Virus record (IMG/VR): IMGVR_UViG_3300012936_003649
Span: 1-64,000 of that record
Length of the DNA stretch: 64,000 nucleotides
From: a virus
Direction: 5' to 3' (one strand)
In this document: positions 1 through 64,000 of the stretch, one piece after another
Layout of the letters: each line of letters starts with the position of its first letter
How positions within the stretch are numbered: the first letter of the stretch is position 1
Position numbers and translations under genes: made by a program
Notes under the pieces: model-generated
Databases searched by the model: none
What the model was told of the DNA's origin: nothing
Seen by the model: only the letters and a program-made list of their open reading frames with translations

Positions 1-15
1 GCAGTGAAGATAGGT

Positions 16-21
16 TAAATA
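16..21 (+). promoter_or_regulatory. T4-late-like promoter box TAAATA, 5 nt before ATG (probable leaderless transcript)
   Basis: ggtTAAATAgttatATG; same geometry recurs at 35319, 56623 (minus) and 56662. Confidence 0.55.
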
Positions 22-26
22 GTTAT

Positions 27-473
27 ATGAGTACTTTAGAAAAAAATTTATATGATAGAATTGCTATAAAACCGTCGCAACAACAAAAGCCTGTTGTAAC
101 AAGCAGGGCATATAGAGGTTTGTCTACGGTTAATCCTGAAAATACTTCTAGCACATTGTACGATCTTGCACTTATAAAACAAGATTTACTAAATCATTTT
201 CATATTCGCCAAGGTGAAAAACTTCACAATCCTAAATTTGGCACTATTATTTGGGACGCATTGTTTGAACCGTTCACAGATGAATTAAAAGAAGCAATAG
301 CGGCTAACGTAACACAGATTTGTAATTACGATCCACGTGTGCAAGCAGAAGATATTAGAGTAACAAGTTATGAAAGTGGTATACAAATTGAAATGCAACT
401 GACTTATTTGCCATATAATATTTCAGAAAAACTTAGATTAGACTTTGACGAATCTGCAGGACTTACAGCATAA
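27..473 (+). CDS. Baseplate wedge subunit, gp25/GPW family
   Basis: 148 aa; LIKQDLLNHFHIRQGEKLHNPKFGTIIWDALFEP...YDPRV matches the gp25/GPW pattern; directly upstream of gp6-like gene. Confidence 0.85.
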   Translation: MSTLEKNLYDRIAIKPSQQQKPVVTSRAYRGLSTVNPENTSSTLYDLALIKQDLLNHFHIRQGEKLHNPKFGTIIWDALFEPFTDELKEAIAANVTQICNYDPRVQAEDIRVTSYESGIQIEMQLTYLPYNISEKLRLDFDESAGLTA

Positions 474-499
474 ATTATATACGCACTTTTCTTAAACAA

Positions 500-506
500 A
501 TAAATA
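500..506 (+). promoter_or_regulatory. Late-promoter-like ATAAATA
   Basis: Intergenic aaATAAATAcat upstream of a structural gene; AAGGA RBS before ATG 532. Confidence 0.5.
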
Positions 507-531
507 CATATGAACAAATAAGGAATGTGAT

Positions 532-3500
532 ATGTCATCAACAGACAGACAAAATAGACTGCTAGTTGCAGAAGATTGGAAGCGTATATATCAATCTTAT
601 CGTAATGCTGATTTCCAAAGTTATGATTTCGACAACTTACGCAGAACTATGATAAATTACCTAAGGACTAACTATCCTGAGGATTTTAACGATTATATTG
701 AATCTAGCGAATATCTTGCTTTAATAGATCTTATTGCGTTTTTAGGTCAAAATATCTCATTCCGAATTGATCTTAATTCACGTGAAAACTTTTTAGAACT
801 TGCAGAGCGTAGAGAATCAGTATTACGTTTAGCAAGATTGCTTTCATACAATCCAAAGCGTAATCAAGCCGCTCGTGGACTTCTTAAGATAACATCTATA
901 GCAACGTCACAAGATGTTGTTGATTCAAATAATTTTAATTTGTCAGGACAGCAAATTTCTTGGAACGACCCAAGCAATTCAAATTGGTACGAACAATTTA
1001 TAAAAGTGATGAATGCCGCATTACCTGCAAACGGAGTTTTTGGTAAGCCTGCTAAGAAAGCAACTATAAGTAACATTCCTCATGAACAATATAGATTTAA
1101 TGCTATTAATACAGACATTCCTAAATATTCTTTTTCTAAAGTTGTTGAAGGACAAAGTTTACCGTTTGAAGTTGTAAGTAGTGATATTGTAGAAAATGAT
1201 ATAGAAGAAGAAATTCCTTTAGTTGGAAACAGTTTTGCATGTTTATATAAAAATGACGGGCAAGGACCTGCAAGCACTAATACAGGATTTTTTTGCACAT
1301 TCAAACAAGGCGCTCTAGATGATGGTCAATTTACAGTTAATAATCCTAGTGCTAATCAAAAAGTTGATATCGATGCAACTGATATAAATGATGAAGATGT
1401 GTGGTTATTCAAATTAGATGAAAATGGTAGAGAAAATGAATATTGGACAAAAGTAAAAGCAGTTGAAGGTAACAATGTAATTTACAATAGCCTTAACAAA
1501 AATATAAGAAATTTATATTCAGTTCTTACACGAGTTCAAGATAGAATAAGTTTAATTTTTAGTGATGGAGTTTTTGGTAATCTACCACAAGGAAGATTTA
1601 AAGTAGTATATCGAACTAGTGCAAATAAAAGATATACAATAAAGCCAAGCGAAATGACAGGTATACAAATACAAATCCCTTACCTAAGTGAATTTGGTGT
1701 GCCTGAAACTTTGAGTATGACATTACAACTCAAGTATACAATTTCGAATAGTAGTTTGAGCGAAACTAATGAAAGCATAAAAGCAAACGCACCTGCCACT
1801 TACTATACACAAAATAGAATGGTAACTGCTGAAGATTATAATGTTGCTCCATTAGGTGTTAGTCAAGAAATAGTAAAAGTTAAAACAGTTAATAGAAATG
1901 CTAGTGGAATAAGTAGGTACTTCGACTTGATAGATTCAACAGGAAAGTATTCAAGCACAAACTTATTTGGTAATGATGGTATAATTTACAAAGAAACTAA
2001 GAATCTAAAAACAACATTTAATTTTGTAACCACAACTGATATTGAAAGTGCTATTACAAATACGATAGAACCGATTATTAGAGATAGAAAAGTTTACAAT
2101 TATTATTTAGAAAATTTTACAAAAATTATTACAACTGATCTTGGGGTAGAATGGACTAGTTCTACGCAAGATACAAATCGTAGTACAGGATTTATAAATG
2201 ACGCTAATGATACTAAGATTAAAGTAGGTGGATTTACTGCAAATAATTTAAGATTTATCAAAGCAGGCACACTCGTTAAATTTGTTGCTCCTGCAGGTTT
2301 TCATTTTATGACGACAAATAACAATGCATTAATGTCTGGTGAAGCAGACCATCCAGGTGCAGTTGATTATCTATGGACAAAAGTAATAAGCGTAAACGGT
2401 GACGGCACAACTGTAGGTTCAACAGGATTAGGACCTATAGTTCTTAATGATATCATTCCGAGTAATGCTTTGCTAGAAGAAGTTCGCCCAAAATTAGCAA
2501 ATGTAATTACTGATGCAGTAAAAACACAAGTTGTAGATCAAGCGTTTGCAACAAATACATTTGGCTTACGTTATGATGTAGAAACACAACAATGGAGAAT
2601 TATCACTGAAGCCAATTTAGATAGTGTAAGTAACTTTAGCACAGGTAAAACAGGTGATTCTAGCAACCAAAATTTAGATGCAAGTTGGCTTTTGTATTTT
2701 AAAACTGATGGTGAAAGATATGATATTACGTATAGAACATTAAGATACGTATTTGAAAGTGATAAAGAAATTAAATTCTATTACGATAGTACAGATAAAA
2801 TTTATGACAATAAATCTGGAAAAGTTATCAAAGACAAAATTGAAGTTTTAAATGTTAACAATAAACCAGATGTATCAAAACAATTTACTAGAAGTTATGA
2901 CTGGGAAATAGTAAAAGAATATAGAGATGCCGAAGGTTATGTTGATAGTAAGCGTATAGAAATAAGTTTCTTTGATGTGGACGATGACGGAGTAATTGAT
3001 AACCCAGAAGGATTTATTGATATTGTTGCAGAAGATACTAATCCTAGTACAAAATATATCTTCCAAAAGAAATATACTACATCTGATGGTGTTGAAGATT
3101 ACAGATATGTAGATAATGCTATAGAAGGTATACAAGTTAAAGCAAATGTTGGTGCAGTAGGCGCATATAGTCAATACTCTGCCGGTCAAGTTTTCTTTAC
3201 TATGGATACAGAATTATTTTATGTATTAGATAGTGCCAAGAAAAATTTACAACTTACAAAAGATTATAGAGGTTATACTGGACGTTCTGGATTAAAATTT
3301 AGATATTTACACAGTGCAGACTACAATCAAAGAATTGATCCAGCCGCAAGTAACATTATGGATTGCTACTTATTGACACGAACTTATGATGCACAATATA
3401 GACAATTCTTAGCAGGTGATAGGTTATCAGAACCTTTGCCACCAAGCAGTGATGAAATGTATAGAACATATGGTGGTGAATTAGACAAAATTAAAAGCAT

Positions 3501-4155
3501 TAGTGATGAAATAATCTATCATCCAGTAAAATATAAACCATTATTTGGTCCATCAGCGGAGACAAGTTTGCAAGCAACATTTAAAGTCGTAGTTAATCCT
3601 GACGTAGTTACAAATAATAATGATATTAAATCAAGAGTAATAGAAGCAATTAACATTTATTTTAATTTAGATAATTGGGAATTTGGTGAAAGTTTTTATT
3701 TTAGTGAATTGTCAACTTATATAATGAATCAGATGACTCCTGATATAGTGAGTATTGTAATTGTACCAAATGAGCAAAGTCAATCATTTGGGAGTTTATA
3801 TGAAATAAAATCCGAGTCTAACGAAATTTTTATAAGTTCAGCAACAGTTGAAAATGTTGAAATAATAGATGCAATTACAGCAAGTAGACTAAGAGCAACA
3901 GGCAATGTTATTACAGCAAGTCAAGAAACACTTAACACAGGTGTTACAAGTTCTGTATCTCCAGCAGGTTCTGTAAGTTCTACAGGTGCTATGTCAACAA
4001 GTAGTACAAGTTCAAGTTCAAGTAGTACAAGTTCAAGTAGTTCAAGTAGTAGCGGTGGCGGCGGATCATCAAGCGGTGGCGGCGGATCATCAAGCGGTGG
4101 CGGCGGATCATCAGGCGGTGGCGGCTCATCAGGCGGCGGAGGATATGGTTACTAA
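532..4155 (+). CDS. Baseplate wedge subunit, T4 gp6-like, with Ser/Gly-rich C-terminal tail
   Basis: 1207 aa; N-terminal YDFDNLRRTMINYLRTNYPEDFNDY...ENFLELAERRESVLRLARLLSYNPKR and ETNESIKANAPATYYTQNRMVTAEDY are gp6/baseplate J-like motifs. Confidence 0.85.
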   Translation: MSSTDRQNRLLVAEDWKRIYQSYRNADFQSYDFDNLRRTMINYLRTNYPEDFNDYIESSEYLALIDLIAFLGQNISFRIDLNSRENFLELAERRESVLRLARLLSYNPKRNQAARGLLKITSIATSQDVVDSNNFNLSGQQISWNDPSNSNWYEQFIKVMNAALPANGVFGKPAKKATISNIPHEQYRFNAINTDIPKYSFSKVVEGQSLPFEVVSSDIVENDIEEEIPLVGNSFACLYKNDGQGPASTNTGFFCTFKQGALDDGQFTVNNPSANQKVDIDATDINDEDVWLFKLDENGRENEYWTKVKAVEGNNVIYNSLNKNIRNLYSVLTRVQDRISLIFSDGVFGNLPQGRFKVVYRTSANKRYTIKPSEMTGIQIQIPYLSEFGVPETLSMTLQLKYTISNSSLSETNESIKANAPATYYTQNRMVTAEDYNVAPLGVSQEIVKVKTVNRNASGISRYFDLIDSTGKYSSTNLFGNDGIIYKETKNLKTTFNFVTTTDIESAITNTIEPIIRDRKVYNYYLENFTKIITTDLGVEWTSSTQDTNRSTGFINDANDTKIKVGGFTANNLRFIKAGTLVKFVAPAGFHFMTTNNNALMSGEADHPGAVDYLWTKVISVNGDGTTVGSTGLGPIVLNDIIPSNALLEEVRPKLANVITDAVKTQVVDQAFATNTFGLRYDVETQQWRIITEANLDSVSNFSTGKTGDSSNQNLDASWLLYFKTDGERYDITYRTLRYVFESDKEIKFYYDSTDKIYDNKSGKVIKDKIEVLNVNNKPDVSKQFTRSYDWEIVKEYRDAEGYVDSKRIEISFFDVDDDGVIDNPEGFIDIVAEDTNPSTKYIFQKKYTTSDGVEDYRYVDNAIEGIQVKANVGAVGAYSQYSAGQVFFTMDTELFYVLDSAKKNLQLTKDYRGYTGRSGLKFRYLHSADYNQRIDPAASNIMDCYLLTRTYDAQYRQFLAGDRLSEPLPPSSDEMYRTYGGELDKIKSISDEIIYHPVKYKPLFGPSAETSLQATFKVVVNPDVVTNNNDIKSRVIEAINIYFNLDNWEFGESFYFSELSTYIMNQMTPDIVSIVIVPNEQSQSFGSLYEIKSESNEIFISSATVENVEIIDAITASRLRATGNVITASQETLNTGVTSSVSPAGSVSSTGAMSTSSTSSSSSSTSSSSSSSSGGGGSSSGGGGSSSGGGGSSGGGGSSGGGGYGY
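4051..4140 (+). repeat. In-frame 21-nt tandem repeat encoding (SGGGGSS)n
   Basis: agcggtggcggcggatcatca x3 (4051-4113) plus two shorter degenerate copies, preceded by poly-Ser coding tract. Confidence 0.9.
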
Positions 4156-7100
4156 TGGCATATGATGATAATCAAAATGAGAGTCCATTACCGGTAGAAG
4201 GCAAAAAGAAAAACTTTCGTTCTAATGAGTTATTGCCTAAGTATTTTAGGACTAGTAAAAACAACAAGTTTTTAGATGCAACTCTTGATCAAGTTTTACA
4301 ACCAGGCACTGCCCAAAAACTAAATGGATATTATGGTAGGAAAACTGCAAAGTCATATAGAAATAATGACAACTATATTGGAGATATTTCTGTAAACAGA
4401 GAAGCATATCAATTAGAGCCAGCAGTAATAAGCAAAGACTCTTATGACAATGTAACTTTTTACAAAGACTATAATGATTATATAAACCAAATAAAAGCAT
4501 TTGGCGGGAATGTTGATAATCATGATCTATTAAACGGTGCTGAATACTATTCATGGAATCCTAATATTGATTGGGATAAATTAACAAATTTTAGAGAGTA
4601 TTATTGGTTACCAACTGGACCAGTTGCAATCAATGTTGCAGGACAAAGTACTGATGTAACAAGCACTTATAGTATAACAAGTATTGACAACGGAAATAAT
4701 TTAGCATATGTTGTCAATGGCAATCTTACACAGAACCCTACAATAGAATTATATAAAGGTCAAACATATACTTTTGACATCAGTGCAACTGATATGCCAT
4801 TTACAATACGCACAGAACGTAGTTTAGATGCAGATACTATATATGAAAATGGTGTTACAAATAACAATATTGAAAGCGGAATATTAACCTTTACAGTTCC
4901 ATTAAATGCTCCTACAAGATTGTATTACCAAAATAGTAATAATATTAATTCAGGCGGTATTATTAGAATAGCAGAAGTAGATGAAGCAACAGCAATAAAC
5001 GTTGAAACAGAAATCCTAGGCAAAAAAGATTACACAACTTCTAAAGGTGTTGAATTACTAAATGGTATGAAGTTGAATTTTGTAGGACAAGTTACACCTG
5101 AAAAGTATGCTACAGGAAACTGGATTGTAGAAGGTGTAGGCGAGCAGATAAATTTAGTCAACACTGACGATTTAGTAATAGCATTATCTTATGCACAGGA
5201 TTTACCTATTGAATATGATAAAGATAGTTTTGATAGTCTACCATTTGGAAATGCATCTTCTTATAGTGCCACAAAAGATTATATCGTGGTCAACAGAAAT
5301 TCACCAGATAAAAATGCCTGGGCAAGAAATAACAAATGGTATCATAGATCTGTTATAGAAAAAAGTGCAGAGATAAATGGGCAAGCAACAAATATTGATC
5401 AAGCACAAAGAGCAAAGCGTCCAATCATAGAATTTGTTAGCGGATTAAAACTTTTTAATTTTGGTACCGAAAAGAAAAATGATGTTGATTTGGTTGATAC
5501 TGTAACCAAAGATATATTTTCTAGTATTGAAGGCACAGTAGGATATAATATTGATGGTATAGATGTTACTGATGGTATGCGTATTTTATTTACTGCTGAA
5601 CAAGATATTAGAGCGGCAGGAAAAATTTATAAAGTCAAATTTATAGAACATAATAGTAACGTGCCTCAAATTGCATTACTTGAAGATACTGATGCAACAC
5701 CACAAACAAATGAGGTTGTTCTTGTTAAAAAAGGAACAGCAAATGCAGGTTGTCATTATTATTACAATGGTACTGCTTGGAAAAAAGGACAGATAAAAAA
5801 CAAAGTTAATCAAGCACCCATGTTTGATATGTTTGATTCTAATGGAAAAAGTTTTGCAGATGAAGCAACATATGAAGCAACAACTTTTGTAGGAAACAAA
5901 GTTTTCAGTTACAAAGAAGGAACAGGCACAGCAGATACAGAATTAGGATTTCCTATCACTTATCGTGCTTTAACAAATGTCGGTGATATTACGTTCAATT
6001 TTGATTTACTCACAGAACAGTTTTCATATCAAGAACTAAGCGAAATTTTTAATGTTAAAACAGACACAGGATTTTTAAAAACATATACTTCTTTGAATAC
6101 ATTCTCTTATAAAAGCGGATGGCAAAAAGCAAAAAATTTGTCTAGACAAAAAGTAATTAGACAATATGATATTGTAGGAGAAATAAATCAATTAGAAATT
6201 GATGTATACGATAATGCAGGAGATTTGAACGATTTATACCATTGTATATTTTTAAACAATAAACATTATTTTGATTATACAATTTCTAGACAAGACGGAA
6301 AAGCATTTATTATTTTTAATAAAAATTTATCTGCAGGCGATACTGTTATAATAAAAACATCTTCTGCAACACCTAAAAATGCAAATGGATATTATGAATT
6401 TCCTATTAACTTAGAACACAATCCAAACAATGTTAATTTAGAAACATTTACCTTAGGTGAAGTTAATGATCATGTTTTTAGTATGATAGAAGACCTAACT
6501 AATTTTAAAGGTGTATTTCCTGGCAATAGTAATTTAGGAAGTTTGGGAGATATCAATACTGTTGGTAAAAAATTTGTGCAACACTCTGGACCAATTAATA
6601 ATCCTTTATACCATATTACAACAAAAGACGCTAATGTTATAAAAGCAATTGATTTTGCAAAAAATGAATATAGAACATTTAAGAGATCATTTTTGCAAAT
6701 CGCTGAAAATTTAGGTTTTGAAGGACAAACAAAAACTCATGTTGACAAGATATTAATAGAAGCACTAAAAAATAAAACTGTTAATGATCCGTATTATTTC
6801 AGTGACATGGTTCCTTTTTTAGGAAACAAACGGCTAGAATTTAAAGTATATGATACAGAAAATAATTTCTTTAGTTTGTCACAAGTATTTGATAAAACAA
6901 AATTAAGCAATAAAGCAATAACAATTTATCAGAACGGAGAACAATTAGTACATGGCAGAGATTATACTTTTAATACTGATGGTTTTGCTGTAATTACAGC
7001 AACCAAAGCAGATGGTGATTTAATAGAAATATATGAATATGAAAGCACAGATGGTAACTACGTACCAAGCACTCCTACTAAGTTAGGTTTGTATCCTGCA

Positions 7101-10100
7101 TTTGTTCCAGAAATTATAACAGATGATAGTTATAGAACACCAACAAAAATTATTATTGGGCATGATGGTAGTCGTACTACTGCTTTTAATGATTATAGAG
7201 ATAACTTGTTATTAGATTTAGAAAAAAGAATTTATAATAATATAAAAATCGAATATGACACTGACAAATTAGATATACATGATTTTATTCCTGGGGCATA
7301 TAGAAATACTAAATTTAATCTTACAAATATTAATAAAGTTTTGTTAAGTGATTTTGTAAAATGGAGTGAATCACTAGGAGGTTTAGATTACACATCAAAT
7401 AATTTTTATGAATTAACTGATAGTTTCACTTATAACTATTCTTATATGTCAGGACCAAATGGAGAAGCCCTAACAGGTTTTTGGAGATCAGTTTACAGGC
7501 ATGCATACGATACTGATACTCCGCATACCACTCCTTGGAAGATGTTAGGTTTTTCGAATAAGCCAACTTGGTGGAACAGTGTTTATGGACCTGCACCCTA
7601 CACTAAAGATAATTTAATTCTTTGGGAAGATCTAGAAGCAGGCAAAGTTGCTGAACCTAACAAAGCACCTAAATTTTTAGAAAAATATGCAAGACCTGGA
7701 CTTACTAAACATATACCGGTCGATGAAGATGGTAACTTACTAAGCCCATTACAATCAAAATTTGCTAATGAATATATTTCATCATATACCAAACTAGGGT
7801 TTGTATTTGGTGATCATGCACCTACAGAAAATGCATGGAGAAATAGTAGTGATTATGCTTTCAGTGTTATCAAATCTTGGTTACTAAACCAACCTGCAAA
7901 AGTCATGTCTATGGCTTGGGATATATCAAGAATAAGCAAAAATCTTGCAGGACAATTTGTTTATAACGAGAATAAACGTTCTATATCATTAGCAGATTTA
8001 GTTTTTACTAATATTTACAGTGATACACAAAGGGTTTACACAAGTGGTCTAGTAGATTATATTATAAACTACACATTGTCAAATAGTAATATTTCAACAA
8101 AAGATTACAAAGAACAAGTTACAAACTTAAAGTATCAATTAGGTAGCAAATTAGGTGCATTTACAGACCAAACTAAAATGAAATTAGTTTTAGATAGTAG
8201 AACTCCTTTTAACAAAGGCAATGTATTTTTACCAAAAGAAAATTACCAAATATTTTTAAATACAAGTTCTCCTGTTGATGTGATAAGTTACAGTGGCGTT
8301 ATTGTAGAAAAACAATCATACGGGTTTGTAGTTAGAGGATACGACAAAGCAGATCCTGTTTTCAAAATACAAAAAGCAATACCACGCACAAATGATGTTG
8401 CAACAAATGTTGGCGGGGTTTCAGATGCATTTGTAGAGTGGGAAGCAGAACAAAAATATACTGAAGATAAATTTGTAAGATATTTAAATAGTTTTTATAG
8501 AGTTACTGAAGATCATACTTCTGAACAGAACTTTGATGCAACAAAGTTCCGTAAGATTCCTGCATTACCTATTAGAGGGGGAGCAACAGCATTATTCCGT
8601 AAAAACTTTGAAGAAAATATCACCGAAGTTCCGTACGGAACAATATATACAGAAATACAAGAAGTTGTTGACTTTATTCTTGGCTATGCAAAACAACTTG
8701 ATACAGCAGGTTTTACGTTTGATTATTACAATAAAGAAACTAGTACTGTTGAAGATTGGAAATATAGTGCTAAAGAATTCTTATATTGGACTACACAAAA
8801 TTGGGCGGCAGGCACAATTATTGCTTTGAGTCCTAGTGCTAATCAAATTAAATTTACAAGGCCTTATGGTGTTGTTGATAATTTGTACGATAACTTTTAT
8901 GATTATTCATTACAAACAAGCAATGGGCAACCGATGGGCGAAGAGTTCACACGTTTGACTAGAGATGGAAATACGTTTGCAGTAAACTTAGCAAATACAG
9001 CAGAGGGAATTTACTATATACAACTTCCGATTGTGCAAGTAGAACATGTAGTAATACTTGACAACATATCTGATTTTAAAGATGTAATTTACTCTCCTGC
9101 TTCAGGATATAGACAAGATAGAATAAAAGTAATGGGTTATAGAACTGCGAACTGGGATGGTACACTTAATATTCCAGGATTTGTATTTGATCAAGCAGAA
9201 GTAAAAGAATGGCAAGCGTATAAAGATTACGCAATAGGCGATACAATACGGTATAAAGAATTCTTTTACACAGCAAAAAATAAAATTGCAGGCGGCGCCA
9301 AATTTATTCCTGCTGATTGGAATAGAATGGAAGGACGTCCTGAAACTAAACTTTATACAAACTTTGATTATAGAATAAATCAATTTACTGACTTTTATGA
9401 TTTAGATAGTGATAATTTTGATAGTGAACAACAAAGACTTGCACAGCATTTAGTTGGATATCAAAAACGTCAATACTTAGAAAATATTATCAATGATGAT
9501 GTATCGCAGTACAAATTTTACCAAGGATTTATTGCAGATAAAGGATCACGTAATAGTGTTGATAAACTTTTCGATGCACTAGCAAGTGCTGATAGAGAAT
9601 CAGTTGACTTTTATGAAGAGTGGGCTATCAAAAATAATCAATACGGAAGCACAACAAATTTTGAAGAAATAGAATGGCAACTAGATGAATCAAAATTTAA
9701 ATTAAGTCCCCAGCCAATTGAATTGGTTGAAACTTTGCCTAGTGCTCCTACAGATTTGATTTATAGAATACCTAATTATGATGTGTTTCTAAAACCTGAA
9801 AATTATGACGTAAACAAAATTCCTACTAAATTTACAACAGAAGAATATGTAAAAACAGTAGGTTACGTTACAGGTGAAGATGTCAGTCGTGCTGTTCTTA
9901 CTAAAGATGGAATACTTGCATTTAGTATTGATGATATTAATAAAAATGATTATGTTTGGGTAGCAACAGATAACCAAACTTGGAATGTACTTCAACATAC
10001 CGAAACAAATTTAAAAATTGAAAAAGCAACACCAGTTGGAAATGAAATTACATTAGATATGAATTTTACGGCAAGAGAAATTGCAGTAGGAGATATATTT

Positions 10101-13100
10101 GGAATTACTAATGCTAACACAACAGCATTGACTACTTTAGACGGATTTTACAAAGCAACAAAAGTTTCAGGTAATAAAGTTACGTTTGAAAGTGATAAAT
10201 CAGACTGGTTAGAAATAGACGATACTGTTACTATAAAAGGTACAGTTACTATTTTTACAAGTCAACGAACAAAAACAGTTGATGATGCGAATACAAATAT
10301 TACTGCAAATCTATCTAGCAATGAATTAGTTTGGATTGATGATGACGATAACGGAAAATGGACTGTACTAAAAAACAAACCTGTCTATAGTGAACATCAA
10401 AAAGTTTTAAGCACAGTGAATTTAGATAGCACAACACACGGTTTTGGACATGCAATAAGTGTAAATGATGCAAATACAAAAATGGCAGTTGGTATTCCTT
10501 ACAAAGGCAACGGTGAAGTACACATTTATGTCAGACCAAACGATAGCACTAATTATGTTTTAGATCAAATTATTGCGGCACCTATTAATGTTGCTGATGC
10601 GTATGACGGAAGCACATTTTCTACGTCAATGCAATTTGGTGAAAGTGTTGCATTAAGTCCGGACGGTAAATTTCTTGCAGTAGGATCTCCACAAGCATCT
10701 AACACATATAGTTTTTACCAAGGAGAATACAGACAAGGAGTTGCTTACACAAAACAACAAATTGTAAAATACGGTCCTAACTTATATAAAGCAATACAAA
10801 ATATAGATCCTGCTACAGGAGCAATATCTTTTAGTAGTTTTGATTCGTATATAGATATTGTTGCTGAAAGTGATAGTACTTTAATTAATTTATTACAAAC
10901 TGCTGATTATAAAATTAATGATAGTTTTGGCGTCAGTCACATGTTGATTAGAGCACCAATAAATGCATATGAAGGTAGTGCAGTAGGCGATGAAATTGTA
11001 TTAGCATGGAACAACTTCAGTAAATTAAATGTACAAGGTGGTTCAACAGATGTCCAGCCATTTGATGGAGAATTTCCTGCAATTACAGGTGCATTTTTAA
11101 GTGACAAACACGAAATAAAATATAAAGTTGATAATGTTCTTGTTATAGAAAATTTTGTTAATTTACCAGCGATAGGCGATACTCTTTCAAGTAGTGTTGC
11201 AAGTGGTGAAGTTGTTTATGTAGCAAATGATTTAACTACATGTACAGTGTATCTTTCAAATGTAAATGGTACTTTTGCAACCTCAGGCAGTGTGTTTGTA
11301 GGTACAATTCGTATTGGAGATTATACTGAAGATTATGTTAACGCTTTAAATAATTTAGGCGGCTATTGGTGGATTGATACACCACAGTATACGACTTCAG
11401 CAGACAGTACAAATACTTTTGTAGATCCAGGACACGGTTTAGTTTACGTAGATTTACTTACAGCGGCAAGTGGTAGAACTACACCTAATTTTTATTATAA
11501 TATAACTCAAACAAGACAGCAGGCAGTAAATGATGCTACTGTGTCTGGTGCAAGTTTAAGTCTAATGGATCAAGCATCTTTTGCACAGACACTAACTTAC
11601 GAAGGAGATCCTTTAGAAGTATTTGCATTACAATCTAGTCCTTTATGGACAATAAGAGGACCAAAGACTTTTACAGATACATTGAACAATGGTGACAAAT
11701 TTAAAATGGTTGTAGATAGTGTAAGTGGAAACACTAATTTTACAGATACCGCGATGAGTACTACATTGTTTAATAAAGAACATACAGTTTATGACTTATG
11801 GGACGGTTACATAGATTTTACCTTTGATAAATTTGACCAAGCAAACCAATTACCATTTGAACCTATTGTAGGTGATGTTGTTGAAGATACAGTAACAGGT
11901 GCAACCGGGGTAATAACTTTTTATAAAAGACAATTTAATAGTGTTAGGATTTATGTAAAAAATGTTACAGGCACTTGGAGCAAAGGTAATGATTACAATG
12001 AAGACGCAGATATATTCCGTGTTAGAGGTTCTATAAAACGTAACATGGGTAGAATAAATGGTGTTAGTTTAGAAGGTAATCGTATTGGTAAAATAATTGT
12101 CTTAGAAGAAGATAATAATTTTCCAGATGTGCCAATTAGTGAATTAACAGATTTTGAATACTTTTTCTTTAATGAAACAACTTTACAGGGTGTACCAAGA
12201 GAAGCAAATATTCCGGCATCAAATAATAATGATTGGCAACAAGTTACAAATATACCTGTATCTAATTTGAATGGAACACAGGCAAGCGGTTTGACTTTAG
12301 AGGGTATGTTTAGTGTTTATGAATTAAATGAGCAGATACAATTTAAAGTACAAAATCATTATACAGTTCCTGAAAGAAAATCACATGCAAAACTTGGAGA
12401 TGAATTACAATTTACGCAAGACGGAAATTTATATAGATTGAGTGTATCTTCTAAAGGTGCAGGAAGTCAGTATAATGCAGGAAGTATACACTTTATAAAG
12501 CATGGCACAGAAACAAAAAATGCTGTCTTAGAATCATACAATTGGCAATTAGATATTGATCCTCAGTTTAGAGGCGATTTCCATTCGTCTGTATTTTACA
12601 AACAAAATGAAATTGTTGAATATCAAAGCAGACTTTACAAAGCATTAAGAAATATTGCAAGTGGAAGTGCATTTGTGCCAGCAGATTGGGAGTCAGTTAC
12701 TGATGGTACTGCTCATGTTGGGTTTGTACCAACTACAGGCACTAATTCAATAATTGGTGAAGAAGTTTTTGATCCAGAATTCGGCGTAAGAGATTTTGCA
12801 AGACATTTTGATCAATCTAAAGATGGTGAAGTTTTAGTTGTAAGTTCTAGAATACAAGGTAATGACAGTACAGGAGAGCGTGTAATTGTTGTTTATAGAA
12901 GATTGCCTGAAGGACAAATGACTGTATCACAAGTTATTAAACCTCCATACGAAGATAATTCTTCTATGTTACCTCAAGGTGTAGACTTTGACTGGAATTC
13001 TACAAGTTCTTATACAGGTTTTGGTGACAGTGTAAGTGTAAGTGCTGACGGAGAAATGATTGCTGTTGGTGAACCTTTTAACGATGATCGTAAAAAAGAT

Positions 13101-16100
13101 CAAGGCAAAGTTTATGTTTATACACTTACAAACGGCAAGTTTGAATTATCACAAGAAATTTTTAGTCCTAATGGTGAACAAGCAGAACAGTTTGGTGCAT
13201 ACTTAGATTTTGATGGCAATCAATTATCAGTTACATCATTAAATGGTGATATAGAAATTCCAACAACATTTGATAATAACACTACAGTATTTGATGATGA
13301 ATTTACAAAATTTAAAAGAATGGATATGGATAGCGGTGCTATCTTTATGTACGAACGTATTAATAAGTCTTTAATATTTGCACAAGAATTTATTATTGAC
13401 GAACCTTTAGCAGTTAATTTTGGTAAAAATGTAGTAATGAAAAACAATCATGTCTATTCAGCAATGCCTGAAGTAACTGATGCAACTACTTTCCAAGGTA
13501 TGATTATTGACTTTAGAAAAACTATTGGACAAAAAGCCTGGAAAGTACATAGAAGTCCTTTAGATCAAGTAGATATTCATAAAATTAAAGGCGCATTTTT
13601 GTACAACACTGAAACAAACACTTTAATTGAAGATTTAGATTATATTGATCCTGTACAAGGAAAAGTTGCAGGTCCTGCAGAGCAAGAGTTGTCTTATAAA
13701 ACATATTATGATCCTGCGTCATATAGTATAGGCAACGATACTGTTGTAATAGATGAAGACAATGCATGGGGTGCAGAACATGTAGGCAAGTTATGGTGGG
13801 ATTTAAATGCAGTAAAATTTTACAATTATCAGCAAAATAGTATTACCTACCAAACAAATTACTGGGGAGAAGTTTTTCCAGGAACCAGTGTAGAAGTATA
13901 TGAGTGGGTAGAGACTGATTTATTACCTAGTGAATGGGATAACCTAGCAGATAGCGAAAGCGGAATTGCTTCTGGTGTAAGTGGATTAAGTAGATATGGT
14001 GACGGAGTATATTCTCAAAGGCTTAAATGGGATCCAATAGCAAAAACAAGCAAAGCAAAATACTATTATTGGGTAGCAAACAAGAGAATAGTTCCTGCAA
14101 CTGCAAATAGAAAAATCACAGCATATGATGTCAAACGTATGATTGAAGATCCTGTAGGACAAGGACACAGGTTTGTTGGGTTAATGGCTAAAGATAGGTT
14201 TGTATTATTCAACTGTGAACCTTTATTGAGTGGTAACAATGTTGCATTCAATTTACGATATTATACTTTAGATAATGTAGATCAAAATATTCACAATGAA
14301 TATCAAATGCTAACACAAGGTATTGGAACAAGTAAACCAACAAGAGATATTGAGAAAAAATGGTTTGATAGTTTGATCGGATACGACAGTCAATTTAGAC
14401 TTGTACCAGATCCTAAACTTAGTGCAAAAGCAAAATACGGAATAAACAATAATCCGAGACAATCTATGTTTATTAATAAGGCTGAAGCGTTCAAACAAGT
14501 TATTGAAAGAGCAAATGACGTATTAATAAAGAATATTATTGTTGACGAATTTGATATTAGCGATTTAACAAAAAGCGATCCTGCACCTCTAGCAAGTTCA
14601 CGTAGATACGATGTGAAAATTGATTCTTTTGAAGATTTAGCATTTGTAGGTGTAGCAAAGAGGGAAGGAGCAGTTCTTACTGCTACAGTAATTGATGGTA
14701 AAATTACAAGTGTTGATATTAACAAATCAGGCAGAGGTTATGTCGACCCTACATATGTTTCAACAGTTGGCGGAACAAGAATCGGACCACAAATACAAAT
14801 AGACGGTATAGGTAGAGATGCAGTTCTTGAGTCTGAAATAAATGAATTAGGACAAATTACAAAAGTTAATATTGTTGATCCTGGTATAGGATATGATAGT
14901 AACACTACATTGACAGTAAGAAACTTTACTGTATTAGTAAGCAGTGATTCAAATGTTGCAAATAAATGGTCGTTATACAATTATAATGGCACAAAGTGGA
15001 ACAGAACAGTAAGTCAACGTTTTGACACAAATCTATACTGGAACTATGCAGATTGGTATGCACCAGGATACAGTGCATTTACAGAAATTAATAGTTTAAT
15101 AGATTTTAGTTATCAATTATCTGCATTAGAAAATGATGTAGGACAAACTGTAAAAATTGCTTCAATTGGATCTGGCGGATGGTTATTGTTAGAAAAAATT
15201 GCTAATTTGGAAACTGAAGATTACACACAAAATTATAAAGTTATAGGTAAACAAAATGCAACAATACAATTCAGTAATAAATTGTACAACACAAGCATCA
15301 ATAGAACAGGATTTGATACTGATACATTTGATACTACTTTTTATGATAGTCAACCTGTAACAGAATCTAGAGTTGTCCTAGAAACTTTAAGAGATAATAT
15401 TTTTGTTGATGACTTAGAATCTCATTACAACGAATTGTTTATCGCTAGTATACGTTATGCTTTTAGTGAACAACCTAATATTGATTGGGCATTTAAAACA
15501 TCTTTTATAAAAGCACAACACAATGTAGGTGAACTTGCACAAAAAGTAACTTTTAAAAATGACAATATTGATAATTATCAAGATTATATAAATGAAGTAA
15601 AACCTTTCAAAACAAAAATTAGAGAATACGTTTCTAATTATGAAAAAATCGATCCTACTAATAGCGTAGTTACTGACTTTGATTTACCTCCAAGATATAA
15701 TTTTGGACAAAAGAGAATATCAAGCAGTACAGCAAAAGTAAGAAACAACTTAATTTCAAGTGCGCCTAAAACAACAGAACAATATCCTGATAAGCATTGG
15801 TTAGAAAATAGTGGATATGAAATTACAGAAATTAGTGTAGGAAATACTGGCTCGAAATATACCTTACCTCCAATAGTAAGTATTGAAGGCGGCGGCGGTA
15901 GCGGAGCAAAAGCACAAGCATATTTAAATGGTGGTAAAGTTTCTAAAATTGAAGTTACTGCTACAGGCAATGGATATTTAAAAGCACCGGATGTTATTTT
16001 AAATGGAAGTGTTGAAGATGGCGGAACAAAAGCAACTGCAAGAGCAGTCCTAGGTAATGGTAAAGTTAGAGGCACACATGTAATATCTAGGTTTGATAGG

Positions 16101-19016
16101 ATAAGTGGCAACCCTTATTATTTAGAAGTTGCAAGATCCGAAACATTTACTGGAGACAGTGCAACATCAGTATACAACTTATTATGGCCAATGAACCTAA
16201 ATGGTGCAAAAGTAAAAATATACATAGACGGAGTTGAATTACTGAAAAGTGAGTACACATATACAAATTACGAAGATAATACTAAAGGATATACTAGAAA
16301 ACAAGGTAGAATATCATTTACTTTACCGCCAGCAACAGGAAAAGCAATTAAAATAGATTATGAATTAGCACCAGACTTACTTACTGCTCAAGATAGAGTG
16401 CAAAGTTATTATCAACCAATAGACGGTATGATTGGTAAAGATATTTCACAACTTATGATGGGCGTTGATTTTGGTGGAGTAGAAGTTAAAAGTTTTGATT
16501 TCACTGGTTCAGGAGGTTTTGAAACAAAAGGTTTTGGAATTGAAGCATATGATGTTTATGATAATACATTTGAAGATATTATTTTTTACTTAGACGGATC
16601 TACAGCAATTCTTACTTTTGCTAAACCTTTGGAAGATGGTGTTGTATATAATGTATATAAAAATAACACAAGATTAGATGATACTAATTTTCCTAGCAAT
16701 CCTACTAACCCTAATGCTGTAATGCCTAGCATTATAGGTGATGGGTTAATTACAGAAATTAATATACAAAACTTTGGAATAACATCTAAAGATGATGATA
16801 TATTCATTATAAGAAAAAGCACAAGTGATGGAAGTTTCAAACCTGATCCTGCAAGTTATGATACTCAACTTTCAGGCGGATCATTAAGTTACAGCAACGC
16901 TAAAGGTATAGATGCAAGTGATATAATTGTTGACGGTGACGGATTTATAACACCAATGACAACAACAGGACCAGAGGAACTAGTGCCAGGAAAAATTTCT
17001 GACACAGTTGATATCCAAGTGTACCATAGACCAGATGATGGAACAAGTAATGTCCAAACACAATTTTTCCAAACAGATGGAGTCACACAAACTTATAATA
17101 TAGGTATACACCCGCATAATAGTGAAGCAGTTTTTGTTACATTAGATAATGTAAGAGTCGCTAATACAGATTACACAATCAATTATGTAAATGACACAAT
17201 TACTTTTACAACTGCACCAGTAACAGGAAAAGTATTAAGTATTGTTTGCTTAGGAATAAGTGGACAGAAAATTTTAGATATTAACAAATTTGTTGCAGAT
17301 GGCAGTACAAATACATACACAACAAACATAAAATATCAAACAGGTGTAAGTCATTATGTAACAATTAACGGTGAGTCAATTACTTCTAGATTATCACAAG
17401 ATGCAAATAAAAACTTTGTAATTACATTTGATACAGCACCGCAATCAGGACAAGTTGTAGATTATGGATTATTTTATACAACTGCTAAGAACTTTAGTGC
17501 AACTACTGTTCAGACTCTTGTAGGAGATGGATCAACAACAATATTTGATGTAAACCCTGCACTTGTAGGAGGCTTGCCTACTGCACAAAACGCTATAGTT
17601 GAAGTTAACAATAGTATACTTGATGCAGGTTACAATACTGAATTTACAATTACAAATGCAAATACTAGAGAGTATCAGATACAAGAATGGCAGTTTTTCA
17701 GTAATAGCGTAAGAGGCGAAGATATAGAAGTTTATTTAAATGATGAATTGCTTGTAAAGAACATTCAATACAGATGGGACAGTTCAAACAATAGTGTAAA
17801 ACTTTCAGCAGGAGTTGGAGCAGTTAATGATAAGTTAGATGTATTTTTTAGCGTGGACGGAACTTATGCGTTTGGATATGTTGGTGTTGGTGCAGATAGT
17901 ACAACTAGATTTTTACAAGACAGAAGCAAAATTTATTTTGATACAGCCCCAGGATTAGGTGAGTCAATTAGAATTACATCATTTAGTAATCACGACTTGC
18001 AAGACTTTGAGCGTATTAAATATGATCTAGTAAGTAGAGTGGCACTTGTTCCTGGTACTACAAACTTCAAAGAATATATTAATTTAAGTAACGGACTTGT
18101 AAAACTAAGAAATCCATCGCAAGATTCAGAGTATGTATGGGTAATTGTAAATGGTGTTAGATTAGCACCAAATGTTGATTATTATGTGCCTGAAGATAAG
18201 CAACACGTAAAAATATTGCAAAAATTGAATAAAAATGATCAAATAGAGATTATACAGTTTGGTGAAGAGCAACTTACACATAGATTCGGATTTAGACAGT
18301 TCAAAGATATATTGAACCGGGTTCACTACAAGAGATTGGATGATAGTAATAAGTACAAACTAGCACAAGACTTGAATTGGTGGGATACTAGAATTGAAAT
18401 AGTAGACGCTTCAAAATTACCTGAGCCAGGTAAAAAGAAACAAATTCCAGGCGTTGTGTTTATTAACGGTGAAAGAATTGAGTATTACGTGAAGCAAGGT
18501 AATAGTTTACGTCAAATTAGAAGAGGTACATTAGGTACAGGTGTAAACACATTTATTGCTTCAGGAACTTCTGTAATTGATCAAAGTCCGGGCGAAAATA
18601 TGCCTTATAAAGATCAAACACTTACACAAGTGTTTACAGCAGATGGTACAACAGCATCATATGATTTAGACTTTACTCCTACTAAGGGCGTTGATGAGTT
18701 TGAAGTATTTGTTGCTGGAAAAAGACTTCGTAAAAATGCGATAAGTAGTTATCAAGTAGACACTAAAGATAGTGCAGGAAACTTTGTAACTAGGTTTATT
18801 GCACAAGATAGTGCCGAAGGTGATATAACATTGCCAGTGGAATTCACTTTGAGTGGTAGTACATTGAATTTAGCAGTAACACCTGAGCAAGATCAGAAGG
18901 TTACGGTGGTTCGAAGAGTGGGTCAAACATGGTCAAATGCAGGAGAAAGCCTAGTTGATGCAGAAAATGACGTTGCACAGTTTCTTAAGGCAAGAACAAC
19001 GGAATTACCTAAATAA
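4155..19016 (+). CDS. Giant modular virion structural protein (baseplate wedge/tail-associated, 4953 aa)
   Basis: Uninterrupted 14.9-kb ORF between baseplate and fibre genes; FG-GAP-like propeller blades (FGESVALSPDGKFLAVGSP, FGDSVSVSADGEMIAVGEP), CBM5/12-like aromatic modules (WQAYKDYAIGDTIRYKEFFYTA), GKITSVDINKSGRGY-type repeats, C-terminal FxxDGxTxxY repeats. Confidence 0.8.
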   Translation: MAYDDNQNESPLPVEGKKKNFRSNELLPKYFRTSKNNKFLDATLDQVLQPGTAQKLNGYYGRKTAKSYRNNDNYIGDISVNREAYQLEPAVISKDSYDNVTFYKDYNDYINQIKAFGGNVDNHDLLNGAEYYSWNPNIDWDKLTNFREYYWLPTGPVAINVAGQSTDVTSTYSITSIDNGNNLAYVVNGNLTQNPTIELYKGQTYTFDISATDMPFTIRTERSLDADTIYENGVTNNNIESGILTFTVPLNAPTRLYYQNSNNINSGGIIRIAEVDEATAINVETEILGKKDYTTSKGVELLNGMKLNFVGQVTPEKYATGNWIVEGVGEQINLVNTDDLVIALSYAQDLPIEYDKDSFDSLPFGNASSYSATKDYIVVNRNSPDKNAWARNNKWYHRSVIEKSAEINGQATNIDQAQRAKRPIIEFVSGLKLFNFGTEKKNDVDLVDTVTKDIFSSIEGTVGYNIDGIDVTDGMRILFTAEQDIRAAGKIYKVKFIEHNSNVPQIALLEDTDATPQTNEVVLVKKGTANAGCHYYYNGTAWKKGQIKNKVNQAPMFDMFDSNGKSFADEATYEATTFVGNKVFSYKEGTGTADTELGFPITYRALTNVGDITFNFDLLTEQFSYQELSEIFNVKTDTGFLKTYTSLNTFSYKSGWQKAKNLSRQKVIRQYDIVGEINQLEIDVYDNAGDLNDLYHCIFLNNKHYFDYTISRQDGKAFIIFNKNLSAGDTVIIKTSSATPKNANGYYEFPINLEHNPNNVNLETFTLGEVNDHVFSMIEDLTNFKGVFPGNSNLGSLGDINTVGKKFVQHSGPINNPLYHITTKDANVIKAIDFAKNEYRTFKRSFLQIAENLGFEGQTKTHVDKILIEALKNKTVNDPYYFSDMVPFLGNKRLEFKVYDTENNFFSLSQVFDKTKLSNKAITIYQNGEQLVHGRDYTFNTDGFAVITATKADGDLIEIYEYESTDGNYVPSTPTKLGLYPAFVPEIITDDSYRTPTKIIIGHDGSRTTAFNDYRDNLLLDLEKRIYNNIKIEYDTDKLDIHDFIPGAYRNTKFNLTNINKVLLSDFVKWSESLGGLDYTSNNFYELTDSFTYNYSYMSGPNGEALTGFWRSVYRHAYDTDTPHTTPWKMLGFSNKPTWWNSVYGPAPYTKDNLILWEDLEAGKVAEPNKAPKFLEKYARPGLTKHIPVDEDGNLLSPLQSKFANEYISSYTKLGFVFGDHAPTENAWRNSSDYAFSVIKSWLLNQPAKVMSMAWDISRISKNLAGQFVYNENKRSISLADLVFTNIYSDTQRVYTSGLVDYIINYTLSNSNISTKDYKEQVTNLKYQLGSKLGAFTDQTKMKLVLDSRTPFNKGNVFLPKENYQIFLNTSSPVDVISYSGVIVEKQSYGFVVRGYDKADPVFKIQKAIPRTNDVATNVGGVSDAFVEWEAEQKYTEDKFVRYLNSFYRVTEDHTSEQNFDATKFRKIPALPIRGGATALFRKNFEENITEVPYGTIYTEIQEVVDFILGYAKQLDTAGFTFDYYNKETSTVEDWKYSAKEFLYWTTQNWAAGTIIALSPSANQIKFTRPYGVVDNLYDNFYDYSLQTSNGQPMGEEFTRLTRDGNTFAVNLANTAEGIYYIQLPIVQVEHVVILDNISDFKDVIYSPASGYRQDRIKVMGYRTANWDGTLNIPGFVFDQAEVKEWQAYKDYAIGDTIRYKEFFYTAKNKIAGGAKFIPADWNRMEGRPETKLYTNFDYRINQFTDFYDLDSDNFDSEQQRLAQHLVGYQKRQYLENIINDDVSQYKFYQGFIADKGSRNSVDKLFDALASADRESVDFYEEWAIKNNQYGSTTNFEEIEWQLDESKFKLSPQPIELVETLPSAPTDLIYRIPNYDVFLKPENYDVNKIPTKFTTEEYVKTVGYVTGEDVSRAVLTKDGILAFSIDDINKNDYVWVATDNQTWNVLQHTETNLKIEKATPVGNEITLDMNFTAREIAVGDIFGITNANTTALTTLDGFYKATKVSGNKVTFESDKSDWLEIDDTVTIKGTVTIFTSQRTKTVDDANTNITANLSSNELVWIDDDDNGKWTVLKNKPVYSEHQKVLSTVNLDSTTHGFGHAISVNDANTKMAVGIPYKGNGEVHIYVRPNDSTNYVLDQIIAAPINVADAYDGSTFSTSMQFGESVALSPDGKFLAVGSPQASNTYSFYQGEYRQGVAYTKQQIVKYGPNLYKAIQNIDPATGAISFSSFDSYIDIVAESDSTLINLLQTADYKINDSFGVSHMLIRAPINAYEGSAVGDEIVLAWNNFSKLNVQGGSTDVQPFDGEFPAITGAFLSDKHEIKYKVDNVLVIENFVNLPAIGDTLSSSVASGEVVYVANDLTTCTVYLSNVNGTFATSGSVFVGTIRIGDYTEDYVNALNNLGGYWWIDTPQYTTSADSTNTFVDPGHGLVYVDLLTAASGRTTPNFYYNITQTRQQAVNDATVSGASLSLMDQASFAQTLTYEGDPLEVFALQSSPLWTIRGPKTFTDTLNNGDKFKMVVDSVSGNTNFTDTAMSTTLFNKEHTVYDLWDGYIDFTFDKFDQANQLPFEPIVGDVVEDTVTGATGVITFYKRQFNSVRIYVKNVTGTWSKGNDYNEDADIFRVRGSIKRNMGRINGVSLEGNRIGKIIVLEEDNNFPDVPISELTDFEYFFFNETTLQGVPREANIPASNNNDWQQVTNIPVSNLNGTQASGLTLEGMFSVYELNEQIQFKVQNHYTVPERKSHAKLGDELQFTQDGNLYRLSVSSKGAGSQYNAGSIHFIKHGTETKNAVLESYNWQLDIDPQFRGDFHSSVFYKQNEIVEYQSRLYKALRNIASGSAFVPADWESVTDGTAHVGFVPTTGTNSIIGEEVFDPEFGVRDFARHFDQSKDGEVLVVSSRIQGNDSTGERVIVVYRRLPEGQMTVSQVIKPPYEDNSSMLPQGVDFDWNSTSSYTGFGDSVSVSADGEMIAVGEPFNDDRKKDQGKVYVYTLTNGKFELSQEIFSPNGEQAEQFGAYLDFDGNQLSVTSLNGDIEIPTTFDNNTTVFDDEFTKFKRMDMDSGAIFMYERINKSLIFAQEFIIDEPLAVNFGKNVVMKNNHVYSAMPEVTDATTFQGMIIDFRKTIGQKAWKVHRSPLDQVDIHKIKGAFLYNTETNTLIEDLDYIDPVQGKVAGPAEQELSYKTYYDPASYSIGNDTVVIDEDNAWGAEHVGKLWWDLNAVKFYNYQQNSITYQTNYWGEVFPGTSVEVYEWVETDLLPSEWDNLADSESGIASGVSGLSRYGDGVYSQRLKWDPIAKTSKAKYYYWVANKRIVPATANRKITAYDVKRMIEDPVGQGHRFVGLMAKDRFVLFNCEPLLSGNNVAFNLRYYTLDNVDQNIHNEYQMLTQGIGTSKPTRDIEKKWFDSLIGYDSQFRLVPDPKLSAKAKYGINNNPRQSMFINKAEAFKQVIERANDVLIKNIIVDEFDISDLTKSDPAPLASSRRYDVKIDSFEDLAFVGVAKREGAVLTATVIDGKITSVDINKSGRGYVDPTYVSTVGGTRIGPQIQIDGIGRDAVLESEINELGQITKVNIVDPGIGYDSNTTLTVRNFTVLVSSDSNVANKWSLYNYNGTKWNRTVSQRFDTNLYWNYADWYAPGYSAFTEINSLIDFSYQLSALENDVGQTVKIASIGSGGWLLLEKIANLETEDYTQNYKVIGKQNATIQFSNKLYNTSINRTGFDTDTFDTTFYDSQPVTESRVVLETLRDNIFVDDLESHYNELFIASIRYAFSEQPNIDWAFKTSFIKAQHNVGELAQKVTFKNDNIDNYQDYINEVKPFKTKIREYVSNYEKIDPTNSVVTDFDLPPRYNFGQKRISSSTAKVRNNLISSAPKTTEQYPDKHWLENSGYEITEISVGNTGSKYTLPPIVSIEGGGGSGAKAQAYLNGGKVSKIEVTATGNGYLKAPDVILNGSVEDGGTKATARAVLGNGKVRGTHVISRFDRISGNPYYLEVARSETFTGDSATSVYNLLWPMNLNGAKVKIYIDGVELLKSEYTYTNYEDNTKGYTRKQGRISFTLPPATGKAIKIDYELAPDLLTAQDRVQSYYQPIDGMIGKDISQLMMGVDFGGVEVKSFDFTGSGGFETKGFGIEAYDVYDNTFEDIIFYLDGSTAILTFAKPLEDGVVYNVYKNNTRLDDTNFPSNPTNPNAVMPSIIGDGLITEINIQNFGITSKDDDIFIIRKSTSDGSFKPDPASYDTQLSGGSLSYSNAKGIDASDIIVDGDGFITPMTTTGPEELVPGKISDTVDIQVYHRPDDGTSNVQTQFFQTDGVTQTYNIGIHPHNSEAVFVTLDNVRVANTDYTINYVNDTITFTTAPVTGKVLSIVCLGISGQKILDINKFVADGSTNTYTTNIKYQTGVSHYVTINGESITSRLSQDANKNFVITFDTAPQSGQVVDYGLFYTTAKNFSATTVQTLVGDGSTTIFDVNPALVGGLPTAQNAIVEVNNSILDAGYNTEFTITNANTREYQIQEWQFFSNSVRGEDIEVYLNDELLVKNIQYRWDSSNNSVKLSAGVGAVNDKLDVFFSVDGTYAFGYVGVGADSTTRFLQDRSKIYFDTAPGLGESIRITSFSNHDLQDFERIKYDLVSRVALVPGTTNFKEYINLSNGLVKLRNPSQDSEYVWVIVNGVRLAPNVDYYVPEDKQHVKILQKLNKNDQIEIIQFGEEQLTHRFGFRQFKDILNRVHYKRLDDSNKYKLAQDLNWWDTRIEIVDASKLPEPGKKKQIPGVVFINGERIEYYVKQGNSLRQIRRGTLGTGVNTFIASGTSVIDQSPGENMPYKDQTLTQVFTADGTTASYDLDFTPTKGVDEFEVFVAGKRLRKNAISSYQVDTKDSAGNFVTRFIAQDSAEGDITLPVEFTLSGSTLNLAVTPEQDQKVTVVRRVGQTWSNAGESLVDAENDVAQFLKARTTELPK

Positions 19017-19019
19017 ATA
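19014..19019 (+). promoter_or_regulatory. Late-promoter-like TAAATA overlapping the stop codon of the giant gene
   Basis: cctaaaTAAATAcag upstream of the 19040 gene. Confidence 0.45.
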
Positions 19020-19039
19020 CAGTAGCAGTGAGAGAAAAC

Positions 19040-19645
19040 ATGACAGACAAATTAAATGATAAAAGCGGAGTAGTAGTTAAAGGACATATCAAAATACACG
19101 ATCCTAAAACTGGTGAAGTGTATGTTGATAAGCGTAATGCTATCCACTATGAAAATATGAGTATTGCTCTTGCAGAAAGCCTTGCAAATCAAGGTCAAGG
19201 CATGATATATGAAATGAGTTTTGGTAACGGAGGAACAAGTGTTGATCCTACAGGAGTAATTACATATCTTACACCTAACTCAACAGGAACAAATGCAAGT
19301 TTGTATAACCAAACATTTACAAAAGTAGTAGATGATAGGAGTACAAGTAATACAGATCCTGTAAGAAATAAAATAGAAACACGTCATGTAAGCGGAACAA
19401 ATTATACAGATATTGTTGTAACTTGTTTATTAGACTATGGTGAACCAGAAGGTCAAGATGCATTTGATACTGCTACAGATACAGAAAACCTTTATGTGTT
19501 TGATGAATTAGGACTTAAAAGTTATAGTCCATCAGGTGAAGGTAGATTAATTACACATGTTATTTTCCACCCTGTACAAAAAAGTTTAAACAGATTAGTT
19601 CAAATTGATTATACAGTGCGTGTACAAAGTTTGTCAGGAGTATAA
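19040..19645 (+). CDS. Baseplate/tail-fibre-associated structural protein
   Basis: ATG at 19040 preferred to GTG 19028; VKGHIKIHD...KRNAIHYENMS...FGNGGT...FDELGL...LITHVIFHPVQKSLNR pattern typical of jumbo-phage baseplate-fibre junction proteins. Confidence 0.65.
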   Translation: MTDKLNDKSGVVVKGHIKIHDPKTGEVYVDKRNAIHYENMSIALAESLANQGQGMIYEMSFGNGGTSVDPTGVITYLTPNSTGTNASLYNQTFTKVVDDRSTSNTDPVRNKIETRHVSGTNYTDIVVTCLLDYGEPEGQDAFDTATDTENLYVFDELGLKSYSPSGEGRLITHVIFHPVQKSLNRLVQIDYTVRVQSLSGV

Positions 19646-19648
19646 TAG

Positions 19649-21673
19649 ATGCCTTATACAATTAATTTCACTGACGTAACAAACAAAGGTAGCATAACCG
19701 TTGAAGACAATGATATCAACGTAACAACTAGTTTAAGTTTAGTTGGACGTAATACAACAAGTTATGGTGTTGAATTTAATCAAAACTTTTTAAAACTTTT
19801 AGAAAATTTTGCAAACTCAAGTGCTCCAACAAATCCAGTTGAAGGACAGTTATGGTATGATACAACTGCTGGCGGCGAACAATTAAAAGTTTATGACGGC
19901 ACAACTTGGGTAGCAAGTGGAGGTTTGAAAAAAGCAATTGACGAACCAGGAGCGGCACAATCCGTTACTGGAGATTTATGGGTAGACACAGATAATCAAC
20001 AATTATATCTTTATACAGGTTCAGGCTGGACTCTAATTGGTCCTAATTATGCAGGCGGACTTAATACTGGTGTTAGTCCTGTAAAAATTATTGGACAAGA
20101 CAATATTGAATATTCAGCACTACAAGTTGAAATAAGTGCAAAGCCGGTGGCTATAATAAGTTCAGATACATTTACACCAAGAGCACAAATAAATGGCTTT
20201 GGACAAATTAATCCAGGTGTCAATTTAAGCACAGCAGACATCACAGGAGACGGCGCTCCAAGATTTTATGGACCAGCAGAGCAAGCAGAAAATTTAGTTG
20301 TTGCTGGTACTAAGGTTCCAGCGGCAAATTTTTTACGTGGTGATGTAGTTAGTACAACAACAAACCAATTAAAAGTTAATACAGATGATGGTATTATTTT
20401 AGGAAGTGGTAACCAAGTTGCACTAGGAGTTGAAGGGCAAATTGGTGTTATAAGTCATAACACAAGCGGATCAAGTTTAGATGTTCGTGTAAATGATCAA
20501 GGTACAACAAAAACAGTAATGCGTGTTGACTCTACAACGAATATTGGTATTAATAATACGGCTCCAAGTGAAGCATTAGATGTAACAGGAAATATAAAAG
20601 TAAGTCAAGGTATAACTATTGATGGAACAACAGCAAGTTCAAACTTTGGAACAGGTAGTTTAATTGTAAAAGGTGGCGCTGGTTTTGCAGGAGATGTTAA
20701 TATTGGCGGTACTATAAATGTAATAGGCGATACAGAAACAAGAAATGTTATTCCAGATGTAACAAATTCACGTAACATAGGTTCCTTAGCAAACAAATAT
20801 GCAGGAATATATGCAACTAATTTTTTCGGAAATGTTACAGGTAACGTTACAGGGCAAGTAAGTGGTAGAGCAGGAAGTGCAGACAAAATATCTAGTGCTA
20901 CAAACTTTACAATGGCAGGAGAAGTAAGTGCGCCTACTATTATCTTTGACGGGCAAACAGGCGGAACTACAAAAACATTTCAAACTACCGTTGCAAATAG
21001 TTTTATCAGTAATAAAACTTATACAAATGCCGCTGACGCTAGTGATGAATTTTTATTAAACAGAGTTCAAGGACAAGTTGGCTTATACAGGATTAGTAGA
21101 AGAGATTTACTGTCAACAGTTCCAGTTAATCCTCCAGGAGTAATGATGCCTTATGCAGGTACTACTGCTCCTAGTTTTTGGTTATTGTGTTACGGACAAG
21201 AAGTATTACAAGCAGATTATCCTGAGTTATTCGATGTAATTGGATTTACTTATAAGCAGTCGGGATTACTGAGTGATCTTGGAGTAGCAAAATTTGCTTT
21301 ACCTGATATGCGTGGTAGAACTGTAATGGGACTTGATGATATGGGCGGAACCGGTGCAGGAAGAGTTACAGGCTTACAAGGTAGTGAGTTAGGTAATAGC
21401 GGCGGTCAAGAAACAGTAACTATACAAAATGTTAATTTACCTGATCACGAGCACGATTTAGTTGTTGAAGGCACACAGTTTTATGCAATACTAGATGCAC
21501 AAAAAGGTGTAAACAGTCCTGCGTCATCAATAATTTTTGATGCACCAACAGGACAAAATGCAGGGCAGGCTGTAACAACAAGTGGCGGAGTTTCTGGAAC
21601 CACAGGGCAGGCTATGGAAACACTAAGTCCGTTTATGTCCTTAAATTATATAATTTACACAGGGAAAGTTTAA
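19649..21673 (+). CDS. Tail fibre protein with C-terminal tail-collar domain
   Basis: 674 aa; collar motif PPGVMMPYAGTTAPSFWLLCYGQEV...YPELFDVIG...FALPDMRGRTVMG, ends PFMSLNYIIYTG; N-terminus shared with next two genes. Confidence 0.85.
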   Translation: MPYTINFTDVTNKGSITVEDNDINVTTSLSLVGRNTTSYGVEFNQNFLKLLENFANSSAPTNPVEGQLWYDTTAGGEQLKVYDGTTWVASGGLKKAIDEPGAAQSVTGDLWVDTDNQQLYLYTGSGWTLIGPNYAGGLNTGVSPVKIIGQDNIEYSALQVEISAKPVAIISSDTFTPRAQINGFGQINPGVNLSTADITGDGAPRFYGPAEQAENLVVAGTKVPAANFLRGDVVSTTTNQLKVNTDDGIILGSGNQVALGVEGQIGVISHNTSGSSLDVRVNDQGTTKTVMRVDSTTNIGINNTAPSEALDVTGNIKVSQGITIDGTTASSNFGTGSLIVKGGAGFAGDVNIGGTINVIGDTETRNVIPDVTNSRNIGSLANKYAGIYATNFFGNVTGNVTGQVSGRAGSADKISSATNFTMAGEVSAPTIIFDGQTGGTTKTFQTTVANSFISNKTYTNAADASDEFLLNRVQGQVGLYRISRRDLLSTVPVNPPGVMMPYAGTTAPSFWLLCYGQEVLQADYPELFDVIGFTYKQSGLLSDLGVAKFALPDMRGRTVMGLDDMGGTGAGRVTGLQGSELGNSGGQETVTIQNVNLPDHEHDLVVEGTQFYAILDAQKGVNSPASSIIFDAPTGQNAGQAVTTSGGVSGTTGQAMETLSPFMSLNYIIYTGKV

Positions 21674-23490
21674 TGGCGTATAAACTAAACAAAACAGACG
21701 GCACGTTACTAGTAGATTTAATTGACGGTACTATTGATGTTAATAGTACATCTCTTACATTAGTAGGTAGAAATTATACAGGATACGGTGAAGCATTTAA
21801 TGAAAATTTTATAAAATTATTAGAGAACTTTAGTAATGCTAATTCACCTATCAATCCTATTAAAGGACAACTTTGGTGGGACACAACAGAAGCACGTCTT
21901 AAAGTTTATGAAGGTTCTGTATTTAAAGCAGTAGGTGGACCTTTTGTTCAAAAAGATCAACCCGCAATGGTTGCTGGTGATTTATGGATGGACAATGTTA
22001 ACAATCAACTTTATTTTTTCGATGGAACTGATTTAGTATTAGCAGGACCTATTTACAAAGCAGGACAAGGTGAAACAGGATTTAGAATTGAAAGTGTACT
22101 TGATACTCAAGATAGAAGTCGTACACTTGCAAGTTTGTATTTAGGTAACGGCACTGACGGTACTACTTCTAGAGCCGCTGTAATTAGTAATGTAGAATTT
22201 ACACCGGCAGTTGGATATGGAATAACAGGTATCACAGGAAATATCAAAAAAGGTATAAACATTATTGACAAAGATAATTTTATATTTGAAGGTACAGCAG
22301 ATGCCGCTAAAGCATTAATTAAAGCAGATGGTACAAAAGTTGGTGCAGATAATTTTGTTAGTTCAACAACAAATAATGTTGTTACAGGATCGCTTGCAGT
22401 AAGTAATTCATCAGGTATTACTATTGGACCAAATGCTAACCAAACATTAAGTATTATTGGAAACTCATTTGTTTCTGGCAATGCACAACTAGATGAAAAC
22501 TATTCAATAAGAGTTACAAGTTCAGCCGCAGGAGCACAACAAGTTGATGCTATATTCATAGACGCGGCTAATAAGCGTGTAGGTATATTTGACAATACAC
22601 CAGAATATACATTAGATGTTACAGGAGATATTCGTGTAACTGGAAATTTATTAGTAGAAGGTTCAAGTGCAAGTATAGATGTAAGTAATTTAAGAGTTGA
22701 AGACAAACAAATTGAACTTGCGATTACAAGTGATAGTACTCTTTTAACAGATGCTGGAGTCAACGATGCTGGTATGGTTATTAGAGTTACAGGTGCAGAT
22801 AAAAAATGGACTTGGTTACAAGCAACAAATAGTTGGACTACAACGGAAAATATTGATCTAACTACAGGAAACCAATACAAAATTAACGGTACATCAGTTT
22901 TAAGTGGTAATACATTAGGAGCAGGTGTTACAGCATCTAGTCTTACAACTGTAGGTACATTAGTAAACTTAGACGTTGATAATATTAATATCAACGGTAG
23001 TACAATTACAGCCGCTAGTGGAATGACGATAAATGCAAACGGTGATGTTAATTTTGCTAATCAAAAAATTACTGCTATAGCAACACCGTCAAATGCAACA
23101 GACGCGGCATCAAAACAATATGTTGATGAATCAATTGCGGCGTCGGCTATTTCATTTAGTATGGACGTTACTGGATTGAACGATACACAAATTGGATTAG
23201 TACTAAACGATCTTGTGCCTGCAGGCACTGTTGCAAACGGAACAACTGCAAGAATACATTGTACAACACTTGGCGGCGCAAGTGTTACAGGCATTGATAT
23301 TACCGCAGTTACAAGTAAATCATTTATAGCAGTAGACGCCGCAGGAGTTCAAAACGAATCAGTGTTACAAGATGTTGGTTTTGGAAGTGCAACAGGTACA
23401 GTTACGGTGACTGTGTCTAGATCATTAAAGGAGTACATCACAGCAGGTGGTAATTGGACATTTAGTCAAAACCTTACATCTAGTGTGTAA
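21673..23490 (+). CDS. Tail fibre-like protein
   Basis: 605 aa; shared N-terminal LVGRNYTGYGEAFNENFIKLLENF...GQLWWD; fibre motifs RVGIFDNTPEYTLDVTG and ATPSNATDAASKQYVD. Confidence 0.75.
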   Translation: MAYKLNKTDGTLLVDLIDGTIDVNSTSLTLVGRNYTGYGEAFNENFIKLLENFSNANSPINPIKGQLWWDTTEARLKVYEGSVFKAVGGPFVQKDQPAMVAGDLWMDNVNNQLYFFDGTDLVLAGPIYKAGQGETGFRIESVLDTQDRSRTLASLYLGNGTDGTTSRAAVISNVEFTPAVGYGITGITGNIKKGINIIDKDNFIFEGTADAAKALIKADGTKVGADNFVSSTTNNVVTGSLAVSNSSGITIGPNANQTLSIIGNSFVSGNAQLDENYSIRVTSSAAGAQQVDAIFIDAANKRVGIFDNTPEYTLDVTGDIRVTGNLLVEGSSASIDVSNLRVEDKQIELAITSDSTLLTDAGVNDAGMVIRVTGADKKWTWLQATNSWTTTENIDLTTGNQYKINGTSVLSGNTLGAGVTASSLTTVGTLVNLDVDNININGSTITAASGMTINANGDVNFANQKITAIATPSNATDAASKQYVDESIAASAISFSMDVTGLNDTQIGLVLNDLVPAGTVANGTTARIHCTTLGGASVTGIDITAVTSKSFIAVDAAGVQNESVLQDVGFGSATGTVTVTVSRSLKEYITAGGNWTFSQNLTSSV

Positions 23491-23491
23491 G

Positions 23492-23498
23492 ATAAATA
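23492..23498 (+). promoter_or_regulatory. Late-promoter-like ATAAATA
   Basis: taagATAAATAtagttataa in the intergenic gap before the third fibre gene. Confidence 0.5.
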
Positions 23499-23522
23499 TA
23501 GTTATAATTAAAGGGTTGAAAC

Positions 23523-25004
23523 ATGGCTTATACAATTAACAAATACAGCGGAGCAACACTAGTAGTAGTGCAAGACGGCACCGTTGATCTTACAACAGAT
23601 TTAACATTTGTTGGTAAGAACTATGCCGGATACGGCGAAATACAAAATGAAAACTTTTTGTTTTTATTAGAAAACTTTAGCGGAACTTCACAACCGCCAA
23701 AACCAGTCAGCGGGCAAATATGGCATGATTCAACAAACGGAAAAATTAAATTCTACGATGGTACAAAATTTAAAACTACAGGCGGTGCAGAAGTTTCAAC
23801 CACACAGCCAACAGGTTTAACAGCAGGAGATTTTTGGTGGGATTCAGGTAATAGCCAACTTTATACTTATAATGGTACATCATTTGTATTAGTAGGACCT
23901 CAAGGAGCAGGTTCCGGATTAACACAGATGCAGAGTAAAACAGTTCGTGATATCTCAAATGTTAACCACAGTGTGATTGCCGCAACAATTGAAGATGAAA
24001 TTATTTACATTATAAGCGGGCAAGAATTTACTATTGATAGCACAGATCCTTTAAACGCTATAACAGGATTTGATGTAGTTAAGAAAGGCTTAACACTTGT
24101 TAACACAACTGATGCAACTAATGGTGTAACTACACCTGCAGGACATTATTATTGGGGAACAGCAAGTAATGCCTTAAAACTAAATGGTTTAGAAGCAAGC
24201 AGTTTTGTACAAAGTTCTCCAGGCGTAGCAACTGAGTTTACTGATATTGTAAGATTTCCAGACGCAGGTATAACAGTAGGTGATCAAAACGACTTACACA
24301 TCTACATCGAAAATGGTAACCAAGGTGTTATTGCAAACGAAGTTGGTACAAATAATATTATAAGATTCAAAACAAGCAATGCTAATAGTGTGCAAACAAA
24401 TAGTGTTATAATCCAGTCAACAGGAATGAATCCTGGTTCAACAAGCACATACACATTAGGATCAAGTATTGCAAAATGGTCAAACGTTTGGGCAGATAAC
24501 TTCCAAGGCAATGCATCAAGTGCAAGTGCTATTAGATTTAATAGTGCAGATTATGCAGGAGATACAAGTGCTATTGCAAGTACAACAGCATTAAGAGATA
24601 GTTCGGGCGATTTACATGCTAATTTCTTTAGAGGAACTGCAACACAAGCACAATACGCAGACCTTGCAGAAAATTATGAAACAAATGAGCATTTACCAAT
24701 TGGAACAGTAGTAGCAGTAGGCGGAGAAAAAGAAGTTCGTCCAGCAAAAGTAAGTGATTTTGCTATAGGTGTTATTTCAGAATCACCAGCATATTTAATG
24801 AATAGTATGTCCGAAGGACAGGCAGTCGGCTTAAAAGGTCGTTTGCCAGTAAGAGTAAAAGGTCCAGTATCAAAAGGACAAGCAGTTTATGCATGGCAGG
24901 ACGGTGTTGCTTCAACTATTGCTAGTAACGGATTAGTAGGTGTTGCATTAGAATCAAGCACTTCTGATACGGAGCAGTTAATAGAGTGTGTTTTAAAAGT
25001 ATAA
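23523..25004 (+). CDS. Tail fibre-like protein with C-terminal intramolecular chaperone/autocleavage-like domain
   Basis: 493 aa; shared N-terminus; C-terminal AQYADLAENY...GVISESPAYLMN...VGLKGRLPVRVKGPVSKG resembles peptidase G2/IMC-type fibre chaperone domains. Confidence 0.7.
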   Translation: MAYTINKYSGATLVVVQDGTVDLTTDLTFVGKNYAGYGEIQNENFLFLLENFSGTSQPPKPVSGQIWHDSTNGKIKFYDGTKFKTTGGAEVSTTQPTGLTAGDFWWDSGNSQLYTYNGTSFVLVGPQGAGSGLTQMQSKTVRDISNVNHSVIAATIEDEIIYIISGQEFTIDSTDPLNAITGFDVVKKGLTLVNTTDATNGVTTPAGHYYWGTASNALKLNGLEASSFVQSSPGVATEFTDIVRFPDAGITVGDQNDLHIYIENGNQGVIANEVGTNNIIRFKTSNANSVQTNSVIIQSTGMNPGSTSTYTLGSSIAKWSNVWADNFQGNASSASAIRFNSADYAGDTSAIASTTALRDSSGDLHANFFRGTATQAQYADLAENYETNEHLPIGTVVAVGGEKEVRPAKVSDFAIGVISESPAYLMNSMSEGQAVGLKGRLPVRVKGPVSKGQAVYAWQDGVASTIASNGLVGVALESSTSDTEQLIECVLKV

Positions 25005-25007
25005 ATA
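25000..25007 (+). promoter_or_regulatory. T4-type late promoter TATAAATA
   Basis: Exact T4 gp55 consensus overlapping the upstream stop; AAGGA RBS before ATG 25036. Confidence 0.65.
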
Positions 25008-25035
25008 TTAAAACACGTATATAAAGGAAGTAAGC

Positions 25036-25944
25036 ATGGCAGTTGGCGATTTAATTACAGCCGCAAGATACAACAACGCACAAGGAAGAGTAAGTGCAAT
25101 TCTTGGTAATGGATCAGGCAATGAAGGCTATGGTCAAACTGTTAATAGTCAGCAAGTTTCAAGCAATGTTGTAATTGATGCAACGCATGTAAACGCTATG
25201 TTTACAGATTTAAAAAATATTTTTGTTCATCAGACAGGTGGTAATCCAAATTCTATTGCAGAAGTAGAAGTAGGCGATACTGTCGCTGAAGATACCAGTG
25301 GAGCAGACACAAAAGAAGGCTTCAAAGATTACGAAGATTTTATAGGCATAATAGAAACATCAGCAAACAGGTTTAGATTGGCATCAGCACAAAGTAGTGT
25401 AGTCGCTAGTGCAGAAACAATTCAACGCAGGAACCAATGGACAGCACCAATTGAGTGTGAATTTCAAATTGCATTTGCAGATGGCGATGCACGTAGACAT
25501 TTTTTTAATGCTGGTGGATCTTTAACTTTTATAAGTTCATTAAGTGGAACTCCTACTTCAGGAGATAGTGTTGCAAAAAGTCAAGACTGGGCCGCAATAC
25601 TCGGAAATGCAGGAACAGTGTCTATGAATCACGATATAACAACAACATCTGGAACGGGTGTTGTACAAAATATTGGAAATTTTGACTTAACAACTTCGTA
25701 TCAAGAAATATATAGAAAATCAGCAACTGGAGTTTATGGCAATAATAACTATATTCTTTCTGCCAAGGCTCCTACTAGTTCTACGATAAGAGTGAAATAC
25801 GAATTTTATGATGACAACCCGGGTGGTTTCAAAATTGATGAACCAGTTCAAGGATTATTAGAAGCCAAAATAGGATTTGTGAGAGCAAGTGGATCTTTTG
25901 TTGATACCCCAGCACCAGCATTTTCGGCTACAGATAGTCTTTGA
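25036..25944 (+). CDS. Putative virion structural protein (paralog 1)
   Basis: 302 aa; MAVGDLITAARYNN...GYGQ...DARRHFFNAGG; clear paralog of next gene. Confidence 0.6.
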   Translation: MAVGDLITAARYNNAQGRVSAILGNGSGNEGYGQTVNSQQVSSNVVIDATHVNAMFTDLKNIFVHQTGGNPNSIAEVEVGDTVAEDTSGADTKEGFKDYEDFIGIIETSANRFRLASAQSSVVASAETIQRRNQWTAPIECEFQIAFADGDARRHFFNAGGSLTFISSLSGTPTSGDSVAKSQDWAAILGNAGTVSMNHDITTTSGTGVVQNIGNFDLTTSYQEIYRKSATGVYGNNNYILSAKAPTSSTIRVKYEFYDDNPGGFKIDEPVQGLLEAKIGFVRASGSFVDTPAPAFSATDSL

Positions 25945-25969
25945 CATAATTAACATAGTATAGTATAAT
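25941..25969 (+). promoter_or_regulatory. Perfect sigma70 promoter TTGACA-N17-TATAAT
   Basis: TTGACA 25941-25946, TATAAT 25964-25969, GGAG RBS before ATG 25998. Confidence 0.8.
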
Positions 25970-25997
25970 ATTACTATACAATTGGAGAGAAGAGTAA

Positions 25998-26957
25998 ATG
26001 GCCGTTGGTGATTTAATTACCGCAACTAGATATAATAATTTACAAACAAGAGTAGAAAATATTCTTGCTAATGGATCTGGTTCGGAAGGATATGGAGAAA
26101 GTACAGCAAGTAATCAGGTCTCTGTAGGTAATGATGTCACAGCAACACACCTTAATCAATTATTCACTGATATTGATAGGATTAGCAGACACCAAACAAA
26201 TCAAAGCGCCGCTGGTACAATAGCACAAGCGGCAATAGGTGATATTATTGCAGATGAGACAAGTGATAACCCAGACGGAGTACTAAAAGGTTTTGCTGAT
26301 TACGAAAATACTATGACAGTATTAGAAGGCAACCCAAATAGATTTAGATTATCAGCATTACAAAGTACTTCAGGCACTGACCCTGACACATTAACATTTG
26401 GTCCTACACAATGGAGAGATGCATTAAATGGTTATGTTAGAGTAGTGTTTGCTAGTGCAGATGCACGTAGACACTATTTTAATGCTGGTGGTATAATTAC
26501 ATTTGTAAGTAGTTTGACAAGCACAGCGTCAGGTGAAAATGTTGCTAAAACAAATGATTGGTCGACTATGCTTTCTAATGCAGGTACAGTATCTTTTGGT
26601 TACAACTATACTTCAACTAGTAATTCAGGAACAGGAAGTGCAATAGGAAACTTTCAATTAACTTCATCTGAACAACAACTTTTTAGAAAACCAGGTTCTG
26701 GATTGTATGCAGACAATAACTATTACATTAGAGGTAAAGAAGTCAATAGTAGCACAATTGAATTCCGTATTTGGATGTCAGATACAGATACAGGAACTGC
26801 ACCATTTGGACCTAACAATGCTAAAGGATTTGTAGCAGTTGATGAATATGTAGTAGGCAATCTTGTTACTACAGTTGGTTTTAAAAGAGCCAGCGGTTCT
26901 TATGTTGACACACCATTACCTGCAATTAATAGACACTCCAATTTTAGTGGTAGTTAA
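25998..26957 (+). CDS. Putative virion structural protein (paralog 2)
   Basis: 319 aa; MAVGDLITATRYNN...GYGE...DARRHYFNAGG. Confidence 0.6.
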   Translation: MAVGDLITATRYNNLQTRVENILANGSGSEGYGESTASNQVSVGNDVTATHLNQLFTDIDRISRHQTNQSAAGTIAQAAIGDIIADETSDNPDGVLKGFADYENTMTVLEGNPNRFRLSALQSTSGTDPDTLTFGPTQWRDALNGYVRVVFASADARRHYFNAGGIITFVSSLTSTASGENVAKTNDWSTMLSNAGTVSFGYNYTSTSNSGTGSAIGNFQLTSSEQQLFRKPGSGLYADNNYYIRGKEVNSSTIEFRIWMSDTDTGTAPFGPNNAKGFVAVDEYVVGNLVTTVGFKRASGSYVDTPLPAINRHSNFSGS

Positions 26958-26960
26958 TAC

Positions 26961-26989
26961 TTGACTTTCTGACAGATTTGTCATATAAT
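26961..26989 (+). promoter_or_regulatory. sigma70 promoter TTGACT-N17-TATAAT with a TGACA-N4-TGTCA inverted repeat in the spacer
   Basis: TTGACT 26961-26966, TATAAT 26984-26989; tgacagatttgtca at 26970-26983; heads the enzyme cluster. Confidence 0.75.
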
Positions 26990-27008
26990 ACTATTATATG
27001 GAGAAATT

Positions 27009-27344
27009 ATGGATCAACGTCTCAAAAAAGCATTAGAACATGCAGACTATGTCTCAACATTCAAAAATCAAAAACGTATACTACAAGAAAAATACACGAA
27101 AGAATCTACAGTATATTATCAAGGCGGACAATTTACTGCAACTAGAGAATTTATTGCAAGTGTTCTAGCAATAAAATGTGATATTTTTGTAGACAATAAT
27201 AATACTCCTATAAAAATTACAAACAAAGAAGCGTTTTACAACGAATTAGTCACAGCATACACAACTGCAAATGAAAATTACTATACAGAGTATCAAAAAA
27301 TAATTGATAGCGAAAGAACTGTGCAAGGAATATTAAATGTCTAA
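27009..27344 (+). CDS. Hypothetical protein (possible fibre assembly/chaperone-like)
   Basis: 111 aa ORF with GGAG RBS; overlaps next gene. Confidence 0.55.
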   Translation: MDQRLKKALEHADYVSTFKNQKRILQEKYTKESTVYYQGGQFTATREFIASVLAIKCDIFVDNNNTPIKITNKEAFYNELVTAYTTANENYYTEYQKIIDSERTVQGILNV

Positions 27345-28125
27345 GGGCATACTTGTACACGCATTCAATAATGAAGAAATAGATTACGTCAAGCAAGCAT
27401 GTATGGTTGCAGAACGTGTAAAAAAGTATCTTGATCTTCCTACAAGTGTTATAACTGATTGTAAAGTGCCAAAAAATGTTTTCGACCATGTAATTGAATT
27501 TGACACTCCGCAAAGATACACTAGAAAGTTGTATAATAACGGAAATCACGGAAAACATTTAACCTTTAAAAATAATGCAAGAGTTTTAAGTTACGATTTA
27601 TCACCGTATAAGCAAACACTAATGATTGATAGTGATATAATCATATGTGATGATGTTTATAAAAACTGTTTTGAACAAGATAATCCTTTATTGATGTATA
27701 AAGATGCATATCATATAGGACAAAATTTAGATTATAGAGAATTTAATAAAATAAGCGATTCAAGTGTAGATTTTTATTGGGCAACTTGTGTATATTTTGT
27801 AAAATGTAAACAAAACAAAATATTTTTTGATTTGCTACAGCATATTGAAGAGCAATGGCGTCATTATAGAATGTTATATCAAATAGTACAGCGAACATAC
27901 CGCAATGACTTTGCTTTTAGTATAGGTGCCCACATTATGAATAATCATTCTAAAGGCAACTTTGTCAATCCTATGCCAGGAAAACTTTTTTACACTATAG
28001 ACAAAGACATTACACACGAAATAAAACAAGATAAACTAACTTTTTTAATTGATAATAATCCAATTGCTACAAAAGGACTTACTGTACATGCTATGAACAA
28101 ATATAGTTTAGAGGAATTACTATGA
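27337..28125 (+). CDS. Nucleotide-diphospho-sugar transferase (GT-A fold, GT8-like)
   Basis: GILVHAFN N-terminal strand, YDLSPYKQTLMIDSD DxD motif, YRNDFAF. Confidence 0.75.
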   Translation: MSKGILVHAFNNEEIDYVKQACMVAERVKKYLDLPTSVITDCKVPKNVFDHVIEFDTPQRYTRKLYNNGNHGKHLTFKNNARVLSYDLSPYKQTLMIDSDIIICDDVYKNCFEQDNPLLMYKDAYHIGQNLDYREFNKISDSSVDFYWATCVYFVKCKQNKIFFDLLQHIEEQWRHYRMLYQIVQRTYRNDFAFSIGAHIMNNHSKGNFVNPMPGKLFYTIDKDITHEIKQDKLTFLIDNNPIATKGLTVHAMNKYSLEELL

Positions 28126-28928
28126 AACAAGGTGTATTAATATTTGCACAAAATAACCAAACAGATGATTATGTAAAACAAGCATACTTGTGTGCAATGA
28201 GTGGTATGAAAAACGGAAATATGCATTTTACACTAGTGACTGACAAAGAAGTTGAGGAAAAAATTGCATTTGTATTTGATAAGGTTATTTTGTTAAAGCA
28301 TGACCAAGCAAAAAACAGCGAATGGAAAATAGAAAATAGATGGAAAGCCTATAATCTTTCTCCATATGACGAAACAATAGTTGTTGACAGTGATGTTTTA
28401 TTTTTAGAAAAAATAAATTGGTCTAAATTTAAGGATCAAGAACTTTACTTTACACAAAATCCAATTACATATAGACAAGAACCTATTAATGACACTTACT
28501 ATAGAAAAGTTTTCTCACAAAATTACTTGATTAATATATATGCAGGATTATATTACTTCAAAAAAACAAAACGTGTAGCAAATTTTTTTGCATTATTGGA
28601 AACTGTCATAGAAAATTGGCAAGATTTTTATGAAATATTTTGTAAAAACCATAAACCAAAACATTGTAGTATTGATGTTTGTGCCGCTATTGTATTAGAA
28701 CTTATGGAATATGATAATTTTCAAGATGTTGACTTGATTGATTTTGTACACATGAAATTACACGCACAAAATTGGGTAGACACAAGTGAACATTGGCAAC
28801 AGAAAGTTGATTGGTATTTTAATGATGGTTTAAAAATTGGTAATCACCAACAACACGGAGTATTTCATTACACTGAAAAAGACTTCTGTGACAAAATACT
28901 AGCAAGGTATGAAAAGTGTACTGGTTAA
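28122..28928 (+). CDS. Nucleotide-diphospho-sugar transferase (GT-A fold, GT8-like), paralog
   Basis: GVLIFAQN, YNLSPYDETIVVDSD DxD motif, FVHMK, FHYTEK. Confidence 0.75.
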   Translation: MKQGVLIFAQNNQTDDYVKQAYLCAMSGMKNGNMHFTLVTDKEVEEKIAFVFDKVILLKHDQAKNSEWKIENRWKAYNLSPYDETIVVDSDVLFLEKINWSKFKDQELYFTQNPITYRQEPINDTYYRKVFSQNYLINIYAGLYYFKKTKRVANFFALLETVIENWQDFYEIFCKNHKPKHCSIDVCAAIVLELMEYDNFQDVDLIDFVHMKLHAQNWVDTSEHWQQKVDWYFNDGLKIGNHQQHGVFHYTEKDFCDKILARYEKCTG

Positions 28929-29443
28929 TATTTGATAAAGATTCTAGTAAAATTATAGGTTTACAAAACTACGCTCCAGATCATCAATATGCTTTGGAAG
29001 TCAACGAAGATTTGTATGTTGATTTTATTGAAAATCCTGATAAAAAAGAAAATTATGTTGTTAAATTTGATTTGGCAAAAAAGAAATATACATTATTAGA
29101 ATATGAACAGCCAAAATTTAATTATGATATAAAAGACATAATTTATCATATTCCTAAAAAGGATAACGCAGATTGTATGATTACAAGAAACACTGAATGG
29201 CGTAATTGGAAATTATACGTCAATGTGAAAGAAAAACTTTTGTTAAATCCTAATCAACTATGCAAGTTTAGCGTAACAAAAGAAAATGATCCTCACTTGC
29301 TTATTAGAACATTTGATGCTACGGTAGAGCAAATAGCAAACGGACACATAGTTCAGTTCGAGTATGATGAAGAAGAAGGTGATGTAAGTATATACACACC
29401 AAAGATATTTAATAGTTACGGATATGTAGATGAAGCAATTTAA
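28916..29443 (+). CDS. Hypothetical protein
   Basis: 175 aa ORF overlapping both neighbours. Confidence 0.6.
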   Translation: MYWLIFDKDSSKIIGLQNYAPDHQYALEVNEDLYVDFIENPDKKENYVVKFDLAKKKYTLLEYEQPKFNYDIKDIIYHIPKKDNADCMITRNTEWRNWKLYVNVKEKLLLNPNQLCKFSVTKENDPHLLIRTFDATVEQIANGHIVQFEYDEEEGDVSIYTPKIFNSYGYVDEAI

Positions 29444-32400
29444 AGTTTTAGATTATGACATAATATATTTGTCGTATGATGAGCCAAATGCAGAAGAAAA
29501 TTACACTAACTTATTAACAAAAGTTCCGTGGGCAAAACGTATTCATGGTGTAGAAGGATCTGATGCCGCACATAAGGCATGTGCAGAAATATCTGATACT
29601 AAAAGATTTATTACTATTGACGGTGACAACCAAATAGATGAACAATTCTTAAATCAAACAATTAACTTTCAAGAAGGAGTAGACCTTTCTAGGCATGTTG
29701 TAAGTTGGACTGCTGATAATATAATTAATGGATTACGGTATGGCAATGGCGGAATAAAATGTTGGGATAGAGAAACAGTCCTAAAAATGAAAACACATGA
29801 AAATGCAGATCCTGATAACATTGCGGCAGGTATTGATTTTTGTTGGGACTTAGAATATATCCAAATTAACAGTTTGATGAGTACAGTTCACAATAATGCT
29901 ACTCCACATCAAGCATGGCGTGCCGGCTTCCGTGAAGGTGTTAAAATGTGTTTAGTTGAAGGTATAAAACCTGCGAAAAAAGAACTTATAGGAAATCATT
30001 GGAAGAATTTAGAAAGACTATATGTTTGGTGTATGGCAGGAGCAGACGTACCTAACGGACTATGGGCAATATACGGAGCCAGAGAAGGCTTACATAAAAC
30101 AATGTGTACAGATTGGGATTATGTAAATGTACGTGATTTTGAATATCTTAATAATTTATGGAAAGAAAAAATACAAACAGAAGATGACTTGTTAGACGCA
30201 TGTAAAGATTATGGTGAACGTATTCTTGCAGAAATAGAATTACCTATTGCTGTAACGCCCTTAGACGCTCAACAAAGCGTTTTCTTTAAGAAAACATATC
30301 GCAACCCACCAAGACCTGAACATCCTTATATACGTACAAATACAACGCAATTTAACACCTTTTCTTCTAACTTTATTCCTACTAAAAAAACAGAATATGA
30401 TATAGTAATGATATCATATGACGAAGCAAATGCCGATGAAAATTTTAACAAATTAAAAACACGTTTTCCAAGAGCCCAACGTATACATGGAGTAAAAGGA
30501 ATACATCAAGCACATATTGCGGCGGCAAATTTATGTTCAACTGAAATGTTTTGGATTGTAGATGGAGATGCTATAATAGATGACAATTTTAATTTTGATT
30601 ATGTCGCTGAAGATAACAGAGCAGTACATGTATGGCGTAGTAAAAATCCTATAAATGATTTAGTGTATGGATATGGCGGAGTAAAATTATTTCCTACACA
30701 AATGACACGTGATATGGATACAAGCCGTCCTGATATGACTACAAGTATCAGTGACAGATTCAAAAAGATGGAAAAAATATCTTGCATCACAGGATTTAAT
30801 ACAAGTGAATTTAGTACTTGGCGTAGTGCATTTAGAGAATGTGCTAAATTAGCAAGTAAAGTTATTGACAGACAAAAGGAGGACGAAACAAATGAAAGAC
30901 TCAAAACTTGGACAACCGTGGGACACGATAGACCATTTGGGGAATATGCTTTGGCAGGCGCTACCGCTGGTATGGAGTTTGGCCTTTCTAGGGGGTCTGA
31001 TCTTCGGCTGATAAATGATTTTAATTGGTTATATGAACAGTTTACTGAAACTACAGATACAACAGAAGAATGGCAACATATGTATGGCGATAAAACAAAC
31101 ACGCCTGTTTCTGAACCAGTTGATATAGAACCAGTAGAAATACAAGCAGATACCGAATGGAAACAAACAGTACCTTTCAAAGAGGATGAACCACTTCCTC
31201 CTCGTGATAATTTTATTGTAGATTTACTAGATAGATTTGAAATACTTTATGGAGATAAGGTTACTAATCTTAGACGATTTTATAATGACGGACACATGTT
31301 AGATATATTACGTATAATTGGTAATGAAGATTTACGTAAATTTGTAGAAGAAAGAAACTATCATAGTTTATTTAGATACCTAGAAGATAAAGGTATTGAA
31401 GATATTGAAGATATACGGAAAATGTATATTGAAAAAAATGTTCATAGTTTGTTTAGACTACTTGGTGAAGATCATGACGAACTACGCAAAGTTGTTACTG
31501 AAGATAATGTCCATAGTTTATTTAGACTGGTTGGTGATGAACATGAAGATTTACGTAAAACAGTAGTTGAAGAAAATTTACATAGCCTGTTTAGATTGCT
31601 TGGAGACAAACATGAAGATCTAAGACAAGTTGTAGTACAAGAAAATATAGCACATCTATTTGATATGTTAGGTCCTGACTATGAAGATTTACGCAAAGCA
31701 ATATTTGATAAAAATATCTACAGTCTGTTTAGAGTACTAGGACCAAATCATGATAACATGCGTTCAGCAATGTTAGATAAAAATTTACACGGATTGTTTA
31801 GGGTGTTAGGTAATGAATATGAAGATTTACGTAAAGCAACATTAGAAAAAAACTTCCATGCGTTATTTAGAGTATTAGGTGATGAATACGAAGATTTACG
31901 TAAAGCAGTTACAGAAAAAAATGTTCATAGTCTATTTAGGCTTATAGATAATAGTGATACTACAGAAGATTTAAGGAAAGCATTAGTTGAATCTAATGAA
32001 ATGAGTCTGTTTAGATTAATAGAAGACAAAGACACTTTAGTAGAAGATATTAAGAAAGCAGGACTATTTAAAAATATTTGGAGTATAAAAAGATTAGAGC
32101 CTAGTGTCACTGACGAAGTTAATCTTACTATGGATAATAACAGGCATGCTTTATGGCGTGTGTTGGAAAAACATACAGGTAGTTTATATGTTAAACCATT
32201 AGAAATACTTGATAAGCAAAACATTAATTATGATAAAGATGTTATGAGTCGTGGACAATTAAAAAGTAAAAAATGGTTAGTTGAAGAAGTTAAAAAAGTT
32301 TGTCCTGATTTAGGAACTGTATTTTTATGTGCAGGCTGGTATAGTAGTGTTGTGCCTATGTTGCAGGAAGCCAAAATAGATTTTGAAAAAATAAGAAGTT

Positions 32401-32813
32401 TTGATATCGATCCTGAGGCATGGAAAATAGCAGAAGTATTCAATTCAGATTTAGTTAGTGATGCATGGAAATTTAAAGCAACAACACAAGATATAATGGA
32501 TATAAATTATATTGAACACAGTTATACAACTGAAAGGCTTGACGGCACAACTGCTCCTTTGACAGAAATGCCACACACTATTATCAACACAAGTTGTGAA
32601 CATATTGATAATTTTTCTAAATGGTATGATTTATTACCAGAAGGCAGATTAATAATATTACAAAGCAACAACTATTTTAGCATTGAAGAACATGTAAATT
32701 GTTCTAATAGTTTACAAGAGTTTAGTACAAGTGCACCTATGCAAAAAGTTTTATATGAAGGTGAACTTGACTTAGGTCAATACACGAGGTATATGAAAAT
32801 TGGACGTAAGTAA
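29430..32813 (+). CDS. Fusion: two tandem GT-A-like domains + ~12 helical 23-aa repeats + class I SAM methyltransferase-like domain
   Basis: Duplicate SYDE...RIHGV.G...AH...(I/V)DGD...GxGG(I/V)K...WRxxFRE domains; repeats EDLRKxxxExNxHSLFRLLG; C-terminal LCAGWY...RSFDID...IINTSCEH. Confidence 0.7.
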   Translation: MKQFKVLDYDIIYLSYDEPNAEENYTNLLTKVPWAKRIHGVEGSDAAHKACAEISDTKRFITIDGDNQIDEQFLNQTINFQEGVDLSRHVVSWTADNIINGLRYGNGGIKCWDRETVLKMKTHENADPDNIAAGIDFCWDLEYIQINSLMSTVHNNATPHQAWRAGFREGVKMCLVEGIKPAKKELIGNHWKNLERLYVWCMAGADVPNGLWAIYGAREGLHKTMCTDWDYVNVRDFEYLNNLWKEKIQTEDDLLDACKDYGERILAEIELPIAVTPLDAQQSVFFKKTYRNPPRPEHPYIRTNTTQFNTFSSNFIPTKKTEYDIVMISYDEANADENFNKLKTRFPRAQRIHGVKGIHQAHIAAANLCSTEMFWIVDGDAIIDDNFNFDYVAEDNRAVHVWRSKNPINDLVYGYGGVKLFPTQMTRDMDTSRPDMTTSISDRFKKMEKISCITGFNTSEFSTWRSAFRECAKLASKVIDRQKEDETNERLKTWTTVGHDRPFGEYALAGATAGMEFGLSRGSDLRLINDFNWLYEQFTETTDTTEEWQHMYGDKTNTPVSEPVDIEPVEIQADTEWKQTVPFKEDEPLPPRDNFIVDLLDRFEILYGDKVTNLRRFYNDGHMLDILRIIGNEDLRKFVEERNYHSLFRYLEDKGIEDIEDIRKMYIEKNVHSLFRLLGEDHDELRKVVTEDNVHSLFRLVGDEHEDLRKTVVEENLHSLFRLLGDKHEDLRQVVVQENIAHLFDMLGPDYEDLRKAIFDKNIYSLFRVLGPNHDNMRSAMLDKNLHGLFRVLGNEYEDLRKATLEKNFHALFRVLGDEYEDLRKAVTEKNVHSLFRLIDNSDTTEDLRKALVESNEMSLFRLIEDKDTLVEDIKKAGLFKNIWSIKRLEPSVTDEVNLTMDNNRHALWRVLEKHTGSLYVKPLEILDKQNINYDKDVMSRGQLKSKKWLVEEVKKVCPDLGTVFLCAGWYSSVVPMLQEAKIDFEKIRSFDIDPEAWKIAEVFNSDLVSDAWKFKATTQDIMDINYIEHSYTTERLDGTTAPLTEMPHTIINTSCEHIDNFSKWYDLLPEGRLIILQSNNYFSIEEHVNCSNSLQEFSTSAPMQKVLYEGELDLGQYTRYMKIGRK
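31326..32170 (+). repeat. In-frame ~69-nt degenerate tandem repeat (23-aa unit, ~12 copies)
   Basis: Recurrent gaagatttacgtaaa...catagtttatttaga; consensus EDLRKAVxEKNxHSLFRLLGDEH. Confidence 0.9.
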
Positions 32814-33024
32814 ATTAACACTTAGAGAATTACAAACTGAAAGTGCTAGAGCCTTAAGTACTATGGAAGCAACTAATAATAACATTTATAAGTTCAACAA
32901 GCAAGCACATCACAATAGCCAAAATTGGTATGTGGCTGTGATTGAGTGGTATGTAAATACATATGGAGGACTTCCAAGCCAAGTAGGCCCAGGGAAAGAT
33001 GTAAAATTAGTATACGATGTATAG
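32800..33024 (+). CDS. Small hypothetical protein (74 aa)
   Basis: TTG start after GAGG; fills the gap and overlaps both neighbours. Confidence 0.6.
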   Translation: MDVSKLTLRELQTESARALSTMEATNNNIYKFNKQAHHNSQNWYVAVIEWYVNTYGGLPSQVGPGKDVKLVYDV

Positions 33025-34099
33025 ATACGAAAATATTAAGGAAGTGCATTTAGAAGTTACACAAAGGTGCCAAGCGGCATGTCCTATGTGTGATCGTAAT
33101 ATGAACGGTGGTGCTGATAATCCTCATATTACAAATGCTGAACTAAGTTTAGAAGATGCAAAACAAATGTTCAAACCGGAGTTTATTCAGCAGTTAAATG
33201 TTATGTATATGTGCGGCAACCTAGGAGATCCTATTGTTGCAAAAGATACATTAGAAATATTTCAATACTTTAGAGAACACAATGCTAATATGTGGTTAAG
33301 TATGAATACAAATGCAGGTGCAAAAGATATTTACTGGTGGGCAAAACTTGCAGAAGTAATAGGACGCAGAGGTGCTGTAATTTTTAGTGTAGACGGATTG
33401 CGTGACACTAATCATTTGTATAGGCAAAACGTTGTATGGGATAATGTAGAACGTAATATGCAAGCATTTATTGATGCTGGCGGCAGAGCCCGTTGGGACT
33501 TTTTAATATTTCAACACAACGAACATCAAGTAGAAGAAGCAGAAGCACTTGCAAATCAATGGGGTTGTGAAAAATTTATTAAGAAAAAATCAGGTAGATT
33601 CATTACAAGTGATATTAAACCAAAGTATGAACACCAAGCAGTAAATCGAAAAGGTGCAGAAACACAAAAATTGGCTCCGCCTAAAGAAGAAAAGAATAAG
33701 AATTTAGCATTACTAAAACAAAAAGAAATAGAAAAATCATACGGAAGTATGAAAGAATATTTAGACAAATGCAACATAACTTGTAAGGTTGCTAAACAAG
33801 GAAGTATTTTTGTTACAGCCGAAGGATTGTTAATGCCTTGTTGTTGGACCGCTGGACGTATGTACAAATGGTGGCATGAAGATCCTAAAGTAGAACAAAT
33901 ATGGGATCATATAGATAGTGCTGGTGGAAAAAAAGGCATCAGTCTAATTGACAATGATCTTAAAACAGTAGTCAATGGTAGGCTAATACATAGTATTTCA
34001 TCAAGTTGGAACAAGTCTAGTATTGCAGATGGTAAACTTGGAGTTTGTGCTCAAAAGTGTGGAAGCGAGTTTGATCCTTATGCAGAGCAGTTCAAGTAA
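33017..34099 (+). CDS. Radical SAM enzyme with C-terminal SPASM/twitch-like domain
   Basis: CQAACPMC; GNLGDP; SVDG; C-terminal CKVAKQGSIFVTAEGLLMPCCW...CAQKC. Confidence 0.9.
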   Translation: MYRYENIKEVHLEVTQRCQAACPMCDRNMNGGADNPHITNAELSLEDAKQMFKPEFIQQLNVMYMCGNLGDPIVAKDTLEIFQYFREHNANMWLSMNTNAGAKDIYWWAKLAEVIGRRGAVIFSVDGLRDTNHLYRQNVVWDNVERNMQAFIDAGGRARWDFLIFQHNEHQVEEAEALANQWGCEKFIKKKSGRFITSDIKPKYEHQAVNRKGAETQKLAPPKEEKNKNLALLKQKEIEKSYGSMKEYLDKCNITCKVAKQGSIFVTAEGLLMPCCWTAGRMYKWWHEDPKVEQIWDHIDSAGGKKGISLIDNDLKTVVNGRLIHSISSSWNKSSIADGKLGVCAQKCGSEFDPYAEQFK

Positions 34100-35233
34100 T
34101 TATTTACTGCTATAATAACAATCTGCATTAAATCCAATAAATTTATCAATACTTTCGTATTTTACTTTTCTTTTGTAATCAGGACGAGGATTTACAGCCA
34201 TACCAAATTCAGATGCCATTATACTATGTAACGACACAGCCATTTGATGCATATGTGGTCTAGCATCCTCAGAGTCTAGACTTGCATTGTTACCTCTACT
34301 TTTAAGATTTTTAAAAGTTGAATAATCTTGATTGCCTTCTAAAGTTCTAAGTGCAACTAATTTTAGTTTCGGACCTAAATATTCATCTTTAAACAAATCT
34401 ACACCAAATGATCTAGCCATGATAGCATATCCAAACATACTATTTGCACCTAATGTATGATACCAATAACCCCTGTTACCTCTAAAACTATTGTTATTAA
34501 TGTATCCGTCTTTGGTAATTGTTTTAAGCATACTATTTCTACGTATTTTAATTTCCTTATATGCTAAATTTTTATCATTTGTCCAATGAGCATATGCAAG
34601 AACACCCATTCCACCATCACCCCATTCGTAAAAACCATTGTCGTGTAATGATGCTGAAGCATATGCTTTTACAAATTTATTGTATGCTTTCTTAAAGTAT
34701 TTTGAAAGTATTTGTTGATCGTTTTCAGTCATATGTTCTTTCAAAATTATAGCACTATACATCATAGCCATAAATGTAAAACTTGTGTGTTGCGGAGTAT
34801 GATTATGACACGTAGCATTTTTATCTCCATCCCCCCAACATCCACTATTACCAAACTTTCTAGTAGATAAAAGTGCTTCTGCTTTTGCAATATAAACAAG
34901 GGTAGCAACGACATCTTGTGCTAGACGTTTATTATTTGTTGCCTCGGCTTTATAAGTTTGTCTTAATAGTTCTGACCATCTATCTGATAATCCATCATGA
35001 TTAACAGTTAAACTAGTGTCATTTTCGAATAACTTGTTAGCATTAATTTTAGCAAGGTCTTTCGGAGGCAAACCTTCTGTTTTTGCTACTACACATTGTT
35101 TGCCTTTAATTTGATCTACAAGCAAATCATCCGGAAAATTTATTGGATTTTTGGCATCTAAAGAACCGCTATGAGCGGTCATACACCCAGTAAGTAGTAC
35201 TGTTGATAGTATTAAAGGTACAATTTTTTTCAT
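34100..35233 (-). CDS. Alginate-lyase-like (alpha/alpha-toroid polysaccharide lyase) lipoprotein
   Basis: Start re-called at ATG 35233: MKKIVPLILSTVLLTGC lipobox; DGYINNNSFRGNRGYWYHTLG resembles the RG..a..Yh catalytic region of PF05426-type lyases. Confidence 0.6.
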   Translation of the reverse strand: MKKIVPLILSTVLLTGCMTAHSGSLDAKNPINFPDDLLVDQIKGKQCVVAKTEGLPPKDLAKINANKLFENDTSLTVNHDGLSDRWSELLRQTYKAEATNNKRLAQDVVATLVYIAKAEALLSTRKFGNSGCWGDGDKNATCHNHTPQHTSFTFMAMMYSAIILKEHMTENDQQILSKYFKKAYNKFVKAYASASLHDNGFYEWGDGGMGVLAYAHWTNDKNLAYKEIKIRRNSMLKTITKDGYINNNSFRGNRGYWYHTLGANSMFGYAIMARSFGVDLFKDEYLGPKLKLVALRTLEGNQDYSTFKNLKSRGNNASLDSEDARPHMHQMAVSLHSIMASEFGMAVNPRPDYKRKVKYESIDKFIGFNADCYYSSK

Positions 35234-35244
35234 AAATTTATCCA

Positions 35245-35252
35245 TATAAATA
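35245..35252 (+). promoter_or_regulatory. T4-type late promoter TATAAATA
   Basis: Exact consensus in the divergent intergenic region upstream of 35330. Confidence 0.45.
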
Positions 35253-35268
35253 ATTAAAACTATAGTTA

Positions 35269-35296
35269 ATTGTAACATATAACAGCCAGAAGTCAA
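35269..35296 (-). promoter_or_regulatory. sigma70-like promoter TTGACT-N16-TACAAT (extended -10 TG) for the lyase gene
   Basis: Minus strand TTGACTtctggctgttatatgtTACAAT. Confidence 0.5.
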
Positions 35297-35318
35297 GGAA
35301 ATTGGTAAAATCCACGAA

Positions 35319-35324
35319 TAAGTA
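35319..35324 (+). promoter_or_regulatory. Late-like box TAAGTA 5 nt before ATG
   Basis: gaaTAAGTAatagtATG; no SD between box and ATG. Confidence 0.5.
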
Positions 35325-35329
35325 ATAGT

Positions 35330-36736
35330 ATGACAAACATTAAATACCCATCCGATACCTTCTGCCTTCTTCCCTGGGTGCATTTAAGCACAAGACCAGA
35401 TGGAAGTATGCGAGTTTGCTGTACTGCAAATGCAAGTTCAGTAGGACCTACTAATGACAAAGAGCATGGTGGGCAAGTAGGAATCCTAAAAGATGAACAA
35501 GGAAGACCTAACAATTTAAATGTAAGTGATTTTGAAACAGCATGGAATAGTACATATATGAAGAATGTACGAAAACAAATGCTGAATGGTGAAATGCCAC
35601 CTAGTTGTATTAAGTGTTATAAAGAAGAAGCCGCAGGACATAATTCAAAACGTATGTGGGAAACAGCATATTGGTCTGAGCGTGTTGATGTTGATAAAGT
35701 AATTGCTAATACAGGAGAAGACGGATCAGTGCCTCCACAACTTGCTTATATTGATTTACGTTTCGGTACAAAATGTCAATTAGCGTGTGTAATGTGTAGT
35801 CCGCACGATTCAAGTGGTTGGATTAAAGACTACAAAAAGATTTTTCCGGATGTAAAAAATGAATCTCTAAAAGAAACTATGCAATGGAAAGACAAAGGCA
35901 GTTATAACGGTAGTAGTTATAATTGGCACAAACAAAATCCTACATTTTGGAAACAGTTTTATGAGCAGATGCCTAGTATGCAACAAATTTATTTTGCAGG
36001 CGGCGAAAGTCTTATTATTGAAGAACACTACGAAATACTTGAACATGCTATCAAAATGGGCTATGCAAAAGATTTAGAACTACGTTATAATTCAAATGGT
36101 GTTGAATGGCGTGATGATTTGTTTGACTTATGGAAAGAATTTAAATTAGTACGTTTTCATTATTCAATAGATAGTATTAAAGAAATGAATGATTACATAC
36201 GTTATCCTAGTACTTGGAAACGTCAAGAAGAAGTTTTTCACATACTAGATAATGAAACAAGTAATAATGTAGAAGTAACAGTTGCTTGTGCAGTTCAAGC
36301 ACTAAACATATATTATATTCCTGACTTTATAAAGTGGAAACTTACACAAGGATTCAAAAAAATTAATATGTGGCCTTTTGGTGCAGGCGCTATTAACTAT
36401 CATTTTGTTTATCACCCTCCGCATTTGAATGTTAAAATTTTGCCTAAATGGTTCAAAGAAGAGTGTCGTAAAAAGTACGAAGAATTTTACCCTTGGTGGG
36501 AAGAAAATTGGGAACTAGGTGTTCCTAGTTGGCATAAAGGCAAAGTACCGTATCAAAAATGGCGTGATGCAAGTTATGGTATTAGTAGACTAGAAGGTAT
36601 GCTAAAATTTATGGAAAGCGAAGACTGGAGTAGGCGTTTGCCGGAAATGAAAGAGTTCCTTGACTTATGCGACAAACAGCGTGGAATAACTTTTGCTGAA
36701 ACATTCCCAGAAATGAAGGACATATTCAATGGCTAA
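35330..36736 (+). CDS. Radical SAM enzyme with N-terminal twitch domain
   Basis: FCLLPW...VCC...CIKC then CQLACVMC, AGGES, YSID. Confidence 0.9.
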   Translation: MTNIKYPSDTFCLLPWVHLSTRPDGSMRVCCTANASSVGPTNDKEHGGQVGILKDEQGRPNNLNVSDFETAWNSTYMKNVRKQMLNGEMPPSCIKCYKEEAAGHNSKRMWETAYWSERVDVDKVIANTGEDGSVPPQLAYIDLRFGTKCQLACVMCSPHDSSGWIKDYKKIFPDVKNESLKETMQWKDKGSYNGSSYNWHKQNPTFWKQFYEQMPSMQQIYFAGGESLIIEEHYEILEHAIKMGYAKDLELRYNSNGVEWRDDLFDLWKEFKLVRFHYSIDSIKEMNDYIRYPSTWKRQEEVFHILDNETSNNVEVTVACAVQALNIYYIPDFIKWKLTQGFKKINMWPFGAGAINYHFVYHPPHLNVKILPKWFKEECRKKYEEFYPWWEENWELGVPSWHKGKVPYQKWRDASYGISRLEGMLKFMESEDWSRRLPEMKEFLDLCDKQRGITFAETFPEMKDIFNG

Positions 36737-37925
36737 GCCAATTTGTAGTGCTGTTCAGCATGGATTAGCAATTACAGCATATGGAGCAGTCAATCCATGT
36801 TGTGCTAGTGGTGATTTCAAACACATAACTGAAATAGATAACATAGTTGATTATGTCAGGAATAATAAAGAATTAAAAGATAAACGTGCTATAGAGTATA
36901 CCGATGAATGGATACCAGAATGCACAGGCTGTGATCAAAAATCACGTAAAGGTTTGATATCTCGTAAAGATAAGATGTTAAATTGGTTTCCTTTCGCAGA
37001 TGAACAATGGTCGTTAAAAAACAAAGACACTTACATACACATGGATATAAGTTTTGGTAATACTTGTAGTCAGCAGTGTATTATGTGTAATAGTAATTTT
37101 AGTAGCAAATGGTTGAAGTATGACTTAGAATTAAATGAATCAAACGATAGTCGTAAAAAATTTGCAAGAAATTTTGATATTATGGCTTTAAAAAATTGGA
37201 GTTTAAATTATGAACAATTAGATCAAATTGCAAGTCTTGTATCATATGAGACTAGAATGATAGAAATTAAAGGGGGAGAACCTTTATACGATAAAAGATT
37301 CGATTACTTTGTACAAGCAGTTTTAAAACGTAATCCGAATGTAAAGATTAGCACTAATACCAACGGTATACACTTTAGTAAAAAAACTATTGACATGCTT
37401 AATAATATTAACAGATTAAATGTTGATATAAGTTATGACGGCACTGAAAAAGTATACGAATGGATTAGGTCTAGTAAGTGGGACATGGCTGTAGAAAATT
37501 ATAAAAGATGTTTGTCACATCTGCGCCATTGTCCCACTTTGAATTATACAACTATGATGTATAATGTAGATCATTTTGAAACATTTTATAATTGGGCGGC
37601 AGATATGTCAGAAAAATATGATAGGCGTGTGCCTCTGCATTTTACACAAGTAGTTACAGCACCAAAGCATATAGGACCTGCGTTTGCTTCAAAGGAGCGT
37701 ATAAAAAATGGCATAAGCCAATTAGAAATGATGTATGATGATCCTAGAGATGCAGGCGCAAGTGATAGTGCAATTTATAAACCCCGTATAAAAAACTTAA
37801 TTGCGTTCTTACAAAAGTGCTATGATCAAAAATTAGAAAGCAAAGAAAGTGAAAGGCATGTAGAAGTACATGACTGGTTAACAAAAGTAAGGGGATGGGA
37901 TATAAAAGATTATGCCAACATGTAA
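36729..37925 (+). CDS. Radical SAM enzyme with N-terminal twitch domain
   Basis: ICSA...PCC...CTGC then CSQQCIMC, KGGEP, TNTNG, ISYDG. Confidence 0.9.
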   Translation: MAKPICSAVQHGLAITAYGAVNPCCASGDFKHITEIDNIVDYVRNNKELKDKRAIEYTDEWIPECTGCDQKSRKGLISRKDKMLNWFPFADEQWSLKNKDTYIHMDISFGNTCSQQCIMCNSNFSSKWLKYDLELNESNDSRKKFARNFDIMALKNWSLNYEQLDQIASLVSYETRMIEIKGGEPLYDKRFDYFVQAVLKRNPNVKISTNTNGIHFSKKTIDMLNNINRLNVDISYDGTEKVYEWIRSSKWDMAVENYKRCLSHLRHCPTLNYTTMMYNVDHFETFYNWAADMSEKYDRRVPLHFTQVVTAPKHIGPAFASKERIKNGISQLEMMYDDPRDAGASDSAIYKPRIKNLIAFLQKCYDQKLESKESERHVEVHDWLTKVRGWDIKDYANM

Positions 37926-39072
37926 AGTACCATGGATGACTATTACCTTAGCGGCAAACGGCGGCATAAAGCCGTGTTGTGTCTACGAAGGTGGTGACTG
38001 GAGTATACATAATGGTGATACTTTAGACAGTGCATGGAAAGACATGGATACGTTAAGGCAAAAATTTATAAATGGTGAAAGGCCTAAAGAATGTAGACAA
38101 TGTTGGAAGCGTGAAGCAAGTTTAGGACACAGCCGTAGAACATGGTACGATGATAAAATAGAAGAATGGCCAAATGAATACAAATTAAATCCGCCTATGC
38201 AGTTACGTCATATGGATTTAAACTTTGGTAATACTTGCAATCTAAAATGTCGTATGTGTGGTAGTTGGGGAAGTACAGCATGGTTCAAAGAAGAAGAGAA
38301 ATTAATTGCTATTGATAGAGATTTCCAACGCAGTAGAGGACCAAGACGTCCTACTATTATCCCAGCAAGTTACTGGGAAGATAAAAAAGATATGTTTCAA
38401 TATTTAGAACGTATTGACTTTAAAGGTGGCGAGCCTATGATGCAAGATGGTATGTATGACTTTTTAGAATATCTTGTTGAATGGGGATACGCTCCTAAAA
38501 TTACTATTGCATATACAACCAATGGAACAAAAACACCAGAACGCTTGAAAGACTTGTGGCCTAAATTTAAAAGAGTAAAATTAATTATTAGTGTAGAAGG
38601 TACAGGAAAACTTTACGAATATATCCGTGGAGGAGATGTACAATCATTAGAAAGTTTAAAAGAAAATATTCATTGGTTTGATCAATTTGAAAATTTGCGT
38701 GGTAGTTTCAACAGTGCAATACAGATATACAATATTTTTGATTTGAACAATTTACTTGAATGGTTTAGAGATACTGTTAATGCTAGTAAAAAATGGCATA
38801 GAGATCCTGACACATTTAAATTTGATTGTTTAGTTTCTAGCCCACCTTATTTGAATATTAATATTATGCCAGATGAATTAAAACAAAAAGCAATAGAAAT
38901 TATAGATGAAAAAAACTATAAAAGTCTGCAAACAATTCGTACAGCATTAACTAGGTCGTCTTACAATAATAAGCAATGGGACTTGTTTGTTCGCTTTACT
39001 AATGAACTAGACAAAATGCGTGGCGGTATTCAATGTTTAGATGTTGTGCCACAACTAAAAGGATACATGTAA
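37912..39072 (+). CDS. Radical SAM enzyme with N-terminal twitch domain
   Basis: TCKVPW...PCC...CRQC then CNLKCRMC, KGGEP, TTNGT. Confidence 0.9.
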   Translation: MPTCKVPWMTITLAANGGIKPCCVYEGGDWSIHNGDTLDSAWKDMDTLRQKFINGERPKECRQCWKREASLGHSRRTWYDDKIEEWPNEYKLNPPMQLRHMDLNFGNTCNLKCRMCGSWGSTAWFKEEEKLIAIDRDFQRSRGPRRPTIIPASYWEDKKDMFQYLERIDFKGGEPMMQDGMYDFLEYLVEWGYAPKITIAYTTNGTKTPERLKDLWPKFKRVKLIISVEGTGKLYEYIRGGDVQSLESLKENIHWFDQFENLRGSFNSAIQIYNIFDLNNLLEWFRDTVNASKKWHRDPDTFKFDCLVSSPPYLNINIMPDELKQKAIEIIDEKNYKSLQTIRTALTRSSYNNKQWDLFVRFTNELDKMRGGIQCLDVVPQLKGYM

Positions 39073-40343
39073 TGACTAATCCTAAATTTTCACCTTATAA
39101 TTATTGTGTATATTTGAACAACCAGCCTTATATTGATAACGACGGTATGATTTTTTCATGTTGCAAAAACAGAAAAACACGCCTACCTTACAATATAAAA
39201 GATATGCCACTTATTGATATGTTTAACACTCCTGAGTTTATTGAAACTAGAAAACAAATGGCTGAAGGTATTATGCCATTTGGATGTGAACCGTGTTATA
39301 GTGCAGAAGCAAAAGGTCAAAACAATAGTTTTAGAATAAGAAGTTTGAAGGGTGTGCGTTTCAGAGATCATGGACCTGTTAAAACTTTACCGGAGGGTAT
39401 GGATCAATCAATTTATATTAAACCTTACCCTGACACTAAAATTAGGGCTTTAGATTTGAGATTAGGATCAACTTGCAATCTTACTTGCGTTATGTGTTAT
39501 CCTAGTGATAGTAATAAATGGCATAAAATATTTGAAGATTACGCTAGAACTGTAAACAAAGAAACTGAAAATGCAATAAACATTACAATGAATAGATATG
39601 ATCCTAAAAAACTTAATTGGGCTGAAGATCCTAAAGCATGGGATAATATTTTTTGTAGTATTGATGATGATGTCAAAAGGATATATCTTGCTGGCGGCGA
39701 ACCTTTTTATATTAGAGGATTTGAAGATTACTTGGTAGAATTATACAACAAGTGTCCGCAAGCATTTATAGAAATTAATACAAATGCAACACGCCTACTA
39801 CCTGAAAAATATTTGAAAAAATTAAAAGGAGCAAAATTAGGAATCCGTGTTAGCATTGATGGATTAGGAACAGTAGACGAATATGTACGTCAAGGAACTA
39901 AATGGGATGAAAAAGTACAAGTAATCGATCAATACCAAAAATATTTTGATATAACTAGTTTTGATATTACTGTAAGTTCTTTGAATGTGCATAATTTACC
40001 AGACACGCTTCAATGGATTAAAGACAATTATATTAATGAAAATGAGTTTCCTACAATACTTGTACGTCCTGTTATAAGTCAAAAAGGTTTGAGTATTAAT
40101 GTGCTTCCTTTACATGAACGACAGGAGATATTAAACAGATTAAATGCACTATTAGACAATTGGCCTAATTATAAGCGTAAACTTAATATTAATGAAGTTA
40201 TTGCTAAATTGTCTGAAGAACAAGTAGATGAAATTGATAAACTAGGAAGGATTATAAATTTTTGGGAAAAGTCGTCAAAAATAAGTTACGAAAATATCAA
40301 TCCAAAATTAATAAGGTGGGTACATGCAAACAGTAGCAGTTGA
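39072..40343 (+). CDS. Radical SAM enzyme with N-terminal twitch domain
   Basis: Start re-called at ATG 39072 (TAATG overlap); YCVY...SCC...CEPC then CNLTCVMC, AGGEP, SIDG. Confidence 0.9.
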   Translation: MTNPKFSPYNYCVYLNNQPYIDNDGMIFSCCKNRKTRLPYNIKDMPLIDMFNTPEFIETRKQMAEGIMPFGCEPCYSAEAKGQNNSFRIRSLKGVRFRDHGPVKTLPEGMDQSIYIKPYPDTKIRALDLRLGSTCNLTCVMCYPSDSNKWHKIFEDYARTVNKETENAINITMNRYDPKKLNWAEDPKAWDNIFCSIDDDVKRIYLAGGEPFYIRGFEDYLVELYNKCPQAFIEINTNATRLLPEKYLKKLKGAKLGIRVSIDGLGTVDEYVRQGTKWDEKVQVIDQYQKYFDITSFDITVSSLNVHNLPDTLQWIKDNYINENEFPTILVRPVISQKGLSINVLPLHERQEILNRLNALLDNWPNYKRKLNINEVIAKLSEEQVDEIDKLGRIINFWEKSSKISYENINPKLIRWVHANSSS

Positions 40344-41076
40344 ACATGCAAGTCCAAACCAAGCCAAGGTTGTAAAGATCGAATGGAATATGGGCAAACG
40401 TTGTAACTTTAATTGTAGTTATTGTGATGAATTTACCCATGACCATAAAAGTAAACACATGAGTTTTGAAGTTGCACAACGAACTATTGATAAAATTGTT
40501 AGTAAATTACCTGGTAGAAGATTTAAAATAAATTTAACAGGTGGAGAACCTACTGTTAATCCTAACTTTGAAAAAATATTAGATTACATGTATAGTAAAG
40601 GTATTGATGTTGGATTAACAACTAATGGCAGTAGAACACTAGAATTTTACAAAAGAATACTTCCAAAACTAGCAAGTTTTATTGTTAGTTATCATATGGA
40701 GTATCACAAGAGAGAAGTTATTCCTGAAAACATTGTAGCCTTAAAGAAACTAGCACTAGAACAAGACAGGTATATACACGTACATGTCCACATGATGATG
40801 TTGCCTACAACATTTGACGAAGCAAAAGAAGCAATAGAGTATCTAAAAGAAAATGATGTTCCTGTTGTTATGCGTAGAATACGTCCTGCAAGGATGAAGC
40901 AACATCCTGATAGTAAATTTAACGAAAAAGGTCAACTAATCGAAGGCCCTATATCTAGACCATTTTATGATGGTATTGTAACACAATTATTTAAAAACGG
41001 ATCTCCTTATTATGGAGGAGACAAAGACTATTATTCGGAAGATGAAATAGAATTTTTGGAGAATGCCGGTGTATAA
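40324..41076 (+). CDS. Radical SAM core domain (MoaA-like), N-terminal part of a split gene
   Basis: EWNMGKRCNFNCSYC, TGGEP, TTNGSR, SYH; lacks the Cys-rich C-terminus found in paralog 54721..55851. Confidence 0.85.
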   Translation: MQTVAVEHASPNQAKVVKIEWNMGKRCNFNCSYCDEFTHDHKSKHMSFEVAQRTIDKIVSKLPGRRFKINLTGGEPTVNPNFEKILDYMYSKGIDVGLTTNGSRTLEFYKRILPKLASFIVSYHMEYHKREVIPENIVALKKLALEQDRYIHVHVHMMMLPTTFDEAKEAIEYLKENDVPVVMRRIRPARMKQHPDSKFNEKGQLIEGPISRPFYDGIVTQLFKNGSPYYGGDKDYYSEDEIEFLENAGV

Positions 41077-41437
41077 TACTTTAAAAAATCAAAACAAAGC
41101 AGGAAGTTTTGTCAATGTTGCAACTATACAAGAGCGAGAAGAAGGGTTGACAAAGGTTGAAGAAAATGTTAACGATATATTAGTAAGAAAAGAAAATGAA
41201 TACATTGATTGGTTATGTTGGAGCGGTCAAGAAAGTTTGTTTATTAGAGATAACGGCGATGTTTTCAATGCAACATGTAGAGTAAAGTATTTAGGTAATA
41301 TATATGATGATTTTGATATTCCGACTGAACCAATTATTTGCAAAAAACAATGGTGTGCTTGTGCCGCCGACTTAAATACTTCTAAAGCAAAAGATGTAGA
41401 GTCAGCAAAATATTTAAGGATAAACAATGGAACTTAG
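41063..41437 (+). CDS. Stand-alone SPASM/twitch-like Fe-S domain, C-terminal part of the split radical SAM
   Basis: WLCWSG...GDVFNATC...LGNI...IICKKQWCACAAD aligns with WRCNAG...GSVKRSYSC...LGNI...TCITKSCVSSAD of 54721..55851. Confidence 0.8.
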   Translation: MPVYNTLKNQNKAGSFVNVATIQEREEGLTKVEENVNDILVRKENEYIDWLCWSGQESLFIRDNGDVFNATCRVKYLGNIYDDFDIPTEPIICKKQWCACAADLNTSKAKDVESAKYLRINNGT

Positions 41438-42044
41438 TCAAAGATGGAAAAATAGACGTACCGAAAGATGGTTTTCGGATGCTGATGTTGAAGAAGAAAA
41501 AATTAAAAAACTTTGTGATGTTATACCACATATTCCTTCTCAACAAAGTATTGTAGATCATTATTGGTGTTGCTTTTCCAAAGATGAAAAAGAAATGAGA
41601 GATTTTTTATTTTATCACGTTTTCTTATCTAAAAAAGGTTTTGATCGCAATCATGTTGACGATGACATTCTTCATTTTGGAAGTATACTGACTGCTCCCT
41701 ACGTGCTTGTAGGATTACATAGAAGTGGTATGCCCTCACATAATGATATAGGATTGCACACTGGTGTTTTATTAGCAACTGCATTAGAATTAGAACTTGA
41801 TGTTGCAACAATGGGATGTCAAGCAGGATTTGTAAAAGTTAAAAAATTCAACAAACTTATTAGAAAACATAGAAACATACCGGACAAAAATCATCTTATT
41901 CCAGTAATGGCAGTTTGTGTTGGATATAAAGAAAGACATCCTAAAGAATATTTTTATTTAGAAGATGGAACTAGAGTGAACACACAACTATCAGTTGATA
42001 GAGATAGAAAACCAAATAATTTTGTAGGAAAACATGAGCAATAA
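41427..42044 (+). CDS. Nitroreductase-superfamily flavoprotein
   Basis: RRTERWF FMN-binding start, PSQQ, APYVL, DIGLHTGVLLATALELELDVATMG, AVCVGY. Confidence 0.7.
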   Translation: MELSQRWKNRRTERWFSDADVEEEKIKKLCDVIPHIPSQQSIVDHYWCCFSKDEKEMRDFLFYHVFLSKKGFDRNHVDDDILHFGSILTAPYVLVGLHRSGMPSHNDIGLHTGVLLATALELELDVATMGCQAGFVKVKKFNKLIRKHRNIPDKNHLIPVMAVCVGYKERHPKEYFYLEDGTRVNTQLSVDRDRKPNNFVGKHEQ

Positions 42045-43308
42045 AGATAAAGCATTAAAAAGTGATACGTTTTGCTTGTTGCCTTTCATACATATGGCAA
42101 CAAAAACCGATGGCGATATGAAACTATGCTGTCGCAGTTGGCCTGTAGGTAATATAAATGAAACCACAATGAAAGAATTATGGAACAGCGACAAATATAA
42201 AGAAGTAAGACGTATGATGCTTGATGGAGAAAGACCAAAAGAATGTGATGCTTGTTGGCGACAGGAAGATATTGGTGTAAGAAGTATGCGACAGCGTTAT
42301 AACAAAACTAGAACCAAAAAATATTTGTCTCGGTTAGATAATATGTCTGATGATTACACAATGCCTTTTGAAATTCCTGTGCTAGAATCTAAACTTAGTA
42401 ATTTTTGTAATTTAAAATGTCGCATGTGTCATCCACTTGATAGTACAAGTTGGAGTAAAGACTGGGAAACAATTGAACACTTAATGGAAAAAGCCAACGG
42501 AAGTACTTTTAGAAAAGTTCGTGAATTTGGACTGACAAGAAAGCCTTACATAAGTGGCTGGGAAAAGAATGATGAATTTTGGAAAGAGTTTGAAGAACTT
42601 GCTCCGCACTTTGAGCGTATAGAATTTGCTGGAGGAGAACCTTTGATTGATCCTATACATTATCGTATTTTAAATATTCTTAAAAAATATGGAAGTAATA
42701 TAGAATTAAAGTATAGTACTAATCTTACAAAACTAAACTATAAAAAAGATGATGTTATGGAGTTATGGAATCACTTCAAAGGCGTGGAGGTGATGATTAG
42801 TATTGATGGTGTTGACGATGTTTACAATTATATTAGGCAACTAGGTGATTATGAAATTGTAAAAAAGAATATTTTAAAAGTTGTTGATCATCCTAAGGTA
42901 GTTAAAATAGCAGGCGCTTGTACATTCCAAGTATACAATATTTTTAGTATGCCTGAAATTTTTGATCAATTTACAGAAGATCTCAACATAGATATTCATG
43001 CACATAGAGTAAACTATCCAACGTTTTTAGATATGAGATTGATACCTGATAGTGTAAAACAACCGTTGACAAAAAAACTTGAAGATTATGTAGACACTAT
43101 TGAAAACAAAACACATTCAAATTGGACCGAAGAAAGAAAACAAAATGCGATCAAACACGGCAAGGATAATATTGCCGCACTTAATGGAGGTTCTTTGACT
43201 AAAGAGATTCCAGCATTTATTGAATTTAGTGATAGATTAGATCACAAACAAAAAGTAGTAAAAGATTGGAAAGAATTACTTCCAGAATTAGCAAAGGAAA
43301 TAATATGA
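42034..43308 (+). CDS. Radical SAM enzyme with N-terminal twitch domain
   Basis: FCLLPF...LCC...CDAC then CNLKCRMC, AGGEP, SIDG. Confidence 0.9.
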   Translation: MSNKDKALKSDTFCLLPFIHMATKTDGDMKLCCRSWPVGNINETTMKELWNSDKYKEVRRMMLDGERPKECDACWRQEDIGVRSMRQRYNKTRTKKYLSRLDNMSDDYTMPFEIPVLESKLSNFCNLKCRMCHPLDSTSWSKDWETIEHLMEKANGSTFRKVREFGLTRKPYISGWEKNDEFWKEFEELAPHFERIEFAGGEPLIDPIHYRILNILKKYGSNIELKYSTNLTKLNYKKDDVMELWNHFKGVEVMISIDGVDDVYNYIRQLGDYEIVKKNILKVVDHPKVVKIAGACTFQVYNIFSMPEIFDQFTEDLNIDIHAHRVNYPTFLDMRLIPDSVKQPLTKKLEDYVDTIENKTHSNWTEERKQNAIKHGKDNIAALNGGSLTKEIPAFIEFSDRLDHKQKVVKDWKELLPELAKEII

Positions 43309-44702
43309 TAAGTCAAAAAGCACAGGCAGAAAGACTAGTAAGAAATAATGGAATTATGGTTGCATATGTTGATAGTCATGATACCAGATATAAAGATCCT
43401 TTTATTGAAATGGTCTCAAAAAATATTGCGGAATTTAATACACTTGATTTAAGACAATTAGAACAAAAAGTAATTACAACGACATCTTATTTAGATGCTT
43501 TGCATATAGCACAAAGACAAGGCTGTAAACATTTGTTGTATGTGGAGTTAGGTACTGTTATAGATTGGTGTGACGGTCCTATGAAAGATATTGTTGCTTT
43601 TATTAGATCATATCCGGATAGTAAATTTTTCGGACATATTTTACAACATGCAAACGGATCGTTTTATATACACCCACAGTTTTTTGTAATAGATGTCGAG
43701 TGGGCAATGGAAAACAATATAAGAAGGATTGAGGAAGAAAATCCTAAAATTAAATGGAATGCACCTGTATTTGAAAGGAGCGTTAGTCACTTCCATGATG
43801 GATATACACCTCATTGGGTAAAGATCGGTGAGAAAAAACGTTCTAAAGTCAGAGGACAAGGCAAAGGTTGGAACATTCTAGATGCAATATTTGAAACTGA
43901 CAGTGAAATGCAAGTTTGGCCAGAACATATACGCAATGCTAAAAAGTTTCTTTATCCTACAGTAAAAGAAGAGTGTGTAAAAAATAAAGCAGTAATTTTT
44001 AGCGAAATGAATACAAATAGAGTATATGTCGCTAATACTGAAGAAATCCAGTATGAGAAATATTCTCGTATTTTAGATCATCATGATATAAAATGTGTCG
44101 CTACTCCTGCAAGTGGGTTAAGTACTTTCTTGCTTCCTTTTTATGCACGGGCAGAAAAAACACTTGCATATGATATAAACATTATGTCTTTACATATGAT
44201 CGAACTAATGACAGAAGAATGGGACGGAACTAATTTTAAAGATTTTATAAACACAAGAGTTGTAACTCACCGTGCGTTAGAATCAGTATATAAAGCGAAA
44301 GATGTACATCTAGAAAATGCAGATGCTTTACTTAAAAGTTTTGGAGATGAATGGGTTGATTGGTGGAGAACCAGAGGTAAAAATTCAATTACTACTAAGC
44401 AAATAGATATTTTCAATCATCATACATGGTATAATTTTAAAAATCATTTAATGGGCAACCATGTTACATTGTTAAATATTAGTAATATTATGCACTATGC
44501 ACCTTCTGCAACTTTATTTAATACACAACAAAGAATAGATATATTAAAAAATTTACATAGTTATATTACAACAAATGTTATGAACAAAGAAAATTTACTT
44601 ATACATGGTAGAAGCCCTACTGAAAGTGACCATCCTATTTATGGGTATTTTCGAGAAAGAGATATTGTAAGTAATATAGTATTTCCATGGAGGAGAAATT
44701 AA
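43305..44702 (+). CDS. Hypothetical enzyme (possible N-terminal GT-like and C-terminal methyltransferase-like regions)
   Basis: Start re-called at ATGA overlap 43305; YIHPQFFVID, FHDGYTPHWV, then ATPASG...LAYDIN Rossmann-like pattern. Confidence 0.5.
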   Translation: MISQKAQAERLVRNNGIMVAYVDSHDTRYKDPFIEMVSKNIAEFNTLDLRQLEQKVITTTSYLDALHIAQRQGCKHLLYVELGTVIDWCDGPMKDIVAFIRSYPDSKFFGHILQHANGSFYIHPQFFVIDVEWAMENNIRRIEEENPKIKWNAPVFERSVSHFHDGYTPHWVKIGEKKRSKVRGQGKGWNILDAIFETDSEMQVWPEHIRNAKKFLYPTVKEECVKNKAVIFSEMNTNRVYVANTEEIQYEKYSRILDHHDIKCVATPASGLSTFLLPFYARAEKTLAYDINIMSLHMIELMTEEWDGTNFKDFINTRVVTHRALESVYKAKDVHLENADALLKSFGDEWVDWWRTRGKNSITTKQIDIFNHHTWYNFKNHLMGNHVTLLNISNIMHYAPSATLFNTQQRIDILKNLHSYITTNVMNKENLLIHGRSPTESDHPIYGYFRERDIVSNIVFPWRRN

Positions 44703-45403
44703 TGGAAGAAATTAGAGAAATAATTAGACGTAATGCAAATATAATACACAATGAACATATTCCACCTATTCCAGAAGAGTTTAGAGATGGAAAAAATGAT
44801 GCTAAGTTCTGTGATTGGATTATAAGTCATAGCATGTTGCCATCTTTTCCTTTAGATATTGAAATTCCACACGAAGAAATGTATAAAGAAGCAATGGCGC
44901 AAAAGCATCGATTTGTAAAACATAGAGGTAGTAGCAGTCCGGGCTGGTCCAGTATGGCGATCCATGGCACAGCAGTACATCATACTTCACCGAGAGAAAA
45001 TTATTTTGAACAAGACAATATGCCAGAGTATGATTGGACTGAACTTGCAGACCTATGTCCAATTACAAAACAGTGGTTACAAAATTTAGGATTCAAAAAA
45101 TATCAAAGAGTGCGTTTCATGTTACTTGATCCTGGAGGTTACATCAATCCTCACAGAGATGTTGATGTGAGAAAACTTCATGCTTGGAACGTGGCAATAA
45201 ATAATCCTGTAGGACATAAATTTGTCTTAGATGGACACGGAATAATTCCTTGGAAAGTCGGCGAAGTTAGAGGTATTGATATATCTCAACTGCATACTGT
45301 AGTCAATGATGGTGTAGAACCAAGACTACACATGATTATACACGGCCACTTTGATGAAGGAATAGCAAAGACTATTTGCAGGAGTTATGAAAAGTTGGTA
45401 TGA
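44702..45403 (+). CDS. Aspartyl/asparaginyl beta-hydroxylase-like 2OG-Fe(II) oxygenase
   Basis: Start at TAATG overlap after GGAGGAG; RVRFMLLDPGGYINPHRD...LHTVVNDGVEPRLHMI. Confidence 0.85.
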   Translation: MEEIREIIRRNANIIHNEHIPPIPEEFRDGKNDAKFCDWIISHSMLPSFPLDIEIPHEEMYKEAMAQKHRFVKHRGSSSPGWSSMAIHGTAVHHTSPRENYFEQDNMPEYDWTELADLCPITKQWLQNLGFKKYQRVRFMLLDPGGYINPHRDVDVRKLHAWNVAINNPVGHKFVLDGHGIIPWKVGEVRGIDISQLHTVVNDGVEPRLHMIIHGHFDEGIAKTICRSYEKLV

Positions 45404-46902
45404 CAAAATACGATATTGCTTTAGTAAGTACACCAGTTATGGAGACAAATGTGCCTGCGCCTGCAATCTATTATTTGAAAGGCGCATTAAATCCGCATGG
45501 CTTCAAAACAAGATGTTTCGACTTAGTACGAGATAGTGAAGAGTATTTTGGCAAAGAGGAAAACAAACAAGTAAACAGTTATTTACTTGCTGATTGGCAT
45601 GCTGGCATGCACACAGTAAAGAAAGATAAAGAAATTTATGATATGATTGTTGACTATTACAGAGATTATGTAGTAGAGCGTATTGCTCCCACGCAAGCAG
45701 AATGGGTTGGAATAAGTGTGTTCAGTCAAAACAGTCAAAAATCATCTCATATACTTTGCAAAGTAGTACGTGAAGTTATGCCTGACGCTAAAATTATATT
45801 GGGAGGCACAGGACTTGGCATTAGTATGGGAGGTAAAAAAACATTCGGTACTAGGTTAATTGAAGAAGGATATGCTGATTACTTTATTGACGGAGAAGGA
45901 GAAAACGCTCTTGTTGCATTATTAAAAGGAGATACATCCTATCCAGGTATTAATAGTACACAATATAAACAGATTGACAAAATAGATGATATTCCCTTTC
46001 CTGATTACAGTGACTACCAAGAAGATTACGGCGATATAACTAAAATTACCCTAACTGGGTCACGTGGGTGTGTAAGGCGTTGTAGTTTTTGTGATATAGG
46101 AGCATTTTGGAAAAAGTTTAGATTTAGAAGCGGTGAAAATATTGCAAAGGAAATGATTAGAAATAAAAAAGAATATAATTCAAAAACATACTTCTTTTCA
46201 GATAGTCTAATAAATGGTAGTATGAAAGCGTTTAGAGACCTATGTGTCGTATTAGCAGACTACCATGAAAAACATCCTAAAATTAAAGATAGGATTAAAT
46301 GGGGCGGACAATTTATTATACGTAGTGAAAGACAAAGTCCTGCTTCGGATTATGAATTAATGGCTAAGGCAGGAATGACTTGGGCTAGTATTGGTATTGA
46401 AAGTGCAAGCGAAGATGTTCGCAATCATATGGACAAGCAATTTAGTAATGAGGACATGTATTTTAGCATTGATCAACTTATTAAAAATGGTATAGGCGTT
46501 ACAGCAATGTTCATTGTAGGTTATCCAACTGAAACATTAGAAATGTTTGATGAAAACATAAAATTTTTAAAATACTATGCAGATAGAAATAGTTCTAAGT
46601 ATACAAGGAATGGATTAGATCCAGGAGACTATGGTTGTATCAGAGATATTAATTTAGGACAAACGTTGGGTGTGTTAGACGATAGTCCATTAGCATCAAT
46701 GACTGACGATTTTGAAGGTAAAGACACTTGGGTATCTAAAACAGTAGAAGGACTAGATTTTGAAGAGCGTGTACGTAGGAGAAAAAAACTTTCAAGAGTT
46801 GCAAATGCATTAGGATATAATGTACGTTGGGATGAAAAACAATTACACTTTTTAAATAAAAAATTAGAAGATTGGAAACAAGAAGGGAAACCTATAAGAT
46901 GA
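45400..46902 (+). CDS. Cobalamin-binding (class B) radical SAM enzyme
   Basis: B12-binding region VGISVF...IILGG...DGEGE; SRGCVRRCSFC; GIESAS; FIVGYPTET. Confidence 0.9.
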   Translation: MTKYDIALVSTPVMETNVPAPAIYYLKGALNPHGFKTRCFDLVRDSEEYFGKEENKQVNSYLLADWHAGMHTVKKDKEIYDMIVDYYRDYVVERIAPTQAEWVGISVFSQNSQKSSHILCKVVREVMPDAKIILGGTGLGISMGGKKTFGTRLIEEGYADYFIDGEGENALVALLKGDTSYPGINSTQYKQIDKIDDIPFPDYSDYQEDYGDITKITLTGSRGCVRRCSFCDIGAFWKKFRFRSGENIAKEMIRNKKEYNSKTYFFSDSLINGSMKAFRDLCVVLADYHEKHPKIKDRIKWGGQFIIRSERQSPASDYELMAKAGMTWASIGIESASEDVRNHMDKQFSNEDMYFSIDQLIKNGIGVTAMFIVGYPTETLEMFDENIKFLKYYADRNSSKYTRNGLDPGDYGCIRDINLGQTLGVLDDSPLASMTDDFEGKDTWVSKTVEGLDFEERVRRRKKLSRVANALGYNVRWDEKQLHFLNKKLEDWKQEGKPIR

Positions 46903-47573
46903 GGAATATTGAAACATGGAAATCACGCTATACTGTAAAACAGTTTACAGATAAAGAAATTGATTTAGAAGATATGGAATACTTAACAGACCTATTTGAA
47001 TATATTCCTATTCAACAAGGATTGCTAAGTCATTTTTGGTTAAGATTAGGTCCTGAAGAGCAGGATTTTAAAACATTCTTGTATGAAAAAGTTTTTCATA
47101 TGAAAGATAAATCTGAACATATGTATGCTGTTGCTTCATCACCTTATGTATTTCTAGGAGTATATCATCAGCAAGGACTTGTTGGAAAAGGTGGAAGGAT
47201 GTCTCATGTTTCTGAACATGAAGCAATTATAAATCTTGGATTTCATGGAGGAGTGTTATTAAGCGAAGCACTACACTTAGGATACGATGTTTCACAAGTT
47301 GCTTGTCAAGAAGGCATAAACAAAAATTGGCCTGAATTCAATCAACGTGTAAGAGATTTTTTGTCTGAAGAAGATGTTAAAAAATTAATGTTTCATCCTG
47401 CTAGATTACCCAAGGTAGACTTCCATCCAAAATTAGTCATTTGTATTGGTAAAGGTTTACCTTTAACGGAAAATGTTAGTACTGTAATAAGAGATGGTTT
47501 TCCAGCCAAGGTACATCAAAAACCTAAAAAACCTGCAACTAATCTTGTATTAAGGAAACCTGCGAATGAATAA
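46899..47573 (+). CDS. Nitroreductase-superfamily flavoprotein
   Basis: Start re-called at ATGA overlap; SRYTVKQF, SPYVF, NLGFHGGVLLSEALHLGYDV, VICIG; paralog of 41427 gene. Confidence 0.7.
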   Translation: MRNIETWKSRYTVKQFTDKEIDLEDMEYLTDLFEYIPIQQGLLSHFWLRLGPEEQDFKTFLYEKVFHMKDKSEHMYAVASSPYVFLGVYHQQGLVGKGGRMSHVSEHEAIINLGFHGGVLLSEALHLGYDVSQVACQEGINKNWPEFNQRVRDFLSEEDVKKLMFHPARLPKVDFHPKLVICIGKGLPLTENVSTVIRDGFPAKVHQKPKKPATNLVLRKPANE

Positions 47574-48732
47574 TAAAACCTTTTGTATTTTGCCTTGGAT
47601 GCACCTTGCTACAAACGCAAGTGGTAATCTGCGTGTGTGTTGTAATAGTACACCAGGCAAAAATTTTATTACAAAAGAAGATGGTACTCCTTATAAATTG
47701 CACAGAGACAATATGCAAGAAGCATGGGAAAGTGAAGTTTATAAAGTTATTAGAAAACAATTATTGAATGGCGAACGTCCTGAAATGTGTACACGTTGTT
47801 TCCGTGAAGAAGATGTAGGTATTAAGAGTGCTAGGCAAGCATGGAATGACAAATGGATGCAAGACAAAGAATATACAATGGACGCACCATTTGATATCAA
47901 GTATGTGGACCTAAGATTAAGCAATTTATGTAACCTTAAATGTAGAATGTGTAATCCTTATGCTTCAAACATGTGGGTAAAAGAATGGGCAAGTGTTGAC
48001 AATGCACTTAGTGAAAGTGAATACAAACGTCTTAGTAGAATGGATTGGCCTGAAGAAGAAAAAACTTGGGAAAATTTATTCAGTATTGCACACACTGTTG
48101 AAGAAATATATTTGACAGGTGGCGAACCTACAGTTATAAAAAAACAGCAAAAGTTGTTAGACTATTTTATAGAAAACGGTACTTCTAAAAATATACGATT
48201 AAAATATAATACAAACTTAGTAAAAGTTCCTCCTTGGTTGTTAGATAGATGGACACACTTCAAGCGTGTGCAACTTAATTGTTCAATAGACGCAGTAGGA
48301 GAATTAGATCGTTATATTAGACATCCGAGCAAATGGGAAGTTATTGTTAAGAATTTTGAAACTGTCAGACAATTACCTAATGTAAATATTGAAATACATT
48401 GTACAGTACAAATGTATAACATACTTCGGTTACACGAACTAGTTAAGTGGGCAAAACCTTATGGGCATAAAATATATTTAAACATACTTAATCATCCTGA
48501 ATACCTAAATGTAAGAGTGTTACCTAAACATCTTAAAGATCAAGCAAAAGAATTTTTACAAGAACATCTTGATATACCTAAGATGCAAGGATTGATTGAT
48601 TATATGTATGCAGAAGACTGGAGCAAAAAACTTCCAGAATTTTTCAAATATACAAATACATTAGATAAGTCACGCAACGAGAACTTATTTAAAATATTAC
48701 CGGAGTTTGATCTTGAAGTATCTAGTTACTAG
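47566..48732 (+). CDS. Radical SAM enzyme with N-terminal twitch domain
   Basis: FCILPW...VCC...CTRC then CNLKCRMC, TGGEP, SIDA. Confidence 0.9.
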   Translation: MNNKTFCILPWMHLATNASGNLRVCCNSTPGKNFITKEDGTPYKLHRDNMQEAWESEVYKVIRKQLLNGERPEMCTRCFREEDVGIKSARQAWNDKWMQDKEYTMDAPFDIKYVDLRLSNLCNLKCRMCNPYASNMWVKEWASVDNALSESEYKRLSRMDWPEEEKTWENLFSIAHTVEEIYLTGGEPTVIKKQQKLLDYFIENGTSKNIRLKYNTNLVKVPPWLLDRWTHFKRVQLNCSIDAVGELDRYIRHPSKWEVIVKNFETVRQLPNVNIEIHCTVQMYNILRLHELVKWAKPYGHKIYLNILNHPEYLNVRVLPKHLKDQAKEFLQEHLDIPKMQGLIDYMYAEDWSKKLPEFFKYTNTLDKSRNENLFKILPEFDLEVSSY

Positions 48733-49426
48733 TGGATGTAGTTTTACAGCGTATGAGCGTTGCTGGCCATATCGTTTAGTAGAACAATTAGGCAAAATAA
48801 ATTATACCTTAATTAACGATGCTGAAGGCAGTAGCGGAAATGCTATGATTCATAGAAGGATTATCTATCAAGTAGGAAAACTGTTAGCACAAGGTATAGA
48901 TAAAGATGATATTTTAGTTGGAGTTATGTGGAGTGGTGCAAATAGGCATAATATACATGATGAAAAAATAGAACGCATAGGAAAGGATGATGTAAATCCT
49001 TATTATTGGCCTGAAGAAGGAGGCAGAGGTGCTTGGGAAATTTTTTGTGCTACAAATTCTTCAAGGAAAGTAATGTGGTATTATCAACATGTTTTTAGTT
49101 ACTATCAAAGCGTTTTAGAAACTTATGAATATATTAATCATTTACAAAATTATTTACAAATGAAAGATGTAAAATATTTCATGTGTCCTTACATGGACGG
49201 TTGGGACTATGAAGGTTTTCATGATAATGATGATCCATATATTCGTATGCTTGTAGACAGTATTGATTATAGTAAATGGCCAACAAAGCAAGGTCAATGG
49301 GAATGGGTTAAGGAGAACTATGCAAATCTTAAATTGGCTAACCCTAAACATCCAGGACCAGAGCAAAACAATCTTTGGGTTGAAAAAGTAATAATTCCTT
49401 GGCTGAAAGAAAATAATTATGTCTAA
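48707..49426 (+). CDS. SGNH/GDSL hydrolase-like protein
   Basis: Block I SGCSFT, block II GSSGN, C-terminal KHP; TTG start (48713 also possible). Confidence 0.7.
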   Translation: MILKYLVTSGCSFTAYERCWPYRLVEQLGKINYTLINDAEGSSGNAMIHRRIIYQVGKLLAQGIDKDDILVGVMWSGANRHNIHDEKIERIGKDDVNPYYWPEEGGRGAWEIFCATNSSRKVMWYYQHVFSYYQSVLETYEYINHLQNYLQMKDVKYFMCPYMDGWDYEGFHDNDDPYIRMLVDSIDYSKWPTKQGQWEWVKENYANLKLANPKHPGPEQNNLWVEKVIIPWLKENNYV

Positions 49427-50597
49427 TGTATTTTGTCCATTGCCTTGGAATCACTTATTCGTAAGAGCAAACCAAGATGTCTTTCCTTGTTGTGAAACTA
49501 ATTTAGTAAGTACAAAGTTTGACGAGTCTATTGAGAAGACAGCCAATCATCCTGTGTTTAATAAATTTAGATTAGATATACTAAATGGTTCAAAACTACC
49601 TCCAGAATGTCGTTCTTGCGAAATAAAAGAATTAGCAGGAAAACAGAGTCTTAGATTAGTTTCTTTAAAACACCACAGTACTATGAACAAAGAAAAAGCA
49701 CAAGCAATTACACAGCCAGATGGAAGTGTGCGTAATTTTAAATTAGAAAGATTAGACATTCGTAGTAGTAACTTGTGTAATTATAAGTGTAGATTCTGTG
49801 GGATTATAAGTAGCAACAGTTGGCTTAACGATCATAAGTTATTAGGTTATGAAGTTGAAAAATCGTACGATAAAAAAACTGGCATCGCTGAATTTGAATT
49901 GCCGTGGGAAGATCTAAAACAGCATCTGCCGTATGTAAAAGAAGTTAAACTTGCTGGTGGCGAACCAGTAATGATGCCAGGAACTTATCAACTACTTGAA
50001 GAATTAATTTCTATAGGCAATACAGATGCAAAAATAGTGCTTATAACAAATGCAAGTATGGCTAATTATGGCAATAAAAATATTATTGAATTGATTAAAA
50101 AATTTAAACGTTCAGTAATTATGTTAAGTGTTGATGGTATAGGACATGCCCATGAATGGTTGAGATCAGGTAAAAGTGATTGGCTAAAAGTAAAACAAGT
50201 TATAAAAGATTATACTTCTTTTGCAAACTATGATTCAGTTCATTTTCACGTAGGAGTATCTTGGATGAATATGTGGCATCTAGAAAAGTTTGTAAGAGAA
50301 TATCCTAATCATAAATTTATATTCAACCCGGTAACTGATCCTGCTATATATTCTATTGCTAGGTTTCCTAAAGAACAAGTTAATCTTGCGGCAGAACACT
50401 ACAAAAAATTGTACAGTAAAGAAGGTCAAAATCAGTGGCTTGCAATTTATAATATGTTACATGCTATGGCAAACAAAGACGCAGGCGAATTTGATCAGAA
50501 GGAGTTTGTTCGTGTAACAAATTTGTTAGATACTAGTAGGAAACAAGATTTCAGAAAAGCATTTCCTGAACATGCAAAGGTATTATTACATGGATAA
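49419..50597 (+). CDS. Radical SAM enzyme with N-terminal twitch domain
   Basis: FCPLPW...PCC...CRSC then CNYKCRFC, AGGEP, SVDG. Confidence 0.9.
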   Translation: MSNVFCPLPWNHLFVRANQDVFPCCETNLVSTKFDESIEKTANHPVFNKFRLDILNGSKLPPECRSCEIKELAGKQSLRLVSLKHHSTMNKEKAQAITQPDGSVRNFKLERLDIRSSNLCNYKCRFCGIISSNSWLNDHKLLGYEVEKSYDKKTGIAEFELPWEDLKQHLPYVKEVKLAGGEPVMMPGTYQLLEELISIGNTDAKIVLITNASMANYGNKNIIELIKKFKRSVIMLSVDGIGHAHEWLRSGKSDWLKVKQVIKDYTSFANYDSVHFHVGVSWMNMWHLEKFVREYPNHKFIFNPVTDPAIYSIARFPKEQVNLAAEHYKKLYSKEGQNQWLAIYNMLHAMANKDAGEFDQKEFVRVTNLLDTSRKQDFRKAFPEHAKVLLHG

Positions 50598-51798
50598 GAC
50601 AGCGTATTGCCCAATGCCATTTGTTACTCTTACTGTAAACCCAACAGGTGTTATAACTCGTTGTATGATGAGTATGAAAACAATGGGCTCTATTTCAAAA
50701 AATACATATAGCAATGCAGAATTTCAAACATTAAGAAAAAATATGCTTAATGGTATTTGGGATGAAAAAGGTTGCGAGTCTTGTAAAAATGCAGAAGACA
50801 ATGGTAGGTGGAGCCAAAGATTAAAATGGCTAGATAGAGAAGAAAAATATTTAGGAGAAACAGGCATATATGAAGCCAATACAAATATTGTCAAAAATGA
50901 CATACACCATTTGTACATGAACTTTAATAATATTTGTAATTTTAAATGTAGAATGTGCGGTCCACATTTTAGTAATGCATGGATACCAGATCATAATAAA
51001 TTAGCAGAAGCAACAAAAACAACTAGACCTTGGTTAGAAAATTCAATGTCAAAACAAAGAATTGACATAGACAATTTTTTTGATCAGTTTGGTGATATGA
51101 TTTCAAACCTAAAACAGATTTGGATAACTGGCGGTGAACCATTTATAGATAATTCTATATATGATTTTTTTGAGCAGTTAAAAAAATATACAAATTTAAA
51201 AAATATAAAAGTGCTTATTAATACTAATGCAACAAAAGTAGATCCCCAAAAACTCATTCCTCTTATGAATGTAAAGCAATTAGCATTAAATATTAGTGTT
51301 GACGCAACAGGAAAATTATTTCCTTACATGCGTGGATATAACTATTCTTTTGATGATATAGATGCTAAAATTAGGAGTATATGCAAGTTGAAAAAAAGTT
51401 ACAAAAATTTTCAAGTGCAAGTAAATGCGGCTTACCAAATATTTAATATACTTAATGTTGAAGATTTTTTTAATTGGGCAAGTGAAATATTAGAAGATGA
51501 AACAGCAGGCTTAGTAGAATACAGAACTTTGCATGGTCCGCCTTTTTTGAGAGCAAGGAATGCACCTAAAGCAATCAAGTATGATGCATTGTTAATGCTA
51601 GAAAGACTTGTAAAACGTTTTCCAAATAATAATTATTTTCCAGATATGATAAAAGAAGTTAAACAACAACAAGATAAAAAAGATTTGGATGATTTTGTTT
51701 TATGGAACAAAAAATTAGATGAAATACGTAGTGAACATTTAGTAAAAGCATTTCCAGAACTTGTAAAATGTTTTAATAACGAAGGTCTTAGAATATGA
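50590..51798 (+). CDS. Radical SAM enzyme with N-terminal twitch domain
   Basis: Start probably ATG 50590; YCPMPF...RCM...CESC then CNFKCRMC, TGGEP, SVDA. Confidence 0.9.
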   Translation: MDKTAYCPMPFVTLTVNPTGVITRCMMSMKTMGSISKNTYSNAEFQTLRKNMLNGIWDEKGCESCKNAEDNGRWSQRLKWLDREEKYLGETGIYEANTNIVKNDIHHLYMNFNNICNFKCRMCGPHFSNAWIPDHNKLAEATKTTRPWLENSMSKQRIDIDNFFDQFGDMISNLKQIWITGGEPFIDNSIYDFFEQLKKYTNLKNIKVLINTNATKVDPQKLIPLMNVKQLALNISVDATGKLFPYMRGYNYSFDDIDAKIRSICKLKKSYKNFQVQVNAAYQIFNILNVEDFFNWASEILEDETAGLVEYRTLHGPPFLRARNAPKAIKYDALLMLERLVKRFPNNNYFPDMIKEVKQQQDKKDLDDFVLWNKKLDEIRSEHLVKAFPELVKCFNNEGLRI

Positions 51799-52898
51799 CA
51801 ACACGTTGGTGTCAAGCAGGAAAGAACCATATTTGGTTAAGGCAGGATTGGACTATTCAATTATGTTGTAGTCTTGTTGGTGATACTTGGGATCATCAAA
51901 TGAAATTAGACAACCCCAAACATCTATTTAGAGTGCTTGCAAAACATTGGCCAGAAACTTATAAAATATTAGAAAAAGAACCATTACCAAAAGGCAAGTG
52001 TGCTATTTGTATTTCTGAACAAGAAATGCATGGTACAAGTCAAAGAACAAAAATTAATGAATTAACTAATGATGGTAAAAAGTTTTTTTTAAAGATAGAC
52101 TTTAGTAATAAATGTAATTTAAAATGTACAATGTGTTCTAGCAAAAGATCAACTGGCTGGATCAAAGATGAACAAAAGATGAATAAGGCTCTTGAGGGTG
52201 ATAGACGTTTAGAATTGCCTATAGCAGGGCATGAGACACTCGGATCAGAATGGTTTAAACAAATTCCAATTGAATGGTTTAAAAATTTAGGAGCGGTAGA
52301 AATATCGGGAGGTGAACCATTATATCAAGAAGATGCATTAGAATTTTTAGAATTCTTATCAATAGAAGTTCCTGATATACAAATGCGTATTATAACAAAC
52401 ACAACTCTTGTAGATGACAAAATTTTAACTATGCTAGGTAGATTTTCTAGACTACGTGTGCTTTGTAGTATAGATGCATGGGAAAATGATTGCTATCAAT
52501 ATGTAAGAGGAGGTGTGTATGAACTTCCTCAAATTAAAGAGAACATTATTAAACTTGCAAAAACTGTAAGTGGCAATGTTGCTGTTGCCGACACAATACA
52601 TCCTGCTAATTACAATCAATATGACCTTGGTGCAAAATTTATAGAAAAATTAAATAATGATTACAGTCCAAAACGTCCTGTAAGATATAGTTGGAGTTAT
52701 GTATCCAAGCCATTACATTTAAATCCTAGGACAGTATTGCCTGAAGAATTTGTTCCTGGTGAGAAAAACATAGCAGAACAAAAACTATTTTATAGGTTTA
52801 CATCTAACTTAGACAAAATTAGAAAGCAAAACATATTAGACATAAGACCAGAATTTGAATCTTGGTGGAATGAAATGGAAAAATTATGCAAACATTAG
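51795..52898 (+). CDS. Radical SAM enzyme with N-terminal twitch domain
   Basis: WCQAG...LCC...CAIC then CNLKCTMC, SGGEP, SIDA. Confidence 0.9.
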   Translation: MTTRWCQAGKNHIWLRQDWTIQLCCSLVGDTWDHQMKLDNPKHLFRVLAKHWPETYKILEKEPLPKGKCAICISEQEMHGTSQRTKINELTNDGKKFFLKIDFSNKCNLKCTMCSSKRSTGWIKDEQKMNKALEGDRRLELPIAGHETLGSEWFKQIPIEWFKNLGAVEISGGEPLYQEDALEFLEFLSIEVPDIQMRIITNTTLVDDKILTMLGRFSRLRVLCSIDAWENDCYQYVRGGVYELPQIKENIIKLAKTVSGNVAVADTIHPANYNQYDLGAKFIEKLNNDYSPKRPVRYSWSYVSKPLHLNPRTVLPEEFVPGEKNIAEQKLFYRFTSNLDKIRKQNILDIRPEFESWWNEMEKLCKH

Positions 52899-53767
52899 GA
52901 TTATTTGGAGATAGTTTTGTACAAGACCATAGGTGGGGCGAATTTATGTTCCATGATGTTCTAAAAATTACAAATGAAGATAAACTTACAAATTTATTAC
53001 AACAATATAAAAAAGCAATTCCTGCTTGGTGGGAATTATTACACAACTATAATGCTACACCACACGGAGTTGGCGGCGCAGATAATTATTGCGGTTTACT
53101 TAATTTTTTATATAATCATGAAAAATATGACCGCGTAATATTTTTAATAACAGAATCACAGCGACAAAGTTTTTGGTTAGAGGAAAGCAAGTCATCACAT
53201 AATTTGACAAGTGATATTCATTATAGTGCGAATAACTTAGACCGTTGGATTCATGCAACAAGCGAAGCACAGTGCATAGATAAACAATCTAGTAATGAAT
53301 TTTATAGTGTAATGAAAGATTTTCATGCAACTGTTGGCAGGGCTGATAGAGTAAAAGGTAATATATTAACAAATTTAATAGTAGAAAAAGTAAAAAAAAT
53401 AAGACCAGACACATTGTTTATTAATGGTTTTGCAGATAATTCTGAGGACATTCTACTTGAACATTTAATTGAAGATTTTTTTGAGGTTAAAAAAGGCACG
53501 CCTTTGTTAGAATTACACTGGATTGATAATAAAAAATTAGGTACTTGGCCTAATTTAGTAGATATGAGGATATCACATCAATCAACACCTTCAAATACAA
53601 GGCTTGCTAAAATTATACAAATGCACCTTGATACTGACAAAACACTATTAGAATTTGACATCGAACCATTTAGGCATATCAAAGTTGATAAAAATTTAGT
53701 ATTTGTAAAATCTAATAACCCAGAATCTTTCAAACAACATTTAGACTTGTTAGGAGTAGAATTATGA
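52886..53767 (+). CDS. SGNH-like protein
   Basis: LFGDSFV, HGVGGADN, C-terminal DMRISH. Confidence 0.6.
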   Translation: MQTLGLFGDSFVQDHRWGEFMFHDVLKITNEDKLTNLLQQYKKAIPAWWELLHNYNATPHGVGGADNYCGLLNFLYNHEKYDRVIFLITESQRQSFWLEESKSSHNLTSDIHYSANNLDRWIHATSEAQCIDKQSSNEFYSVMKDFHATVGRADRVKGNILTNLIVEKVKKIRPDTLFINGFADNSEDILLEHLIEDFFEVKKGTPLLELHWIDNKKLGTWPNLVDMRISHQSTPSNTRLAKIIQMHLDTDKTLLEFDIEPFRHIKVDKNLVFVKSNNPESFKQHLDLLGVEL

Positions 53768-54690
53768 AAATTGGCATCTTTGGTGATAGTTATGTTGACC
53801 GATGGAATCCGGCACATAGATTAGCAAGACAGTGTTTAGATGACAATCTTGCTGAGAAATTTTGTAATGATAATCCAGCATTTCCGTGGTATACGCATTT
53901 ACCAAAGATGAATAATACATATAAAGTATTTGAACATGGTTTGGGAGGTTGTGACAATTGGTACATATATAGTCAATTTTTAGAACATCATGAAAAATAT
54001 GATAAAATAATAGTTGTTTGGACTCATGACGGCAGGTATAGTTGGACTACATATGAAGAAGGATTTCCTTATGATCCAGAAGAAATACAAAACCGACATT
54101 GGTTACATGCAGTCAATCTTGACACTGCTATAGATAAAAGCAAAAACTATTGCGATGAAGGACCTCCTGTTCCAGGTGTTGAAAGATACAGAGCAGATTA
54201 CAAAGCATTGATACCTTTTTTTGAACGTGTGCATCATGCAGATAGGAAAAGGCATCTTAAGTTTAGCCAACTACTACAAAAAGAGGTTCGTGAAACAAGA
54301 CCAGATGCTATCTTTATCAATGCTTTCAATCCATCAGGATCCAGCATAGACCATACTGGTACTTTACATGAAATAACACTCTACGAAAATCATCTATTAT
54401 ATGAAGACTGGCCTCAAATGGGTGAAAAAATTATTCCAACTTTTTGGAGTGGGGCTCCTCCAATGGATGAGATAATAGATTGTAGAATATGTCATATGAC
54501 AAAAAACTCAAATGTAAAATTTGCAGAAAAAGTATTAAGTGCTATAAATTACAATCATACAAATATTCAAATAATAGTTAATGATTTTTGGAGGAAGATG
54601 GAAAAGAAAGATTATAGAGAATTTTGGACTAGAAGAGATATATTAAAATATGCAAACACATACTATAATGCAGGAATTACAATAGGTTGA
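53764..54690 (+). CDS. SGNH-like protein (tandem paralog)
   Basis: IFGDSYV, HGLGGCDN, HHEKYDKII, DCRICH. Confidence 0.6.
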   Translation: MKIGIFGDSYVDRWNPAHRLARQCLDDNLAEKFCNDNPAFPWYTHLPKMNNTYKVFEHGLGGCDNWYIYSQFLEHHEKYDKIIVVWTHDGRYSWTTYEEGFPYDPEEIQNRHWLHAVNLDTAIDKSKNYCDEGPPVPGVERYRADYKALIPFFERVHHADRKRHLKFSQLLQKEVRETRPDAIFINAFNPSGSSIDHTGTLHEITLYENHLLYEDWPQMGEKIIPTFWSGAPPMDEIIDCRICHMTKNSNVKFAEKVLSAINYNHTNIQIIVNDFWRKMEKKDYREFWTRRDILKYANTYYNAGITIG

Positions 54691-54715
54691 CAGTTTATTA
54701 CAAAGGTGCTATAAT
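54687..54715 (+). promoter_or_regulatory. Perfect sigma70 promoter TTGACA-N17-TATAAT with extended -10; leaderless start
   Basis: TTGACA 54687-54692, TGcTATAAT ending 54715, ATG at 54721. Confidence 0.8.
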
Positions 54716-54720
54716 ACGTT

Positions 54721-55851
54721 ATGACTGAAGATTTGAAATGGAGTAACTATGACTTCACAAAAATACCTTTTGATGACATTGTTAGTGTGGGTCAACGCAC
54801 TTCGCTTTATCGCGATTTATTTACTGTATCCTGGTTACTCGGAAGGTTCTGTAACTACAGATGTTCATACTGCTGGCCCTACGCAAGATCAGATCGTAAA
54901 GATCACCGTCCTACCGAGTTATGCTTGCGTACAGTGGATGAGATTAAACGTCAAGCCAGAGACAACGGTTTCAACAGTTTCCACTTCTCCTTGTCAGGAG
55001 GAGAGCCTACATTCCATCCTGGATACTTGGACATTCTAAAACATTTAGCAGATGATGCACCTAACACAAATTATACAAGTATTCATATGACTAGTAATTG
55101 TAGCAGACCTATGAAATGGTTTGAAACTTATGTTGAATATGCAAAACCATTCCACCGTGCCAGCATTACTGCTAGTTTACATGTTGAACATGTAAATACA
55201 AAAGAGAAGATGCAAGATTTTGCAGATAAATTAAATTTATGTCAGGAGTATGATGTTCAAGTTACAATCAATCAAGTTATGGTTCCAGAACATTTCGAAA
55301 GAGACTGGGAAAATGCTCTCTTCTTTCATGAACAAGGAATCAACGTTACCCTTAAACCTCAGTCGGATCCGACTGCGTCCAGAGTGGTTGATGGATACAA
55401 AGACGCAGACCTCAAAAGACTCTGGAACGGTATGCCACAAAGGGCGTACACAGAAAGTAAAAGGGTCTGGGCAGACAGACCTAAAGCGTCATTCGAAATA
55501 CCTCATGGAGTAGAAGGCAAGAACGATGCAAGTGTGCCTTGGCATATGCAGGTAGAATTAAAAGATTCTAAAGGCAAAAAATGGTATATGGACCAAGCAG
55601 AACGTTTTAATGCCTTTAATTTCAATAATTTCGAAGGATGGCGGTGTAACGCCGGTTTTAGCGGACTAATAATACGCGAGCCAGACGGTAGCGTAAAAAG
55701 GAGTTATTCATGCCACGATGCACCACTAGGCAATATAGAAACAGGATTCGAACTGTTTAAGACACCTAAAACATGCATCACCAAAAGTTGTGTAAGTTCT
55801 GCTGATTCAAAGATACCAAAGCGTAAAACTACTTCACTTCAAAGCAGTTAA
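54721..55851 (+). CDS. Radical SAM enzyme (MoaA-like core plus C-terminal Cys-rich domain)
   Basis: SWLLGRFCNYRCSYC, SGGEP, TSN, SLH; C-terminal WRCNAG...SC...TC...SC. Confidence 0.9.
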   Translation: MTEDLKWSNYDFTKIPFDDIVSVGQRTSLYRDLFTVSWLLGRFCNYRCSYCWPYARSDRKDHRPTELCLRTVDEIKRQARDNGFNSFHFSLSGGEPTFHPGYLDILKHLADDAPNTNYTSIHMTSNCSRPMKWFETYVEYAKPFHRASITASLHVEHVNTKEKMQDFADKLNLCQEYDVQVTINQVMVPEHFERDWENALFFHEQGINVTLKPQSDPTASRVVDGYKDADLKRLWNGMPQRAYTESKRVWADRPKASFEIPHGVEGKNDASVPWHMQVELKDSKGKKWYMDQAERFNAFNFNNFEGWRCNAGFSGLIIREPDGSVKRSYSCHDAPLGNIETGFELFKTPKTCITKSCVSSADSKIPKRKTTSLQSS

Positions 55852-56617
55852 TTATTCTATTACCTTTACTGAATGTTGGAAATGTAATTTCCTTTGGTAA
55901 ATGATGAACGTTGCCCTGCGGGTCTTTTGCTGTTCCAGAAGAAATGTCAACTACATTATAATCTTGGTCAGTCCATCCACCTGTTGATTGTCCTATCATA
56001 ACTTCATGCTCATCTGATTCGTTATGGTTGCGTCCTTGCTGTGGATATCCAATGCCTATGCCGTATTCTAATTGTTTTGTTCCGTTACTAATATCTTCTG
56101 CTATGTTGAGCCTTTTAAACCAATACTCTTTATCAGGCGGCGCACTCATATTTTTATTGAATCCAGTAACATATCCCATTTCAGCGGCAGACCGTGCAAC
56201 TAGACCCATAGCCATTCCTATCGAAGCCAAACAGTTATCACGTCTATTAGCGTGTTCAGGTGATCTTCCTGTTCCATCAGCATTGAAGTTACGCATTGTG
56301 TCAGGAAACTTGCTAACAAAACACATGTAAAAGTTAGCACCCATTTGCGGATTCTTCCAACAAGAAGGTGGCAATGTAGGATCACCAGGATGTGGTGTAG
56401 CAGTAAAGCCCCAAGTATAATCTAACATCTCTTTAATTACTTCTGGTTTACGAATAAAATATACATCATAATATGCTTCATGCTGTTTGCTTGGAGCGTT
56501 TTGAGCAATCCATAACCAATGATTGATATGCTCTTGTGGTATTTCTTTTGATAAATCCCAATTTCTTTGGCATCGTTGGATTGTTTTGATGTAATCTTTT
56601 TCTTTGTCCATATCCAT
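55829..56617 (-). CDS. Nitroreductase-superfamily flavoprotein
   Basis: QRCQRNWD, NAPSKQ, SIGMAMGLVARSAAEMGYVTGF, GIGIGYP. Confidence 0.75.
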   Translation of the reverse strand: MDMDKEKDYIKTIQRCQRNWDLSKEIPQEHINHWLWIAQNAPSKQHEAYYDVYFIRKPEVIKEMLDYTWGFTATPHPGDPTLPPSCWKNPQMGANFYMCFVSKFPDTMRNFNADGTGRSPEHANRRDNCLASIGMAMGLVARSAAEMGYVTGFNKNMSAPPDKEYWFKRLNIAEDISNGTKQLEYGIGIGYPQQGRNHNESDEHEVMIGQSTGGWTDQDYNVVDISSGTAKDPQGNVHHLPKEITFPTFSKGNRIINCFEVK

Positions 56618-56622
56618 ATAAC

Positions 56623-56667
56623 TACTTATCCACCTTTATAGTTGCCAAATGCTATAACAGATAATTA
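56623..56667. promoter_or_regulatory. Divergent late-like boxes, each 5 nt from an ATG
   Basis: Minus: gaTAAGTAgttatATG (56628-56623, ATG 56617); plus: gaTAATTActaatATG (56662-56667, ATG 56673). Confidence 0.5.
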
Positions 56668-56672
56668 CTAAT

Positions 56673-57302
56673 ATGCACGATAATTTTATTTTGTATAACA
56701 TGTTGGCTAGTTATGGCGTGGCTAGTAGACTTAATTTTAAAATTCCGCGTCCTTCTGCGTTCGTAGAATGGACAGAAAATAATTTTGAATATGTAAAATA
56801 CAATCCAAGAAAAGATATAAACCGTTATGGTTTAAGTATTACTAGTTTAGATGGCGGTCTATCTGGTAGACCAGATTTAGATAGTTTAAATGAATATAAT
56901 GCAGAATCTAATACCAAGTATGAAGAAACGGATTTTAATGTATTAACAGATGTGTATCATAAAAGTGCAGATTTACAAAAACTAGTAGATCCATGGAAAG
57001 AAGATATTTTTAGAACTCATATTTTAAAAATAAATCCAGGAGGATATTTTCCTCCTCATAGAGATTATCGTGGAACATTATTTGATAGTTTTAGATTAAT
57101 TGTTTCTTTAAAGAATCAATGTAAATTTTTAATTGAAGAACGCCCTATTAATTTTATAGACGGAAGCATGTATTTTATTGATACTGCTAAAGAACATACA
57201 TTATTTAATGTACATGATCAACCTAGTTATTGGATAGTTTTTAATGTGCAATTAAATGAAAAGACTGTAAACAAAGTTACCGAGAATTTTAGCGTACGAT
57301 GA
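56673..57302 (+). CDS. Aspartyl/asparaginyl beta-hydroxylase-like 2OG-Fe(II) oxygenase
   Basis: RTHILKINPGGYFPPHRD...FIDTAKEHTLFN. Confidence 0.8.
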   Translation: MHDNFILYNMLASYGVASRLNFKIPRPSAFVEWTENNFEYVKYNPRKDINRYGLSITSLDGGLSGRPDLDSLNEYNAESNTKYEETDFNVLTDVYHKSADLQKLVDPWKEDIFRTHILKINPGGYFPPHRDYRGTLFDSFRLIVSLKNQCKFLIEERPINFIDGSMYFIDTAKEHTLFNVHDQPSYWIVFNVQLNEKTVNKVTENFSVR

Positions 57303-57856
57303 TTATAACAACAATTACTGATGATCTAATTCCTGCCTTAGAAGTATTCTGCTTTAAAGCAAAACAACTGAAGTACGAAAACAACAGCAGTTTAAAAGCA
57401 ATGAAATTTGATTGGTGCAAAGAACATGGCGAATATTTTTGTGCAATACGTGACGGATTCATAGTAGCAGTAGCAGGATGTCATCCTTTGCCTGAAGTAG
57501 ATGACTCTGCTTGGCGTATATTATTTAGAGGTTGTGAACTACCAAATAAAGATGTATTCAAAGGAATGGGCAAAGGCGACTGGAATAGTATAACACAACG
57601 TGAAATTATTCCACGTTTTATCGAATGGTGTCCTACTGATCAATTGTATATTACAACAAATACTTATCATGAACATTCTAACGGTAAAGCCGCACGTAAC
57701 CATAGACTAATGGGCCTATTAGCAAAACAAAAAATACTTGACAAACATAGCGAAATGATGCTATACTATACAGAGCAAACTGTCTGGAAATTAAATATAC
57801 AAGAATATACCAGACGCAGAAATTTGTTGGAAGGAAACTATGTGGTACAATCCTAA
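57299..57856 (+). CDS. GNAT-fold acyltransferase-like protein
   Basis: YFCAIRDGFIVAVAGC...WRILFRGCEL...LYITTN topology consistent with GNAT. Confidence 0.5.
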   Translation: MIITTITDDLIPALEVFCFKAKQLKYENNSSLKAMKFDWCKEHGEYFCAIRDGFIVAVAGCHPLPEVDDSAWRILFRGCELPNKDVFKGMGKGDWNSITQREIIPRFIEWCPTDQLYITTNTYHEHSNGKAARNHRLMGLLAKQKILDKHSEMMLYYTEQTVWKLNIQEYTRRRNLLEGNYVVQS

Positions 57857-58097
57857 ACATTTACAAGAAGCAAAAACAAAAGCAGGTAGGCCTGATGCAG
57901 GTTATTGGTGGCATTTTAGACTTGCTATAAACGAATTCTTTTTCCTATTACTAGTTTGTATAGGAAGTTTAGTTCACGCTATTTTCCCTTGGGTACTTGA
58001 CTTTAAATTATTAGAATGGCGTATTAATCGTCTTAAAGAACTCAAGCGAAAATTGCCTGACGATCCACAATTACAGAAGGTACATTTTGATGACTAA
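57840..58097 (+). CDS. Small membrane protein (DUF6356-like)
   Basis: KHL...YWWHFRLA...hydrophobic helix...VHAIFPW pattern. Confidence 0.6.
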   Translation: MWYNPKHLQEAKTKAGRPDAGYWWHFRLAINEFFFLLLVCIGSLVHAIFPWVLDFKLLEWRINRLKELKRKLPDDPQLQKVHFDD

Positions 58098-58920
58098 CGT
58101 TTTAGATTTAATTGCATACAAAGATGGTGAATACAAAAGGTTGAGAGATATAGGACCAACTATACTCGACTTTGGATTTATACATTGCGATGCAACATAT
58201 GATGTTATGCCTGTGTATAATGGCAAAGCATTTTGTTATGAAAGACATTTACAAAGATTTAAAAATAGTGCAGAAAGATATGGTTTAAGTTTACCTGATC
58301 CTGAATGGACAGATCCTTTAGAAATAACAAGACAACTTGCAAAACGCAATCCTATCCAAAATGCATTTGTTTGGTTTTTAGCATGGAGAGGGTATCCACC
58401 TAGTGGTAACCCAAGAGACTTAGAAAATTGTAAAACACATTTTGCTATGTATATAAAACCAAGTTACCCAATCGGTAAAAAGCCAATTATTAATATTGCA
58501 TTGGATGAAGAAACTAACCGTGTTAATGATGACTACTACGGCCAAACTTATAAAAATATGGCGTGGATCGAACTAACAATGAGCCAGCGTAACAGACCAG
58601 AAGGAAGCGACACAACCGTATTAGTAGACGTTGATGGAAATATTACTGAAGGTCCTGGATTCAATGTAGGTATTGTAATTGATGGTAAAGTATACACTGC
58701 TGATAAAAATGTTCTCAAAGGTGTAACTATGAGTGTAGTGGAAGATATTGTAGACTTGACTAGGCGCCCTATTTCAAAAAAAGAATTCTTAGACGCAGAT
58801 GAAGTTTTTATTACAAGTTCAAGCGGTGGAGTAACAGAAACGCAACGCTCAGGACCTGTAACAAAAATGCTTATTGAAGAATACGAAAAGAAAAAAGAAG
58901 AATATGGAACCTTATTATAA
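58090..58920 (+). CDS. PLP-dependent class IV aminotransferase (IlvE/D-amino-acid aminotransferase family)
   Basis: DFGFIHCDATYDV, HLQRFKNSA, YKN (PLP Lys), ITEGPGFN, LKGVT, ADEVFITSSSGG. Confidence 0.9.
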   Translation: MTNVLDLIAYKDGEYKRLRDIGPTILDFGFIHCDATYDVMPVYNGKAFCYERHLQRFKNSAERYGLSLPDPEWTDPLEITRQLAKRNPIQNAFVWFLAWRGYPPSGNPRDLENCKTHFAMYIKPSYPIGKKPIINIALDEETNRVNDDYYGQTYKNMAWIELTMSQRNRPEGSDTTVLVDVDGNITEGPGFNVGIVIDGKVYTADKNVLKGVTMSVVEDIVDLTRRPISKKEFLDADEVFITSSSGGVTETQRSGPVTKMLIEEYEKKKEEYGTLL

Positions 58921-59401
58921 ACTTGTTCCATATGCAATCACAGAGGATACAAAGCAAAAAATATTAAGTTTTGCTCACGCCCCTAATGCATTTGTTGATA
59001 TTAGTTACAAGATAAGTTTTTTTAAATTACCTAGCACAATACAACATTTCAACACAACAGGATTAGATTGTGTATGTCAAATGTTAAAAGTAAATGAGTC
59101 TGGTAGCACTGTACACAAGGACAAAAACAGACACAACGAATTTGATGGTACTTGGATACCTAGACAGACTGTTGTAAGTTTTCCTTTAACAGATAATTGT
59201 GGATCTACTCATTTCTTTGATGACAATAAAAATTTTGTTTGTGATATTGATTACGAAGGGCATGGAGCAATACTAAACACTGGCGAACATTATCATAATG
59301 TAAACTTTACAAAGACAAACAATGAAAGAATAGTATTTCAATTTTGTTTTGAAGAATCATTTGATAAAGTGTGCAAACTTTGGAATAATATAAAAATATG
59401 A
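58904..59401 (+). CDS. 2OG-Fe(II) oxygenase/cupin-like protein
   Basis: Start probably ATG 58904; VHKD...VSFPL...ILNTGEHYHNV...RIVFQ (HxD...H...R). Confidence 0.6.
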   Translation: MEPYYKLVPYAITEDTKQKILSFAHAPNAFVDISYKISFFKLPSTIQHFNTTGLDCVCQMLKVNESGSTVHKDKNRHNEFDGTWIPRQTVVSFPLTDNCGSTHFFDDNKNFVCDIDYEGHGAILNTGEHYHNVNFTKTNNERIVFQFCFEESFDKVCKLWNNIKI

Positions 59402-59982
59402 ATACTGAAAATTATATATACGAGTTAGATGATTTTATTGATTGTTTATATGTTTACAATAAAGCACAAAATTTATTAAGTGAAGATTGGTTAGAATTAC
59501 CTGATCCGTATGCTTTAGGACAATATACAGATAATGAGAATTACTATATAAAAGTAGACGGTGATGATTATCTATCAAATATAAAGAAAAAATTTCCTAA
59601 ATTAAAACCTTACATAAAAATTCTAAAATCAGAAAAAGGCGTATGGCCGGCTCATGTTGATAATTGGCGAGTTACTGCAATTAACATACCTTTGTCAAAT
59701 GTAGAAGGCTGTGATACGATTTTTTATAAAGACAACTATGTAAAAAAAGAATCAATGTTTAGTCCATTTGGTAAAACAAAAGGAACATGGAAGTCTAATA
59801 AATGGGTAACTTATATTGAAACAAAGGACGAGTTATTCAAACATCAACTTACCAAACCTACTATTATTAACACAAATCAACCCCATAGTATTGTAAAGCA
59901 TACAGAAGGATATAGAATAATCGCTAGTTGGACATATGATGAACCTTTTGAACAAGCGATTAAAGATTTTTCATGCCAGTAA
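59398..59982 (+). CDS. 2OG-Fe(II) oxygenase/cupin-like protein
   Basis: AHVD...AINIPL...IINTNQPHSI...RIIASW. Confidence 0.65.
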   Translation: MNTENYIYELDDFIDCLYVYNKAQNLLSEDWLELPDPYALGQYTDNENYYIKVDGDDYLSNIKKKFPKLKPYIKILKSEKGVWPAHVDNWRVTAINIPLSNVEGCDTIFYKDNYVKKESMFSPFGKTKGTWKSNKWVTYIETKDELFKHQLTKPTIINTNQPHSIVKHTEGYRIIASWTYDEPFEQAIKDFSCQ

Positions 59983-60608
59983 ATATAACAGATAAAGATG
60001 AAGTATTTGATGACAATTTTTGGAATCAATTATACAAAAAAGAATTAGTGCCTTGGAGCAATGCACCTGCAAATCTACTTAAAAATTTTGTAGAATATTT
60101 GCCTAAAGGTGCTAAGATATTAGACTTAGGTTGCGGAAGAGGACGCAATAGTTTTTTCTTAGAAAGATTAGGATTTGAAGTTTTAGGTTTAGATATATCT
60201 GAAACAGCAATACAACAAGCAAAAGATAAAAACAGTAAATGTAAATTTAAAGTATTTGATCTTATGCACGAGGAATGGCCTAAAGATTTTGATGCTGTTA
60301 TTGATTTCGGCTTTTATCATTTTTTACCAAGTCAGTATAGAAAAGAATATGTAAGTAAATTAAATAATACATTAAATAATAAAGGAATATATTGTCAACA
60401 GTCTGGTAGAAATGATATCGAACATTCATATAATAGAATACCTGGTGAGTATGTACCACCAGAACTCAACAAAGAAGATATTGTGTTTAACAATTATACT
60501 GTTATACTTTGTGAAGAACTTACAATCCCTCCACATGACCATTGGGGAAAGTATCCTTGTTGGAATCTAATAGCGAGGAAAAATTTTGAAAACAGCAATA
60601 ATTTTTAA
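59973..60608 (+). CDS. Class I SAM-dependent methyltransferase (TPMT/TehB-like)
   Basis: FWNQLY...PW; ILDLGCGRGRN; GLDISETAI; FDAVIDFGFYHFL. Confidence 0.9.
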   Translation: MPVNITDKDEVFDDNFWNQLYKKELVPWSNAPANLLKNFVEYLPKGAKILDLGCGRGRNSFFLERLGFEVLGLDISETAIQQAKDKNSKCKFKVFDLMHEEWPKDFDAVIDFGFYHFLPSQYRKEYVSKLNNTLNNKGIYCQQSGRNDIEHSYNRIPGEYVPPELNKEDIVFNNYTVILCEELTIPPHDHWGKYPCWNLIARKNFENSNNF

Positions 60609-62067
60609 TGATAGCGGCTGGCAAATAACCAGACGTACTATGGGTGCATACAAAGTTGCTCATATGATGAGGTCGTATGGATGGAATGTAGAAGTTGTAG
60701 ATTGGATTACTAAATGGAAAGATACAGAAATACTAGAATTTTTAGGTAATTGTAAAAAAATAGATCTAATAGGATTTGGTAATCTTTGGTTAGAAGATAG
60801 TTTTGTAAAAGATAAAATTGCCTTAATTAAAAAAAATTATCCTACAGTTAAATTTATATTAGGAAGTCCTAAACCATATCAACAAGACTTTGGTGCAGAT
60901 GTAATGATTTTTGGTTATTCAGAACATGCTCTTAAACCTGTGCTTGATTGGATGTTTGATAACGGAAGAAAACCTAAAGGAAAATATCCTAGTTGGGCTC
61001 CTAATAGTTATCTAATAGATGCTAATCATTTGTATCCTGCTCTACAAATAGGCAGTTATGATGTAGAATATCAAGATAATGATTTTGTTTTGCCAACAGA
61101 TGTTTTAACATTAGAAATGACTAGAGGTTGTAGATTTAGATGTAAGTATTGCAGTTACGCATTCCTTGGAGTAAAAGAAGATTATAGTAGATGTGAAGAA
61201 AGCATTTACCATGAAATGATGGACAATTACAATAAATGGGGAACTGTTAATTATGTTATTGCTGACGATACGTTTAATGATAGAGACATCAAGATAGAAA
61301 GACTAGCAAATGTCGTCAAGCGATTACCTTTCCAGCCTAACTTTAGTGCTTTTATTAGACTAGATTTAGTTTTACTTCGTCCTAAGCAATTACAACTATT
61401 AATTGATGCTAGAGTATGGGCTCACTTTTATGGTATAGAAACATTACATCCAGAAGCCGCTAAAGCAATAGGCAAAGGTATGCACCCAAGCAAAATAAAA
61501 GATGGATTATTAAGTGTAAGAGAATCATTCAGAAATGCTTTAGGACTTTATAGAGGCACATGCGGCATGATAGCAGGATTACCTTTTGAGCCTATAGAAA
61601 GTTGGCACGAGAGTTTAGAATGGATGGATAAGAACTGGGAGTGTTATTTGTTTTGGGCTTTACATATTAGCACCGATAAAGATATACAAACACATAGTGA
61701 CTTTAGTATTGATGCAAAAAAATATGGGTACAACCCAACAGAAGATGTAGAAATGTTAAGTTGGGCAGAACAACAAGGTTTGTTAGACATACATTCTGAA
61801 AATACACATAAACTAGACAGGCATATAATGATATGGGAAGCAGACTGGGCAAACTTTAAAGATGCATCCGAGTTTGCAACTATGTACAATAAAAATTATT
61901 TTCCTAAAATAAAGGTTCCTAATTTTGAACTTTTAAATTATTGGAATTATAATAATTTTATAAATTTTACTGCACAAGATGCTTATATAGATGCAAAGTT
62001 CAAAACAGCCGAAGATAATATGATTAAGGAATATATATTTAAGAAGTTGAAAAATGAAAAAAATTAA
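60586..62067 (+). CDS. Cobalamin-binding-type (class B) radical SAM enzyme
   Basis: TTG start; GAYKVAH...FILG...FGYSE B12-like region; TRGCRFRCKYC; DDTFN; GIET; IAGLPFE. Confidence 0.85.
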   Translation: MKTAIIFNDSGWQITRRTMGAYKVAHMMRSYGWNVEVVDWITKWKDTEILEFLGNCKKIDLIGFGNLWLEDSFVKDKIALIKKNYPTVKFILGSPKPYQQDFGADVMIFGYSEHALKPVLDWMFDNGRKPKGKYPSWAPNSYLIDANHLYPALQIGSYDVEYQDNDFVLPTDVLTLEMTRGCRFRCKYCSYAFLGVKEDYSRCEESIYHEMMDNYNKWGTVNYVIADDTFNDRDIKIERLANVVKRLPFQPNFSAFIRLDLVLLRPKQLQLLIDARVWAHFYGIETLHPEAAKAIGKGMHPSKIKDGLLSVRESFRNALGLYRGTCGMIAGLPFEPIESWHESLEWMDKNWECYLFWALHISTDKDIQTHSDFSIDAKKYGYNPTEDVEMLSWAEQQGLLDIHSENTHKLDRHIMIWEADWANFKDASEFATMYNKNYFPKIKVPNFELLNYWNYNNFINFTAQDAYIDAKFKTAEDNMIKEYIFKKLKNEKN

Positions 62068-63088
62068 CGATGATATAAAATTAGATTTTTCTGACGTGCT
62101 AATAGAACCAATAGAAAGTTCTAAACCTCTCACACGTAAAAATGTTGATATAGAAATAGATTGGTTAGATACCAAAGCAACTCCTGTAATTGTTTCAAAC
62201 ATGCTTAGTACAGGAACTTATAAAATTGCAAATATACTTACACCATTGCGTATTTTTACTTTTTTACACAAAGAATATACTGCTGAACAACATATAAAAG
62301 AATTACAAAAAATGTCTGACAGAAGATTTATTGCAATTACAAGCGGTGTACAATCATGGGATAAAGATAAAACAATTGAAGTAGTAAGTAAGTTTCCTGA
62401 CATAGGTATTATTAATGTTGATATTGCAAATGTATATGCTAACATGCAAGGAATGATTGATACAATTAAATTATATAGACAAAAATTTCCAAACATACAT
62501 ATAAGTGCTGGCAATGTAGCAACTCCAAATGTTGTATCTAAATTAGTTCAAGCAGGAGCAAACTTTATTAAGGTAGGAGTTGGTAGTGGTGCGGCTTGCA
62601 GAACACGCTCAGAAGTAGGAGTAGGTATACCTCAACTAAGTGCTATACTAGATTGTTATGAAACTGTTACTAGGAATGGTGCTCATATCATTTCAGATGG
62701 TGGCTGTGTAACTTCTGGAGATGTTTGTAAAGCAATAGGTGCAGGTGCTAAAATGGTTATGATAGCAGGGATGATATCTAAAGCAGAAGAGTGTGATAAT
62801 ATTGTAGAAATTGACGGTAAAAAATATGTTAACTTTTATGGGCTAGGTAGCACAACTATGTATAACCGTACAAATCCAACAGAACAAGAGTATAGACCTA
62901 ACGAAGGTAGAGACTTGTTAATACCCGCAAAAGGGTCTGTTAAAAGCATTTTAAAGCAAATACAAGGGGGTTTAAGGAGTGTATGTACATATGTAGGTGC
63001 AGAGCATATAAACCAATTAAACAGCCGTACACGCTTTGTACGTGTCAATAATCAAATTAATAATAGTTTAGAAAAGTACGAAAAATGA
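62054..63088 (+). CDS. guaC: GMP reductase (IMPDH/GMPR family)
   Basis: KLDFSDVLI, VDIAN, AGNVAT, KVGVGSGAACRTR catalytic Cys loop, IISDGG, FYGLGS, GGLRSVCTYVGA; no CBS insert. Confidence 0.85.
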   Translation: MKKINDDIKLDFSDVLIEPIESSKPLTRKNVDIEIDWLDTKATPVIVSNMLSTGTYKIANILTPLRIFTFLHKEYTAEQHIKELQKMSDRRFIAITSGVQSWDKDKTIEVVSKFPDIGIINVDIANVYANMQGMIDTIKLYRQKFPNIHISAGNVATPNVVSKLVQAGANFIKVGVGSGAACRTRSEVGVGIPQLSAILDCYETVTRNGAHIISDGGCVTSGDVCKAIGAGAKMVMIAGMISKAEECDNIVEIDGKKYVNFYGLGSTTMYNRTNPTEQEYRPNEGRDLLIPAKGSVKSILKQIQGGLRSVCTYVGAEHINQLNSRTRFVRVNNQINNSLEKYEK

Positions 63089-63795
63089 TAAGTTTTGACA
63101 AAATATTAAATGAAGGAGTAACCATATCTAGTAGTGGTACAACCGGACCTTCAAAAGATATATTTCGTGATCCTGAAAATTTAAAAGAAGCAAATAAGAT
63201 TGCAGTAGATGCACAAAATATATCAAGCACAAGTAAAATACTTACTGTGACTAGAATGACTCACGCTGGAGGATTACTGGCTCAAAGTTTGCCAGCGTAT
63301 AGTGTTGGCGCTGAAGTAACTATTTTAAAAAAATTTAATCCATTTACATTTCTCAAAAATTTTCAACACTACACTCATACTTTTCTAGCACCTGCTCAGA
63401 TGACTGCACTAATGAATACAAAAGGATTTAAAGATTGTGATCTTACAGGTAAAAGAATTTTAGGGGGAAGTGATCCTGTAACTTGGGATATGATCGAAGC
63501 ATTTGTAAACAAAGGTGCTATTGTGCAACCCAATTGGGGAATGAGCGAGATAGGACCAATTACTATTAATATTGAATTTGCTACAATGGAGCAAGTTGAA
63601 TATGTAAAACAAAGATGTCCTGATGGCTACACAATCATGGGTAATAAATATTATTGTGATTGGAAAATAGTTGACCATGAATTATATGTCAAAGGTCCAA
63701 CATGCGTATATGATGATTGGTTTGCTACAGGTGATATAGTAGCACTAGATATGGGTAGGAGAATGTACTACCTAGGAAGAAAGGAAAATATATGA
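63085..63795 (+). CDS. Short AMP-binding (ANL-superfamily) adenylating enzyme
   Basis: SSGTTGPSK P-loop, THAGG, NWGMSE, WFATGDI, LGRK; only 236 aa. Confidence 0.8.
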   Translation: MISFDKILNEGVTISSSGTTGPSKDIFRDPENLKEANKIAVDAQNISSTSKILTVTRMTHAGGLLAQSLPAYSVGAEVTILKKFNPFTFLKNFQHYTHTFLAPAQMTALMNTKGFKDCDLTGKRILGGSDPVTWDMIEAFVNKGAIVQPNWGMSEIGPITINIEFATMEQVEYVKQRCPDGYTIMGNKYYCDWKIVDHELYVKGPTCVYDDWFATGDIVALDMGRRMYYLGRKENI

Positions 63796-64000
63796 GGCCT
63801 TATTTTCAATATGTAGAAGGTATAAATTTTACCCAAGAAACTCGAAAAAAACTTGCAGAAAATATTTTATCGAATGCAGAAGATTATATTAGAAGTGCTA
63901 ATTATAGGCACAACAAATATGGAAAATATGATTGGAATTGGTTCTGTCCTAGAGAACTTATGCCTACTGAACTTATGGACGAAGTAGGAAAACGTTTCAA
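63792..64000 (+). CDS. Partial ORF, probably another 2OG-Fe(II)/cupin-like family member (truncated by window end)
   Basis: ATGA overlap; MRPYFQYVEGINFTQETRKKLAENIL resembles the start of the 58904 protein (MEPYYKLVPYAITEDTKQKIL); open to the end. Confidence 0.5.
   Translation, partial: MRPYFQYVEGINFTQETRKKLAENILSNAEDYIRSANYRHNKYGKYDWNWFCPRELMPTELMDEVGKRF

What the first reader, a model, noticed from the sequence alone, without database searches (positions are those of the whole stretch)
26961..64000. A ~37-kb phage-encoded biosynthetic mega-cluster with 14 radical SAM genes, attached to the tail-fibre module
Seen: straight after the baseplate and fibre genes, about 38 mostly overlapping genes encode almost only tailoring chemistry. 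There are 14 CxxxCxxC radical SAM genes, 4 GT-A domains, 3 nitroreductase-like, 3 SGNH-like, at least 4 2OG-Fe(II) oxygenase-like, a GNAT, a PLP aminotransferase, at least 2 methyltransferase domains, an adenylating enzyme and GMP reductase, and the cluster runs off the window. Known: such enzyme sets build complex glycans, RiPPs and hypermodified nucleotides, but characterised phage pathways use only a few enzymes. Inference: this may be an undescribed viral pathway. I favour heavy decoration of virion proteins with an unusual glycan (GTs lead the operon, SGNH/GNAT/MT would tailor sugars, twitch rSAMs such as BtrN oxidise aminocyclitols). Host-surface remodelling or DNA/RNA hypermodification are alternatives. 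The product cannot be read from sequence.
Basis: partly seen in the sequence, partly recalled or inferred. Interest (0 to 1): 0.93.

Follow-up and report, generated by a model that had tools for sequence, protein, structure and literature searches.

The report
Jumbo-phage radical-SAM sugar-tailoring island
An uncultured marine giant phage carries, right behind its tail-fibre genes, a real 37-kb operon in which 14 of about 40 genes are iron-sulfur "radical SAM" enzymes led by sugar-transferase-like genes; it most likely builds and chemically edits an unusual sugar decoration, but the product and its target are still unknown.

Summary
From 27009 to 64376 (376 bp past the window) lie 38 plus-strand and 2 minus-strand genes. 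Fourteen are radical SAM (rSAM) genes, all with CxxxCxxC and all above Pfam's cut-off. Nine are old paralogues (22-29% identity) of NCBIfam N_Twi_rSAM, a catalogued family with no known reaction.

The lead protein folds as GT-A + GT-A + 23-residue repeats + class I methyltransferase. All enzymes are soluble.

It is not a chimera. An independent marine metagenome contig bridges the fibre-to-cluster junction, and 52 related IMG/VR contigs carry the island, with 8-19 rSAM genes in each of five records searched. dN/dS is 0.04-0.2.

A core (two GT-A genes, the methyltransferase, four rSAMs) is conserved. The other slots vary. The same core sits in chromosomes of about 18% of sampled Bdellovibrionales.

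Relatives' islands add UDP-glucose dehydrogenase, epimerase/dehydratase, DegT, FkbM and carbamoyltransferase genes. No RRE domain and no export machinery was found.

Best reading (about 0.45): a cytoplasmic, rSAM-edited glycan put on a protein, probably virion fibres.

The literature mentions such rSAM cassettes only in passing. This scan has met the same island type before on other DNA (134 notes, at least 121 genomes).

The parts
27009..27344 (+). First gene of the operon (111 aa, no family). A sigma70-like promoter lies at 26961-26989.
   Evidence: A homologue lies at the head of the island in the complete 400-kb relative (L066).
27337..28928 (+). Two paralogous genes (262 and 268 aa), nucleotide-diphospho-sugar-transferase-like. 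This is a lead only.
   Evidence: The two are 27% identical. No Pfam or PHROG match was found. Atlas look-alikes are viral 'nucleotide-diphospho-sugar transferase' clusters, with PF03407 and PF01501 as leads.
28916..29443 (+). 175-aa protein of unknown family.
29430..32813 (+). 1127-aa fusion protein. It holds GT-A-like domain A (residues 1-305), GT-A-like domain A' (320-538), an acidic linker, about 13 helical 23-residue repeats (600-930), and a class I SAM methyltransferase domain (937-1127).
   Evidence: Domain map. Domain A': AF2 pLDDT 90; Foldseek matches to WrtF, PcManGT, ppGalNAcT, SunS and PBCV-1 A64R; VIA Z 11.7; invariant DxD. C-terminal domain: AF2 pLDDT 92.8; NodS at E 2.8e-8, TM 0.63-0.67. 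In relatives and in bacteria the three domains are separate genes.
32800..33024 (+). Missed 74-aa gene encoding a conserved small protein. Its core reads ATNNNI.QFN..A.HNS.NWY..VI.WY...YG.LPS..GPG.
   Evidence: It is conserved at 65-83% identity in 26 related loci and always lies just after the methyltransferase gene. An HMM did not find it in the bacterial loci.
33017..34099 (+). Core radical SAM gene (360 aa, cluster motif at residue 18). It resembles SPASM/twitch-type maturases.
   Evidence: Orthologues at 46-73% identity occur in phage loci. They occur at 42-47% identity in 27 of 151 Bdellovibrionales genomes, next to the 54721 orthologue.
34100..35383 (-). Exported lipoprotein with an alginate-lyase family domain. 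Its real start is probably near 35242.
   Evidence: PF05426 at E 1.6e-7. Signal peptide and LTGC lipobox.
35245..35252 (+). TATAAATA (T4-late-type box), 78 nt upstream of the first N_Twi rSAM gene.
   Evidence: There are only 2 copies in the window, against 14.3 +/- 3.4 expected.
35330..40343 (+). Four N-terminal-twitch radical SAM genes (35330, 36729, 37912, 39033). 35330 is a core gene.
   Evidence: NF033640 scores are 422, 156, 299 and 223 bits against a cut-off of 170. The four twitch Cys, CxxxCxxC and GGE are all invariant. The 35330 orthologue reaches up to 91% identity in phage loci and about 60% in bacteria.
40324..41437 (+). Split enzyme: a 250-aa radical SAM gene plus a 124-aa Cys-rich twitch-like protein. 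Together they match the 54721 architecture.
41427..43308 (+). Cassette of a nitroreductase-like gene plus an N_Twi rSAM gene.
   Evidence: It is a paralogous copy of the cassette at 46872-48732.
43266..45403 (+). A 478-aa unknown protein plus an Asp/Arg-hydroxylase-type Fe/2OG oxygenase.
   Evidence: PF05118 at E 1.9e-10. The Atlas suggests as a lead that the two are fused in some viruses.
45400..46902 (+). B12-binding-type radical SAM gene (500 aa).
   Evidence: PF04055 scores 67.6 bits. PF02310 scores 30.2 bits, just under its cut-off. The best NCBIfam matches (PhpK, ladderane, RiPP C-methyltransferase) are all far below their cut-offs.
46872..48732 (+). Cassette of a nitroreductase-like gene plus the core N_Twi rSAM gene (47566).
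   Evidence: More than 1300 metagenomic relatives were found.
48707..52898 (+). A DUF6071 gene followed by three N_Twi rSAM genes (49419, 50572, 51795).
52886..54690 (+). Two paralogous SGNH-like genes. The call rests on an N-terminal GDS block only.
   Evidence: No Pfam or PHROG match was found.
54687..54715 (+). Perfect TTGACA-17-TATAAT with a TG extension, in the 30-bp gap before 54721.
54721..55851 (+). Core radical SAM gene (376 aa) with a C-terminal Cys-rich twitch-like domain.
   Evidence: Orthologues at 68-91% identity occur in phage loci. Orthologues at 58-69% identity occur in 28 of 151 Bdellovibrionales genomes.
55829..56617 (-). Nitroreductase-family gene on the opposite strand.
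   Evidence: PF00881 at 24.7 bits
56673..64000 (+). Accessory module, absent from the complete 400-kb relative. It runs on to 64376 of the contig, 376 bp past the window's end. It holds a Fe/2OG oxygenase, two unknown genes (one a single-pass membrane protein), a class IV aminotransferase, two cupin-like genes, a SAM methyltransferase, a B12-type rSAM gene, an IMPDH/GMP-reductase family gene, an AMP-binding fragment and a third cupin-like gene (63792-64376, cut by the window's end).

Best explanation
The island is a cytoplasmic pathway that assembles a sugar-based decoration and edits it heavily.

Proposed steps:
1. The GT-A-like transferases at the head of the operon (27337, 28122 and the two domains of the 29430 protein) build a short glycan.
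2. The fused methyltransferase caps or methylates it.
3. The radical SAM enzymes (nine N-terminal-twitch, two B12-type, three others) carry out C-H chemistry on the sugars, such as oxidation, deoxygenation, epimerisation, C-methylation or C-C bond formation.
4. Fe/2OG oxygenases, nitroreductase-like flavoproteins, SGNH-like esterases or acyltransferases, an aminotransferase and an adenylating enzyme add or change substituents.
5. All enzymes are soluble and no lipid-carrier or export genes are present, so the acceptor is most likely a protein in the cytoplasm. Given the position inside the host-recognition module, the phage's own fibre or baseplate proteins are the likeliest acceptor.

Swapping of rSAM cassettes between related phages would vary the coat.

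Shown: gene content, folds, conservation, selection, cassette variability, the bacterial counterpart, and sugar-nucleotide genes in relatives' islands.

Inferred: the sugar nature of the substrate in this phage, every individual reaction, and the acceptor.
For: GT-A fold.
- AF2 model of the second GT-A domain has pLDDT 90.
- Foldseek E 2e-4 to WrtF, PcManGT, ppGalNAc-T, SunS and PBCV-1 A64R.
- VIA Z 11.7 over 135 residues.
- DxD is invariant in 21 sequences.

Methyltransferase fold.
- The C-terminal domain matches class I methyltransferases.
- The best match is the Nod-factor N-methyltransferase NodS.
- The sugar methyltransferases MtmC, RebM and KijD1 are also in the list.

Sugar genes in homologous islands.
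- A UDP-glucose 6-dehydrogenase gene lies between rSAM genes and the GT genes in relative G002.
- A Pfam tally over 120 non-rSAM families from 55 loci gives Epimerase/GDP_Man_Dehyd/RmlD, DegT, UDPG_MGDP_dh, CTP_transf_3 x2, FkbM x3, Carbam_trans and GNAT x2.
- A NodU/TobZ-type carbamoyltransferase sits between core genes in a Bdellovibrionales chromosome.

No sign of the peptide or export routes.
- No PqqD/RRE domain in five phage records, with positive controls.
- Only two proteins have hydrophobic segments.
- No Wzx, Wzy, ABC or phosphoglycosyl-transferase match turned up in the Pfam scans of the cluster.

Context and conservation.
- The island lies directly after the baseplate and fibre genes, on the same strand.
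- It ends at the same downstream gene in relatives.
- Composition is hypervariable around a conserved core.
- dN/dS is 0.04-0.2.
- All nine N_Twi paralogues keep the cluster ligands and GGE.

Precedent. PBCV-1 A064R has the same order of a GT-A-type GT, a second GT and a methyltransferase. It is soluble, expressed early, and builds the capsid glycan (PMC9614988).
Against: Missing sugar genes in this window.
- No classical nucleotide-sugar gene is present: no SDR epimerase/dehydratase, no DegT, no nucleotidyltransferase.
- The aminotransferase is class IV (D-amino-acid or branched-chain type), not DegT.

Weak transferase assignments.
- No Pfam GT family reaches significance for any of the four GT-A-like units.
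- The GT-A fold is shared with nucleotidyltransferases such as IspD (Z 11).

The rSAM family does not point to sugars.
- The solved enzymes closest to the N_Twi profile act on peptides (SkfB), lipids (GDGT-MAS), a sugar nucleoside (BlsE) and nucleotides (viperin, MoaA).

Other points.
- A conserved 74-aa protein next to the core rSAM gene could be a peptide substrate.
- The strongest promoters at the head of the operon and before 54721 are sigma70-like, not late-type. This fits a host-directed early function as well.
- No glycosylated phage protein has been observed.
- CTP_transf_3 genes of two relatives lie far from their islands.
Confidence: 0.45

Rival explanations
1. Radical post-translational modification of a peptide or protein (RiPP-like). 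The rSAM enzymes cross-link, epimerise, methylate or hydroxylate a ribosomal product. The substrate could be the conserved 74-aa protein (32800-33024) or a fibre protein. The Asp/Asn beta-hydroxylase-type oxygenases and B12-rSAM methyltransferases act as in proteusin-type pathways. The GT-A enzymes then glycosylate the peptide, as in glycocins or mycofactocin.
For: - SPASM/twitch rSAMs are the mainstay of RiPP maturation.
- The best PDB sequence match of the N_Twi profile is SkfB (4e-13).
- NCBIfam near-matches include MftC, WgkB, PapB and HxsB/C, all below their cut-offs.
- PF05118 hydroxylases act on proteins in eukaryotes.
- A conserved small ORF lies just before the core rSAM gene 33017 in this window and in several relatives.
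- SunS and ThuS peptide glycosyltransferases are among the fold matches.
Against: - No RRE/PqqD domain in five phage records.
- The N-terminus, where RiPP rSAMs carry the RRE, is a twitch domain here.
- The small protein has no Cys. It is conserved along its whole length rather than split into leader and core.
- The small protein follows the methyltransferase gene rather than the rSAM gene. In L005 and L007 another gene separates it from the 33017 orthologue.
- The small protein is missing from the bacterial loci that hold the same core.
- No protease or exporter gene was found.
- Sugar-nucleotide genes occur in relatives' islands.
Confidence: 0.2
2. Remodelling of the host cell envelope during infection, by changing O-antigen, capsule or lipid A. 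The purpose would be to block superinfection or aid release, as proposed for glycosyltransferases in the pelagimyophage host-recognition cluster.
For: - Sigma70-like consensus promoters stand before the GT genes and before 54721, suggesting early, host-RNA-polymerase transcription.
- An exported polysaccharide-lyase lipoprotein lies inside the island.
- Zaragoza-Solas et al. propose this reading for GTs in similar islands (PMC7029224).
- The bacterial homologues would decorate the cell's own surface.
Against: - No membrane-embedded transferase, flippase, polymerase, ABC exporter or initiating phosphoglycosyl-transferase was found; all enzymes are soluble. The phage would have to feed host export machinery.
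- One T4-late-type box stands before the main rSAM block.
- Early expression is also seen for capsid-glycan GTs of PBCV-1.
Confidence: 0.15
3. Synthesis of a free small molecule, such as a modified nucleoside, cofactor or antibiotic-like compound, that acts inside or outside the infected cell.
For: - The minimal unit in one 3-Mb Bdellovibrionales chromosome is just the rSAM pair 54721+33017, with the other core genes dispersed. This layout is more typical of cofactor pathways.
- rSAMs of this superfamily branch act on GTP, CTP and nucleosides (MoaA, viperin, BlsE).
- The accessory module holds a GMP-reductase family gene, an adenylating fragment and an aminotransferase.
Against: - No exporter or resistance gene was found.
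- The island sits in the structural module and varies like fibre genes.
- Four transferase-like units lead the operon.
Confidence: 0.12
4. Hypermodification of phage DNA or of RNA, in the way of thymidine hypermodification or 7-deazaguanine pathways.
For: - Known phage DNA hypermodification pathways use rSAM, PLP, flavin and GT enzymes. This rests on established knowledge and was not tested here.
- A GMP-reductase family gene is present.
Against: - The Pfam scans of the cluster gave no match to DpdA/TGT, hydroxymethylase, nucleotide kinase or DNA glycosylase families.
- The island is in the fibre module, not with replication genes.
- Homologous core genes occur in bacterial chromosomes beside housekeeping genes.
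Confidence: 0.06

Closest known systems
NCBIfam NF033640, N_Twi_rSAM (twitch domain-containing radical SAM protein)
   Same: Seven of the nine paralogues match the full-length model above its 170-bit cut-off (223-422 bits). All nine have the N-terminal four-Cys twitch domain followed by CxxxCxxC and GGE.
   Different: The family is only a catalogue entry. I found no characterised member and no paper. Two paralogues (36729, 51795) fall below the cut-off. Nine diverged copies in one operon is a lineage-specific expansion.
Host-recognition cluster (HRC) of pelagimyophages and cyanomyophages (Zaragoza-Solas et al. 2020, PMC7029224); T4-like marine viral genome with 12 radical SAM genes (Nishimura et al. 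2017, PMC5332604)
   Same: Both are large hypervariable islands in the structural region, next to a giant protein and the tail fibres. Both hold glycosyltransferases and gain or lose 'radical SAM cassettes' between close relatives.
   Different: Those papers only mention the rSAM genes. Here the phage belongs to a jumbo clade: its baseplate protein is 36% identical to those of Rak2/Atu_ph07/PA5oct-type phages, and a relative has a complete 400-kb genome. rSAM genes make up 45% of the island's bases. A conserved core and a bacterial counterpart are defined. Whether the two kinds of island are homologous was not tested.
PBCV-1 A064R and the virus-encoded capsid or fibril glycosylation machinery of giant viruses (PMC9614988)
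   Same: Both are soluble multidomain proteins with the order GT-A-type glycosyltransferase (DxD), second glycosyltransferase, class I methyltransferase. Both are encoded by a large virus and act in the cytoplasm. A64R domain 1 appears among the fold matches.
   Different: There is no detectable sequence homology. Here a block of 23-residue repeats is inserted. The giant-virus clusters contain no radical SAM enzymes. The host is a bacterium.
Mycobacteriophage virion glycosylation (Freeman et al. 2023, as cited in PMC12619734)
   Same: Phage-encoded glycosyltransferases lie next to structural genes and decorate capsid and tail proteins (cited text).
   Different: Those systems use one to a few GTs and host sugar nucleotides. 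They have no tailoring enzymes and no rSAMs. This comparison rests on the cited summary only.
Multi-rSAM RiPP pathways (proteusins/polytheonamide, mycofactocin, His-Xaa-Ser system)
   Same: Both combine SPASM/twitch and B12-type rSAMs with Fe/2OG hydroxylases and methyltransferases. Mycofactocin adds a GT and an O-methyltransferase (established knowledge; NCBIfam near-matches).
   Different: No family cut-off is reached. No RRE was found. There is no recognisable precursor with leader and core. The rSAM count is also several times higher here, judging from memory of those pathways.

Membership tests
Radical SAM superfamily (PF04055) | CxxxCxxC cluster motif and a Pfam match above the gathering score | tested here: met
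   All 14 ORFs have the motif. All 14 score 29.7-70 bits against the 29.5-bit cut-off.
NF033640 N_Twi_rSAM | Full-length match at or above 170 bits | tested here: met
   Met for 35330, 37912, 39033, 42034, 47566, 49419 and 50572 (223-422 bits). 36729 (156 bits) and 51795 (125 bits) align over the full length but fall below the cut-off.
NF033640 N_Twi_rSAM | N-terminal twitch (single auxiliary 4Fe-4S) domain before the rSAM core | tested here: met
   Four Cys (positions 7, 25, 75, 78 of 47566) are invariant in all nine paralogues. Pfam SPASM matches fall at the N-terminus. The profile's N-terminal 70 positions match the BtrN twitch domain (8e-5). Metal content is not testable here.
Class B (B12-binding) radical SAM methyltransferases | N-terminal cobalamin-binding domain plus rSAM core, with a family model above its cut-off | tested here: inconclusive
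   PF02310 scores 30.2 bits (45400) and 21.9 bits (60586) against a cut-off of 32.1. NCBIfam subfamily scores are 47-98 bits against cut-offs of 360-600.
GT-A glycosyltransferases | GT-A (nucleotide-diphospho-sugar transferase) fold with a DxD motif | tested here: met
   Tested on domain A' of 29430. Foldseek probability is about 1.0 and E 2e-4. VIA Z is 11.7 with rmsd 2.7 over 135 residues. D59 and D61 are invariant. Domain A is 30% identical to A'.
GT-A glycosyltransferases | Membership of a curated GT sequence family, and sugar-transfer activity | tested here: not met
   No Pfam GT family reaches E 0.001 for 27337, 28122 or 29430. The weak matches were Mannosyl_trans3 (E 0.041), DUF6492 (E 0.006) and Glyco_tranf_2_2 (E 0.0026, in the bacterial homologue). 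Nucleotidyltransferases (IspD) match the fold equally well. Activity is not testable here.
Class I SAM-dependent methyltransferases | Rossmann-like methyltransferase fold | tested here: met
   C-terminal domain of 29430: AF2 pLDDT 92.8, and at least 500 PDB methyltransferase chains at E < 1e-3, with NodS best. 59973 matches Methyltransf_25, _31 and _11 above their cut-offs.
RiPP biosynthetic gene cluster | Precursor peptide and a RiPP recognition element (PqqD-like) | tested here: inconclusive
   PF05402 was not found in five phage records, while controls were positive. The only candidate is the conserved 74-aa protein. Divergent RREs can escape Pfam.
Und-P-dependent polysaccharide (O-antigen or capsule) locus | Initiating phosphoglycosyl-transferase, flippase/polymerase or ABC exporter | tested here: not met
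   No such Pfam family was found. Only a lipoprotein and an 85-aa single-pass protein have hydrophobic segments.
Hypervariable host-recognition island of marine myophages (HRC) | Lies in the structural module beside the fibres and a giant protein; gene content varies between close relatives | tested here: met
   Position. A 4953-aa protein lies upstream. Variable slots surround conserved core genes in 52 loci. Homology of the giant protein to VrlC and membership of the pelagimyophage lineage were not tested.

The most novel reading that the evidence does not exclude
The island is a combinatorial radical-chemistry system for glycans, or for a glyco-conjugate on the conserved small protein or on fibres. 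Each N-terminal-twitch rSAM, alone or with a partner gene such as the duplicated nitroreductase-like + rSAM cassette, performs a different C-H functionalisation on a sugar. Aquatic jumbo phages and predatory Bdellovibrionales exchange these cassettes to vary a surface or attachment coat. This would define the first reaction for a large uncharacterised rSAM family. It would also be a new way of diversifying viral surfaces.
Probability: 0.3. Interest if true: 0.92.

Novelty: new variant of a known kind. Interest (0 to 1): 0.8.

Why it matters
Radical SAM enzymes carry out some of the hardest reactions in biology, and most families have no known function. Here one such family (N_Twi_rSAM) is expanded nine-fold in a single phage operon. 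Across 55 related loci, about 47% of plus-strand ORFs of at least 120 aa carry the rSAM motif.

The genes are abundant in the ocean. One core rSAM has more than 1300 relatives, and the unannotated GT-A-like domain has more than 4500 clusters at 90% identity.

If the product decorates virions, phages would, like giant eukaryotic viruses, run their own elaborate glycosylation chemistry. That would bear on host recognition, immune or defence evasion, and marine carbon chemistry.

The shared core in Bdellovibrionales matters for a practical reason. If a cultured strain carries it, the function could be tested genetically even though the phages are uncultured.

Tried and rejected
- **Assembly chimera with a bacterial polysaccharide locus: rejected.**
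  - Composition is uniform.
  - Phage genes flank the island on both sides.
  - A 5.5-kb contig from an independent 2025 marine study bridges 25071-30573 with 4 mismatches.
  - Near-identical DNA occurs in at least four independent studies.
- **Relaxed selection: rejected** (dN/dS 0.04-0.2; dS is saturated, so the ratios are rough).
- **Cultured-phage relatives.**
  - Megablast of 24 kb against 50,697 phage records gave no match.
  - A protein search with 54721 gave no match.
  - N_Twi relatives in cultured phages are only 20-25% identical (KVP40-like Vibrio phages, RsoM2USA). Their neighbourhoods are unannotated.
- **PHROGs.** Ten unannotated cluster proteins gave nothing.
- **Profile searches against PDB sequences.**
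  - The GT-A domain and the methyltransferase domain gave nothing useful.
  - Three further ORFs from relative G002 also gave nothing.
- **Nonulosonic-acid pathway: not established.**
  - There is no NeuB. The one weak NeuB match inside the methyltransferase domain is spurious.
  - The CTP_transf_3 genes of G002 and G003 lie far from their islands.
- **Moraphage lineage (PMC12619734): not relevant.** The paper does not mention rSAM genes.
- **Expression.** No RNA holder was listed for this DNA. Nothing can be said about expression.
- **Tool failures.**
  - The nine-paralogue alignment was too diverged for a genome-contig scan.
  - Relatives cannot be drawn for a virus record.
- **Complex prediction was not used.** I make no binding claim.

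Full report
**What the window is.**
- The window is the first 64 kb of a 78,974-bp linear IMG/VR contig. CheckV estimates 22% completeness, which implies a genome of about 350 kb.
- Composition is uniform at 30-37% G+C, with constant strand skew.
- The first 27 kb encode:
  - a gp25-like baseplate protein;
  - a gp6-like baseplate wedge protein, 36% identical to those of Rak2/Atu_ph07/PA5oct-type jumbo phages;
  - a 4953-aa protein;
  - three fibre proteins with collar or intramolecular-chaperone domains.

**Checking the observation.**
- From 27009 a densely packed plus-strand operon runs to 64376. That is 376 bp past the window, after which a minus-strand block begins.
- The operon holds 37 plus-strand ORFs of at least 80 aa, and 32 of 36 neighbouring pairs overlap.
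- I found one gene that the ORF filter had missed, a 74-aa ORF at 32800-33024.
- Two genes lie on the minus strand.
- Exactly 14 ORFs carry CxxxCxxC. All 14 exceed Pfam's Radical_SAM cut-off. Together they take up 16,980 of 37,368 bp.
- Pfam also confirms:
  - two Asp/Arg-hydroxylase-type oxygenases;
  - nitroreductase family in two genes, with a third as their paralogue;
  - DUF6071;
  - an alginate-lyase family lipoprotein;
  - a class IV aminotransferase;
  - a SAM methyltransferase;
  - an IMPDH/GMP-reductase family protein;
  - an AMP-binding fragment.
- The SGNH-like proteins and the additional 2OG-like proteins rest on motifs only.
- The GNAT is not confirmed.

**The radical SAM genes.**
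- Nine of them are members or near-members of NCBIfam NF033640 (N_Twi_rSAM). Seven score above the 170-bit cut-off and two score 156 and 125 bits.
- The nine are only 22-29% identical to one another.
- All nine nevertheless keep four N-terminal cysteines, the CxxxCxxC motif and GGE. They are old, functional paralogues.
- The N-terminal domain matches the auxiliary-cluster (twitch) domain of BtrN.
- Two further genes are B12-binding-type rSAMs.
- Of the three remaining rSAM genes, 40324 plus the small 41063 form a split version of the 54721 architecture.
- A two-gene cassette, nitroreductase-like plus N_Twi, is duplicated inside the window (41427+42034 and 46872+47566).
- I found no paper on the family.
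- The closest solved enzymes act on peptides, lipids, a sugar nucleoside and nucleotides. The family name therefore does not reveal the substrate.

**The lead genes.**
- Pfam sees no glycosyltransferase in them. I therefore tested the claim by structure.
- The 1127-aa protein (29430) consists of:
  - two homologous domains (30% identity to each other);
  - an acidic linker;
  - about 13 repeats of 23 residues;
  - a C-terminal domain.
- The second domain was modelled with 21 sequences (pLDDT 90).
  - It has the GT-A / nucleotide-diphospho-sugar transferase fold and an invariant DxD.
  - It matches WrtF, PcManGT, ppGalNAc-T, SunS/ThuS and PBCV-1 A64R, and reaches Z 11.7 to B4GALNT1.
  - IspD-type nucleotidyltransferases match nearly as well.
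- The C-terminal domain (pLDDT 92.8) is a class I methyltransferase.
  - Its best match is the Nod-factor methyltransferase NodS.
  - Several sugar methyltransferases are also in the list.
- The paralogues 27337 and 28122 look like nucleotide-diphospho-sugar transferases only to a language-model search.
- The count of 'four GT-A domains' is thus supported by fold for one domain, by homology to that domain for a second, and as a lead for the other two.

**Is it real, and is it co-conserved?**
- A scan of IMG/VR with one core rSAM found 52 related loci.
- Orthologues of five genes recur in most loci at 45-91% identity. These are the 29430 domains, 33017, 35330, 47566 and 54721.
- The slots between them are filled by different rSAM paralogues and other genes.
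- Five related records hold 8-19 rSAM genes each. One of them is a complete 400-kb genome.
- In one relative the island exceeds 50 kb and ends at the same downstream gene as here.
- Over 55 loci, 441 of 946 plus-strand ORFs of at least 120 aa carry the rSAM motif.
- dN/dS against orthologues is 0.04-0.2 for ten genes.
- Near-identical DNA is present in marine metagenomes from at least four independent studies between 2014 and 2025.
- One 5.5-kb contig from such a study bridges the fibre-side genes into the cluster with 4 mismatches.

**A bacterial counterpart.**
- The core is also found at 42-69% identity in MAGs labelled Bdellovibrionales or Bdellovibrionia.
- It lies on contigs of up to 3 Mb, beside rpoD-dnaG, MoxR/DUF58 and SppA.
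- The four such MAGs that were tested lack the phage baseplate gene.
- In a sample of 151 genomes of that order:
  - 28 have the 54721 orthologue;
  - 26 have the 35330 orthologue, all among the 28;
  - 27 have the 33017 orthologue, 26 of them among the 28;
  - 30 have the GT-A domain, 25 of them among the 28.
- The genes are usually clustered. One genome packs at least 10 rSAM genes into 20 kb.
- In one 3-Mb contig they are dispersed, with only the 54721+33017 pair adjacent. This is phyletic coupling of a functional module.
- One bacterial cluster carries a NodU/TobZ-type carbamoyltransferase between core genes.

**What it most likely does.** Several lines point to carbohydrate chemistry.
- The transferase and methyltransferase folds point that way.
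- So does the carbamoyltransferase in the bacterial cluster.
- So does a UDP-glucose 6-dehydrogenase gene sitting between rSAM genes and the GT genes in a relative's island.
- A Pfam tally over 120 non-rSAM island families includes epimerase/dehydratase, DegT, UDP-sugar dehydrogenase, cytidylyltransferase, FkbM methyltransferase, carbamoyltransferase and GNAT.
  - The tally covers same-strand ORFs within 10 kb of a core gene.
  - A few of these ORFs may therefore lie outside an island.
- No PqqD-like RRE is present in five phage records.
- No membrane transferase, flippase, polymerase or exporter was found. All enzymes are soluble.
- A cytoplasmic glycan pathway without export genes, placed in the host-recognition module and varying like fibre genes, fits decoration of a protein. 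The phage's own fibres or baseplate are the most plausible acceptor.
- The closest worked-out analogy is PBCV-1 A064R. It is a soluble, early-expressed protein with a GT-A-type GT, a second GT and a methyltransferase, and it finishes the capsid glycan.
- I put this reading at about 0.45.

**What speaks against it.**
- This window itself has no classical nucleotide-sugar gene.
- Its aminotransferase is class IV.
- The GT-A fold is shared with nucleotidyltransferases.
- The rSAM family has peptide-modifying neighbours.
- The conserved 74-aa protein could be a substrate.
  - Against that, it follows the methyltransferase gene rather than an rSAM gene.
  - It also lacks cysteines and is absent from the bacterial loci.
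- Promoter-like signals are mixed.
  - Perfect or near-perfect sigma70-type sites occupy the rare intergenic gaps before 27009 and 54721.
  - TATAAATA occurs only twice in the window, against 14.3 +/- 3.4 expected.
  - One of those two copies stands before the first N_Twi gene.
- The timing of expression, and hence whether the target is the virion or the host, remains open.

**Novelty.**
- Two papers mention the phenomenon in passing.
  - One reports a T4-like marine viral genome with 12 rSAM genes (PMC5332604).
  - The other reports 'radical SAM cassettes' in the fibre-adjacent hypervariable island of pelagimyophages (PMC7029224).
- Neither paper analyses the genes.
- I found no characterised member of the main enzyme family and no characterised pathway with this make-up.
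- This scan has met the same island type many times on other DNA (134 notes in at least 121 genomes). Earlier follow-ups reached similar readings.
- I re-derived here the family assignment, the core, the Bdellovibrionales link and the small conserved protein.
- I class the finding as a new variant of a known kind, namely virus-encoded glycosylation or host-recognition islands.
- There is a real chance, about 0.3, that the chemistry is of a new kind.

Noticed in passing
window 32800-33024 (+): A 74-aa ORF with a TTG start that was missed by the 80-aa filter. It overlaps both neighbours. It is conserved at 65-83% identity in 26 related phage loci, always just after the methyltransferase gene. 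It has an almost invariant core, no Cys, and is not found in the bacterial loci.
   Followed up: partly
window 25000-25007 and 35245-35252: TATAAATA (T4 late-promoter box) occurs only twice in 64 kb, against 14.3 +/- 3.4 expected. Such depletion suggests the motif is functional and selected against elsewhere.
   Followed up: partly
window 25941-25969, 26961-26989, 54687-54715: The best sigma70-like promoter matches (12/12, 11/12 and 12/12 with TG) fall exactly in the few intergenic gaps. They lie before a fibre-side paralogue, before the first cluster gene, and before the core rSAM gene 54721.
   Followed up: partly
window 34100-35383 (-): An alginate-lyase family protein with a lipoprotein signal peptide (lipobox LTGC). 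The true start is probably near 35242. It is the only exported enzyme in the island.
   Followed up: partly
window 4155-19016 (+): A single 4953-aa ORF between the baseplate wedge gene and the fibre genes. It has CBM_5_12 and FG-GAP matches. It may correspond to the giant VrlC-like protein that borders such islands in pelagimyophages; homology was not tested.
   Followed up: no
window about 4095-4155: The gp6-like baseplate protein ends in a Gly/Ser-rich low-complexity tail (GGGSS repeats followed by GYGY), encoded by GC-rich repeats. This is a possible flexible acceptor segment.
   Followed up: no
L055, L056, L064 (genome contigs): Phage contigs of this clade are binned inside MAGs labelled Arcticimaribacter, Crocinitomicaceae and Dojkabacteria. 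The last also holds the phage baseplate gene. These look like binning errors. The two Flavobacteriia bins may hint at the host.
   Followed up: partly
L057 11656-12540 (-): In one Bdellovibrionia chromosome a transposase-like zinc-finger gene sits between the two halves of the core cluster.
   Followed up: no
L016 1702-1980, L068 4202-4516: A stand-alone 92-104-aa twitch-like Cys-rich ORF lies before the 35330 orthologue in some relatives. Together with 41063 in the window, it shows that auxiliary-cluster domains also occur as separate small genes.
   Followed up: no
window 30624-31287, 33280-33943, 35272-36599: When contigs from four marine metagenomes are laid on the window, depth rises 3- to 10-fold over the conserved core genes. 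Many related phage populations share these segments at 90% identity or more.
   Followed up: no
related loci (pan-island tally): Some relatives' islands or their same-strand flanks hold an MTA/SAH-nucleosidase-type phosphorylase (PNP_UDP_1), a SAM decarboxylase and a redoxin. These could serve SAM or 5'-deoxyadenosine turnover for so many rSAM enzymes.
   Followed up: no

Follow-up and report, generated by a model that had tools for sequence, protein, structure and literature searches.

Most SPASM/twitch radical SAM enzymes studied so far modify proteins or peptides, and the SPASM motif comprises seven or eight Cys and two auxiliary clusters; in the peptide maturases and their relatives, the auxiliary domains lie C-terminal to the radical SAM core. 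Among surface-antigen systems, O-antigen loci usually have conserved flanks and a variable middle. BtrN, the radical SAM dehydrogenase of the butirosin pathway (PDB 4M7S/4M7T), likewise carries its twitch domain after the core; it performs a two-electron oxidation of an aminocyclitol, and its auxiliary cluster has four Cys ligands and was proposed to serve as an electron sink (PMC9012708). In marine pelagimyophages, two similar genomes differ by added radical SAM cassettes in a variable tail-fibre region, a hypervariable "host recognition cluster", for which neither a family assignment nor a function was given (PMC7029224). The reverse domain order, an N-terminal twitch followed by the radical SAM core, characterizes NCBIfam NF033640 (N_Twi_rSAM), a computational subfamily without an assigned reaction whose model is silent on arrays, phage carriage, and cassette turnover; our literature searches found no paper assigning chemistry to it.

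The window analyzed here consists of 64,000 nucleotides (positions 1 to 64,000 of IMG/VR record IMGVR_UViG_3300012936_003649). The stretch is real DNA; a single 11,504-nt contig from an independent 2025 run spans positions 37177-48680 with 7 differences. From 35330 to 54690 each gene overlaps the next, forming one gap-free run, and the island lies directly 3' of the genes for tail fibres and baseplate, among them an ORF of 4,953 aa; the Pfam matches of a further upstream ORF at 29430 were limited to sub-threshold DUFs. The run is best explained as part of a hypervariable island of tailoring genes that follows the tail-fibre genes in the genome (roughly 350 kb) of an uncultured marine jumbo myophage. 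Its cassette pattern is the same as that described for pelagimyophages (PMC7029224), whereas its baseplate, unlike that of pelagimyophages, is closest to those of the jumbo phages SCTP-2, Atu_ph07, and PA5oct (36-37% identity). Our overall explanation, to which we assign a probability of about 0.5, is that the island carries a phage N_Twi array for radical sugar editing.

NCBIfam profile searches returned NF033640 as the top family for all nine ORFs (135-422 bits; E 1e-39 to 1e-126, far above chance), with every other NCBIfam family reaching at most ~40 bits. The nine ORFs, all on the plus strand, are paralog 1 (35330..36736; 468 aa; 422.4 bits), paralog 2 (36729..37925; 398 aa; 156.8 bits, with all 7 Cys kept), paralog 3 (37912..39072; 386 aa; 299.3 bits), paralog 4 (39072..40343; 423 aa from the ATG at 39072; 222.9 bits), paralog 5 (42034..43308; 424 aa; 364.2 bits), paralog 6 (47566..48732; 388 aa; 405.4 bits), paralog 7 (49419..50597; 392 aa; 289.3 bits), paralog 8 (50590..51798; 402 aa from 50590; 249.5 bits), and paralog 9 (51795..52898; 367 aa; 135.4 bits), the most divergent copy; the reading frames of paralogs 4 and 8 are also open from 39033 and 50572, respectively. 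Seven exceeded the family cut-off of 170 bits (222.9-422.4 bits), and paralogs 2 and 9, which fell below it, still had NF033640 as their best family by a lead of ~98-124 bits. The matches covered model positions ~1-398 (3-324 in paralog 9). Radical_SAM was above the Pfam cut-off in all nine and, together with SPASM, was the only Pfam family to pass it, no peptide-recognition domain being recognized. A SPASM/twitch match at residues ~4-97 (E<=0.01) preceded Radical_SAM (from ~103) in eight ORFs and exceeded the gathering score in five, including paralog 5 (45.4 bits; residues 14-75). Pfam did not find SPASM in paralog 9; its four N-terminal Cys nevertheless align with those of the other eight. 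It is nearly certain that the nine proteins belong to the N_Twi family and share its predicted Fe-S architecture, in the same full-length order as the NF033640 model.

The alignment of the nine ORFs contained invariant residues at C12, C30, C93, C96, C149, C153, C156, S161, W164, G224, G225, and E226 (35330 numbering), and CxxxCxxC and GGE were likewise invariant across 124 aligned family sequences. An initial sequence-only reading had recognized nine radical SAM ORFs with an N-terminal twitch domain and noted that such a family exists, with no assigned chemistry known to it; both points held, the family being NF033640. Among the motifs that it listed, CxxC, CxxxCxxC-x4-S-x2-W, and GGE(P/S) were each found in all nine, while CC occurred in eight (CM replaces it in 50590 only) and C-x2-P(W/F) in six, being missing from 36729, 39072, and 51795. 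The conserved auxiliary Cys thus number four, with a fifth, adjacent Cys in eight ORFs. Searched against the PDB, a profile built from the nine N-terminal domains yielded the BtrN twitch as its only significant match (E 1.7e-5), identifying the domain, together with the Pfam SPASM matches, as a twitch homologue. The four invariant Cys, conserved in every copy, align to chain positions 169, 187, 232, and 235 of 4m7s, which we take to be the residue numbers of the BtrN auxiliary-cluster ligands, so that all four cluster-ligating positions correspond. Each protein is therefore predicted to bind one fully Cys-ligated auxiliary [4Fe-4S] cluster. BtrN differs in other respects: its twitch follows the core whereas that of the phage ORFs precedes it in all nine, and the similarity of the cores is weak, the full-length profile search having matched BtrN in the twitch region only. 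The top full-length PDB matches (SkfB, GDGT-MAS, CteB, BlsE, viperin, and MoaA) reflected the generic core and did not discriminate substrates; SkfB, CteB, GDGT-MAS, BlsE, and MoaA have the radical SAM core in common with the phage ORFs (E 2.6e-13 to 1e-5) and also possess auxiliary Fe-S Cys.

The genes among and beside the paralogs, with one exception, lie on the plus strand. Upstream of paralog 1 is a radical SAM gene of conventional order (33017..34099; Pfam Radical_SAM), which had been taken for a classical enzyme with a C-terminal SPASM/twitch domain; its C-terminus is Cys-rich, but no SPASM/twitch profile matched. Between the two, on the minus strand, an alginate-lyase-like lipoprotein gene is inserted (34100..35233; Pfam Alginate_lyase, 31.5 bits; translation containing MKKIVPLILSTVLLTGC), which was found in none of 42 related loci. 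Paralog 4 is followed by a short radical SAM gene (40324-41076; Pfam Radical_SAM, 64.8 bits), a small Cys-rich ORF (41063-41437) weakly matching the C-terminal part of NF038073, and, directly upstream of paralog 5, a gene for a nitroreductase-like protein (41427..42044; Pfam Nitroreductase, 21.2 bits, below the cut-off of 23.5). Four accessory genes occupy 43266..47573, encoding a 478-aa protein without an assigned family, an Asp/Asn-hydroxylase-like cupin (44687; Pfam Asp_Arg_Hydrox, 41.2 bits), a B12-binding radical SAM protein (45400; Pfam Radical_SAM, 67.6 bits; B12-binding, 30.2 bits), and, directly upstream of paralog 6, a second nitroreductase-like protein (46872-47573) paralogous to the first (28% identity, E 4e-26). 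A DUF6071 protein (48707..49426; 44.2 bits) separates paralogs 6 and 7. The tail of the overlapping run (52886..55851) encodes two paralogous proteins (26% identity, E 4e-20) that start with G(L/I)FGDS(F/Y)V and matched no Pfam or NCBIfam family, followed by a radical SAM gene at 54721 (Pfam Radical_SAM, 59 bits). Genes for a class IV aminotransferase, an AMP-binding enzyme, and an IMPDH-like protein lie downstream; they would suit a small metabolite equally well, which speaks against a sugar substrate.

Pairwise identity among the nine copies ranged from 17 to 33% (maximum 32.7%), in agreement with the strong mutual divergence noted from the sequence, and the copies are therefore not recent duplicates. 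No copy contained a stop codon or had lost CxxxCxxC, GGE, or an N-terminal Cys, and dN/dS was 0.05-0.23 in the six paralogs with an orthologue for comparison. Judged from these alignments, all nine genes are intact NF033640 members that diverged long ago. Their conservation among relatives differed sharply. Paralog 1, the lineage-conserved core copy, was present at >=70% identity in all 42 related phage loci, had close relatives at 257 IMG/VR loci, and gave a dN/dS of 0.05 (vs L005). A homologue of 33017 at >=50% identity occurred in 39 of the 42 loci, in every case on the strand of the core copy and 12-5,429 nt upstream of it; on this comparison, 35330 and 33017 are the conserved anchor of the island. 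In contrast, the four paralogs near enough to the flanks to be covered (36729, 37912, 39072, and 42034) and their neighbours were absent from all 42 loci at >=50% identity, and the variable paralogs had only 0-9 close IMG/VR relatives each. Paralog 2 had two (76 and 59%; dN/dS 0.14), as did paralog 3 (80 and 78%; dN/dS 0.08-0.09), while the IMG/VR pattern scan gave no close relative of paralog 4 and the sequence patterns of paralog 7 matched no IMG/VR stretch. The nine loci found for paralog 5 (dN/dS 0.11-0.12) comprised two at >=70%, a 99% match to a 75-residue fragment at a contig end, and six at 25-29%. Paralog 8 had six relatives at 47-55% (dN/dS 0.23) and paralog 9 one at 74% (dN/dS 0.13). 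Paralog 6 was partly conserved, with orthologues in three of ten sampled relatives (71-74% identity) and on two contigs binned into MAGs (74-81%).

Since the core copy was retained in 42/42 loci and the next four paralogs in 0/42, the nine represent a strain-specific draw from a large pool, which at E<=1e-30 comprised 7,724 clusters at 50% identity. A mosaic 15-kb contig carried the core copy (93%), paralog 2 (76%), and paralog 3 (80%), with residues 1-75 of paralog 5 (99%) a short way behind the last. As far as such comparisons reach, the variable copies are cassettes that differ by strain, evolve under purifying selection, and derive from a very large gene pool that also serves other phages. 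Of the two arrangements that the sequence-only reading had offered, a diversifying repertoire fits this pattern, whereas a fixed assembly line finds no support, given that gene content and order shift between close relatives. Nor does the array appear to be an expansion peculiar to this genome: all 20 related records contained 2-11 N_Twi copies, the 42 loci held 2-8 per 21 kb (median 5), and tandem arrays also occurred in bacteria, with at least two copies in 48 of 76 loci.

Bacterial members provided the link to sugars. On a Zetaproteobacteria contig, which carries a locus of the ABC-transporter-dependent O-antigen type, four tandem N_Twi copies lay amid genes for RmlC, RmlD, Wzm, two methyltransferases (one of the TylF type), and a WbsX glycosyltransferase. 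One of these copies is fused to Wzt and Wzt_C, although the Wzt fusion was represented by a single protein cluster (P0271), which counts against the sugar reading. Two other proteins (P0317 and P0321) combined a methyltransferase, an N_Twi radical SAM, and a WbsX glycosyltransferase domain, and Synechocystis salina LEGE 00031 encoded a sulfotransferase-N_Twi radical SAM-class III aminotransferase fusion, in which the aminotransferase part is similar both to aminoglycoside C-6' aminotransferases (E 2e-25 to 1e-19) and to GSA aminomutases. In a set of 93 proteins drawn from 23 bacterial loci, the top non-radical SAM families were GT2 (6), methyltransferases (3), carbamoyltransferase (2), and sulfotransferase (2); that GT2 accounted for only 6 of 93 runs against a sugar substrate. 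In four Bacteroidota loci, PhyH dioxygenases, which also suit small-molecule pathways, were the commonest neighbours (5/40), and a carbamoyltransferase and a WelO5-like protein also adjoined the N_Twi members.

We consider it somewhat probable that the substrate of the nine enzymes is a sugar or glycan. In the mechanism that we propose, each enzyme would generate a 5'-deoxyadenosyl radical and use it to remove hydrogen from a glycan's sugar residue or sugar-like precursor, the glycan being on either the virion or the infected cell, and the auxiliary cluster would accept the second electron, after the proposal for BtrN. The substrate class (a carbohydrate-like secondary alcohol) and the role of the cluster are both modelled on BtrN (PMC9012708). 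We infer this chemistry from the cluster ligation of one distant homologue, and a BtrN-like two-electron oxidation is thus put forward tentatively. The resulting keto position could then be finished by the neighbouring methyltransferases, aminotransferase, and 2OG oxygenase-like, SGNH-like, and flavoprotein-like proteins; the paralogs would presumably serve different residues or positions, such that a cassette swap would alter the product.

A diffusible small molecule made during infection, such as an aminocyclitol, an aminoglycoside-like compound, or another tailored metabolite, would also account for several of these features and is, in our judgment, an unlikely product. BtrN, the one significant structural match to the twitch, belongs to an aminoglycoside pathway, the aminotransferase of the Synechocystis fusion points in the same direction, as do the neighbours of the Bacteroidota members, and the island itself encodes a class IV aminotransferase, an AMP-binding enzyme, methyltransferases, and B12-radical SAM proteins; moreover, a 2025 cyanophage paper speculates on "antibiotic synthesis genes" including radical SAM (PMC12801897). 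However, the Wzt/Wzt_C and WbsX fusions and the O-antigen locus suggest polymer-bound sugars, the island adjoins tail-fibre genes, its turnover among close relatives resembles that of surface-antigen loci, and nothing recognizable as an exporter, resistance, or scaffold-synthase gene turned up in the window. The position right after the tail-fibre and baseplate genes, with their 4,953-aa ORF, could also be read as a sign of protein or peptide modification, for example the cross-linking, epimerization, or maturation of giant fibre proteins or of a RiPP-like peptide. Asp/Asn beta-hydroxylase-like genes are present, SkfB is the best PDB core match, TPR repeats occur in some family members (three of nine long proteins scanned), and many weak secondary NCBIfam matches are to peptide maturases, although these scored 15-40 bits against cut-offs of 131-650. 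The auxiliary Cys number four rather than the seven or eight of SPASM peptide maturases, the nine ORFs lack a recognized peptide-recognition domain in Pfam, and the overlap of all junctions from 35330 to 54690 leaves no room for a precursor-peptide gene. The bacterial members, furthermore, occur in O-antigen-type or GT-rich contexts from which fibre genes are absent, and we regard a protein or peptide substrate as quite improbable.

Action on lipids, whether lipid A or membrane lipids, or else on nucleotides or DNA, seems very remote. The archaeal lipid C-C synthase GDGT-MAS was the second-best PDB match (E 4e-10) and viperin-like enzymes matched too, but these matches were confined to the shared radical SAM core (query ~100-306). 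The Asp_Arg_Hydrox family found at 44687 is presumably also that of the lipid A hydroxylase LpxO, and a gene annotated as PagP lies ~6 kb from the radical SAM run of Vibrio phage K566; no lipid or nucleotide-metabolism family, however, recurred among the bacterial neighbours examined.

Returning to radical sugar editing, a broader and more speculative version holds that N_Twi genes may constitute a horizontally traded, combinatorial toolkit for the oxygen-independent C-H oxidation of sugars, in which the anchor pair of 33017 and 35330 would start the pathway and the cassettes would oxidize different glycan positions. Were this so, the array would be the phage equivalent of O-antigen serotype loci, and a giant phage could change the surface sugars that it or its host displays between strains, by radical chemistry that is not known to have been described for glycans; the literature searched yielded no description of a radical SAM step in O-antigen synthesis. 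Unlike O-antigen loci, the island lacks Wzm/Wzt and has no recognized NDP-sugar genes in its own record, where Pfam matches to GT2, NDP-sugar SDR/epimerase, and DegT numbered zero, a result that weighs against the sugar reading. In all four related records G001, G002, G004, and G005, an NDP-sugar-type epimerase/dehydratase gene lay 1.4-2.2 kb from an N_Twi copy, and the islands of three of the four relatives contained a DegT-like ORF.

Nine plus-strand ORFs starting at 35330, 36729, 37912, 39072, 42034, 47566, 49419, 50590 and 51795 (paralogs 1 to 9) proved open and full length, and the observation of nine N-terminal-twitch radical SAM genes made in the sequence-only reading was confirmed. In Pfam searches, Radical_SAM scored above its cut-off in all nine, and a SPASM/twitch domain lay N-terminal to this core in eight at E ≤ 0.01 (five above the gathering score), with no Pfam SPASM/twitch match in 51795. 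The top NCBIfam family for every paralog was NF033640 (N_Twi_rSAM, a twitch domain N-terminal to the radical SAM core), at 135–422 bits, other families reaching about 40 bits at most; seven passed its 170-bit cut-off, and 36729 (156.8) and 51795 (135.4) fell short. Searched in six frames, the full record yielded the same nine together with four weak, core-only matches in other radical SAM genes. Residues C12, C30, C93, C96, C149/C153/C156, S161, W164 and GGE at 224–226 were invariant in the nine-paralog alignment, bearing out the proposed conservation of the N-terminal cysteines (the first four), and the same Cys, GGE, N, S and R positions were invariant or nearly so in a 124-sequence family alignment. 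Among the motifs originally described, CxxC, CxxxCxxC-x4-S-x2-W and GGE(P/S) occurred in all nine, but CC held in eight and C-x2-P(W/F) in six. The nine-paralog alignment contains no conserved stretch of 7–10 columns, and related-locus searches were therefore run with single proteins and a bacterial alignment. The nearest ESM Atlas clusters were viral copies of the same family. The architecture is already catalogued and named by NF033640; its chemistry is, as the sequence-only reading stated, unassigned, the main texts of the literature searched giving no reaction for N-terminal-twitch radical SAM enzymes. The Xanthomonas radical SAM genes in that literature are unrelated to this family. RadicalSAM.org describes some SPASM/twitch-cluster members with N-terminal conserved cysteines, and no structures for them.

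A profile of the nine N-terminal domains searched against the PDB returned one significant structure, the twitch domain of the butirosin-pathway dehydrogenase BtrN (4m7s 166–237, E = 1.7e-5), the runners-up being zinc fingers at E > 0.02. The four invariant N-terminal cysteines align with BtrN chain positions 169, 187, 232 and 235, an alignment from which one fully ligated auxiliary cluster is predicted in each paralog. The domain order is opposite in the two systems: the twitch precedes the core in the phage proteins, whereas it follows the core in BtrN. A review describes the BtrN auxiliary [4Fe-4S] cluster as having four cysteine ligands and serving a two-electron oxidation, MoaA as having three cysteines and an open iron site, and fully ligated low-potential auxiliary clusters as likely electron acceptors (PMC9012708).

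The strongest lead on the substrate came from the bacterial context. In a Zetaproteobacteria MAG contig (PFXI01000076), genes for RmlC, RmlD and Wzm are followed by a Wzt–N_Twi radical SAM fusion and then by three further N_Twi copies, a TylF-type methyltransferase, a second methyltransferase and a WbsX glycosyltransferase. That fusion, an 854-aa ORF (L113:8579-11143), joins the Wzt ATPase, the carbohydrate-binding Wzt_C and an N_Twi radical SAM domain, an architecture present in only one protein cluster among those found. At a second Pseudomonadota locus, a GT2 gene is about 1.2 kb, and an NDP-sugar epimerase/dehydratase about 2.8 kb, from a family copy. Two of 74 long homologues combine a methyltransferase, an N_Twi radical SAM domain and WbsX, and two carry TPR repeats; TPR fusions occurred in three of nine long representatives. 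In Synechocystis salina LEGE 00031 (L169:6119-10909), a 1,597-aa protein fuses a sulfotransferase, an N_Twi domain with 28% identity to 35330 (E = 7e-38) and a class III aminotransferase resembling GSA aminomutases and aminoglycoside C-6' aminotransferases; a second family member of 559 aa follows the fusion, and a similar 1,606-aa ORF is present in another locus (L190). More broadly, 93 proteins from 23 of 76 loci selected for long contigs and taxonomic spread (87 neighbours of 150–950 aa within 2.6 kb, plus six long fused hits) included six GT2, three methyltransferases, two carbamoyltransferases and two sulfotransferases. Four Bacteroidota loci (40 proteins) yielded five PhyH, three methyltransferases and three GDSL proteins, with one each of GT2, carbamoyltransferase, polysaccharide deacetylase and B12-binding radical SAM. 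Glycan families are a minority of neighbours, which counts against a sugar substrate.

Each protein carries two cluster-binding motifs, the auxiliary site being the one with predicted four-cysteine ligation. In the reaction that we propose, a sugar carbon would lose a hydrogen atom to a 5'-deoxyadenosyl radical and the electron may pass to the fully ligated auxiliary cluster, as proposed for BtrN; neighbouring enzymes could then aminate, reduce, methylate or acylate the keto product. The radical SAM–aminotransferase fusion fits an "oxidise, then transaminate" logic; BtrN is itself partnered with an aminotransferase in 2-deoxystreptamine synthesis. Epimerisation or C–C chemistry is an alternative to such an oxidation. 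As to the target, a small-molecule product appears unlikely, and modification of a protein or peptide is harder still to favour: 35330-54690 contains no intergenic space, the auxiliary cysteines number four rather than seven, and Pfam finds nothing above cut-off in the nine beyond SPASM and Radical_SAM. Lipid or nucleotide targets seem very improbable. If the substrate is indeed a glycan, the family would form a new enzyme class for radical sugar editing and would partly account for the hypervariable "host recognition" regions, so far unexplained, of marine myophages. A pelagimyophage study reports that radical SAM cassettes distinguish two similar "host recognition clusters" (PMC7029224), and a 2025 cyanophage paper lists one radical SAM "maturase" among supposed antibiotic genes (PMC12801897).

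The accessory genes of the window (an Asp/Asn-hydroxylase-like cupin, a B12-binding radical SAM, DUF6071, two GDS-motif paralogs and methyltransferases) resemble the neighbours of the bacterial N_Twi copies. Its own record showed no GT2, NDP-sugar epimerase or DegT, which also weighs against a sugar substrate; four related phage records carry an NDP-sugar-type epimerase/dehydratase 1.4–2.2 kb from an N_Twi copy, and in three of them the island also contains a short DegT-like ORF. The two GDS-motif paralogs (52886-53767 and 53764-54690; 26% identity, E = 4e-20) matched no Pfam or NCBIfam family and begin with G(L/I)FGDS(F/Y)V, which we take to resemble the block-I motif of SGNH/GDSL hydrolases. 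Nitroreductase-like paralogs at 41427-42044 and 46872-47573 (28% identity, E = 4e-26) lie directly upstream of 42034 and 47566, the Pfam Nitroreductase match being sub-threshold for the former and absent for the latter. A conserved duplicated module of such a gene with an N_Twi gene was considered and rejected, as the upstream homologue was present in one of two paralog-5 and none of five paralog-6 orthologues. A third nitroreductase-like gene lies on the minus strand (55829-56617), and the island extends further downstream (56673-63795), where another Asp/Asn-hydroxylase-like gene, scoring 22.0 bits and so marginally below cut-off, is joined by a class IV aminotransferase, a methyltransferase, another B12-binding radical SAM, one gene resembling IMPDH/GMP reductase and a fragment of an AMP-binding enzyme. 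Upstream, the fusion at 29430 matched no Pfam family above threshold. Between the conserved radical SAM pair 33017 (of conventional domain order) and 35330, an alginate-lyase-like lipoprotein gene identified by Pfam lies antisense (34100-35233, minus strand); it was found in none of 42 related loci, and the junction, with a gap of 12–5,429 nt in related loci, looks like an insertion hotspot.

The strong divergence claimed for the nine was upheld, pairwise identities being 17–33%, and recent tandem duplication was rejected on this basis (maximum 32.7%). The genes are maintained, judging from dN/dS values of 0.05–0.23 for the six paralogs whose orthologues could be located, ratios that are rough because dS is 1 or more. 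Pattern scans of IMG/VR, which need shared exact 8-mers and so undercount diverged orthologues, placed close relatives of 35330 at 257 loci (the best 80 at 84–99% identity); relatives of the variable paralogs were far fewer, at two loci for 36729, two for 37912, nine for 42034 (two at ≥70%), six for 50590 (47–55%), one for 51795 and none for 39072 or 49419. Among the 42 of those 80 loci with both 10-kb flanks, tblastn detected 35330 at ≥70% identity in all 42 and the upstream 33017 at ≥50% in 39, and the genes from 36729 through 46902 at ≥50% in none. In all 39, the 33017-like gene lies upstream of the core copy on the same strand, within the distances noted for the junction. Copies per locus numbered 2–8 (median 5) in the 42 loci and 2–11 in 20 longer related records. 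A quick-search tree, weak at deep nodes, was built from 79 of 82 HMM hits from the window and ten relatives (three outside 330–560 aa were left out); it placed 35330 within a tight 11-member clade, 47566 with orthologues in three relatives and 42034 with a single copy at 41% identity, while the remaining six paralogs stood on long branches (0.88–1.88) without close partners. A mosaic 15-kb contig combined the core at 93%, paralog 2 at 76% and paralog 3 at 80%. It ended, close behind paralog 3, in the 75 N-terminal residues of paralog 5 (99%), and lacked both paralog 4 and the 40324-42034 genes. The picture from these comparisons is of a conserved anchor with exchangeable cassettes behind it. 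The earlier interpretation of the array was supported in part, as a diversifying repertoire and not as a fixed assembly line.

The window covers the opening 64 kb of a 78,974-bp record, which CheckV rates 22% complete; the full genome would accordingly measure about 350 kb. Its GC content is 30–37%, and the plus strand carries nearly every gene. Upstream of the array lie a baseplate-wedge gene (phrog_10646, 1,020 bits), whose product is 36–37% identical to its counterparts in the jumbo phages SCTP-2, Atu_ph07 and PA5oct, a 4,953-aa ORF and three tail-fibre-like genes. Megablast with the entire window found no match among cultured phages. Near-identical sequence, defined as at least half of the sampled words present in a run, was contained in 16 marine metagenome runs, and any part of the stretch in 20 runs from 11 studies dated 2014–2025, with no RNA dataset listed among them. 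An assembly artefact was ruled out by a single 11,504-nt contig, which spans 37177-48680 with seven differences and comes from a separate 2025 run that carries no possible-source flag. Apparent rearrangements at short contig joints (sides of 20–33 letters) were taken as cross-matches between paralogs or relatives. Summed contig depth over 35330-36501 was about 2–5 times that of the rest in all four independent metagenome runs, a measure that cannot rank genes; many related genotypes sharing this gene alone would fit the excess. Phages of this abundant marine lineage devote 10–17 kb to such arrays, traded like surface-antigen cassettes.

Out of 1.84 billion 50%-identity clusters, 58,147 had a representative matching the nine-paralog profile at E ≤ 1e-3, and 7,724 did so at E ≤ 1e-30; two- and three-copy fusions are among the matches. 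This is a large family whose domain order is opposite to that underlying the current SPASM/twitch picture. It is rare in sampled bacteria: 2 of 400 Pseudomonadota carry it (apart from a MAG holding a phage-like contig), as do 4 of 400 Bacteroidota at E ≤ 1e-30. Two MAGs labelled Crocinitomicaceae and Gammaproteobacteria (L101 and L102) held 7 and 11 copies, 74–81% identical to paralog 6; these look like phage contigs of the window's own lineage binned with bacteria, and therefore offer no host evidence. Among cultured phages, tblastn with paralog 6 gave distant matches (20–25%) in 37 records, chiefly Vibrio phages and Ralstonia phage RsoM2USA, annotated as "radical SAM" or "hypothetical". In the KVP40-like Vibrio phage K566 (OZ196521.1, 161548-167037), five places match at 20–25% in a run of genes so annotated, and K567 is alike, also with five places. 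These two phages, the cyanobacterial isolate fusion and the bacterial O-antigen locus with the Wzt fusion offer tractable entry points. A scan of GTDB species genomes with a single peptide pattern, which may bias the taxonomic sample, found 335 encoding stretches; Bdellovibrionota, predatory bacteria, account for 44 of the best 76 as counted from titles, and appear rich in the family within that set. Tandem arrays prevail in these bacterial loci as well: at least two copies lay within ±7 kb in 48 of the 76, with a maximum of seven; six loci scored no copies, probably through a greedy ORF picker favouring overlapping spurious ORFs. A Bdellovibrionales chromosome (L173) holds seven tandem copies within a 15-kb stretch, and a gene pattern of about 580, 586, [425] and [456] aa recurs in several loci (L176, L191, L198, L202 and L212).
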